A stretch of DNA of 55,681 bases from Octopus bimaculoides (taxonomy: Eukaryota): contig NC_068986.1 in the NCBI RefSeq assembly GCF_001194135.2, positions 45,640,682-45,696,362 on the forward strand, written 5' to 3'. The notes under the pieces were generated by a model that saw only the letters and a program-made list of their open reading frames with translations, was not told the DNA's origin and searched no databases. Positions 1 to 55,681 of this stretch are shown here, piece by piece (the stretch's first letter is position 1; each line of letters begins with the position of its first letter). The position numbers and the translations under genes were made by a program.

Positions 1-17
1 AGTCATTATTTACTTTA

Positions 18-125
18 TTTACATTATTTACATTTGATGGATATTTGCCCTCATCTTGTTTGATGACAAATATCCGTCAAATGTAAATAATGTAAATAAT
101 GTGCATAATTGCTCATCTCTTAAAT
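18..125. repeat. Fold-back (palindromic) fragment of a Penelope-type interspersed repeat
   Basis: 18-47 and 67-96 are reverse complements at 29/30. 97-125 is the reverse complement of the repeat start seen at about 2210-2238. Confidence 0.8.
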
Positions 126-166
126 ATGGAACTGTATAATTTAGTCATATTTTTACTCTTCATCAG

Positions 167-261
167 GTATCTGGAGGACGTGTATAAATGTGTTTTGATT
201 CCTAACAATAAATGTAAAATGCCGCCTGACTGGCAGAAAAATTACAAACAGTATGCTTGCG
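167..261 (+). CDS. Exon B0 (second half of a Cys domain), phase 2 to 1
   Basis: ttttactcttcatcag|G TAT CTG...GCT TGC G|gtgagt; [31 protein letters not shown]. Confidence 0.85.
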
Positions 262-2441
262 GTGAGTAGTAAGTTTTTAAAGCAAAATTTAGAATAGTAA
301 TGCGCTAGTGTTTAATGAATACCGTTTAAGAACTTCTCGTTCGTTCAATACTCTATATCACTGTTGTTCAATTTGCAGGACACACAGATACGGGAGAAAT
401 GCCTAGCGGCATTTCTTCCGTCTGTTTACGTTCTGAGGTCAAATTCCCCACAGATTGACTTTGTTTTTCATTCTTTAGAGGTCGAGTACTGGGGTCGAAG
501 TCATCGACTGGTTCACACTCTTTCAAAATTGCTGTCCTTATGCTAAAACTAGACAGAATTATAATACATTGTGAATTGTAAGAGATTGCAAAGTATTAAA
601 ATTGTTTTTTTATTCAACAATCTATTTTCCTATCGAATTTTATTTGAATATTCCAAAGTAAAAGTCATTCTTTATGAATATTCTGCAGTATAAATGTGAT
701 ATTTTTATATTTCAGATAATATATATAAATTAGTCTCTTTTCCCCCCCATTATCTGGTTGCTAAAGGGTGTTTGAAAATCTGCGAAAATGCCAAACGGAG
801 TGCAATTAACGTCAGCTGAGGCAGAAAAAATAATAAAATTACTATCTGAAGGAAAAAATACTCAAATAATCAATTGCAAACATATTGACGCGAGATTACC
901 GCACAATTAAGAAGTTTGTTGCAGACGGCAAGATATCCCATGCTCCTCCGAGAAAGACCAAACCCAAAGCCCTTAAACACCAAGTTGAACGAAAACTTAA
1001 GAATACCACGGGAAAAATCCACATAAAGTGAGTTGTAAGACTTTTGAGGCTGCTGGCATCAACATTCTGCCGAAAAGCATCAGAAATGCTTATCTAAGAA
1101 AGCTTGGTAGTGTCAAAAAGATGGGAATTTCACCTCCCCTTTCGAGAAACTATCAAAAGGTTGTCATCGGTAGAAAAATACATGAAACAAATTTTCCCTG
1201 ATGTCCCATGGACGGACGAGTGTGGAGCAACATTGGATGGTCCAGACGACTGGGATAAAGGTTGGCTGCTTAGTGGACAAAATAACCAAATTTTTATGAG
1301 ACAACAAATGGGAGAAGGGGTAATGTTTTGGGCTGGATTTCTTGGGAGCACAATAATAAGTCCTTTCAGAGTTGCACAAGGAGTTAAAATAAATTCTGTA
1401 AACAATTGTCAATTTCTTAGTGATAATTTCCTTCCTTGGTATCAAAGTCAATCAGCAGAGAAAAGAGCATCGATTATTTTCATGCAGGACAATGCTCCAT
1501 CATACGCCTCAAAATATTCTATGAAGTAGTTGAATGATAATGACATTTCGGAATCCAGTATTATGACTTGGCCGCCAAATAATCCTGACCTTAACCCAAT
1601 AGAGAATTTATGATCCGTCATTAACAGAAAAGCTTATGAGAATGGTAACATTAATGGTAAAACCAGCTTAAATCAATTCGGAGAACAATATCTGATACAT
1701 GCTATAGAGTACCAATGTAACAACTAGAAAATCTTGTCTCTTTGGTTGACAAGAGACTTCTGGAATTGATTAAAATGAAAGGAGGCCGTATTTGGAGATA
1801 TTGAATATAATAATTTGCTATATGATTACTATTCAATTTTGTTCAACTTTCTAAAATATCATACAAAGGTATATTGTCTCTCAAATACATGCTGATATGT
1901 TCAAATAAGCGTTTATTTAGTTTAAAAATTATCTATTTTACATTTGTAAAACTCATGATGGTCAGTATGTAATCGTTAATTCTTCTTATTTGTCCAATTG
2001 TTTTTAACTTGATAATACTGAGAAGTTGTATTTGATACTTTAATTTGCGATACAAATTTCTACGTACTGATGAACACTTTTTTTCATTATTTCCCTTGAT
2101 TTTTTTCTTACTACACCATTTCTTTGCAAATGCATATTCTTTCTGTTTGCAGTGTAGATTCCTCTTTTTATAGTTGAACAGACAAATCTTTTGAGTAATA
2201 CAGTTCTACATTTAAGAGATGAGGAATTATGTACATTATGTACATTATTTACAATTGCCGGATATTTGTCCTCATCTTGTTTGTTGTTAACGCAACGTTT
2301 CGGTTGATATGCCCTCCAGCCTTCATCAGGTGTTTTGGGGGAAATTTCGAACCTGAGTTCTCATTCCTAAGGCCATATGGCGTAGGGGTTAAGAGCGCGG
2401 GCTACTAACCCCAAGATTCCGAGTTCGATTCCAGGCAGTGA

Positions 2442-2497
<56 letters not shown>

Positions 2498-5400
2498 GTA
2501 TGATTCTGCGAATCAGGTGGTCATATTTTAGGGAGTCAGAAATAAATTGAAGTTGTGTATATCAAATGGAAGAGAGACGTGACAATATTGATGCATGTAA
2601 CTTAGAAAACCATTCATGGGGTATTTTGGGTAACGTATATTATGTGATTAGTTTGAAAGTAAAGATAATAGTTTATTCAGGAGTTTATTCAGGAGACATT
2701 TGGAATTTTCGAAATATTTTCAAACTGGCCGAAGAAATATGTTTTTATTGTTTGACAATAGAACGTCTATTTTAAAATAGTAAGTCTCTTTAACCATATA
2801 AGAATATGCTTTCTGGATAGAATAAGTCTACTGAGAAACTTTGTGTTAAGGCTTCTTGCTTCAATGCATTACTATATTTTTTGCAATGTTTTTCCTTTGG
2901 TTAGAACTTACTTGTTGAATGTTCAACATGCAAAAGAATGCTTTTAGGAAATTTTGAGGCCATCAAAGGTCAAAGTGTTATAAAATGAAATGAAAAGTCA
3001 TGACCATTGCTTGTACCATGAAAAAAAAATGTGATGCTATCAAATATCAGTGTGAAGTAAAATATTAATTAACATTGATTAGGAATTGTATAAGCTGGGA
3101 GTGTATAAATTTAATGATTACCATAAGTTTAAGGAACGAATGGCTTTNNNNNNNNNNTAAGTAAAAATTCATTAAAAAGTTCTTCTTCTTCTTCTTCTTC
3201 TTCTTCTTCTTCTTCTTCTTCTTCTTCTTCTTCTTCTTCTTCTTCTTCTTCTTCTTCTCCTCCTCCTCCTCCTCCTTCTTCTTCTAACAACTGTTGCTGT
3301 TGTTTAGCTCCAGGCCAGTACTTTTGGGGAGTAAGCAAGTACAATATTTCTTTTACTGAAAGGATGTTGCTAGGAAAGTGTTCAAATTAAGTTGTATTTC
3401 TGCGTGAATTTATAATAATTTATATCAATTACAGAAAATTCTTGTTATGACATTAAAAAACAAAATTCGTTTAGTATGACAGATGAAGAGAAATGCAAGT
3501 AAGTAATTTTTGTTATGTAAGTACATTGATATGTTTAATGCAATATTATATGATAAATAGTCATCAGTAAAACATGGAAAATATGTTAGTAAATTAGGTG
3601 TGAATAAAATATTAGTGTTCTATTTTAGATGATGAAATTTAGCTTCTCGATGTATTAGTTATGTATTACGCTAGATTTTTGGGAAAATAACTGTTACATA
3701 TCATTGACATGAACACGAACCCAATAAAATATTGATATTACAAAAGTGAAGATTAATAACTATCATCAACCATAGAAGGGCCTATTCTTTTCAGAAAATA
3801 TTCACTTAACAAAATGTTCTTCTAACTTGCACTTCTTGCTAAGTTAAGATAATTAAGAGTCAGTAGAAACATTTTTCAAATAGATTGCAGTGGTGAGAAA
3901 ACATTGGAATCTAGTTTGCTTCTATAATGCACTGTGTAATGGTATAATTTCCCAATGGCAGTTATTGTACTTCATCCAGGACTTATTTTCTAAAGAAATC
4001 TGTTTACCTGTGGTCGAAGTGTTCCCCAAATAAACTAACATCATATTTTATAGGAATTAATTTTTATTTTTCAATTTATCTAACAATTATCTCAATATAT
4101 TAAATATTTCATTGAGATATTATCATCAGCATATCAGAACAGTGGGGGTGATTAAATTTGTAAAAAAATAATAGATCACTAAACCTAAAGACATTCAGTA
4201 TTTAATTTTGTCTTGATACATGATGAGTTAAGATACTGTTGTGAATGGCATTTCGTTTTCACTTCTCTGAAAGTTGATAAAATAAATACAAGTCTTGTCC
4301 TGGAACGAAATATATCAGGTATGGTGTCCTAAAATTATTTGGTTTTAAATAAATATACGATATTATTTTCCTCTTGCCAATTTTGGTTGAAATGGTAAGT
4401 TTACATGATTTTTAAAATTATAAATCCTATTTTTGCACGCTTATTCTATTCACTGTAAACAAGAATATTAACTTCTGGAATAAGCACAAAGTCATTAATA
4501 TTTCGGGCTAAAGTACAGTTGTATCAATCAACCCTACTACATGTCAAGTACTTATCAGATCTAGAAAGAGCTAAGTTGAACATGGATAGATTTAGATTAT
4601 ATCCATAAATACAGTCAGTTCCTTTGTTCTCAGCATTACAATTTATTCCGATCTTTTGCAAGAGAAAATGTTAAATTCTTACTTTAATTGCAATATATTT
4701 TTTAGCGAATTGAACCACCATAAGTCAGAATTAGACAGAGCTAATTGTAATATTCCAAAGGACATAGAAAAAGAATACAAGTCTTTAAAATGTGGTAAGC
4801 TTCTCATCATTTAAATAATTCGGTACTTCTATTTGATGATTGGGCAATTGATGTCTTGCATTCACTTCCTTAAGAAACAAATCTCTCATTCTGATTAGAG
4901 AACTTACTTTATAATAATCTTCAGCCAACATCATTATGATCATATAACTTTAGTTATTTTGAGCCTACATAGCACTTGTTCAAATGTACCAATTTAAAAG
5001 CTCATATTTCCACAAGATTCAATTAATATGCTCAGAAAGTGTTTTGAAAGATGAAGTGAGAGGACATACAAAATAATACAAAATCTATTTTGAATATATA
5101 TCCTAGACAACATGATGTGTCTCTCAATAACTAAAACTTTAAACATATTAATGACATTTCAATACAGACTGCAAATCATGCCCTGTTAATCAACAGCATT
5201 CTGCTTATCATTAAGAACAAAATAAGTAACTAATATAGAAGACGGGAAATTTTGTAACTTCTGCAGGATCTGAACACCTCATGTACTATAAACAATATAG
5301 CTATAGTTACACACTACAGGAATATGGCATCACAACTTTTGAACAATGAAATCAGTACACTTAAATTAAGTGACTACAATGGAATATCAGTGGCCTGTTA

Positions 5401-7749
5401 ACATGGACCTCAATTCACACAGTATTCAGAATATTCCATTATACATATCTAATATGGAAGATCGGAAAAGTTGTAAAACAGTCTATAGGATTCAAACATC
5501 ACATCTACAGTTAACTATATAGTTAGCTTTGGTGCAGCTAACAACTATAACAGTGATATTACAATATTTCACCCACCCAAATTTGTAGACTTAAATTAAG
5601 TAGCTGCAATGATATACTAATGATCTTTCTATGAAGATTTTAATCCACACTGTAGTCAAGATATAGTACAAATCACATATCTAAGCCATAAAGAACATAC
5701 AGTGAGTCAGGTGATTTCATAAGAGCTCATTATGGCCCATTTGTTCAAGTTGTTATCATTAATTTCATTATTGCTTTCGTTATTGACACAAATTGTCAAG
5801 CTCTTAAAATAGTTAATGTTACAAGTATAGAATCAATACTTATCGAACATCAACCTACTCTTTAAATAAGGAAGAACGATCATTTAACCTTGACACAACA
5901 TATTTCTGAATATATTTCACTGAGTTGGAATAAGGTTTGTACCATTTTTCCTTTCGTGGAATTTAGGCACATGACTTCGTTTCTCATATGACAGAAGTAT
6001 GGAATATATAAAGAGAAAAACAACTAGTTTTAAATCTCTGAGTGAGAAATATGGAGTAACAACACCTAACAGTAAAGTCTATTTGCCAACACAATGACGT
6101 AGTCCTACGCAGGACGATGTTACTACTGCTTAGCCCCAGGAAAACATCTTTTCCAGCTGACTATCGACACTTGGTTTGTGTCCGTTATCATGAGCAAGGG
6201 AGTTTATTGCTCCCTTTGTAGCCTTAATGATACCTGTAGACCAATGGTTTTTGGATTATTTTCCTTCTTCAGTACAGGACAATCACCGGCTAGAGATGGC
6301 AGCTACTCGACCTTGCTCATAGTATATACTTTTAAAGTTACACACAGGCGCTGATCTCGTAAAGAGAAAAACAACTAGTTTTAAACCTCTGAGCGAGAAA
6401 TATGTAGTAGCAATACGAAACAGTTAAGTCTATTTGCCAACACAATGTGGTAGTCCTACACAGCCGGTGATTGTTCTGTACCGAAGAAGAGAAATAACCC
6501 AGAAACCATTGGTCAACATGTATCACTAAGGCTAGAAAGGGAGCAATAAACTCTCTTGCTCATGGTATACGGATAGAGACCATGTGTCGGTAGCCAGCTG
6601 GAAAAAAATGTATTCCCTGGGCTAAACAGTAGTAACATCGATCTGTGTAGAACTGCTACATTGTGTTTGTAAATAAACTTTACTATATATGTATTTTATG
6701 AAAGATGACATTTCAACACAGGTTTTTATACAACTACTGTGTGGATAACTTATTTTATGTTAAAAGTGAAAAAAGAGGAAAATAAGATACAGTTTTGGAA
6801 TTTTCCTCTCTTTTACTCCCAAAAAGGAACCCCCCCCCAAAAAAAAACAAAACAAACATGATCTGTGCAGTTTATGGTGATGGTGCTATAGATGAGAGGA
6901 TTGCTTATAAGAAGTGGTACACTAGGTTTAGGAATGAACATTTTGCACCGAAGAAGGGAAATAATCCAGCCTGCCTACAAATTTTTGATGATCAAACTCA
7001 AATATTGATAAAAAACGTCAGGGTTGCATAGCATAGGACATCATAGATACTCTATGTATGTCATATGTGCATTATAAGGCATTTAAATTCACTTATTTAT
7101 TTGCTTTGCTTTGACGTTCAGGTGTCTCAAATTTAATAGGAACAAATTTAATGGACTGCATTTTCATCTGTGATTCTCTGCTGAAGTCGAACAGGAAGAA
7201 GTTCATTTTTGAAAAGAACAATCCCAGGTGATATAAAATTGTTTACAACCATGCAAAGCGAAAAAAGTCCTGGAGAAAATGAAACGAATCACAATTAAAA
7301 TCCGGTCAGCATTTGAAGGTGATGCTTTATATTTGATGTGATAAGAGGGCATTGTGTATTGCGAGCTCCTTCTGTAAAAGTCAGATGTTGAATTCAGACA
7401 ATTATTGTTCCTATTTAGATTGATGAAAGAAATCAATTGATGAAATTGGCCATTCAGTTGGGAATTGTCTTACTTTATTGTTAAACCCTATGTTTTCTTG
7501 CAGACCTGGTAGAAATTCGTGTCCTACCACACCCACCATACTCAGCTAACCTTGCACCTTTGGATTACCATTTATTTTGATCCCTGAAAAATTCAGTTGA
7601 TAAGGAAAACTTAATTATTTGGAAAGCTGTATAAAACCACTTAAAACATTTCATGACCCAGACAGATGTCAAGTTCCGGAAGGATGGGATCATAAACCTA
7701 CATCCAATATGATAAAAAGTAGTGGGACAAAATAGGACATATGTGGTTG

Positions 7750-7780
<31 letters not shown>

Positions 7781-10700
7781 TATCATCATCATCATCATCA
7801 TCATCATCTATCATCATCGTCATCATTGTCATCATCAGTATTTAACGTCTGCCTTCCAAGTCGAGTGAGATTGGTTTCCAAGAAACCATGGAACTGCTTT
7901 CAAAAATATGTTTTTTTGTGATAGAAGTTCATTATTCAACATCAGAATGGATTGTTGGAGCTCAATAAAAAATTAAGAGGATGATTTTATCACCTACGCC
8001 GGAGTAGTCAACCGTACGAGCGAAAGTTTCAAACTCCAGGATCTCACTCAGGATATGTTCAAATCACTTATCTTCGTGCAAGGACTTATAGCACCTAAAG
8101 ATAGAAAAATTCGGGCAAGGTGTCTCTCGAAAATGGAGCAAGTAAACCAGAATTTATCTCTACAGACCATCGCAGAAGAATGTCAGACAACGGTAAATCT
8201 TAATCGTGATGTGAAAAAAATACAAGAGAAAGACTGTAAAAATTCAAATGGGTTGTCCGGGGAGCACAATAAAAAAAGTGTCAGGCCCCAATCCGTGTTA
8301 TTATTATGGAGGCTCATGCTGCAAAAACAATTGTCCGTTTAGAAACAAAGTGGTGCTAAAGTTGTTAGAAGCTGGGACACAGGAGTTCTCATTGCAGAAC
8401 AAAACTACGAGGCTCAAACACAAAAAGTTTTAAGGTGTTTTCAACGGACAGTGATTGCGACGGAAAAAAAAAAAAAAAATCGTGCACGTAAGAATAATGT
8501 GAATACCAAATTACAGTTAGACACAGGTAGTGACATCTCGATTATAGATGCGGATACTTGGAGAAAAAAACTGGTAAACTGAGATTACGTAAAATAGTGA
8601 AAATATGTGTGGTGTAACGGGCGATAAATTACCTTTTGTGGGCAAAACATGTATCGACGCCACATTTCGAGGAGAAACACGCGAAGCAAGATTATTCGTT
8701 GTGGATAATTTAATCAATCTGTTTGACACAGCTTGGTTAGAACTATTAAATTTATGGCACCTTCCCATAAATGTTTACTGCAATAACATAAATGGTTGTC
8801 TCGTTAAAACCAAGTCTTCGGAAGAACTGAAAGAAAAAATGAAAAAAATGTTCCTGCAAGTGTTATCAGAGAATTTAGGTCTATTTCCAAGTAAGTGAAA
8901 ACGCTGTACCTGTATTTAAAGCAAATAGAAAAGTACCGTTCGCAGCAATTGAAACCGTATGTGAAGAGTTGGACAGACTCTACAAGAGTGGAGAATTTAA
9001 AAGGTTGATTACTCGAAGTGGGCGGCACCCGCGGTATGTTAAAAAAGGATTAGCCTATGTGCCGATTTCTCTACAGGACTGAAAGACTGCCTAAAAACAT
9101 ACTACCATCCACTCCCGACAAATTAAAAAGAAGGCCCTAGCAATTATTTTTGCAGTTAATAAATTTCATAGGTTTCTGCATGACAAACGTTTTTTATTGC
9201 AAACAGATCATAAATCTTTGCTGCCGATTTATGGGTCTACAAAAAGGGTTACCGACTCATACTGTGAGCCACATGCAACGTTGGGGAAAAATATAACTTA
9301 ATTATAATTTCAAAATGCAATACATTCCATCCATCGAAAAAAGTCGGTCATGCGAACTGCGTTTCGAGATTAATTTCAAAAAATATGAAACTACTAGAAG
9401 AGACTATAGCTGCACTCCAGGCAGAAAGTGAAATTAAGTGTTATGACGAACATTATCCAAGAACTACCAGTGACGACACAGTGTACAAGAATGAAAGCTG
9501 TAGGTGATGTGTATATTACGAAAATAAAAGAAGCTTTAAAAAATAAACAGAATAAAAATACAGGTGCCAGTAGTTTTTCAATTTGCGATATTCTGATGTA
9601 TGCCCAAAAGTGGTGGTTCTAACCACATTACAAAGAGGTGTATTACAGCAATTTCGCAGCGGACATCCAGGAATGTCAAGGATGGAGGCTCTGATGAGGA
9701 GTTATGTCTGTTGGCCATCTACGGACCGAGGTATCAAAAACTTGGTAAGAACGTGCCGAGGTTGCGCGCTCGTGGTCAAAGCCCCGCCAGTAAAATATTA
9801 GTCGCGGCCAGAGACGGAGAACCCATGGTCTAAATTACACATTGACTATGCCGGACCGGTAGACAGCGTTTACTACCTAATCATAGTAGATAGCTGTACT
9901 AAGTGGTCGGAGGTTTGCAGATGCTATAGACCAACCTCTAAGACAACTATAAAGTTCTTATACGAATTGTTTGCGCGATACGGTGTCCCTGACACGCTAG
10001 TTTCAGACAATGGAACGCAGTTCTCTGGGTATGAATTCAAGAACTTCTGTAAAAGGCATGCAATAAAGCATATTTTCACTCCACCCTACCACACGAGGTC
10101 AAACGGGCAGGCAGAAAGATTTGTGGACGCCTTTAAGAGAGCGTTAAGAGAGGCGAAGAATGAATTAAGTAACGACGAAGCACTGACAAATTTCTTAACA
10201 ATATATAGAGTGACCTCCAATCCAAGTACAAATTCAAGGAATTTTCCTGCAGAATTGATGTTCGCAAGAAGAATAAAATCCATTTTTGATAAGCCATTAC
10301 CAGAGAAAAAAAAGACGTAAAAGAAATACGAAAGAGCCAATGAAATACACTGAGATAAATGATAAAGTGCATTTCAAAACCTATAGAAACTGTAAAGAAT
10401 GTTGGGAAGATGGTTTTGTTACCAGAAAAATTGGAAGTATGATATATCTAATATTCACACACGGTGAACATAAGAAACATATAAACCAACTTAGGAAGAG
10501 GCATACCCAAGAACAGGAAGAAATTCTCGTGAAGGTGTTCTGTGAAGTATTCCATGTACGGGTACCAAAAGTAATAGAGTCCCGTAGAACCAGCATGAGA
10601 AAAAGAAGACAGACGGAACACCTTGAGATAATGTCTAAGCGAAAGAGATACTAATAAATATGTAAATAAATAAATAAATAAATAAGTAAATAAATAAGTA

Positions 10701-12391
10701 AATAGGCGCAGGAGTGGCTGCGTGGTAAGTAGCTTGCTTACCAACCACACGGTTCCGGGTTCATTCCCACTTCATGTCACCTAGGGCAAGTGTCTTCTAC
10801 TATAGCCTCGGGCCGACCAATGCCTTGTGAGTGGATTTGGTAGACGGAAACTGAAAGAAGCCCATCGTATATATGTATGTATATATATGTATATATATGT
10901 ATATATGTGTGTGTGTGTGTGTGTGTCTGTCCCCCCAACATCACTTGGCAACCGAAATTTTAAAAGGGGAGATGTTGTGCGAAAGTACGAGGCCCCATGG
11001 CGAGAATGGACTGGACCACAACATATAAATAGTAGCGGTCCGAGTACAACGACAAGACGTGTAGAGCTATCAGCATAATCAATTATTAAGATTGTTCCGT
11101 CCTTTTCTCTTAACAAGGAAGGGAGGAAAGTTTTTTCTGCATTATAGCCATACTGAAAGAAACAGTATAGAAGACACGCGCGAAAGGGATTGCGAGAGGT
11201 ACCTTTATTTCCAGCCAAGGTCTAGTCACTTACTTAAGTATCACCTTAATAGTAAGATCAGGTTAGAAAACAGATACCTGACGCAAAGCACATTTCGTAA
11301 AAGATGGCAGAATGTGGAAATACAGTTAAGGATGAATGGAGCTGGCATCTAACCGGAATAGAAAGAAACGTCAGTCAACGATGGTGGGCCTATGAGCCCA
11401 GGTAACTTTCACGTGACATGTGTAAATATTTATTTACAATTTTGTTAATCTTTAAATCGACATTTTTAAAATCGAAATTAATTTTTAATCGGAATTTTAA
11501 AAAAAAGGCAAACACGAACTCTCTATGTTTTGTCTGTCCTTGTACTGGCCCCTCTTCGTTATGCCCAGTGTGGCAAAGTTCGTGCTAGTTCCACAGTTCG
11601 TGTGTTGTTAGTTCAAAGCTGGAGTGCAAATCTTACAGTTCGAGTTAGCGCGTTGGATTGTTGGTTCCTAACAGCATGTTGTTACGTTCCGTGTGGTTAC
11701 TGCCGTTTGTTTCGATTATATTGTTATTACACTGTTGCAGTGTATTCATTTATCCAGACGGATATAACAGCTAGACTGAAACATGAATAATTAAATAACC
11801 AATTTGCTTAACGTGATGAAACTGGAACTTAAAACTATTCTCAGTTGCTGCAAATAAAATAAAATAAGGTATTGGCCAGGTTTTGTACTCAAACAAAAGA
11901 GTATACTTTAGGATGTAACATCGATGTCGTTTTGAGGTGTATAACAATTATGTATTACAAGGGAAATGGACTAATATTACTATCAAATCCACAGTTTCAA
12001 CTTGCCAGAAGCCTATCTTATTTTCTAGGGTTTTCATAACTTAAAACCAAAGAAAAAAAAAAAATTTCTGATTTGGAGGAAATTGTTCCTATTGTAGAGT
12101 AAAGTAGTGTTGCTACTGTTGCAATTTTAATTTAATTTCCTCCTGTGCTGTTCATTTCAATGTACAATGTAAATATTCTCTGGAAATATAGAGATATCAG
12201 AATTTTACCATTTTTATCTTTAAAATATTTCTGTTATTGTTTGTACAGTTTTATCATTTGTTTCATTCTAACAAACATGTTATTTCTATATTTTTTGCAA
12301 TATATGCAGACATTCGTTGCAACAAAGCCAGACAGTGCTCCATAACGATACAAGATTATAGTACAAAGGAAATTTGCAAGTAGATATTTCA

Positions 12392-12427
<36 letters not shown>

Positions 12428-15400
12428 TAGTTTTATTTTTATAACGTGCTTTCACTTCACTACCGAGCGCAGCTCTGTGCGCCTTGGGTATGTGCTGTGG
12501 TTTGCTGTCACAGCACATACCCAAGGTATTATTATTATAAGATATTTAAAAGGAGATCAGCTAACAGGAGTAACCTTGTCTACATTATAGGAATAAAATC
12601 CTCATTGCTGGACAGTCCCAATCAGCTCAGGTTGTGCAACTGCTGTAGCAATTTATAATATCACTTGAATTAAATACACTGAACATCGGCTAATTTCCTG
12701 CAAAGTACACTCCAAAATTGAAGCTGTGTAGTTCTTCAATCATTTGTTTAAAGACAGATTAATATGAATAAAAGTGAAATCAGTGTCCATATCTCCTTCC
12801 CATCTACCTGTACTGGATAATCAGGGAATTTAGAGGTGAAGCTAATAAGGTTAATGAATAGCTTGAACTTTCAAATGTTAGTAGCAGTAGGGAAAATTTG
12901 AGGAGAGAATCTGTTTACATACTCAAAGAGAACGTGCAATTTAATAGTTTAATTGCCAAGGTGTAGGAAGTAAAATTGAATCAAGGACAAAATAAATATG
13001 ATAAATTTGGCTTTAGAGGTATTTCAAAGCACATCCTCCAGATTGAGTAAGAAACAAAATTGAAATACCGTTAAGCATTTCGCCCAGCGTGCTAAGTTTC
13101 TTATTTCTTTACTGCCCACAAGGGGCTACACACAGAGGGGACAAACAAGGATAGACAAATGGATTAAGTCGATTATATCGACCCCAGTGGGTAACTGGTA
13201 CTTATTTAACCGACCCCGAAAGGATGAAAGGCAAAGTCGACCTCGGCGGAATTTGAACTCAGAACGTAGCGGCAGACGAAATACCAATTTCTTTATTGCC
13301 CACGGGGGGCTAAACATAGAATGGTACAAAACAACTGATTGGGATCAGTAATGCGAATGGTTTACATAAAATATGACTTTAAAAATTACATAAAATATAA
13401 AAAATCGAATGATATTAACAGTACGTTAGACAACACAAATGAAGCGATGATCAGGCCACGCTCCGACCCCACAAGCCCCGATCTATCACTANNNNNNNNN
13501 NNNNNNNNNNNNNNNNNNNNNNNNNNNNNNNNNNNNNNNNNNNNNNNNNNNNNNNNNNNNNNNNNNNNNNNNNNNNNNNNNNNNNNNNNNNNNNNNNNTT
13601 TTATCCTAGTCTTCCATACTGCCTCTTTCGCTATTGCTACAACCGTGAGAAAACAATTCTTACCTTCGTTTGTTAAAACTCCCGGTGGGTCAATTTTTAT
13701 AATTGACTCAGTCGACAGCTGTACTCTTCCTTCGCCGGACAACAAGTGTTCAGCATAAACCCACGTTTCAGATATCTTCGGACACTGAACAATAGCGTGA
13801 GGGACGGTTTCCCTGTCTCTCCCGCATCTTGGACAGGCCGGCGACTGACGCTTACCGTGTCTTGCAAGCTTATCCCAAACCCTCCTCCCCGGCACCCGTC
13901 ATCAACCCTATCGCACCACCGACTCCTTCATCTGCATTTCTACCAACATCCTCTATTGCAGGAGTTTTCAAACTTTTTGACTTGCGGACCCCTTTATATT
14001 TCAAGCTTTACCTTAGGGACCCCCTTATAAACGCTTATGAAATTTATACATAAATATTTGCTTAAAATAACATATCTTTACATTTATTTATTTAACAGTA
14101 TTTAACAAATAGGTTTATTGTCAATTATACACACAGGATTTTTTTGTACATACTTAGTGAGAAGGATGTGCTTGGCTTTGCACAAACTCTCAATTCTTGG
14201 AGATATTAATGACAAAGTCACTTTCTGGAGCAAGTCTGGATCTGTATTTGTTTTTCAGATTGGCCAGTGCCGAAAATCCTGCCTCGCATAAATATGTTGT
14301 TGCAAACGGTAGCAAAATCTTAACTGCCTTTCGAGATAACAATGGATACTCGGAGGCTACAGTAAGCCAGAATTTCGAAAGTGGTTGCTGCATAAAACTG
14401 ATTTTAAAAGTTCTGTCGCATGAAATTTCAGCCAGTTCTTCCAGTTCATTTCCTGTGAGCATGTCATCAGCTATTTCAACATTAAACGATTAAACGGATT
14501 TCTGATCCAGTCAAAATTTTCAATACTATCTGGAACATTTTTCGAGAAATATTTGTCAAAATGTTCGCCTAGTGATATTAAATGTCGTTTAATATCTACA
14601 ATTACTAAATCAACATTAACCGAACCATTGTTACTGAGATATTCGTCCAGTGTAGGGAACATATCTAAAGTTTTCTTACTAACTTTTGTAGTCCATATAT
14701 CCAGTTTTTTCTTGAAGGCTTCTATTTTGTCACGACTAAATAAAATATTTGAATCTCTTCCTTGTAGAGATAAATTCAGTTCATTAAGTTTGTTGAATAT
14801 ACCTGCCAGATAAGCAACTTTGCAAAGCCAAATTTTATCAGCCATTATCGAAGCCAGTTCAGCATTATAATCACACAAAAACATCAACAGTTCTTCACTA
14901 AGTTCAGATAAATGCTGAATTGTTTTACCTCGTGAAGAGCCATCTTACCTCTGTATGAAGCAACAGACTTGAATGTTCAGCCTCCATCTCACCACAGAGT
15001 ATTGCAAAGAAACGACTATACAGTGGTCTTGTTTTAATGAAATTTATCACTTTTGTACAACATAACAAAACTTCGGACAAAGAAGCATCCATTTTTTTGA
15101 CAACCAGAGCTTCTCGATGAATCGTGCAATGTGTTGCAGTGATGTTAGGTGCTACTTTCTTAATATATCCCACAACACCCGAGTGAATACCGGTCATTGA
15201 TGCCGCCCCATCTGTACATATGCCAATACACTGGCTCCATAACAAGCCTGATTGAAAAAGAAAAGAGTCCAATACTTTGAAAACTTCCTCCCCAGTTGTT
15301 CTAGTGGGCATAGGATAGCAAAATAGAGAATCTTCAAGCATTACACTTTCCCAACAATATCGCACATACACCGTAAGTTGAGATTCACTGGTAATATCTG

Positions 15401-17831
15401 TGCTTTCATCAAGTTGTAATGCAAAAAAGCTTGTTTTCACTGTCAATTAACTGAGATTTTATATCTTTTGACATATCTTCTATTCTTCGCGCAATTGTGT
15501 TGTCTGACAGTGGCACAGCTTTCAATTTCGCAGCACATTTTCCATCCAAAACTGCCTCATACATGTCTATTGCGCAGGGCAATACAAGTTCTTCAGCAAT
15601 ATTATGGGCCTTCTTAACACGAGCTACTCTAAGTGCCACTAAATAAGATGCCAATAGTAGTTTATTTGATGTTATTGACATTTTAAAAGTTGTTGTCTCT
15701 TTTAAATATGCATCCTTTTTTCTTTCAAAAAAATCTTTTGGCTTTGTGGCAAATTGAGGATGTAGTGTTGTTAAATGTCGCTGTAATTTAGCTGGTTTCA
15801 AGGCTTCATTCGACAACAGCTTATGACAAAGTAAACACTGTGGTCTGTTAGCATTAGACACACTTTCAATGAATCCAAATCGAATATACTCCACGTCGTA
15901 TTTTCTTAATTTATTTTTCTGAACAATCTCTTCTGTCTCTGTATCAGATTCTGAGTTGATTTCATCATGAGCTTTCCATTTCAAAAATTTATCCATGAGT
16001 AATGCTTGCACCCTGAAAATTTGAACGTGAAGCTCTTGCATGTGTAAAATAATTTTCGTATAAATAACGTTGACGTATAATGGGCGATAATGTAGGTTTT
16101 ATGCCATTTAGGAGCATTAATAAATAAAAATCAGATATTCAGACACTGAAAATTTATAATTTGAACTTCACTGGATGTGTAAATTAACAAAGTGTATTTA
16201 ACAATTACGTGACAGTACCTGTGTGCTTCTTTGGATCTGACTAAACAGTCTTAACTCAGCAAATACTTTAACGCAAAAATCACAAATTCCCACTTTTCTT
16301 ATGTCATGAACCATAATTAATGTGAATGGAATTCCTGACACGCAATCAGTGCTCAAGTCAGAACTTAATTATTTTAATCGATGGGACTTTTAGGATATAT
16401 TACAAGATTATTTACCTGTTATTTCATGCGCTTACATTTACAAAATATAAGAAAAAAGATTTCGATTTAAAAACATATATAAAATCAGATTGCCCATAAA
16501 AAGTATTTGCTGCCCACGGACCCCTGTCTTGTCCTTGCGGACCCCCTGTGATCCGCGGACCACAGTTTGAAAACCCCTGCTCTATTGCATCTCCTGCTCT
16601 CTCTGCCATTCTCTGTACATCGGACAAACGGGGCGCCACCTGGCCGACCGATTCGCGGAACACCTCCGAGACAACCGCCTTGGCAATGATACCCCGGTGT
16701 CACGCCATTTCCGCTCTACCGGTCACTCCTCGCAGCAACACCTGTCCGTGTTTGGATTGTCCTTGCACAGGGGCCATCCGGACTCCTGTTTGCACCGTGA
16801 ACNNNNNNNNNNNNNNNNNNNNNNNNNNNNNNNNNNNNNNNNNNNNNNNNNNNNNNNNNNNNNNNNNNNNNNNNNNNNNNNNNNNNNNNNNNNNNNNNNN
16901 NNNNNNNNNNNNNNNNNNNNNNNNNNNNNNNNNNNNNNNNNNNNNNNNNNNNNNNNNNNNNNNNNNNNNNNNNNNNNNNNNNNNNNNNNNNNNNNNNNNN
17001 NNNNNNNNNNNNNNNNNNNNNNNNNNNNNNNNNNNNNNNNNNNNNNNNNNNNNNNNNNNNNNNNNNNNNNNNNNNNNNNNNNNNNNNNNNNNNNNNNNNN
17101 NNNNNNNNNNNNNNNNNNNNNNNNNNNNNNNNNNNNNNNNNNNNNNNNNNNNNNNNNNNNNNNNNNNNNNNNNNNNNNNNNNNNNNNNNNNNNNNNNNNN
17201 NNNNNNNNNNNNNNNNNNNNNNNNNNNNNNNNNNNNNNNNNNNNNNNNNNNNNNNNNNNNNNNNNNNNNNNNNNNNNNNNNNNNNNNNNNNNNNNNNNNN
17301 NNNNNNNNNNNNNNNNNNNNNNNNNNNNNNNNNNNNNNNNNNNNNNNNNNNNNNNNNNNNNNNNNNNNNNNNNNNNNNNNNNNNNNNNNNNNNNNNCCCA
17401 ACACCTTCACATCACACCATGCTACACCATATCATACAACAAAACACATCACAACATACCACCACGCACACACCAGCACTGACTAATTCCCATCCCCACA
17501 TTTTCACACCTTCACACCTACATACACACATGCATATGTTAAAGTCACCAGCATTCCCTCACACACAGGCACCTTCGTTTTGGGATCACTACTTCTTTGT
17601 TATCTCCCCTTCTTAACTCTCCTGTATGATCCTTCTGTCTGGCTTTCGCCATGATAGATCACTGACCACTACACATAGTTTGTTTCTCTCCTTGTTTCTT
17701 TCAGTGTTCCTTTCTGTTGAAGAGCGTAGGCTCGAAACGTTAAAGACTTTCTCTATTCCCGAGCGTTATACTTATACATCCATTTGTTGTTTACACCACC
17801 TGTCTTCGTCTGTTGTTTTTTCGTGAATTCT

Positions 17832-17879
<48 letters not shown>

Positions 17880-20800
17880 TTTACACACCGACTTATTTAT
17901 ACCCACAGACACAGAACACATATATGTATATATATATATACTCATACATGTGTGAGTGTGTAAACATATATATCTGTGTGTGCATGCATGTATAAATTAT
18001 AAGGCACCAAAAGAGAATGACTCTCCCCAGGCACAACAAAATTAGTGATATAGATTTCAAAATATCTGTGGTTTTTTTCTATAGGTATTACTAGTAAAAT
18101 ATTATCATGCAAGATTGAGTCAGCTTCTTCCTCAACTGGATTTGTGCAGGTAGACGGTAAAAGCTATGAACATTTTGGGAGTTCGATGACCCTGACTACA
18201 AATATCTTAAAATCAGAGCAGTTCACGAATGGTGATAATAAAGCGTATTTGCGCGCTGCGGAGAGTTTGGTGAAAGATAATAAAGCTATAGGAAATAGAT
18301 TAAATGAATATCGAATATGGACACTTTGACATATTTTATACTTAATCATTTGAATTCAAATTAACGTAGAGAATAGTTGAGAAGAGCAGAGCTGTTTAAA
18401 TCAATGATTCATAGAGGTTTTGAAGAATAAAGTAAATTCTCAGCTGACAAAATATTTCGTTAAAATTGCACGAGTTGGATAATGGTACAACAAGTGTAAA
18501 TGCTTTGATATAAATATCAGTACATATCAAGTGCGTATTAAAATATGTATATTTTTATTGTTGGATTACATTCAAGATGTATTTCATAATCAACTGTTTC
18601 TATATTCATATTTACTACAAACTCATTTCTATTAAGTAAAAAGTGACTGGCGATAATGTATTAAAAGCTTGTCAAAAATTTAGTTGCAATAATTGTTTAC
18701 TTTTGGCTAACATGTTTAGATTTACTATATTGCAGAACACTGTCACTTCAATTTAAATGTAACGAAAATGCTAAATGTCCTACACCACAGAATTTACGTG
18801 ATACATACGCTCTTTATGGGTGTGGTAAGTATTACCTTTTTCATTGATAGCTTTTATATCTCCACTAAAATATCGTTTAATAATTGTAAACGTATTTAAA
18901 ATTGAATTCTATTTTCCCCGTCCCTAGAAAGAAATAAAATCCAAATAAGTGAAGACGGACGATATCCGCTAAGCATTTTGCTCGGTGTTGCAACGATTCT
19001 GTCAGCTCGCCGCCCTAAGACAATTGTATATTAAAATAATACATGTATCTTTAAATCTTTATTTTACTTGTTCCATTTATTGCACTATGGTTATTCTGGA
19101 GCAATGGCTTCAAGAATGTTAGTCGAACGAATCGACCTCAGTACTTATCTTTAAAGCCTGGTACTTACACAGAAACACAGGACCGACTTCTTTCTGTTTC
19201 CTTCTACCAAATTCACTCACAAGTCTTTGGTCTACCCGAGGCTATAGCGGAATTGCTACGCAGTGGGACTAAATGCGGAATCTTGTGGTTGGGAAGTAAA
19301 CTTCTTATCACACAACCACACCTGCTCCCCCCCACACGCACACACATTGTATGTATGTATACATACATATGTGCGTGTATGTGTGTGTGTGTGTGTGTGG
19401 GGGGGGGGGTTGAATATCTTGTCGCCAATAATGTTATGATAACGTTGGTGTGTGAACAAGGGTGTAGGAATAGTATTAGCCAAATAAATATTTGGATATG
19501 GTTATCTAGACTAACCTTTCGCAGGATTAATATGTTCATGCAGAACGTACTCCGTATTACGCCAAACGTAGATACGTTATTAAACTAACACAGTAATCCA
19601 ATACGAACGATCAACACTGATGACTGTCAACTGCCAACAGTTCAGTTTATTTTATTGAAATGCGTTAGTCCACTGTTAGTCACGTGGGGTGGTCAGGATC
19701 CTTTCACAACACCTTCCCTTTTTTGAAAGTTAACCTCCCATAACTTCTCTCCTTTCTGTGATTTAAACTCCGTCCAGCGTTTAATTCCAGTATTTCCGTT
19801 CTTTTCCTTTTTCTTTTACTTGAACGTGTAGTTTCAATTTTTTGGGGTGTTGGTACCTTCAAACATGTACAAAACTTCCATGAGAATTTCGTTTTTCGTA
19901 ACTGTTTCTTCCGTACATCTTTTTAAGTTGGTTTATATGTCTTTTATGCTCGAATTTTTTTCCTTTTACCAGGAATAATACTTTTCCAATTTGTTCAATA
20001 ATTACACCGTTCTCCCCGCTTTCTTTACCATATCTGCACGATTAAAAAAAAAAAAACTTTGCCACCTATCTTGAAGAATTTTTGCAGTATATTTGTTGTT
20101 CGTCATTTTTCTTTCTTTTTACTCGGTATCAAATTATCAAAAGCAGATCTGATCTTTCTAGCAAACATTAATTCCGCAGGTGACATTCCAGATGGTGTAT
20201 TCGGATTAGATGTTACTCGGTACACTGTAAGAAATTGTGGAAGTGCTAAGTCATCCATTCGTTGTTCGCCTTTTAAAAACCCCTCTTAAAAGTATCAACA
20301 AACGCTCCACCTTTCCTTTCAACATTGGATGATACGGCGGAGTAGTCACAGGTTCGATAACAAACTTTTTACAAAACTTTTTAAACTCGACTGAAGTAAA
20401 CTAAGCTCCATTATCAGACACAATGGTATCAAGAATACCATATCTGGTGAACAATTCGTGTAAAAAACTTACTGTAAACACAAATGTCAGCTTTTTACAC
20501 TTTTGCACTTCAGGCCACTTTCAAAAAATGTCCACCAAAATAGGGTAATATGAACCCTTAAGTGGACGTGCGTGATCAACATGCAGGCTGGAACATGGAA
20601 TATCTAGTTTTGGCCACGGTTGCCATTTAGTGGTAGGTGCTTTTGCAGCTAGGGCACAACCTCTGCATGCTTGCAATGCCACGTTCCATTCTTGACCAAT
20701 ACACATAACTTCTCATTAACGATTTCATTCCCGAAATTCCTGGGTGCCAATGTGAAATTATTTTAGTAATCGCTTCAGTAGTGTGGCTGGCACTACAACT

Positions 20801-23377
20801 TTTTGTGCGTACATCACCAAATTCTCACAAATAGAGAAGAGGTTCGAATTTGTGTTGCATTCAGCAGGGCGCATATTTTCATCACTTTTACCCGCCAGCA
20901 TTTTTTAATTTTCTTTAACAAAGGTATTGCTTTCCGCTTTTAATTTTATGCCTTATAATGTAACTGTTAGTTCACGTATGATATTACACAAAACATTTTA
21001 AATCCCAGTTTCTGTTCGCAACGCAACAATCGTAGCATCCTCAAACGGTCCAGTACTTTTCGAAATCAATCTTGATAAACAATTAACATGTCCTAATTTC
21101 TTAGATGGAATAAACTCTTAAAATCATAGTTTAGTAATATAGTACTCCAACGTTACAACCTATTAGCAGTATGGGTGGGGATTACTTCTTTCGACCCATG
21201 TATAGATAATAACGGACGATGATCAGTCTGTAGTCGAAAATTCCTACCGTGTAAAAATCTATGAAATTTCTTTTACGGGAAAAATAATCGCTAGAGCTCC
21301 TTTTTCAATTTGGCTGTAATTTTTTTCTGCTGATATCAGAGAACATGAAGCATGAACCACTGCCTTCACTTTACCATCTTTATATTTATGTAGCATTACT
21401 GCTCCGATACCGTACTCAGAGGTATCTGAAACTACTACAATCTCCACTGCAGGATCGAAATGTGCTAACGACAAACCAGATGTCAATATCTTTTTAATTT
21501 CGTCGAAGACCTTCTGACAATTACACTTTACATCTTTTTTTAGTAGATTATTTAGTGGAGATCTTTATGCATATTTGGTATATAAATTTGATAATAGTCT
21601 GAAACTACCCAAAAATCTTGTAAGGTAGATATATTTGTCGGAGGGGACATATCTTTCATCTCATCAGTCCTCGTCAGATCTGGTTAACGCCCATTTTTAT
21701 CAATGATTTGTCCTAAATATTCAATTTAAGGTTAGAAAAAATTACACATTTCCTCACTTTGTGTGAAGCGTAACTCCTTATGTTTTCGAACACATATTTT
21801 ACGTACTTGACATGTTGACCACGGGATTCACTTTTAATTAAGTCACACTCTGCAAGCATCGTATCTATCACTTGTTGAATATAGCCAGAGCAACTTTTAT
21901 GCCAAACGGAAGTCGATTAAGCTTGTACAGACCTTTATGTGTATTGATTGTTAGCAGCTTAGCTTAAACATTCGTCTTCTACTTGTATCTGTAAATAGGC
22001 ATCAGACAGATCTAATATTGAGAACAGTTTACCACCATTTAGTTTCGAGAAGATTTCCTCTGGGCTAGATAATGGGTAGTTATACTGTTTAAACAGTGAT
22101 TTGGTCTCGTTGAGAAATCTGCAGAAACACGTATTTTATTGTTATTTCTAACGTATACAATTGGACTCACCCAATCTGAGTAATTAATCTTTTCAATCAC
22201 TCTCATTTCTCTCAATCTATCTAATTCTTTCTTTACTTGTTCCATTGCTGCAAACGGTACATTACACGTTGGTTTGAAAACTGGTAATGCGTTTCGTTTC
22301 ACCTAAAATTTGGTTTTAAATTTATTGCACAGACCCAACTCGTCCGAGAAAACATCAAGGAACAACCTTTTCACTTCTTATTTAAAATTTTCTGGCTTTG
22401 AATTTGAACTGGCGCACAACCTCATTACACTTTTACAAAACTTAGCAATGGGTAAATCCCATAAGTCGAACACATCCCGCCAGTCAGTTCCAAAAGGTTA
22501 CTTGTAGTTTTTAAAACACAATTGTCATATCTGTCTTTGTACGACGGTTGTCGCTTTGACAGATATTGTTATATTCCAAAGTTGTCGATAGAATGTTTCT
22601 ATCAGGTATTGTCCGCCAAATACCACTGAGTAACCATCTGGCAACATGTGGTCATCAAACTTTTATTATATTTCCATTCCATAAACATTACAACCGGAAT
22701 GAAATTGAAAGAAAATGCAAAGAAAAGGACTTTATTAAGAAATTCAAACCCACTCTTAACAAACAATGATTAAATTTATCTTACTTGAGGTTTAAAAATC
22801 TTATCCCTATAACTAAAACACAAAAAATCTCTCAAATATCATCATTTCTATAAATAGATTTGGCATCATTTCTAAGAACAGCCAAACACCTACTGGGGTT
22901 TAAAAATCTTATCCCTACAACCCAAACACAAAACAATTACTCAAATATCATCATTTCTANNNNNNNNNNNNNNNNNNNNNNNNNNNNNNNNNNNNNNNNN
23001 NNNNNNNNNNNNNNNNNNNNNNNNNNNNNNNNNNNNNNNNNNNNNNNNNNNNNNNNNNNNNNNNNNNNNNNNNNNNNNNNNNNNNNNNNNNNNNNNNNNN
23101 NNNNNNNNNNNNNNNNNNNNNNNNNNNNNNNNNNNNNNNNNNNNNNNNNNNNNNNNNNNNNNNNNNNNNNNNNNNNNNNNNNNNNNNNNNNNNNNNNNNN
23201 NNNNNNNNNNNNNNNNNNNNNNNNNNNNNNNNNNNNNNNNNNNNNNNNNNNNNNNNNNNNNNNNNNNNNNNNNNNNNNNNNNNNNNNNNNNNNNNNNNNN
23301 NNNNNNNNNNNNNNNNNNNNNNNNNNNNNNNNNNNNNNNNNNNNNNNNNNNNNNNNNNNNNNNNNNNNNNNNNNNNN

Positions 23378-23422
<45 letters not shown>

Positions 23423-26400
23423 CATATGCGTGTGTGTGTTTTAAAATTAGAATGTCCCAAACAAGGCATGAAACCACTTAGAGTAAGTGACTATGAACAA
23501 AGAGAAATTAAGATGAAAGTAATGAATTTACTTTAGGCTTGAGTTGGTAGATCTGGTAGCTCGGGGAAGAAAGCTACGGCCGTTAAAATACGTCCTTAGT
23601 TATGGAAGCACAACAACGTTTGGATGAAGACTCTGTGAATTCCGACTGAGGCGAGATGGCACAAAAAGGATCTAGAAGTAAGAAAAAAAGTTCATCAGAG
23701 CACTTCCTGGTGTCGTCACGTCGATGTAGAAGGGTTGCAAAATTGAAGCAAGAGAGGAACCAATCAAAGTAGAGACTTCCTTCTAACCTGGTCAAGGAGA
23801 TCCAAGTGAAAAGATGGTGCATCTTCCCAAATATGATAACAATATTTCATACCAGGATGAATTGTGAGCTTGTAAAGATACAAAATGGCCTTGGTTGTGT
23901 GGTAGTTCTTTGACCTATATAACGGCAGAACTTTACAGGAAGCCGACCTACCAATTTACTGTATATAAAAACTCCAGGAAACAACAGGTGAGAAAGAAAG
24001 ACCAACCGATTTCAAATTAGGCCTTTCCTCAATTGGTTTGACTGTATCACTGTGTGATACCCCTGACAACCGAGAGGAGATTAACAGGACGATATTTGTT
24101 TTGAATAGAAGGCTCACCAACATTCTTAAAAATAGAGATGACATTAGATGTTTCAGCATGACAGAAAACAAGATTTAGCAAAACAAATATTAAACAACTC
24201 AGATAGCAAAGAAAACACCACAGGAGCACACCATTTCAAAGCAACCCCAGGAACGACGTCAGGACCATATACTTTAGACTGGTCAAGCTTAGAGATTAAC
24301 TTAGCAACTAACTTCGAAGTAATGACTGCAGAATAAAAAAAATGTTCTGTATGAGAAGGAAGAGATGCATCCGAATCATCAAATATAGAGTTATCAGCAA
24401 ACAAGTGATCAAACAGGTCAGCTTTTTTGCGGAGGACCTAGAATACCTGACACTATCAAAAAGTGGAGGCACACTACTGTAGATTTTCAAAAAGTCGCGA
24501 CTTCCAAGCCTCTGTGAGGCAAAAGATTTGCAAATCCTCCATTGATGAGATGATTTAGCATCAGCATTAGCTCTTTTACGGACATTGCTGACTATTCGAA
24601 AGGCGAACCAAGAATCTTTAAACTGATTGCGCTGAAAGTATCGATAAAATGGTTCCGATAAGAAACAATAGATGTACACTGTTTGTTGAACCAAGGCGGA
24701 GATTGAGGCGTTTCCCGAAAATTGTGACAAGAATAATAGTGTCAATATCAGTCTGTACCCACTCTGTGTATTCAGCTGTAGTATCAAAGCTAGCTTCCCC
24801 AAAGGCAGAGTTCAAAGGAACATCAACAAACAAGTGACTAAAAGTCAACTTTTTCTGCGGATGACCTAGAACACTTGACACTATCAAAACATGTGTGTGG
24901 GTGGGAGTTGGGTGTGGGGGTGCAGAGAAGACCTACCAAGTTTGATAACACTATTGTAGATTTTCCAAAAGTCGAGATTTCCAAGCCTTTGTGAGGCAAA
25001 GGATTCACAAGCCTTGTGGGCATGAGATGATTTAGCATCAGCAATAGCCCTCTGACAGAGTTCAAAGAAAATCTTGAAAAAGGAACTAAAGCCATTTCAA
25101 TCGTCCTTTGTAAACTTGAATGTCTTACGATTATAAGGTTTATCTACACCAGCAACAGCAACAGATTCGATATTGAGAGTGACTACTGCTTGATCCGATG
25201 GACCAAAAGGAGGGAAAGAAGTTGCCTGTCAACCTTCTAGGACAGAAGTCACAAAGTAGTCAAGCAGAGACGTGCCAGTACCACTGTCAGGAGATCTGGT
25301 TGGAAAGTTAATAATCTGTGTGAGATGATGAAGCAGAAAGTAGTTATAGGAAACTTCAGGCCTATCAGTTCGATGGAGAGCATTGAAATCATCAAATCTT
25401 GTCTATACCATCAAATAAAGCTTCGATAACTGGACGCGAGTCGAAGGAAGGCGATCTATATAAGAAAAATAGGTAGCAAGTTGCTTGAAGGAGAGAAACA
25501 AGGAAGCACATATAAGATTCGTTCACATATTCAAGAGGCACTCTGACTATTAGTAAAATCCGTTCGTGCATAGGCAGCCAACCCATGGAGATGAGTATCA
25601 GAATCACAACGGAGCAGTGGTAAAGAGCCATCAACGTTAAGTTTGGTGTTACATACAGAATCATTTAGATTTGTCTCACAGAGTGAAAGAACATGAGAGT
25701 TTGCATGAAGAAAAGATTGGACAATGGGAAATTATTATGAAGATCTCGAACATTGCTGAAAGATACAAAAAGAACTTCATTGTATGCTTTTGGAGAACCT
25801 AGTTTTGCAAGTATATATATATTAGCTTGGAACATAAGTTTATACCGGTTATTAATTAAAAATTTCAAAGAGATTATTTCGATATTTGTGCACGTCTTTA
25901 TTAAACCCGATATGTCATCTACCATTCCTGTACCATTCTCTATCTTTGAGGTAGTTTTATGATTCCCCCCACCCAGAACTTGACATCTGTCCTGGTCATG
26001 GACAAATCTAAGTGGGTTTTGCAAACCTCCAAGCAATTGGATTTCTCCCCATGAACAGGATTTCGTAGGAACCGAAATAAGTTGTAATCTGAAGGTACAT
26101 GGTCAGCTTAGTATGGCGGGTGTAGTAGGACATCACAACTAAGCTGTACCAATTTGCTGTCTCTATGAGGATACAAGAGGTCTAACGTTGTCCACCCTTC
26201 CGATTGGCCAATTCTAGATATTTTTCATCGATTGTATATCTAATCGGTCTAACTTGGAATAATAAATGTCTGGATTCAACCTCTGATTTTGCGGAATGAG
26301 TTCACAATACACAATGCCCTTCCAATCCTACAAGAAAAAAAAAAGCCTTACCGTCTTCGGATTGTGACGAATTTTTGAGTGATTTGGGTGATTCTTTTCA

Positions 26401-29400
26401 GGACCTTTTTCACTACATGTTGTTCTAAACAATCTCTTGTCAATCATTTTTAATGGGTTTGAGCAGATGATCGTAGATGGAGATGCTGTCCATTAAATTA
26501 TTTCTGCTAAATTATGAAGCACCCGAATATCATAAGAATTCACGAATCCAAGTGTTTTTAATAAAATGCCTTATAACGCTCAGAATCATATGTGGAGTAC
26601 CCCAGTGATGTTGTGTGACTTGGATTACTTTTGATTAATGTTTCGAGTAGGTCATCATCAACGATTGAAAGCTTACCGGAACGCTCACTGTTCTCCAGAG
26701 CAAAGTTTTCACTGCTAAACTTAACAAACGACTTACGAAGAGTTCTCCAGCTATGATGCCATTTCCATAAACTGCACATATTGATTTTGCTGTTTGTGCA
26801 GCGTTTTCTTTTACTTGCTGGAAATAAAAGATCACCAAATGAGGAAAATGTATCTGATTTACCCCTATTTTCACTTTTAACGTAAAAACTTTACAAATAA
26901 ACTATCCACACAGTAATCGTATTGAAAAACGTGCTGAAATGTCACCTTTCAGGTAATATATGTCATATGCTTCTTTTCATGTGAAAAACTAAATCGTATG
27001 CTTAAAGTTCATCAAATGAGATACGGCACGAATATTTGTTCCAACCCAATACTTTATATATACGTTTCTAAGTGTTTTTACGAAGCTAGACTAAACATTT
27101 ACTCTTTCAAACTTCTAACTTATATCTCCATGACACGTCATCTGAGGACATTGACTCCAGTTCGACTTCAATTCGTTGAAATCACAGCGTGTCTTTCAAC
27201 AAAGTTTTCGTGGATATGGTCTTGGACCAGTTGTACAGTTTGCTAGTCCCCGTGCAGGATGTTTTTAGGAGGCACCACTTGTGTGGATGGCCGTTCACTC
27301 GCAATAAGCTCCTCCGTCTTTTGACAGGTTTTGTTTTAAGTCCAGCAAAATGTCTACGAATCTCTGTATTACCTGTTTCATGGTTGGATTGTCGGCAACT
27401 AAAACAGCACCTTTTACATGACTGGCGCGCGTACGAGCGCAGACAGACAGACAAACAGATAGACACACGCGTGCGCGCACGCACATACACAAGTACAGAT
27501 TTAAATGCTGATTACTGATTATTGACAAATATTCAACAACTGAACAGCTGAAAAATGTTAAAATAGCCTTGTTGTTATTGGTTTTGTTCACTCCATCTAA
27601 TGCTTTTTGGTCTTGCAGGTACCAGTTGCAATGGTAATGTACTCAATGAATGTGCGGCTACTTTAAAACGGCTACTTAACAGTACAAGGGAAGAACTATG
27701 CGGGTAAATATAGAAACGTTTCTTTCATATATATTTTTCAAATGACGTTCAGCATAACGAATATAACTTTTAAAAAAGAAGCATTCAGAAAAGGATTGGC
27801 ATATCTTGTTTTATTTATACTACTTTTAATATAATGTTATATCTTAATATTTACGAAGTATGGATCATATAAACTAATGTGGTGTTGTAGAAAACTTTAA
27901 GTGCATTCAGTGCGTCTAGAGCAATCCTACTTGGCGGCGGCAATCTGTCTGTTCTCACTTAATATTCATAGAAATATACAAGAAAATATACAAGGAAATG
28001 TTTGTTTCTTATTCTTTCAAGTTTCTGTATTTGTGAAAAGAAATGGAAGGAGAAGAAACTTTACTTGCTAGTATTTTAACCAAATCATCTGAAATACCAA
28101 ACAAGTTAATTTAAAGTATATAGTAAGAAATAGCATATCATCCCACAAATTTCATAGATGTTTATCTTTTCTTGGACAGAGGCTTGGCAGAATCATTAGA
28201 GCATCCAAATAAAATGCTTTGCATTACTTTTCTGAATCTTTAGGTTTTTATTTCAAATCATGTTGAGGTAAACTTTCCTTTCCATCACCCCAGAGTTGTT
28301 GGTGTACAGTATGGGAAAGACCTCCCGTCACAAAGCTCTCGAGCTATTGCCCATGTTTGTAGTTTTAAAGAACGGGTTGGATGATTTGACGGTTTCACCA
28401 GTCCTCAGTCAAATCGTCCAACCCATGCTAGCATGGAAAGCGGACGTTAAACGATGATGATGATGATGATGATGTTATTAGTATTTTTGTTGCACCGTCT
28501 CGTTAATCAGCCAACTAGCTATCTTTCTGAAATTTTCGCGCCCTTTGGGAATAGTTTCAGAATTTATTGGTAAAATTACATATTTAAAACGGAAGAAAAA
28601 GGAAAATTGCTCCATAACTGGCCTTGGGTATGAAAATCCATTTAGTTCGAGGAAGGTGCTTCGGCACAATTGAGGCAGGGTCCCCAAGTAAAGAATACGT
28701 TAAAGAGAATTCTACCACTACTTTAAAAAGCGATGATCCCAACATACCTAAATCGGTGTGTCTTGTGTAAGTAGACACCTCCTTACTTGTTGCTGCCGTA
28801 TTATATTACATAGAAAATAAAACAAGCAAGTCCACTGACTGGAAATAAAAAATTGGACAAGCACAGAAATGGAATTAATAATTCAGACCGACTATGAAAG
28901 CTGGATCAACCTCTCAACTGGCTTGTAGGTTTTCATAGCAGTTCAGGATGGAAGGTGTGATGCCACATGTGTAGCCATGTAGACAATGTAAAAGCATTCA
29001 GCTCACTGCAAAAAACAGAAAGATAATTCCATTACAACAAATATATCAACAACAAAAACAGCAGCATCAACAACAACAACACAAACAGAAGCAGTACCAA
29101 GAACAGTATTAAGAGTAGAAGCACCAAAAACAACTGTTGTGTATGCACTTGTGCAATACCCAAACACTGCTGACTTGCGAGTTTATGTTGAATACCTGTT
29201 GTTGCATGTAGGAGTTTCCTTGTGAGGATCGTCCCGCGTCTTCCTTTGACCGAAAAGTACATTCAGTGTTTATCTGTCTGGTGAGCAAGAGATGAATGAT
29301 GAGCTAGAATGAAAGGGCTGAAATAGATTTCTTACTCTTTAACCAAGTCATCATCAACTTCTTAAGATCCACTTGTAAAGAGAAGTGAGGGTGGAAAGAA

Positions 29401-32400
29401 GGGTGGAAAGAGAAGTGCTGCCTTCCAGCAAACTTCTTTGAACGGTGGTTGAGATTGGTAAGAATGATTCAATCGAAGAATCTGTTCTGAACACATTTCT
29501 ATAAACTGAGGGAGGAAATGACTAGCAAAAAAGATGTTAACGGTGTCGCTAACATGTGGCGAATGTAAAGAAGGTTAATTTCTCTACTGTTGCAAGAGCT
29601 GAAACATACCTAATATTTCCAAACCAGTGTTGCTAAGACAGTATTCTCTAGCATCCAACAAAAGATCCGAGGGATGCAGAAAGAATTATTTCTAGGTGTA
29701 TTGTTCATTGTTCTGAAGGTCAGAAACCAAATTAAAAAATATCTTAAACGAATTCGGGTCACCAACATTTCGAGGGAAATTTTCGGCACGAATGAGTTGA
29801 GATTTGCGACCAGCGAAGAGAACAGGAGGAACTCTGTAACACTCCTAATGAGTGACCAACTTATTGTCGGCTGGAGAACATTAAAAATAAAGGCGGTCTA
29901 TCTGTCACCAGAAATAAATATCTGCTGGTTATGAACATATTTTAATCTCACTGGCTGCAAAAGCAAATTTGACCTGGTCAAGGGATGGAATTATCGGTCC
30001 AAACTGATCATGAAAGTAAATAGCTCATCTTAAACTTAATCAGTCTATCAGGTGACTTGCACCTTTTCGTGGTGATTGAAAGCAGAAAGACAAGGTGTTA
30101 CCTACTTGGTCAAATAAGCCATCTAAGAATTTTCTACCGATAGCAAAAGAGGGGAGAAGCAAAGCATTCGCCACTACAGCCAATGCCATTACCATTGCAG
30201 TAGTTCCATCAAGAACAAAAACAGCAACAATGTCAACAATAGGAACACCACCACTACTACTAACACCATTAACAACAACAACAACCACAACATTAAAATC
30301 AGCAAACGCAAAAGCAAGAACAAAAACAATGTCAGCCACAATATCAACAACAGAAGCAACCACAAAAATATCATCGATAATCTCATGAGAAGAACAACAG
30401 CAGCGGGAAGAGGAACAACATCGTCAATATCAGCAACAAAATCTGCATACTCCAACAAAATATCACGTTTCTCAGATATGGTCTTCACTGAGGGTGTTGA
30501 AAAAGAAAAAAGAAAAGAAAAGAAAACTGTTTCCATATGAATGGAAAGAAAGAGGAAAAGGACAAACTAAATCTGCCCTCAAAAAATGGTGATTTTAAGG
30601 CAGGAAAATACTCCACATTACAACACCAACAAAAACTCCACCACAACCACCACCAACAACACTGCAGAACCACAATTAACAGGATCTCAAATCAATCTAC
30701 AATCTACATCCGAATCAACAACAGAAACACCGCAATAAAAGGCATAAAGTACACAGCTATAAATACAGGTAACAAAAAAGTAATGGACAACATAATCAAC
30801 ACAAACATTAAACACAATGACTACAGCACATCAACAAATAACATATACGCAAACAAATTCTAAACACAACACAAGAAATTTATAACAAACTAAACACAAA
30901 ATATTTTGACTCTATGGGAAATTTCTGATGTACAATAACAAAACAAATTGCAAAAATTTACTTGTGGAAACAAACTACTATTAAACGGAAGAATGAATTG
31001 CCTGCCCTACAAGAATTTAGGTAGCGGCCACTCACTTTCCTTTTTTATTATAAGCACAACCTTTACAGTTTTCATACTCTAAATTCTTCCTATTTCAAAG
31101 TTTAAAGGATTGAATTTTCTGTTTTTCTTCCCCTTTATTTATAATCCTGGTATCAAACAGACATGATGAATCAATTAGTAAGCAACTTCACATTTCCTTG
31201 TCTATTTTTGTTATATCTGGTCTATTATTTTTTTAGCTTCTTGTTCATTTAAGTAGGAAAGTACCACAAAATCTTATATTTCTCCGACTCCTGCTCTCTT
31301 TCGACTCGACGATTTTACCATGTTTTATTGCTTCAAATCCCTAGTTCTGGTAAAGTTTCCTGTGTAAAATTGTTACAACTTGGTCATCCCTCCATTTCTT
31401 ATACTCTTGCTGTGCCAACTTGAGACATTTTGCAACAATGTGTGCCACTGTCACGTTCCAAACTCCATAGACTCTATACTTTTTTGACACATTCTCTCCA
31501 TATTCATTTTCCCATATGTTGTTTGATTTAATCGCTTGATCCTGGACTGCTTCAATTAGGCCCTCTCTGTCTTTTCTAATTGCCCCTTTTTTTTAACCAA
31601 GCCCACAATTTTGTTTCACATACATCCTCAGCAGTTCTCCAAAATTGATCTTGCAGAGGGATCTCTTCAATCTGTCTAACATGCTCTCTTTGAATTTCAT
31701 TATTCTCCTTTTCTCCTATTCCACACTTGATCACTGGCTCCTTATTCACTGCTTTTAGTAATTTCTCTGTGCTCTGTAAATATTCTAGTTGGCTTTTTCT
31801 TTCCGACTGTACACACTCTTCCACAGCATTTAAACCTCTTTCACCCTGGCCTGTTCGTGTACATTCGGTTGATATCTTTAGGATGGTGGACTCCTTCTGT
31901 ATGTCGTTTTTGGTCCATTCTCCAATTCCAACTCAATATCTGATTAGGGGCACATTTTTTTAATTCACCTTTGACTGTTACAATTTTCTCACTTTCCTTG
32001 TATTCTCACTGATGGTAATTTGTTTCATTTACCCAAATACTTGTAGCACTGTCCTTTCTCAACCGGTTTCTTTGCTTGCCCATTTAGCATATCATTTACC
32101 TGGCTTCCTTCAAATCTTCTTCGTTTCTTCAACTTAGCGCATTTTTCGATTCCAAATTCCAAACCTAGATGATTTGAGAAAATGCGAACAGTAAGTACAA
32201 GACTTTCAAGCTGTTTCTCATTTTTCGCATAAATCATTAAATCACCCATAAAAAGGAAATGATTTATCTGACCATATACTTTTCCCAAATCGTAAGCTAT
32301 TTTGAGCGGTATAGTAATGGAGATAAGCTTTCCCCTTGAAATATTCTGCCTATGATGTTCACCTTAGCAAGCCTTTGTTTTTCTCCAATCAATTCAGTAT

Positions 32401-32901
32401 TCTAATGCTTTATATTTCCATTAACCATTTTCACCATATTTTCTACTACTCTAAACAAGCTAATTTTTTTACTTATCCAACTGAGTGGTACCGTGTCTTA
32501 TGCTGTTTTTGTAATCTAACCATGCTACATTCTGTCCCGTCAATCTGCGTCTCCAATTTCTAATCTTCAATTTATTTTGCTCTACTTCGTTTCCTGCATC
32601 CATTCTGCTCTGATGGAAGTAGATTGTTACTTTCTATGATGAGTATATAGCTTTTCTACCAAAACACCAGTTATAAACTTTCACATTAGCGGTAAACAGG
32701 TTATAGGTCGAAAATTCGATGCCAAGTTCCCTTTCAAGGGATCCTTGAGTCATAACAACGTTCGTCTACTTGTCATCCAGGTAGGGACGGACCATGCTGC
32801 AGGCATTCATTCAGCTGTGCAGTGATACTTTCATGCAGCTATGTAAAATTTTTCAGTCAGTAGCTTTGTACTTCATATCGTCGTCGTCGTCATCATCATC
32901 C

Positions 32902-32946
<45 letters not shown>

Positions 32947-35072
32947 ATATCGTCATGGGGAATTGATTTAAGCATCGGTGGAAGGACTAACAAAATACCT
33001 TTCGATATTTAATCATTTTGTTTAATCCAGAATTGGAATAGCATCAAGCTTGAATTTGCTGTTTTCTTTCAGGCGTTGATGTGAAATAAATAGCAGTCAA
33101 GTACTCGGAGCAATTTGAAACCAAGTGGGCCATATCTAAGGAAATATTGCCATAAAAATTTTCTCCATCTGTTTGTTTGTTTATATCCATTGATGCATCT
33201 AACAAAAATTTTTTAAAATTTTCTCCTAAATGTCCACGCTTCTTTTTAGACTTTTAGTTGGCCCTTGTTTCTTATGTTCTGAGTAGTATAAAACTTTCCC
33301 TTCATTAGTCCAAAGTTACTGTGGTGTTTCAAAAAAATGGGAAGGTGTATATTATATGGATGCATGGACTCCAGGGAAATATGTTTTGTGTATCACTTGT
33401 AATACACAGGACAGACAAAGGGTTATTTGCAGGAGCACGAGGAAAACATTGTGAATATTGTCAACTAAGTTTTACTGCGCATTATATCGATTCAACAATA
33501 TTTTTTTAAATCTCTTCCTAGATATTATAGAGAAGAAGGCAGATGTAATGACAAAGCCAAGTGCAAGATGGAAGAAAAATATATGAAACTTTTTGAATGT
33601 AGTGGTAAGCAGTTCCTTATTTATTCTAAGGCATAACTAAGGCGATTAGCTGTGTGGTTAATGCGAAAATGAGGTGAATTAAATTGTAATGTATGCAATT
33701 TAACATAAAAACATAAAAAGGATCCGATACCGACTCTGCGCATTATCACTTACTAACACGCAAGTTATTACCTCTTCCCTGACACATAAAACCTTTTATG
33801 TATATCCGATCTCTGACATCTAGGTAACATCTATGCTCCATTTATGTATCTCTCAGCTCGATATAAGGGAAAAAGACTTGCAGTTACTCTGACACAAAGG
33901 TTTCCGATTGTTCCTACAACTCTCTGATCTGTTCCAACTACCATTAACTATTCATTTCCTCTCCACTCTCTCGCTCTGTCTCTCTTTAGCATCAAAGACA
34001 TCTTACATTATCGCTTCTAAAGTCATGATCGTCAGTGACTTCAATATTCACAACCTCCCTTGATCTAATCGTTAACCTCACAACGACACTGTTATTACAG
34101 AAGCCGACTCATTTGCCATTCTGAACTTTCTGCAATAATAAGTAGGCTGCGACTTCAAGAGCATTTAGCAGTTATTTCTCGCAGCAGAAACAACTGTGTA
34201 GAGGTTCCTTCATTAGCACGTAACAAAAGCCACAGCATATACTTGCATATTCGACCAGTACACACTCACAAAACATCCTTAATTCCTTTCTCACATTTAA
34301 ATCCAATGTTTACCAAACTATTACCATTCCTGCATCTATCGAGTCATCCAGCTACCACTTCATCAAAGCAACTTACCACATATCCCCGACTTGCACAATA
34401 CCATCATCATCTTCTAAACTCTCTGGCATTTCATCCCTTCGTGTCACCCAACTGGTCGTAGTTCGTCAATTGTGATTATCTAAGTAGCAAATATCCCGTC
34501 ACATCTGTCATACAAAGCTATTGAAGTTCGCAAAAAATAGCCCACCCAACCAATCAGAATTTGATATAAGAAACATATCTATCCACTCTACCAGCGTATT
34601 CAGTGCTATATCAGATAATGTTTACACTGTAAAAAATATTTTAATATCCTTTACAACTCTTATTTTGCAATGCAAGTGAGTATGTATGTATGTATGTATG
34701 TATGTATGTATGCATACTTCCTACACTAAAGAGTACATTGATATATATAAATAAATAATTTATTTATTTAATTAATTTAATCTAATTCAATTCAATCATG
34801 AATTTGCATTTTTTTATATACGAAACGATCGTCTAGATGAATTAAAATTCTCTTATATATTTTAACAACTTGTCTTCTATATTTTTGACAAAATTGATGA
34901 GCTTTATGGGATTTCTTTCCATAAATTTACCACACATCATATATAAGTATTATTTTCATATACGCAAATTTACGCCTGTAAACTACCAGCAAAATATGAA
35001 GAATCAACATTAGAAATCCTTTATGGAAACCTCCAAATTAAAGGACGAATCTACATTCAACCTTTTTACACC

Positions 35073-35126
<54 letters not shown>

Positions 35127-35858
35127 NNNNNNNNNNNNNNNNNNNNNNNNNNNNNNNNNNNNNNNNNNNNNNNNNNNNNNNNNNNNNNNNNNNNNNNNNN
35201 NNNNNNNNNNNNNNNNNNNNNNNNNNNNNNNNNNNNNNNNNNNNNNNNNTATATATATATATATATGTGCATGCGTATAAGAAGGGATGACCACTAAGTG
35301 GACATCTGATATGCTAGAAAAAGATCACCTACGATCTAACCACAGAGAGAAGAATGTACTCCAGAAAAAAAAATCAGCAAACACCAGAACACAAGCGGGC
35401 AAGACAAATGATAATATACAAAATAAAGAATTAATCGTAGACCGGGTTTCGCCATTAACTCTTTTTTACTTACGTAAAAACGTCCGTGGTTCGTCATTAC
35501 GACCGTTCTAATTCAATATAATTTGCAGAACTATCCACGAATTGTCATCATAAACTTTGACGTGTGTACAGTTCTACCGATTACAATTTGTACAGTTTTA
35601 CCGAATACAATTCTTCTGAATTTTCAGATTCTTTTTATATGCTAGGCCACTGGTTTTAAATTGATGCTAATTAAATTAATATTCAATTTATCACCCTCAG
35701 TCTATTAAATATATATATATATATATATATGTATGTATATGTATATGTATATATATGTNNNNNNNNNNNNNNNNNNNNNNNNNNNNNNNNNNNNNNNNNN
35801 NNNNNNNNNNNNNNNNNNNNNNNNNNNNNNNNNNNNNNNNNNNNNNNNNNNNNNNNNN

Positions 35859-35890
<32 letters not shown>

Positions 35891-38744
35891 AAGATAAAAA
35901 GGGAAAGATTTAGAAATGTCTGGGGTTGTGGGAAGATTAATGGTCTCATACGGCTCATGTGATTATACGAAGCAGACACCAGTCTTTACCGTTAGGTGGG
36001 TATTGACCACTGTCTTACATCATACTTTCCGTTCATAGGGCCAAGATGTGAAAATCTTCACGCTGAAGTTCAAGAATATATACGGATAAAATGTATTAGG
36101 AGGATAAGCTTCTTACGCAATACAGAATCAGCACCTCTGGTTACTTTTGAAATCAGTTCTGCATTGTTCTTATCAATAACTATCAGATATCGTACGTCGT
36201 AGCCTTCTCTTTCGAAAGGCATATGTACTTGACTGTCATCGTGACCCTTATGTACGACGGTGGAAAATGCTTTCTGCCTGATTCTCTCCTAAATTCTCTT
36301 CCACTTTCATATATATGTATGTAGTTAGTACCTGCGTTAGTACACGCACACACACATACACACAAACACACACACACATACATACGTACGCGCGCACACA
36401 CGCACAAACATACGCTCACACACGCACAAACATACGTGCACACACGCACACGCATACATATGGGGAAAGTTTTTCTAGATATGTATCCATTATGTATATG
36501 TGCGTGTATGTATGTGTTTGTATCACTGTCTACTACCTCTATCTTTCTCAGTTTCTCTCTCTCTTTGTCTACCTTTCTCTCTGTCTCACACACATATGTA
36601 CATGTATATATATNNNNNNNNNNNNNNNNNNNNNNNNNNNNATATATATATATATATAACACCATCTTGAAAAAAGTCAAATATTAAAATGTTCCCATAG
36701 CCTTCGAATGATACCGAGACAAATTCTTTCAAGGACAAACCAGTGATCCCCAGATATATTTCGGTTAATTACAACACTCTACTGATTTGGCTATAGTTTC
36801 CTAATATATAACTTCACTAGTTGGTGCCATTAAGTACACATGGTCTTGGATAAATACTGGATGAACCCAATCTAAGTTGTCTATATTAATTTTCTTTTCA
36901 TTGCCAGAACATTAAAAGCCATCTTAAGAACTCTGTGCACCAATTCCATTAGTGTTGGAAATCTTATTATAACTAGTAATTACAGTTCGTCCGTCCGTCC
37001 GTCCGTCCGTCCATCCATCCATCCATCCATCAACCTTCTGCAAACGAATTTGTGCAGACATACATACTTCTTTACTTTTCAAATTTTAGCTCCTAACTAC
37101 GTAAGCATCCAAAGTAGTGGCTGATCCTAATTTGAGAATTTCGCTTAATTTGGAGCCATACTTAACTTATACTATCTCAAGATTGAGATATACCCGACCC
37201 CTGGATTTAGAGATAGTTTATTGCTTATTTTTAAGGCAAATGAATTTGTGTTAAGAGTTGAAACAATTTTTAACTGGAAAACTGTTTTGTTGATGTTATG
37301 CTGTAAAAAAAAAGGACTCACATTGGATTTCCGGAGATCAAACATGGCCCACTTGAGTCTTAGGCCATTATGCGATAACTACTAATTCCAGATCTAAAAA
37401 TTTTCACTGTCTGAATTTTGATAATATAATAGACATTTGTGCTTACTATCAAAATGTATCGAACTAATCAGCTGAAATTGCTGTATCGGATGCTAAAATC
37501 CAAAATAATCTTGCATTTCGAAGTATGTTTTTGCATGTTTGGACTTGGCGACATGGCAGAATTGTTAGCACACAGGACAAAATGCTTCGCAGCATTTCGT
37601 CCGTCTTTACGTTCAGAGATCACAATCCGCCGAGGTCAGCTTTGCCATTCACCCTTTCGATGAAGTAAGTACTAGTCGAATAACGGTGTCGATGTAATCG
37701 ACTAGGCCCCCGCACCCCCAAGTCTCAGGACAAGTGCCTATAGTAGAGGAGATTATAATTTATTTGTAGTGTATTCGTGGAATAGGCCGCATGTATCAAG
37801 TTTCACAGGTTGAAAGTGTCTCAATCTTTAGACATTAGATGTTAAATATAGCTTCAAATTTAGTAAAATCCTCAAATACGGTTCAGCACACTATTTTGAT
37901 TACTCATAAAAATCAGTATCATAGTTAGGAGATAAAGTATTTAAGATTGACTACATACAAAGACCATGTCACTTTGGACAAATTTCCAGTAATTTGGGAG
38001 ATCATCTTTCAAGCCTGGTTCACATTTATCTAGAACACCCCTGGGTTAAAATCCGAATATTTAATTATTCCTGTAGACATGATAGCGATTTTAACTCGAT
38101 TCACTTGAAATCACTTTTCATGATGGCTTATCCTATGTTAGTTATACAATATAGTTGTCTAAACTATATTGTCATACTGATTCATACTTTCTGACATTCT
38201 TGTTTTTTGTTTTAACATAATCACATCGCGTTGAGTTCATTAGTTTGTAGTGTCTTGATTTTTCGATTTTGAATTTGAATTTTTTTTTTTTATATAAAAT
38301 CTTTGATCTGAAACTCTATTGAAACGTAATGTTTGAGAAGAGCCATAATTAGTAAAAGTTATAAATAATCTCATCAGCTTTTGTTTATCTATTGTTCACT
38401 TCTTTTTATTTTTCCAACGCAGTTGTTTGTTTATGACCGCAAAAAATATTTTTTACATCACCCTGCACATTTTTAAATGCTTGGATTTTAGCAAGCATAA
38501 ACAAACAACAAAGGCTTTCAAAGAAAGAAAAAAGGTAGTGAAATATAAACACACAACAACCAATGATTTGATTTACAGACTTTATTAAATGTGACACTTC
38601 TTAAAGAAAACAAAGTTACATTGATGTTGACATATAATTTGTTTTTCTTTTGTAGGCGCTGCAAATCGGAGTACAATGTTCGCCGTCATATTTTCGTTTT
38701 TATTAGCAGTTCAGATGCTAGAGAAATATATTTCTCTTTCTTAA
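167..38744 (+). CDS. Spliced gene (5' end lies upstream of the window): tandem Cys-rich-domain protein, predicted GPI-anchored. Exons 167-261, 3435-3498, 4706-4794, 12310-12379, 18736-18824, 27619-27703, 33522-33604, 38656-38744
   Basis: All eight exons have AG acceptors with pyrimidine tracts, the seven internal exons have GT donors, and phases are compatible. The 664 nt join without stops into [220 protein letters not shown]. Cys spacing repeats from domain to domain. Confidence 0.85.
392..555 (+). mobile_element. SINE family A (tRNA-headed), degraded
   Basis: aaatgcctagcggcattt...acgttctgaggtcaaatt...ctggggtcga; same family at 13065-13320, 18945-19015, 37545-37755 and 53670-53830. Confidence 0.7.
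788..1805 (+). mobile_element. Tc1-like (DD37E, TRT-type) transposase pseudogene
   Basis: Motifs [29 protein letters not shown] and [14 protein letters not shown]; 37 residues between the second D and the E; stops and frameshifts; TIRs not identified. Confidence 0.85.
2205..2372 (-). mobile_element. Penelope-type terminal-repeat fragment carrying a hammerhead motif
   Basis: Same sequence family as 18-125; contains a CTGATGA...GAAAC core on the minus strand. Confidence 0.55.
2289..2334 (-). ncRNA. Minimal type I hammerhead ribozyme motif
   Basis: Minus strand: AACAC-CTGATGA-A-GGCTG(gagggcatat)CAACC-GAA-ACGT-T-GCGTT. The core is intact, stem III is palindromic (ACGT), and stems I and II have one mismatch each. 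Confidence 0.6.
2379..2497 (+). mobile_element. Short tRNA-derived SINE with (AAT)n tail
   Basis: A-box-like ggcgtaggggttaag, B-box gagttcgattcc, then (aat)n at 2446-2497; the acceptor stem does not pair. Confidence 0.7.
3181..3284. repeat. (TTC)n/(TCC)n microsatellite
   Basis: Seen directly; it produces the spurious poly-Glu ORF 3129-3344. Confidence 0.95.
3435..3498 (+). CDS. Exon A1 (first half of domain 1), phase 1 to 2
   Basis: ttacag|AA AAT TCT TGT...AAA TGC AA|gtaagt; (E)[20 protein letters not shown]. Confidence 0.85.
4706..4794 (+). CDS. Exon B1 (second half of domain 1), phase 2 to 1
   Basis: tttttttag|C GAA TTG...AAA TGT G|gtaagc; [29 protein letters not shown]; 89 nt, same length as B2. 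Confidence 0.85.
6011..6680. repeat. MITE-like duplication: direct repeat of flank plus TIR, with the core inverted
   Basis: 6011-6112 matches 6362-6463 directly. 6075-6291 matches the reverse complement of 6462-6680. A 38-bp TIR pair lies at 6426-6463 and 6643-6680. Confidence 0.8.
6700..7755 (+). mobile_element. Mariner transposase pseudogene
   Basis: [21 protein letters not shown] (HTH region), [18 protein letters not shown] (YSPDLAPSD-like) and C-terminal KVVGQN..YV; heavily disrupted. Confidence 0.85.
7752..7835. repeat. (CAT)n microsatellite
   Basis: Seen directly. Confidence 0.9.
7865..10655 (+). mobile_element. Gypsy/Ty3 (K02A2.6/Mag-like) LTR retrotransposon internal region, degraded, RT core deleted
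   Basis: gag (LIFVQGL and a degenerate CCHC), protease [12 protein letters not shown] at about 8510-8545, RT start CADFSTGL joined to RNase H ALAIIFAV at about 9117, integrase HHCC (GHPGM...CRGC) and core DYAGP / VSDNGTQF / SNGQAERFV. Confidence 0.92.
10702..10957 (+). mobile_element. SINE family B with internal (TA/TG)n, inserted upstream of the Gypsy PPT
   Basis: ggcgcaggagtggctg...ggttccgggttca...gggcaagtgtcttctactatagcc...tggatttggtagacggaaactg. Confidence 0.8.
10973..11768 (+). repeat. Probable 3' LTR of the Gypsy element
   Basis: PPT AAAAGGGGAGA is directly followed by TGTTGTG at 10973. The candidate end is ...GATATAACA at 11768; an alternative end is 11418. No second LTR is available to confirm. 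Confidence 0.5.
12310..12379 (+). CDS. Exon A2 (first half of domain 2), phase 1 to 2
   Basis: ttttttgcaatatatgcag|AC ATT CGT TGC...ATT TGC AA|gtagat; (D)[22 protein letters not shown]; the donor is weaker than the others. Confidence 0.8.
12392..12538 (-). mobile_element. Very short LINE 3'-end insertion (probably R4/Dong-like) within (TAA)n, with an inverted 18-bp end
   Basis: (tta)n on both sides; perfect inverted repeat 12482-12499 / 12509-12526; family assignment is inferred. Confidence 0.5.
13065..13320 (-). mobile_element. SINE family A, tandem fragments (head/tail/body/tail)
   Basis: cgaccccgaaaggatgaaaggcaaagtcgacctcggcggaatttgaactcagaacgta; the tail motif tttctttatgcccac-like occurs twice. 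Confidence 0.8.
13340..13890 (-). mobile_element. L1/Tx1-like LINE ORF2 C-terminal fragment
   Basis: [26 protein letters not shown] (CCHC zinc knuckle of L1/Tx1 ORF2); homologous to 39600-40000. Confidence 0.8.
13959..16579 (-). mobile_element. Full-length hAT (Buster/Charlie, ZBED5/SCAND3-like) DNA transposon
   Basis: TIRs CAGGAGTTTTCAAACT and AGTTTGAAAACCCCTG (15/16 match); 8-bp TSD CTCTATTG at 13951-13958 and 16580-16587; subterminal cggacccc repeats. Confidence 0.96.
14190..16003 (-). pseudogene. hAT transposase, frameshifted into four ORF pieces
   Basis: BED finger [55 protein letters not shown] and C-terminal [15 protein letters not shown]. Confidence 0.92.
17398..17832 (+). mobile_element. 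3' terminal region of the Penelope-like element, after the gap
   Basis: Follows the GIY-YIG ORF on the same strand and contains a hammerhead-like motif; continuity across the N gap is assumed. Confidence 0.55.
17710..17745 (+). ncRNA. Minimal type I hammerhead ribozyme motif with an A6U core variant
   Basis: CTTT-CTGTTGA-A-GAGC(GTAG)GCTC-GAA-ACGT-T-AAAG: stems I and II pair perfectly, stem III is palindromic, and there is one substitution relative to CUGANGA. Confidence 0.55.
18736..18824 (+). CDS. Exon B2 (second half of domain 2), phase 2 to 1
   Basis: tattgcag|A ACA CTG...GGG TGT G|gtaagt; [29 protein letters not shown]. Confidence 0.88.
18945..19410. mobile_element. Cluster of SINE fragments (family A head, minus; family C, plus; family B, minus) with (CA)n/(TG)n
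   Basis: Matches 13065-13320, 54000-54210 and the reverse complement of 10702-10860. Confidence 0.65.
19432..19711 (-). repeat. LTR (280 bp) of the second Gypsy element
   Basis: Termini TGTTATGA...TCACAACA. On the minus strand it is preceded by PPT AAAAAAGGGAAGG (19712-19724) and followed by TTAT-TGGCGAC (PBS-like, 19421-19431). Confidence 0.8.
19712..22780 (-). mobile_element. Second Gypsy/Ty3 (K02A2.6-like) internal region, degraded
   Basis: RT ([24 protein letters not shown]), RNase H ([14 protein letters not shown]...[13 protein letters not shown]), integrase ([28 protein letters not shown]); same family as 7865-10655. Confidence 0.92.
22789..22959. repeat. About 108-bp tandem repeat running into an assembly gap
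   Basis: ggtttaaaaatcttatccct...tcaaatatcatcatttcta at 22789 and again at 22897. Confidence 0.8.
23500..26160 (-). mobile_element. CR1/L2-group LINE (APE-RT), degraded, with internal duplication and deletion
   Basis: APE region ([15 protein letters not shown]), [42 protein letters not shown] and C-terminal [20 protein letters not shown]; the RT core is missing. Confidence 0.8.
26170..27051 (-). mobile_element. Mariner element (5' TIR plus N-terminal half of the transposase), same family as 6700-7755
   Basis: 5' end TATTGGGTTGGAACAAATATTCGTGCCG (reverse complement of 27024-27051); [11 protein letters not shown]; [22 protein letters not shown]. Confidence 0.82.
27120..27420 (-). mobile_element. 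Fragment of a different mariner-like transposase
   Basis: LVADNPT.. HTH-like segment and a degenerate VTGDESWIY-like motif (SSDDVSWRY). Confidence 0.45.
27619..27703 (+). CDS. Exon A3 (first half of domain 3), phase 1 to 2
   Basis: tttttggtcttgcag|GT ACC AGT TGC...CTA TGC GG|gtaaat; (G)[27 protein letters not shown]; contains an N-S-T sequon. Confidence 0.88.
28310..28475 (+). mobile_element. SINE 3' end with (GAT)n tail
   Basis: aatcgtccaacccatgctagcatggaaagcggacgttaaacgatgatgatg. Confidence 0.7.
29400..29940 (+). repeat. Unclassified interspersed repeat; an inverted homolog lies at about 40400-41000
   Basis: [39 protein letters not shown] versus RNQIEKCLK..SREMFSTDEVRFLTSENRRHSVTLQMSDQ. 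Confidence 0.7.
31040..32620 (-). mobile_element. R4/Dong-like LINE (RT plus restriction-like endonuclease), degraded
   Basis: [19 protein letters not shown] (FMDD-like), [27 protein letters not shown]...LID. Confidence 0.82.
33522..33604 (+). CDS. Exon B3 (second half of domain 3), phase 2 to 1
   Basis: tctcttcctag|A TAT TAT AGA...TGT AGT G|gtaagc; [27 protein letters not shown]. Confidence 0.88.
37545..37755 (+). mobile_element. SINE family A
   Basis: ggcagaattgttagcac..aaaatgctt..catttcgtccgtctttacgttc..cgccgaggtc. Confidence 0.75.
38656..38744 (+). CDS. Terminal coding exon encoding a GPI-anchor-like signal
   Basis: gtttttcttttgtag|GC GCT GCA...TCT TAA; phase 1 matches B3; (G)[28 protein letters not shown]. 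Confidence 0.8.
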
Positions 38745-38986
38745 AGATGAATGTTATTGATAACAAGAGATTTATATATACAGTCATATATATATATATA
38801 TAAAGCATATATTGTTACACTTACGCGTCACTTTCGCATAACTATAATTATAATCAATTAGCTTTTACTTAGCCGTTATCTCATCTGTTGTTACATGTTT
38901 CGACATGTTCAACTGCAAACTTACCTTTTCAATGTTATTAATATTTGCTGAAAAGCATCTTTCACATTCTTTATGTTTTGATATAA

Positions 38987-39055
38987 AATAAATTTACTAA
39001 TAAACATGAATAACCCTTCTACTTTTGCTTGAAATGTTTTGACCTATTGAATAAA
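38987..39055 (+). terminator. Candidate polyadenylation signals for the Cys-repeat gene
   Basis: AATAAA at 38987, 38999 and 39050, 240-310 nt after the stop. The sequence is AT-rich, so chance matches are likely. Confidence 0.3.
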
Positions 39056-39339
39056 TTAATATTTGCTGCTAAAATTGTTTGAACATTGATTGAATTAGTT
39101 CTCACAATTTAGGATAGCATCATATTGTTAATATTCAACATCTATAACAGGCGATTTAGAATTAAAAGAAAATAAATTTATTGTTATCTTGTCCAAATCG
39201 GAGAAAAAATGTCTAAACCATCCACTTCATGGATCTTCAGAGGATGATCAATATGTTTGCACAGAACGTTTCCAATTCGATCACTCAAAAAATCTCTAAA
39301 TCTATTTTCACATGTAATGATTAATTAAAAATGTTATGA

Positions 39340-40360
39340 ATTATTCATTCTTTGTTGGTCAAGAGTGCCATACACAAAATAAGGAAACGTAAACAATAAG
39401 ACAATAAAATTATAAACAATAAAATTCCCTAATAGTGGGGACCACCACCCAAGAGCGATTAAGAAAACCCACAGTTCCCGATTCACTCTGCTCACCAGGG
39501 GCACTATTGTAAGTTTTCCTCCATCTTTCATAAATTTCAGCCTACAACCGCATGCTTCGTGTGGGTCCATTTACTTCGGCCATTCTTGCTACATTCACAC
39601 ACCTTTCAACAGATTTAATGGGAGACAGTACGTCCCTCTCAAATCTCACTTTCCTATCCAAGTGGAGCCTGAAAAGTTGATGGAGGTTTGATCAGAGGAG
39701 GAAGTGTCTGTCTTCAGCCCTTTCAGTCACTTTCACCACACAACTACTTTCGCCATAGTTACCAGAGAAAAACTGCCTGTCTTTCCTGATCTTCACGATG
39801 GAGTTGGCCGATATTCGGGTCCCTTCTACATGTGACAGCAAGTGTTCGATATAACCTAAGTCAGCAATGCTTGCGACTCTGTGTAAGTGTATGCAGAGTG
39901 ATTTCGTCGCTCTACGCTTATTGCGTACAGGAGTGGCTTACGGCAAAACCATGTCTGCAGTGTATATCTCAAACCGGAAATGTTCTCTCCAGTAACACTA
40001 CTAGGCCAGATACTTCTAGAAGATATTTATGAACCCTGGCCCGAAAGTCTTCCGGAAAAGGCCAGCAAGTTGATTTCCAATGACGCCTAGGGTTTTTCCG
40101 AGAAGTCGTCCCTTTTCCCTGCCACTAAATCCTCTGCAGAACATCCACCGATCATATTAATCTACTCTAGTTGCAATGAGCTCTGCCTCGGTCTGCGCTT
40201 GATCTAGGACTGCATCTCAGTCAAAGTGACGAGCTGCGGAAAAGTACGTCTCACAAAAGCAACCACACCTGTTCATCTTGAAGTAAACACTGGAGATGTA
40301 GTGCCTTAATGCATGCCTGCGTATGGTTAGCCACAGCATGCTCAGTCCTCAGCTCTCCAG
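39340..40360 (-). mobile_element. L1/Tx1-like LINE 3' fragment
   Basis: IADLGYIEHLLSHV..SANSIVKI and FRLHLDRKVRFERDVLSP..RCVNVARMAEVNGPT, followed by a 3' UTR. Confidence 0.75.
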
Positions 40361-40399
40361 ATGCTGACAGCAAATGGACCGTCATCCCTTGATCAGATC

Positions 40400-41000
40400 A
40401 GTTTTTTTTTCTTTTGTAATCTGTGGGCTTACAATATTTTTATTATTTTTTTTCTGTATCAAGTAAAACGGCCACCTTTATTTTTACTATTCTCCAGTCG
40501 AAAATGTGTTGGTCACTCATTTGGAGTGTTACAGAATGCCTCCTATTCTCGCTGGTCAGAAATCTCACTTCATCCGTACTGAACATTTCTCTCGAGCGAC
40601 GAATAATTTGGCAACTCCAGATTTCTTTAAGACACTTTTCAATTTGGTTTCTCACCTTCAGTCCGATTAACCTTTCCTTCTGCGTTCCCTGAATTTGTTG
40701 TAAGATGCTAAAAATATTGTTTTTCCCAACACTGGTTAGGAAATATTGCGGCAGTAGAGATATTGATTCTTGCGTCGAAACACATTTGTGAAACCGTTAA
40801 CATCTGGTTTTCTAGCCACGGTATAACCTCGTTATTAATGGTGTTAGTGTGCATTCTTTTCAGCCTGACTACTGGGAAAGTACCCATTTCTCATTTCTTC
40901 CCTCAATTTATAAGCGTATTCTCAGAACAGTCTGTTTGCCTAGACCGTTCTTGCCACTCTCATCCATGTTTCAACAAATTTGCTTGAAGGCAGCTCTTCT
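40400..41000 (-). repeat. Unclassified repeat (homolog of 29400-29940) lying between two Tx1 fragments
   Basis: Translated and nucleotide similarity to 29400-29940. Confidence 0.7.
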
Positions 41001-41009
41001 TTCTTGGAA

Positions 41010-42660
41010 ACGTTGAAGAGGACTTGGATGAAGAGGAAGATGTCTACTTCAGCCCTTTCAATTTGGCCCGCCACACAATATCTGTTGTTCTCCAGAGAGA
41101 TAAACATCATGTGTTCTCTTTGTTAAGATCTTACCAAAACTCCTCAACTCTGCGCTTAGCAGATTTATATGTGCATAAAAAATTTATCTCAGCAGCACTA
41201 CAACACCTCTTTTCGTAGGACAGGGAATTCTTCCGCTTTGCTGCCAGTTGCAGTAAACATCTGCCAATTAGCTCACGGACGAGTGTGGCATTTGACAAAA
41301 GGCCGTAAGACAGATCATCCAGTCTCGGAAACTTCTCTGTCGTGCATTTCATCACAGCTGCCGATATTCCGTCAGATGTTACCGACTTTTCGCAGAACTT
41401 CGTGGTAGGTCACTGAGGTAGGCGGTAAAGGTTACCCCACCTCCGGTCCAAGGTCTGTCCCAAGCAGTTGAGCGAAGTGCCACTGAAAATTCGCATGCAT
41501 CAGCTTGATATCGAATAGCAAACATCCCAACCCTGATCCATCAAAGACCGAATTGTTTGTTGCCACGATGCGCCATCTTCTAGCCGGTCCCATGGAACGG
41601 CTTTCATTCCCTCCTGCCTTAGAGCATGCGCCTTAGCTTTGACAATGCAACCCTCATGTGTAGCGTTGAAGAATCGGTTAAGAGCAAATCTCGCCGTCAG
41701 CATGTCAGTCACAATTCCTTTTTCAAGTGCCTCTTCTACGTTACTAACTAATTTGCCATTTACTTTAGGACTGTGTACCACTATTTTCTCAATAGTCCTC
41801 ATCGATTTTAATATAATACCCCGTTTTAGGTCTAACCATTATCGTTTGCTGATAAATACCTCCGTCAAGTCCCTCTTGACTAGGTCTCTAATCTGGTCTC
41901 TGTAAACTTGGCATGCCAGAAAAAACGCGTCCAGTTTCCAGTAACAGGATCCTAATCTACGCAACATATTTAGGTTGACCGTACAGGTCCTAAATTTGTG
42001 CTTTGTAGAGCCGCCTACTTTGAATTGAGGACATCATATACTATCCCAATGAACTAGGCTACAGAACACTTGACCTACACAAATGTCCCGAAGCTGTTTG
42101 CCCATGTCCACGTTGGTGCATTAGGGAAAACCAATCGCTACCTGTCAGTTAGTTGGAAACGTCTGAGCAGGTTTCCAAAACTTTTTCATCTCTCCTCTCA
42201 CGTAGACCTACACATTCCAGATGTGTTTCCCAGATGGCGTTCCAATCGTCCACTGATACTAAAGAGCAAGACGTCCTTAGGAAAACCTCTAAATGCCTGA
42301 AGAAATCTGCCTGCCCCACCCCAGTCGGGGCATACTGAGCGACTTGTATAAAGGCCCCCATCTACGCTGCTGCTCACATTCAGGACCACCAACTTAACAC
42401 TCAGAGCGAGGAAATTTGACTGTATCTTGAGACCCAGGACTTTTCCAGAACAGCACAGTCTATCTCTCTACTCTGGATGGAGTAAGAAATGTAAAATCTC
42501 AAAATCGCCCACAATGAGTGCAAGGTACTTGTAACGAAAATCCTGTGTTTTTCTGACGGCTATCACGTTCAACTTAAGCGATCTGAAAGTCATTGGGCAA
42601 GGTGATCGGAGGGTACGTACATTTATGCTACCAACACTTAAAGTCACCATGTTGGTCGAA
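41010..42660 (-). mobile_element. L1/Tx1-like LINE ORF2 (APE plus linker, RT deleted, joined to the C-terminus)
   Basis: MVTLSVGSINVRTLRS (APE start), HEGCIVKAKAHALRQEG (linker), KFPRLDDLSY (KSPGLDGL-like). Confidence 0.8.
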
Positions 42661-43137
42661 CAATAATGAAAAGGAAGAGAAATATGTTACCCATTATGTG
42701 GACTTGAACAGGTTTACTTTTGGAAGTCTTTTAGGGGCCACTTGATGGCCTTTACGTTCAGATTTCTGACATCGCTGGGGAAACCCTCCCTCAATATTTT
42801 ATAACTCCAAGTCCAGCCTTATTATTTTCAAATTATGTGGCATTTTGAAAGTGCTAGATCTGAAGATGTCTCTCTCTATTTTAATGTTCTCCTCTGCTAT
42901 GAAGGGCATCAGTTTTTCCCCTTATTTTGCACTTCTTATAAGCATACAGTTTTGGATGGGTGTATTTTGCTGGTGTTGTTTTTGTGTGCCTGGGTACTGG
43001 TACTGCTCCTGTTTGTGTTTTCTTTTTATTGTTGTTGTTGATGGTGATGAAGTTGTCTTTTGTGCGTTTGCCCGTGTTTGGTGTGGCAGTGGTTTGTGTA
43101 CTGCTATTGTCTTCTTTCTCCTTCCTTCCATCCTTCC

Positions 43138-43142
43138 TTCCT

Positions 43143-43222
<80 letters not shown>

Positions 43223-43245
43223 TTTTCTTTCTTTCTTTCTTTCTT
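43138..43245. repeat. (TTTC)n microsatellite
   Basis: Seen directly. Confidence 0.95.
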
Positions 43246-43689
43246 TTCTATTCTTTTTTTACCTCTTTCTTTCGTCCATTCCCTCTTTCTTTTGATTTAC
43301 TAGGTTTTACCTCCTCCTCGTAAGATGATACTTCCTTGTCGAAAGAATGTGGTGCGGGTAGAGTTGAAGGTGGAGGAGGAGGTATGTTTCCCTCTGTGTG
43401 GATGTGTGTGTGTGTGTGTATGGAAGAGGGAGGGAAGAAGGAAGGGTAATATACAGGGAGTTGGGTTCTATATTTTCCTGGGTGGTGGCTCCTAGTTTTG
43501 ATATGTTGTATCTAATGCCGCATATGTATGTATGTATGTATGTATGAATGTATGTATGTATGTGTGTTTGTATATGTGCATGTGTGTATGTATGCATGCA
43601 TGTATATTTGCACCGAATTGTTGTTTTGCTGTTTGTATTAGAGTGCTCCACAAGTGTTCATTGTCTTCAAAGGTGTGAATACATTCTAG

Positions 43690-44440
43690 TTATGACATGC
43701 CTTTGATGTATACGCCGAGGCAATCTTTCCTGCAGATAGCATTGTATTTATATCATACTTCAAGGGTAGCTAGTATCTCGTAGATATATTGGAGCAGCTG
43801 ATGATGATGTGCGTGATAACTTCAACACTGTCATAGCATAGACAATATTTTCTTTCACAACAGATTTGATTGTATCACTTACTTATCAGGTATTTAGTAA
43901 CTCTCTCCTGTTCCTGGATAGCAAAAGTATATTCGTATCAGTTGGATATAATGTATCTATCACAGGACCTGGAAAGGCTAATTTTCCTGTCAATGCAGCA
44001 GTTACCCTCTAGCTTGTGGGATATGTACCAATGCATTGCTTTTTGCTGGCGTGATGCGTGCTTCTCCTCCAAGCTTCTGTTTGGCTAGGCCAGTCCAGCC
44101 TGCTTTGAGTCACATGAGACAGTTGTACTTTTAGAGTACATGCTTAGTAGTTCTACTCCTACTCTGAGTAAGCGTGCAATATATTCATTACTTTCTTTAC
44201 TGTTAAGGTGTTGTTTAACTGATATAATATGACATTCAAAGGCTATTTGGATGGACCTTATACCTCTGCCACTATCTCTTCGTTTCCCACAGATCCTATC
44301 GGTGTCGTTGCTGTGGAGGCTACCAGTGGTGATCATCATTTTTCTAGTTTTGATGTCCAGGCTATGAATGTCGTCAAATGTCCAATCCAATATCCCAAAT
44401 GTTGATAGTAGCACTAGCACTGCAAAAGCATTGTGAGATA
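43690..44440 (-). mobile_element. R4/Dong-like LINE fragment
   Basis: LDIKTRKMM..GSLH..DTDRI..KRRDSGRGIRSI; FAIQEQ-like and CRLC..HII segments. Confidence 0.75.
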
Positions 44441-44489
44441 TGGTCTTCTTAAATGCACACAGCTCTAAATTCTATAGTTTCCAGAGTCT

Positions 44490-45600
44490 AGAGAAGTATT
44501 GTCTTTTTATTCCGACTTAACTCGCAGAAGTAATAATGCATACAACGTTCTCATCAATTTCGAAATACCTATACTTTTCAACATTATAGACAGCAATTGA
44601 TGCACATGTTCTCTGTTTGGTCGACAACTCTTCCTCGGTTGACACTCATGCATGAGATTTTGTCTTGCCCAAACTTCCTCGACAATGTTGTGACTAATTC
44701 CAATTGTCTCTTGATGTTGTTCAAGTATGTATGTATGTATGTATGCATGTATGTATGTATGTATGTATGTATGTATGTATGTATGCGTGCATGGATGCAT
44801 GTATTTTTTTCAGTTTTAAGTTCTTGTTAAGAGAATTGAAGCCGGTTGCTAACAAAACGGCAAGACTTTTTCAGTTAAGAGAGTTCCCAGTGTGTGTAAG
44901 TATGTGGTTCAGTAGGTTTGTTACTTGAACAGTCGATGCATACGCCCAAACATCTTTGGAATGTTTTACAAATCTTCAGTGCTCCACTAATAAATTGGAT
45001 GTGCCGAATCTGCGTCAATTTCTATTGCTCTTTCTCCGTGAAACCGAGTACTTCTAGGTTTTTGTGCAAATTTGTTGGTTATAACCTAATGCACTTATGA
45101 TGACCGATAGAAATGAGAACTCATAGTCAGGGTACAAGAGCTGTAAGTTCCGCATTGTATGTCATTGTTCAGTTTTATTTCAAGATTGCTTGCCAATAGA
45201 GAATGAGCCGGTTTCTAACCTAGATCCAAGGCTCCTTCATTGGAATTTCAATATCAACATCAACATCAACAACAGGGTATGTATGTATGTATGTATGTAT
45301 GTATGTATGTATGTATGTACGTATGTGTGTATGTATGTATGTGTGCAGATTTGTATGTTTTGTTTTATGTATGTATTTTCATGCATATATTTGCATATCT
45401 AGACATGCTCATATACATATATCTAAATGATAAACTTCTGGAAAGTTTTACAGACTATTACAGTTCCAGTGACGAATTGGATCTTTAGTCTTCGAATTAG
45501 CTTTCTCCTTTCTGGTTTTGAGAAGCCTAATTTCTCAAGATTGGTATTTAGGCAGTGTGTTACATATCCCAGGGCCCCAATAATTACAGGTATAAACATG
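44490..45600 (-). mobile_element. Probable Penelope-like remnant interrupted by (TATG)n
   Basis: Degenerate C..C...VDQT (YIGQT-like) motif and Cys-rich linker; heavily decayed. Confidence 0.35.
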
Positions 45601-46300
45601 TACTTGTAATTTGGATAAAGTAACTGCAGATTTCTCTATAGTTCAGCATAGGTATTCTCTTTTCACTGATCTCTTTTTTCTCTTTAATCCCCTTTTCACT
45701 GATCTTCAGCTTTATGTTAACATCTGCTGGGCAGCTAATTTCCATAACTGTACACAGTTTCTCTTTTCTATCTCAAATCATCATATCAGATCTGTTTGCT
45801 TACATTTTATTGAGGTCTTCACTGGGACATTCGAACACGAATGACTGTGGCTTCTACCATACTGTGGGTTCTTATTTCTTTGTCCTCGGGGTTATCCTTC
45901 TGACGGATTTCATTATAGTGTCCTACTTACAACATGTTTCAGCAGTAGATAGTATCGTGATGACATTTTCACACAACTGCTTATGATGTGGGTGATATCT
46001 TCGGCGATAACTCCACAAAGTCTGCATCTGTTGTCACATTTTACTGCTTTCTTTGCATCTCTTTCCCTTTTGTGCATCAGGTATTTGGTTGATATTTCTT
46101 GTTCCTGGATTGCAAACGCATATCCTTCAAAGTGGGCGGTAGTAATCCGGCTATTGGTCCATAATAGACTGATTTTATGATCAATGTTAATATCATCTCG
46201 GAACTTTCTACTAGCATATCCATACAGAGTCTTCTGCTCATATAGGCTCATCCTTTCCTCTGATGATATGTTTGTGTAAGAGGAGTATGATGTGGTAATC
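45600..46300 (-). mobile_element. R4/Dong-like LINE fragment (CCHC and endonuclease region)
   Basis: EGYAFAIQEQEISTKY...CRLCGVIAEDITHIISSCVKMSSRYY. Confidence 0.8.
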
Positions 46301-47569
46301 TGTTCATGGATGTTTCTCCTGGAGGTGAGTGAAAAGACAGTCTTGGTGCAAACACTTCCTCTCTCGGAGGGAATAACAGCAGACTTTTGTGTTCCGTTTT
46401 GTTTGTGAGTGTGGAATATGTGGCAATTGTTTGTTTACGGAAGATTTAGAGGTGAATGGTTCTGGGAATGATGGGGTAAGGGTTGTTCCTGGTGAACTTG
46501 GTTGGGCTGAGATGTTAATACTCCTATTGCTGGGTTGTAACGGTGAAGGACTGGTAAGGGTTGTGGTATCGGAGACAGTAGTAGTAGCTGATGATGACGG
46601 CGACGGCGCTGGCATCGATAATAATGGCGGTGATGCTGCTGGTGGTGACGATAACGATGGCAGCGATGTTGCTTGTGATGATGATGATGGTGATAGCAGT
46701 GGTGTTGTTGGTGATGAAATGGTGATGGTAGTGATGTTGCTGGTGATGGGTATGAGGAATTGGTTGTCATAGTTATCATGGAGTGAGCAGATTTTGTTAT
46801 GTGGGCATTAGTAGGTTGGAAAGTTAACAGGTCAGTAGTGGTAGGTTGTTTTCCTTTAGTAGAATTGGCGAATATTAAGTGGAGTATTGTAAGATGCTCC
46901 TTAATGGTAAGATTTCGAAATATGCTTTCATTTAGATTCCACTTGTTTTGCTGTTCGATTGTCAAAAAGTGGGACAATTTTAGAAGCAACGTCATTGAGG
47001 TATGACGTTTGTGTGTTGGCTTTTTGCGAAAGGTCAAGTCAGCTGTTGAGTAGAATAGCAATTTCCTTCTCTGTCCAGTGAAGTTTCTTTTGGGCTATTT
47101 TGCTCATGGTGATAGTAGTTGCTGTCTTTTCTTTTGTTCGTGTTGCTAGTCAATAATTTAGGTGGATTCACTTTTTTTTTCATCCACTATGTGATGGAGA
47201 AAAATTAATTTTGAAAGTGAAGGGATCTTTTCAATTTTGACGGCCAGATTTTTTATTTATTTTTTTAAACTAAATACTTTGAAACTTTGGAAACTGGTAG
47301 AATGTGTCACATAGAACAGGGTTTACTCTTAACGCTTTTGACAAAATTTTGTATTTTAGAAGTTATTTCGTGTTAAAGTTGTATTTGGGTAATTTTAACC
47401 AATCAATGACTTGTATTCAGCAGAACATTACTGCTTCTGTTTGCGAAAAACGACTTCCCGGTCAACTCCCCTAACAAAACCCTTCTTTAATAAGAAGGCT
47501 GGATCACTGAGCTGTGTAGTGACATCTATTTGGTGGCCAAAATAAATGACCACCTATCGGAATCGTTTA

Positions 47570-48813
47570 TCAATGCACGTTCGGTCTGTTAAGCGTACCC
47601 ACTCGCACCCCATCTGTACTTGCTGGTTCTTGAGCCATTACTAAGGAGGTTGGTCATTTCGAGGGTCATCTTGTGTGAACTTGGATGCGGAAGGTTTGAT
47701 TCAGTTTATGTGGACGACGTCACCGCATAGTGTCGGACATCTTGGAAATCGAGGTGATCGTCACTGCTCTAAGGGAATACGAAGCGGTGACAGGAGCAAA
47801 GTCGGTGGCCTGCAACTCTGCACCTAGAGAAGCAGGTTCATGCAAACCGAAAGCTTCGTAAGACACTTGAAGAAAGGACAGGTTAAATTGTTCCAAACCG
47901 CCAGGTAGACAAGAGCAGTCAGAGATATGCACAGGGCGATGAAACCGTTCTGTATGCACTCGCCCAGTGTTCTGGCATTGCTTTGTGGAGCTTTGTCGAA
48001 TAGCTGTAGGATAGATCCAGTTGTCAGCCGAGACCGTCTTGAAGATCATTCTACTGGCTTGCAACTCTACACCTAGAGAAGCAGGTTCATGCAAACCGAA
48101 AGCTTCGTAAGACACTTGAAGAAAGGACAGGTTAAATTGTTCCAAACCGCCAGGTAGACAAGAGCAGTCAGAGATATGCACAGGGCGATGAAACCGTTCT
48201 GTATGCACTCGCCCAGTGTTCTGGCATTGCTTTGTGGAGCTTTGTCGAATAGCTGTAGGATAGATCCAGCGGTCAGCCGAGACCGTATTGAAGATCATTC
48301 CACTGCCTTCTTTTGGACGAGAAGGGAAGGCAGTTTTATTCTGTCTAGTGTTTATGGTGAAAGAGGTAGTGCAGTGGACGAGGGTGAAAGGAGTGAAGAA
48401 AGATACTCTCCTCTTCGAACAAACCATCATTGATTCGAAAAGAGAAGTTGTGATGTAGAGGGAAGTGTTATCTCTCACTCAGTACTTTTGTTGAAAGGTA
48501 TGTGAATGTGGAAAGGATGGCCCGTGTGAATGGGCCTACTCTGAGCACACACTTGTAAGCTGGAAAAGTTGAGAAGGAGTGAGGTGCTTCCCTGAGGTGC
48601 TCCTGGTGGTCGGGGTGATCAGGATGTGTGGAGTCCCTTGGTTGGCCCTGAGAGGTTTTCCCCTTTTGGGGAATTTTATTTTCAAATTATTGCCCTTGTT
48701 ATTGTTTTATTTAAATCTATACACGAATATTGTGCTGAGCCCCACCAGGTCCTTGTGTTGTATTGTCCAGTTTTGTTTAGTGTTCTGCCAATAAAGAAAA
48801 GATTATTATTATT
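47570..48813 (+). mobile_element. L1/Tx1-like LINE fragment with a 249-bp tandem duplication, 3' UTR, AATAAA and (ATT)n end
   Basis: RSVC*AYPLAPHLYLLVLEPLLRRL (RT domain 4), YVDDVT (RT domain 5), YEAVTGAK, VERMARVNGPT; 47812-48060 is repeated at 48061-48300. Confidence 0.8.
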
Positions 48814-50195
48814 TTGGTTTGTCTCAGTTTCGGTCTTATTCCTGGTAGGGATTATGGAGATAGCGGGTTACTATCAGTATACTTAGGTATTCACAAGTTT
48901 TCAGCAGTCTTTCAAGTGCTTAGTACCCTCCTGATAATCCTTGCTGTTCCTAAGAGACAAACGTTCTGTAGAAACTGTACCAGGCATTCTATTTCAATCT
49001 CTCTCTCAGCCATTTGTCTATACCTTGGCTTACTTCCCCGGCGCACCAATTATTACAGGCACGACTGTTACTGTTCCAACGCTCCAAATTCTTCCCATTT
49101 CAAATTTTAGGGGTTTGTATTCTTTTTTGTTTTTCTTCCTCTTTCTTAACGATCCAGGAATCAAATGGGAATGATGGGTCGATAAGTAAGCAACTTTACT
49201 TTTCCTTATCTATGATTGTAATATCTGGTCTATTGTTTTCTAATGTCTTGTCTGTTTGAAGTGGAAAGTCCCACAAAATCTTAAATTTCTCCGACTCTAG
49301 TACTCTTTCGATTCGATGATTGGCATTATATTTCCCTGGCTTCTTTCAAATCTTCCTACTTTCATTGTCAATCGACTCTAGTACGCTTCCGATTCGATGA
49401 TGTGTTTCCAGCTTTAAATCCCATTTCTGGCACAGTTTCCTGTGTAAATCTTTTACAACCTGGTCGTGCCACCATTTCTTATATTCTTCCTGTGTCAACT
49501 TGGGGCATTCTGTCATAATGTGTGCTACTGTCTCGTTCCAAGTTACACAGCCGCTAAATTTTTCTTCAGTGGCTCTCCAAAGTTGGCCATGCAGAGGTTT
49601 CTCTTCGATCTGTCTGACGTGCTCTCTTTGTATATCAGTTCTGTCCTTTTTACGCGCTTCATCACCTGCTCTTTCTTAACTCCCCTTTTCAGTGGAGTGA
49701 CCCATATCTAGTTAGCAACTTCCTTGTCCTGCTGTCTAAGCTGTTTAGTTCGTCTGCTGTCCATGCGATTACGCCTGCTCCATATCTAAGGAGGGAAACC
49801 GCCCAAGAGTTGATAGCTTCAATCTTATTCCGCCCGTTTAATTTCGACTTAAGGATCAGTCTCAGTCTGCGCAAGTATCCCACCTTAAATTTTTCTGTCA
49901 TTTTTTTCTCCATCAATTTATCCATTTCCAAAATCCCTAAGTACTTATAGCCTGTCTCTTCTATCTGTTTCATAACCTCTCCCGACGGTATCGTTAAACC
50001 GTCCATACATTTGATTTTGCCTCTCTTCAAGACTAATACACCACACTTTCTCAGTCCGAACTCCATTCTGATATCAGCACTGAAGGTATACTCTGTATCA
50101 ACGAGGGAACTGACTTGGGCTTCGTCTTTACCATAAAGTTTGAGGTCATCCATGAATAACAAATGTTTTTGTTGGCGGCTTTTGAATACATACCC
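48802..50195 (-). mobile_element. R4/Dong-like LINE, 5'-truncated, ending in (TAA)n
   Basis: LFMDDLKLY...MEFGLRKC...YKYLG...GRNKIEAINSWAVSLLRYG; VPVIIGAPG; LLGTARIIRRVL. Confidence 0.9.
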
Positions 50196-50199
50196 AGCT

Positions 50200-52194
50200 T
50201 TTGCTATTTTTGTTATTATATAACTGTTAATATTTGGTAGATTGAGGCAAATTTCTACTGCCTCATCTTCTACACCACTGTGTGCTGGGGTGTGTGCAGC
50301 ATTGTGTTTTCTTTTTCTGCTGTTGGAAGTGTGCGAACTCTTCCCGGTACTGTATTGTGTTATGTTTTTTCCTTGGGGTGTGGTGCTGTCTTTTGTTGTG
50401 TTATTGCTTATATTGTGTGGTGAGTGTGTAATGCTTTAGTTTCGTGCTTGCTGGTGGGAGTTTTTGCACCGAGTAAATGTATATAGTGTCTTGTATTTGT
50501 GGGCTGTCTTGTTTAGGTTGTATTATTGTATTGATAGTGTCTTGTGTAGGATGTGGGCAGTTTCTAGCAGGGCTATTTTTTGGACAGTGTATAGCGTTGA
50601 GGATCTAGACATAGCGTCTACATTTTTGTTCAGGTGATTTTGTATCATGCCCAATGCTCCAATTATTTTTGATATTGTTTTTCCATTCATGCCCCACATT
50701 TTGAATACTTCAAATTCGAGGTCTTTGTACTTCGACAATTTCTCCACTTCTTTTTTGACAATATTTTGATTACAAGGGACTGCAATGTCTATAAGAAAGC
50801 AGGTGTTTGCCCCCAATCCTTGACTAGCGATTAGCTTTGATTTCTTTGTCAGTTTGAACTGGCCTATCCCAGATGATTGTGACCTGATCATGTCTTGTAC
50901 TTTGCTTGGAACATGCTTATACTACCAGCTGTTAGTTTTGATGTAATGTTAGCATATTGTCCAGTGGATATAATTGCTTACTTTGTCGTGCCTGTATACA
51001 TATTCAGACGTGGCAAGGACTGGGCAGCCCAAAATGATGTGGTCAATTGTCTCATTGTACTGGTTGCACATTTTGCATTTGGTGTTGAGGCCTGTTTTCA
51101 TTATTTTGTTTTTATAATTGTTTATAGTCAGGTATTGATCTTGTACAGCGATAGTCATTCCATCGGTTTCGGCTTTTAGTCTATAGCTTTTGAGACATTG
51201 TTGGTTTTTACTTAGGCTCACTTCCTCTCTGTCAAGCCTTGCAGAGTATTATCCATGAAGTGATATTTCTCTTTATTTCTTCTACAGTATCGTTTGTAAT
51301 TTAGTTTTCATGTTGCTTTTTTGTCTCTCTAAACATTTCTTCTATGTTGTTATTTGAGGTCAGTGTAGTTTGCTTCTGTGAGTGTGTCAGTGCCAGTGTA
51401 GTTTGCTTCTGTTTTGTATTTTGTTACTTTCTTGTGTATAGAGAAAAGCGTTTTCTTTTTCTCATGTTTATTTACTACATACAGTAGTCTTCCACTGTTT
51501 GTTTCTAAGTACTTTGCTAGTCCAACTGTTGTTATTTTATAGTAGTTTCTTTATCAAACGACAGCTGCCTTCTGAGCGGGGTAGATATATTCTGTCTACG
51601 TCTGATTTGAAGATGGTGACTTCAGTACGTTGTTAGTAGTTTTCTGGTTTTTCTATCTAGGTTTCTCAATTCACTGATCTTACAGTTTATTATATTAAAG
51701 CTGTAATTTATGACTGGTATGGCTAGTGTGTTTATCCCTATTATCCTATTTTATTTTTAGCATTAAGTTCAGTGTTTAATTTTAGTCTAACTCTTCTGTA
51801 ATAGTCTCTCCTAATTTTCTCTTTCATTTTTGTGCGTTGTATTTTAGCTGTTTCTTCTATTCCCAAATATTTGTGTGGGCGGTTGTGGTCTATTTCTCTG
51901 ATTTCTGTGTCTATGTCGAGTGCAGTGTTTTCAGTGCTGACTAATTTGCCTCTTCTCAGTGTGACTCCGGCACATTTGTCCAGCTCCATGCTCATTCCGA
52001 TGTCATAGCTGAAACTCTAAACATTTTGAGAATGTTTCTCTGTACCATGGTGTTTTTAGCGAAAGGTTTTAGGTCATCCATTTACAGGAAATGGTTTCTT
52101 TTTTTGTCCGTAGCACCTATAACTCTTGGTGGTTTCGTTTAATAAGATTGTTAGCAGGGTCAGAGAAACGGAGAAACGCAGGGGTGACACAGTT
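50200..52194 (-). mobile_element. R4/Dong-like LINE, 5'-truncated
   Basis: MDDLK, MELDKCA, KYLG, CKMCNQYNETIDHIILGCP..YRHD, FLIDIAVPCNQNIVKKEVEKLSKYKDL. Confidence 0.9.
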
Positions 52195-52250
52195 CCTGAT
52201 TTCACTTACTAAAATTAACCGAATTACTGAATTACTGAATTAACCGAAGA

Positions 52251-53458
52251 AAGTGAAATCAGGAGCTTTGAGAAGTAAAATAGAAATAATGTGGACTTTT
52301 ACAACTGGCATTAAAATAAAAATTGCCACAATTGGCCTAGACACTTACCTAAAAAACTCTGAGGACTGGATGTCAAAACATGAAAACAAGAAAACATCAT
52401 ACTCAGTAACAAAACAGGCAAAGGAATATCTAAGTGAATTCCAAATACAACAAATTCCAAAATTAGACTTACGAGAAACAACCGCAGAAAAAGCTAAGCG
52501 CATGAAAACCCGTGCTAAAACTGCTGCCTTTGATATTCTGACTGATAAATGGCAAGAAAGATTTCTCAATGACAAATACCCAAAGAGAGCGAATAATGCT
52601 GATGTTGACAAAGCCCTTACCCATCAATGGCTAATGGCTTCTAGCTTAAAATCTGAAACAGAAGGGTTTATCATAGCAGCCCAAATCAATGCCTACCTAC
52701 TACGAACTACCAGGCCAACATATTAAAGAACGGCAGCTTCCAAACATGTTGTGTATGTCAACAACAAAATGAAACCATTGATCATGTTGTCTCCAAGTGC
52801 AGTCTTCTTGCGCCTACAGAATATCTCAACAGGCATGATAGAGCTACACAATATATTCACTGGGTAATTTGCAAACACCTGGACTTGCCCCATGATAAAA
52901 ACTGGTGGGAACACAAAGCACCTCTAGTGCTTGAAAAGGATCACATCTCACTTCTCTGGAACTTCACCAGTCAAACTGACAGAAAGATAGATGCAAATAG
53001 GCCAGACATCATATTGAAACACTTCAGACAAAAATCATGCCTGCTCATTGATATGACTGTCCCAACCGATATAAACGTATCTGTCAAGACCTATCAAAAA
53101 CTGAGCAAGTATAAAGATCTTGAAACAGAAATTAGCAAAATGTGGAACCTGATGACTAAAACAATACCTGTTGTCATAGGTGCCCTGGGAATGATAGCAA
53201 AAGGGGCTGATTGCTACCTAGCTCAGATACCAGGAAACCCCAAAATGATAGAAATTCAAAAGATAGTGCTCATGGGAACTGCCCCACATATTTTTCTTAT
53301 GGTTTCTTAAACATTCTCTAGAACAACACTATGTACAAAACCAAATATATGGCACCCTAGGCATAACACTAACATGAACTTCTCACTTGTTGTCTATTGA
53401 GGTCTCTGGGTGAGACTTGGAGCCAACTTGTACAAATTCAATGCAAAAGTCAAATATA
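52251..53458 (+). mobile_element. R4/Dong-like LINE 3' portion
   Basis: LKSETEGFIIAAQ, C.VCQQQNETIDHVVSKC..RHD, RPDII...LIDMTVPTDINVSVKTYQKLSKYKDL, IPVVIGALG. Confidence 0.9.
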
Positions 53459-53576
<118 letters not shown>

Positions 53577-53669
53577 TAGCTGGACCCGTGAAAAATTCAC
53601 AGAAAACATGAAAAATGTAAGCAGCTGTAAAGAGTGTACTGGTGCCATGAGAAATGTTTGTATATTATG

Positions 53670-54239
53670 ACTGTCTGTCTTTACGTACTGAGTTCAAATT
53701 TCACCGAGGTCGACTTTGCCTTTCGTCCTTTAGGAGTCGATAAATTAAATACCAGTTGTGTACTGGGGTCGATCTAATCAACTGTCCTCGTCCCCACAAA
53801 GATTTCAGGCCTAGAAAAGTATATTGTGGCAGTTACAGAATATAGAAAGTAACGTAACACCAATGACTATTTAATCCAACAAAAATATCTCAGTTACACA
53901 AACGTAAACAGAATTACTATTGAGCCTTAAAATACATCGTACATATTCAAAGAACCTTCTTGGTTTATTGGTGCAGAACGTTTTTCTGGTATTCTTTTAT
54001 TCTTTTACTTGTTTCAGTCATTTGACAGTGGCCATGCTGGAGCACAACCCTTTAGTCGAAGAAATTTACCCCTGGACTTATTGCCTGTAAGCCTGGTGCT
54101 TATTCTATCAGTCTCTTCTACTGAACAACTAAACTACAGGGACGCAAACGCACCAACATCGGTTGTCAAGCAATGGTGGTGGTGGGACAAACACAGACAC
54201 CCCCACCCCCACACATACATACATACATACATACATACA

Positions 54240-54306
<67 letters not shown>

Positions 54307-54310
54307 ATAT
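53670..54310 (+). mobile_element. SINE family A fragment (53670-53830) and SINE family C with (TACA)n tail (54000-54310)
   Basis: gagttcaaatttcaccgaggtcgactttgcc; ttttacttgtttcagtcatttgacagtggccatgctggagcac...ggttgtcaagc. Confidence 0.75.
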
Positions 54311-54736
54311 ATATAGAAATTAAATTCCTGTTTGGTTCACTAGACTATTGATTAACAGCTCAATCAAGATGGTATTTTCTTCATCTCCTACTTTTGTATT
54401 TGCCCACATTTACAAAATGACTNNNNNNNNNNNNNNNNNNNNNNNNNNNNNNNNNNNNNNNNNNNNNNNNNNNNNNNNNNNNNNNNNNNNNNNNNNNNNN
54501 NNNNNNNNNNNNNNNNNNNNNNNNNNNNNNNNNNNNNNNNNNNNNNNNNNNNNNNNNNNNNNNNNNNNNNNNNNNNNNNNNNNNNNNNNNNNNNNNNNNN
54601 NNNNNNNNNNNNNNNNNNNNNNNNNNNNNNTATATATATAATACAAATAATATGTGAGTATATGCATATGTACGTACATGTATGTACGTACATGTATGTA
54701 CATACTTACATCTACATGTGTATATAGATGCATATC

Positions 54737-55560
54737 TGGGTACAGGACGTTACAAAAAAACGTGGACAAAATGAAAAACAAAACATAAACAGAGCACAGA
54801 AAACACACAGGCCACATATAGAACATTTCCTTCATCAGCTGCCACCATACTAAAACTAAGCGTTTTGAAGAGTTAGGGCAGGACGCATTGTTAGAATGGC
54901 TTTTCCCGCGGAAGCAAATTAAATTTGTAACGCGGAAGAATGTAGCGGCGAGCAGAAAACAAGACAGGAAAAGGAAAAAGTGAAAATAAACAAGAAGGGC
55001 TAAAAGGCCAGACGTGAAAAAAATATATATGTGTATACTGAATGCTGTGATGTGACGAACTGGAAGAGAGAAGAAGAAAGTTCGTGCGAGCTTGGCAATG
55101 GCCAAGATAGGAAAGGAAGTAGTAGCCGGACACATGTGACCAGCATATATATATAAATAATATATAAATAATGCATATATCCATACATATATGTACATAC
55201 CTACATATATATGTATACATACATGCATATATGGGTACAGGACATAAAAAAGACGTTAGACACAATGAGAAACGAAAACATAAAAACGAAAACAGAAAAC
55301 GAACTTTTTTAGAACAACGAAAAAGCAAACAGAGAAACGAGACATGCAACATAAAGACTATACTCCTTCGTCAGTTGTCCCTGTTCCATCTACTCCGCGT
55401 TTCAAAGGCAAGGACAATACGCGACTTCGTTGGAGCAGTCCTTCCCGCAAAGCAAATTAAATATAATTTGGAATTTTTTGCGGAGGGTGAAAGTGTTAAC
55501 AAGAACTGGACAGTGAGAACAAGACAGTAAGAACAGTGAGAACAAGACAGTAAAAACTAA
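54737..55560. repeat. Two diverged tandem units (about 500 bp period) of an unclassified repeat separated by TA-rich microsatellite
   Basis: gggtacaggac at about 54737 and 55233; cctt(c)..cag..cttcccgc..aagcaaattaaat in both units. Confidence 0.6.
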
Positions 55561-55681
55561 CGGTGAGGGCTGTTGAGCCAAGTTGATAGAAAAATGATTA
55601 TGAACGCTAAGTAGACGTGCCATGAGAGAAGAGACAGAAAAAACACGTCTTTTCTTTAGGAAGGCAGTGGACAGAAAGAGA

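Follow-up and report, generated by a model that had tools for sequence, protein, structure and literature searches.

A tandem Cys-repeat protein encoded by paired micro-exons in octopods, with exons that diverge faster than their introns and no family to which it can be assigned

The window, by which we mean the whole 55,681-nucleotide stretch of Octopus bimaculoides DNA analysed here, carries, as comparison with an O. sinensis orthologue shows, exons 7 to 14, the 3' part (last two-thirds), of a 14-exon gene for a tandem Cys-repeat protein. Its Cys-domain exons have diverged about three times faster than neutral DNA with all Cys kept, a signature typical of molecules that act at evolutionary interfaces such as immunity, fertilisation, and the recognition of symbionts or conspecifics. 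Many coleoid cephalopod genes are lineage-specific and have no known role, and molecules of this interface type are, as far as we are aware, almost unknown in the octopus's animal group; the cluster to which the gene belongs is offered as a testable candidate recognition locus. The gene prediction itself was already known. What is new is the architecture of micro-exons and units, the restriction to octopods, the failure of a "GDNF/GAS1 domain" label in our tests, the evolution of exons faster than introns, and a set of annotation corrections.

The window gene and its annotation

The window is AT-rich (37% GC) and contains microsatellites, retroelement fragments and eight N gaps, with no matches in Rfam and tRNA scans. 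Exons were located via the motifs of an original prediction, made from the DNA letters and their open reading frames, combined with splice-site logic. Eight + strand exons between positions 167 and 38744 splice in frame into one joined open frame of 220 aa, with an AG after a pyrimidine tract at the acceptors of all eight (E1 to E8) and a GT at the donors of E1 to E7. These exons, numbered also by their place in the 14-exon family layout and preceded by the segment with which the RefSeq model begins, are as follows:

99-166, + strand: first 23 codons of the RefSeq model; most likely read-through of intron 6 at its 3' end
167-261, + strand: E1 (family exon 7), 95 nt; second half of unit U3; entry phase 2, exit phase 1; AG acceptor and GT donor
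3435-3498, + strand: E2 (family exon 8), 64 nt; first half of U4, without Cys b
4706-4794, + strand: E3 (family exon 9), 89 nt; second half of U4, without Cys d
12310-12379, + strand: E4 (family exon 10), 70 nt; first half of U5
18736-18824, + strand: E5 (family exon 11), 89 nt; second half of U5
27619-27703, + strand: E6 (family exon 12), 85 nt; first half of U6, bearing the family-invariant N-S-T sequon
33522-33604, + strand: E7 (family exon 13), 83 nt; second half of U6
38656-38744, + strand: E8 (family exon 14), 89 nt including the TAA stop; tail, a putative GPI-attachment signal or short membrane anchor

The 220-aa product is 100% identical over its full length to the RefSeq entry "uncharacterized protein LOC128248134 [Octopus bimaculoides]" (P0001, 243 aa), which, together with the matching gap-free exons of O. 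sinensis, bears out the eight spliced micro-exons originally proposed. Consistent with what had been described for the open reading frame track, E1 to E7 lie outside every ORF of at least 60 aa in the ORF list, and the sole listed ORF over E8 (38591-38803) is in a different frame. The gene had been called hidden, and this is accurate for a bacterial-style ORF list, to which it is invisible, yet not for eukaryotic annotation, since LOC128248134 is already present in RefSeq.

The O. sinensis orthologue, LOC115213476 (P0002, 380 aa), lies in a locus without any N and consists of 14 GT-AG exons. Its last eight match E1 to E8 in order, with lengths of 92, 64, 89, 73, 89, 85, 83 and 89 nt; the counterpart of E1 is exon 7 (L002, 44284-44375), and E8 shows 96% nucleotide identity with zero synonymous changes. 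The six upstream exons encode a signal peptide and 2.5 further units, and introns are 93% identical between the two species. A single exon layout is found in all six Octopus genes of the family (52, 88, 89, 70-79, 92, 76-85, 92-107, 64-67, 89, 70-82, 89, 85, 83 and 89 nt), in which all donors are GT and intron phases strictly alternate 1,2,1,2. The window exons agree with positions 7 to 14 of this layout in order, length and phase, and their agreement with the O. sinensis orthologue is far beyond chance.

Seven gaps fall within the gene, all of them intronic and 278-4136 nt from the closest exon edge, and the product is collinear with its gap-free orthologue, with indels of 1 residue only. No exon is therefore concealed in a gap, and the frame is independent of gap length.

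The 5' end of the window copy is a different matter. A 1,370-N gap stands directly upstream of the window start, and exons 1 to 6 were sought in the 9.9 kb before the window (57% N) and none was found there; in O. sinensis exon 6 sits 15.5 kb upstream of exon 7, so that the expected position lies beyond the searched stretch. The extension to a 5' signal peptide, suggested as a check on the gene, was accordingly achieved in exon 1 of the O. sinensis orthologue and not in the O. bimaculoides copy. Compared with the 3' end of O. sinensis intron 6, segment 99-166 has mismatches at only 4 of its 68 positions, an intron-like rate, and the O. sinensis model splices the corresponding sequence out. The RefSeq model of LOC128248134 is most likely truncated at its 5' end by the assembly gap, starting inside the intron and reading through the E1 acceptor because exons 1 to 6 are missing from the assembly, and the E1 boundary given in the original prediction is the conserved one. 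A related problem affects the neighbouring O. bimaculoides gene A, LOC106871163, whose tail exon falls exactly in a 232-N gap, so its tail-less model is an assembly artefact. With the "GDNF/GAS1 domain" label on two paralogues, discussed below, the LOC128248134 start and the LOC106871163 tail exon make up the three annotation problems corrected here.

Family members and their cysteine units

Two word-indexed searches with growing alignments saturated at seven detectable family members: LOC128248134, LOC106871163 and LOC106882236 in O. bimaculoides, LOC115213476, LOC115212988 and LOC115213072 in O. sinensis, and Ahia01_001118700 in Argonauta hians. An exhaustive HMMER search of 1.84 billion representatives returned the octopod members and one weak outlier, P0008 (E = 1.5e-7). 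Among the sequences searched, the family thus appears restricted to octopods (Octopus and Argonauta). The proposal of a lineage-specific cephalopod molecule is upheld by this search as to lineage restriction, with the qualification that the lineage is the octopods, not cephalopods at large. A literature search on the family's six LOC identifiers found no paper mentioning any of them, and a topical search returned nothing relevant.

The window product matches the octopod family members at E = 1e-104 to 5.5e-145, with 48 invariant columns over 220 aa that include every Cys. In each Octopus species three of the genes form a tandem cluster, A(+), B(+) and C(-), on one chromosome in the same order and orientation; the window gene is B, in the middle, on CM046606.1 of GCA_001194135.2. 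Orthologue pairs receive 100% bootstrap, and the Argonauta protein is about 45% identical to each of the three paralogues, without being closer to any of them. The paralogues and orthologues share the 14-micro-exon layout, the arrangement of Cys units, an invariant NSTxE.CGY motif, a 31-residue tail and the syntenic tandem cluster. They differ in sequence, with 45-63% identity to the window product, and the RefSeq model of the window gene is 5'-truncated; all are known from sequence.

In this layout exon 1 encodes the signal peptide, the exon pairs from 2+3 to 12+13 encode six phase 1-1 units (U1 to U6), and exon 14 encodes the tail. Each unit spans about 55 aa and two micro-exons, with phase-1 introns at its flanks and a phase-2 intron just after the third Cys, and every family exon terminates just after a Cys. 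The number of Cys per unit from U1 to U6 runs 4-6-6-4-6-6, with Cys b and d absent from U4 in all members and Cys a and e absent from U1. From these paired losses we infer disulfides a-e, b-d and c-f (1-5, 2-4, 3-6), if pairing is intra-unit and conserved. Where 3.5 repeats of a six-Cys pattern had been described in the window product, U5 (E4+E5) and U6 (E6+E7) are full repeats, but U4 (E2+E3) is limited to four Cys and E1 supplies the latter half of U3. The motif reported at the fifth Cys, [NK]A[KN]C or NKC, likewise needs amending, as one of its quoted instances is RANC.

By profile comparison U3 to U6 are mutually related (P = 3e-4 to 0.014), and U1 and U2 have only the Cys and intron pattern in common with the other units. 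Origin by duplication of a three-unit block (4-6-6 followed by 4-6-6) was considered and rejected: scores for U1-U4 and U2-U5 are not higher than for the remaining pairs, and U3-U4 ranks first.

Divergence of exons and introns

Rates were obtained from the O. bimaculoides and O. sinensis orthologue pairs, with one haplotype per species. Exons outpace introns in each of the three pairs:

Pair A: Cys-domain exons 8.9%, well-aligned intron flanks 6.1%; ratio 1.45; Fisher p = 1.8e-3; Cys kept 32/32
Pair B (window gene): Cys-domain exons 19.9%, well-aligned intron flanks 6.7%; ratio 2.95; Fisher p = 1.7e-20; Cys kept 19/19
Pair C: Cys-domain exons 19.9%, well-aligned intron flanks 7.1%; ratio 2.81; Fisher p = 2.9e-31; Cys kept 32/32

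The result for pair B is similar when all flanks are used (introns 7.0%, ratio 2.83, p = 1.5e-19), and about 13 kb of collinear intron alignment shows 7.5% mismatches. In the window gene dN reaches 0.255 where the intron distance is 0.074, and 40% of codons are replaced; drift at the intron rate would be expected to replace about 16%. Of the 75 replaced codons, 29 have changed at more than one nucleotide. Across the three pairs non-Cys identity is 56-79% with every Cys kept, and conservation extends to whole exons, namely the signal-peptide exon, exon 3 and the tail exon, the last with zero synonymous changes in pairs B and C. The NG86 dN/dS of the window gene is only about 1.1, a value near 1 because dS is also raised (0.235). 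The silent excess lies at twofold sites, where NG86 undercounts opportunities, and fourfold sites in B are intron-like (1/28). Part of the exon signal could reflect old allelic lineages or some other process, and not simple directional positive selection.

Gene conversion between paralogues was considered as a source of the exon divergence and rejected, the orthologue being nearest for every exon other than the 64-nt exon 8, whose values are noisy. A mutational artefact (RNA-editing hard-wiring or CpG) was also rejected, as neither the ts/tv ratio nor the A<->G share of exons is above that of introns.

The fast exons, together with the conserved Cys, signal and tail, argue for diversifying selection on a fixed disulfide scaffold, as would be expected of a surface recognition molecule, and two other accounts of the same divergence were weighed against this one. 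Were the cluster made up of decaying or functionless copies in neutral drift, the NG86 omega of 0.86-1.08 and a window copy without a demonstrable 5' end would be natural; exons would then, however, match neutral introns in rate, not exceed them. All 83 of 83 Cys columns are kept over the three pairs, with a chance for pair B alone, given its non-Cys identity, of about 0.56^19, or about 2e-5. Six genes retain intact reading frames, 13 GT-AG introns and their phases, with a homologous protein model in Argonauta. Conservation of the signal and tail exons points the same way, and we regard decay as hardly credible; the pattern indicates diversifying evolution in its place. The second account is that balancing selection maintains a hyperpolymorphic, MHC-like or allorecognition-like recognition locus, in which ancient allelic lineages of the exons differ while recombination homogenises the long introns. 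It would explain why exon divergence is above intron divergence in all three genes and why NG86 silent differences in exons are raised (0.19-0.22 versus 0.07-0.12), an elevation that directional selection alone does not predict, and the kilobase introns between the micro-exons would permit recombination from one exon to the next. Yet the comparison comes from one haplotype per species, the fourfold-degenerate sites noted above are not elevated, and the orthologue pairs are reciprocally monophyletic with symmetric long branches, a pattern equally expected under continuing directional or diversifying change. We hold balancing selection to be unlikely as the explanation. We are equally sceptical of its fuller version, an octopod-specific recognition locus of an undescribed three-helix, six-Cys module under balancing or arms-race selection, with divergent allelic lineages for each micro-exon and homogenised introns; if true, that allelic-lineage reading would make the cluster an invertebrate analogue of MHC-like, allorecognition or gamete-recognition loci.

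Protein ends, fold and possible role

Five full-length relatives start with a hydrophobic, signal-like N-terminus. At the other end, all tailed members have exactly 31 residues beyond the last Cys, in the order [SND][GA]A[AV][SN], a brief polar spacer, an apolar run of 13-14 residues and QMLE[KR]YIS[LF][ST]; from the last Cys onward the tail reads C-S-G-A-A-N-R-S-T before its apolar run. The small-residue site followed by a short hydrophobic run is compatible with a GPI signal, and we consider that the protein is probably GPI-anchored, even though the polar, conserved end of the tail is atypical for such a signal. That end is a reason to consider a type I membrane protein whose cytosolic tail would be very short and which would be endocytosed or directed to the lysosome from the surface. 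The E[KR]YIS[LF][ST] terminus fits the YxxPhi sorting motif through its YIS[LF] residues, and VQMLE[KR]YIS[LF][ST] is invariant, Argonauta included, across paralogues whose identity elsewhere is 45-65%. Poor conservation is usual for cleaved GPI signals, and against this the lack of synonymous change in the tail exon of pairs B and C would also favour a retained membrane segment. The apolar run, at just 13-14 residues (17 with QML), is nevertheless short for a helix that spans the plasma membrane, the conserved S/N/D-G/A-A-A/V that immediately follows the last Cys resembles an omega site, and the tail has no basic stop-transfer cluster. A transmembrane anchor of this sort is possible, and we rate it clearly below a GPI anchor.

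AlphaFold2 models of the full orthologue and of the window product contain helices only, about three per unit, at low to moderate confidence (pLDDT 57-66), in keeping with the small helical Cys domain that had been anticipated. As had also been concluded at the outset, the octopod Cys-repeat protein appears assignable to no known family. Pfam scans at E<=10 of the window product, six relatives and P0008 gave sub-threshold noise only (Imm50, PAF, DUF5124, GCHY-1), with no GDNF PF02351, DUF19 PF01579 or zf-CCCH. Foldseek comparison of the AlphaFold2 models with the PDB found nothing at E<0.001 and generic helical-repeat matches only, and a PDB search with a whole-protein profile produced 0 matches at E<=10. 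A single-unit profile matched only TIS11-type CCCH zinc fingers in the PDB, at E = 3e-4 to 9e-3. The TIS11/tristetraprolin fingers do share with the octopus units a C-x8-C-x5-C spacing and the string T.ELC..[YF].E.G.C...[AG]KC; unlike them, the octopus proteins have signal peptides, and so are secretory, carry six Cys per unit, and have the ligand His at x3 in only 1 of 20 occurrences. Given also the lack of any Pfam zf-CCCH match, we judged this similarity to be convergent spacing.

A loose resemblance to DUF19/T20D4.11 or GFR-alpha folds had been suggested, and these searches did not bear it out. The GFR-alpha side of the suggestion deserves closer attention because UniRef names two O. bimaculoides paralogues (P0004 and P0006) "GDNF/GAS1 domain-containing protein", a name that probably derives from a SMART or InterPro signature. 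A divergent GFR-alpha/GAS1 member would be a GPI-linked co-receptor that presents a secreted ligand, as GFR-alpha does for RET/NCAM and GAS1 for Hedgehog. The two groups are alike in being extracellular, multi-domain, Cys-rich proteins with a GPI-type C-terminus and an all-helical structure (the last two predicted for octopus), and the best hhalign path, which is non-significant, places the octopus C-x5-C on GFR-alpha C2-x5-C3. Yet no member matches Pfam GDNF PF02351 at E<=10, and hhalign comparison of GFR-alpha1 D2-D3 with the units or with the entire family gives P = 0.16-0.38 with a probability <1%, albeit against a shallow GFR-alpha profile (GFR-alpha1 from three species, its sequences taken from PDB matches). 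A GFR-alpha D2/D3 HMM scores -10 to -27 bits on all members, PDB profile searches with whole proteins and single units show no GFR-alpha or GFRAL at E<=10, and GFR-alpha is absent among the top 50 Foldseek matches. GFR-alpha-like domains are defined by 10 cysteines per domain (PMC3527400). A regular expression for this arrangement and its C-x-C doublet finds both control domains (GFR-alpha1 D2 and D3) and 0 octopus members; GFR-alpha/GAS1 domains have their 10 Cys in 80-100 aa, as opposed to 6 or 4 Cys per unit of about 55 aa in octopus, without C-x-C, and the tempo is very different. We would also not expect a conserved developmental co-receptor to evolve at three times the intron rate. Membership in the GFR-alpha/GAS1 group is thus improbable, and the "GDNF/GAS1 domain" label on the two paralogues appears to be reproduced by no Pfam, profile or cysteine-pattern test.

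The reading we lean towards, in which fold, disulfides, anchor, surface location and binding are all predicted, is of scaffold modules joined in a rigid array and tethered to the membrane, their exposed surfaces binding a fast-changing partner. Each of the six units would fold as a small helical module, with up to three disulfides as staples. The protein would be exported, would carry an N-glycan on the invariant NST of unit 6, and would be held at the outer face of the cell membrane, most probably through a GPI anchor. While the Cys, a few motif residues and the signal and tail exons would be held constant, the helix surfaces would be replaced far faster than neutral DNA. That partner might be a ligand of a pathogen or symbiont, might take part in gamete or mate recognition, or might be a cue from conspecifics, and the role would accordingly be one of surface recognition, adhesion or decoy, a proposal already made for this gene that fits its diversifying evolution.

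Several known systems offer partial parallels to such a protein. GPI-anchored proteins of the Ly6/uPAR and Juno types, which are also small disulfide-fixed, membrane-tethered modules, provide a functional analogy only. Families of these types are often confined to one lineage, arranged in tandem clusters and quick to evolve, and they act in immunity or fertilisation; Ly6/uPAR proteins have a three-finger beta fold and Juno a folate-receptor fold, both unrelated to the octopus module. In snake PLA2, conotoxins and abalone lysin, the exons of the mature protein outpace introns while the Cys framework, signal and terminal regions are conserved. The octopus gene resembles these accelerated-exon venom and reproductive genes in evolutionary mode and differs from them in encoding what would be a large, tethered six-unit protein and not a small secreted toxin.

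The outlier P0008 (EukProt g1403.t1) is likewise a protein with a signal peptide and a hydrophobic C-terminal tail, and it carries five tandem Cys repeats. Its units differ in having 8 Cys in 75 aa with C-x-C, and the match covers about 34 columns, so its homology to the octopod family is uncertain. That 34-column core, C...L..P.N.T....C.Y[YF].....C, is held in common with unit 6 (hhalign P = 8.7e-5).

The conserved tail exon

Window gene B (LOC128248134), the middle member of the tandem cluster of genes A, B and C, ends in a tail exon that encodes the putative GPI signal or membrane anchor and has homologous last exons in the O. sinensis gene B locus (L002) and two other family loci (L004 and L006).

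Window 38656-38744: tail exon of gene B (E8).

Between-species identity in this exon is 96-98%, compared with only ~80% in the Cys exons next to it, and no synonymous changes separate the O. bimaculoides and O. sinensis orthologues in pairs B and C. The motif VQMLE[KR]YIS[LF][ST] within the tail is invariant, Argonauta included. Conservation of this kind is unusual for a cleaved GPI signal. For neighboring gene A (LOC106871163), a 232-N gap in the assembled locus (L003 59593-59824) sits exactly where the conserved tail exon should be, which explains why the current RefSeq model ends ...ECSGK and why an older protein model (P0009) has a non-homologous last exon.

The annotated start of gene B and family exon 8

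The start of the RefSeq protein LOC128248134 (window 99-166) lies within the counterpart of O. sinensis intron 6. Exons 1-6 of gene B are missing from the available O. bimaculoides sequence; directly preceding the window is a 1,370-N gap (8533-9902 of L001, the locus including the stretch before the window), with another gap of 4,120 N further upstream. The ATG of the RefSeq model falls within an intronic inverted repeat, ~58 nt upstream of the acceptor of the first window exon, E1.

Window 5-109: inverted repeat, arms 5-53 and 61-109 (49 nt each, 88% complementary, 7-nt loop).

This repeat is conserved in intron 6 of O. sinensis and may be what is left of a MITE, or may form a hairpin close to the 3' splice site.

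Family exon 8 (window E2, 3435-3498) is the only exon whose nearest relative is not its orthologue. The O. bimaculoides gene B copy is 67% identical to O. sinensis gene B vs 75% to gene A, and identity between the O. sinensis gene B copy and gene C is 77-78%. The exon is 64 nt long, and the pattern could be noise or the trace of a minor conversion event.

Spacing of the Cys units

The Cc-x8-Cd-x5-Ce core (third to fifth Cys of the full unit) of profile A4, which was built on units U2, U5, and U6 (U6 being window exons E6-E7, 27619-33604), resembles the CCCH zinc fingers of TIS11/tristetraprolin (PDB E = 3e-4 to 9e-3). These fingers use a His ligand that the octopus core lacks. We judge the TIS11-like spacing to be convergence, though a curious coincidence.

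Mobile-element and repeat ORFs

Several ORFs and retroelement fragments lie in the window.

9583-10320, + strand: intronic LTR-retroelement fragment (integrase core or RNase H).
21259-21486, - strand: intronic LTR-retroelement fragment (integrase core or RNase H).
14190-16041, - strand: adjacent ORFs of 90-210 aa.
47720-48478, - strand: 252-aa ORF with an internal tandem duplication of ~75 aa, downstream of gene B.

One of the two LTR-retroelement fragments matches an integrase core (PF00665, E = 1e-7) and the other an RT-associated RNase H (PF17919, E = 3e-16). Three of the ORFs at 14190-16041 (138, 173, and 210 aa), when scanned against Pfam, gave no match at E<=0.001; their sequences may resemble hAT/ZBED-type transposase remnants. 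The 252-aa ORF, which has no Pfam match, contains two copies of the stretch ...TVSADxWIYPTAIRQSSTKQCQNTGRVHTERFHRPVHISDCSCLPGGLEQFNLSFLQVSYEAFGLHEPASLG..., and is probably a repeat element.
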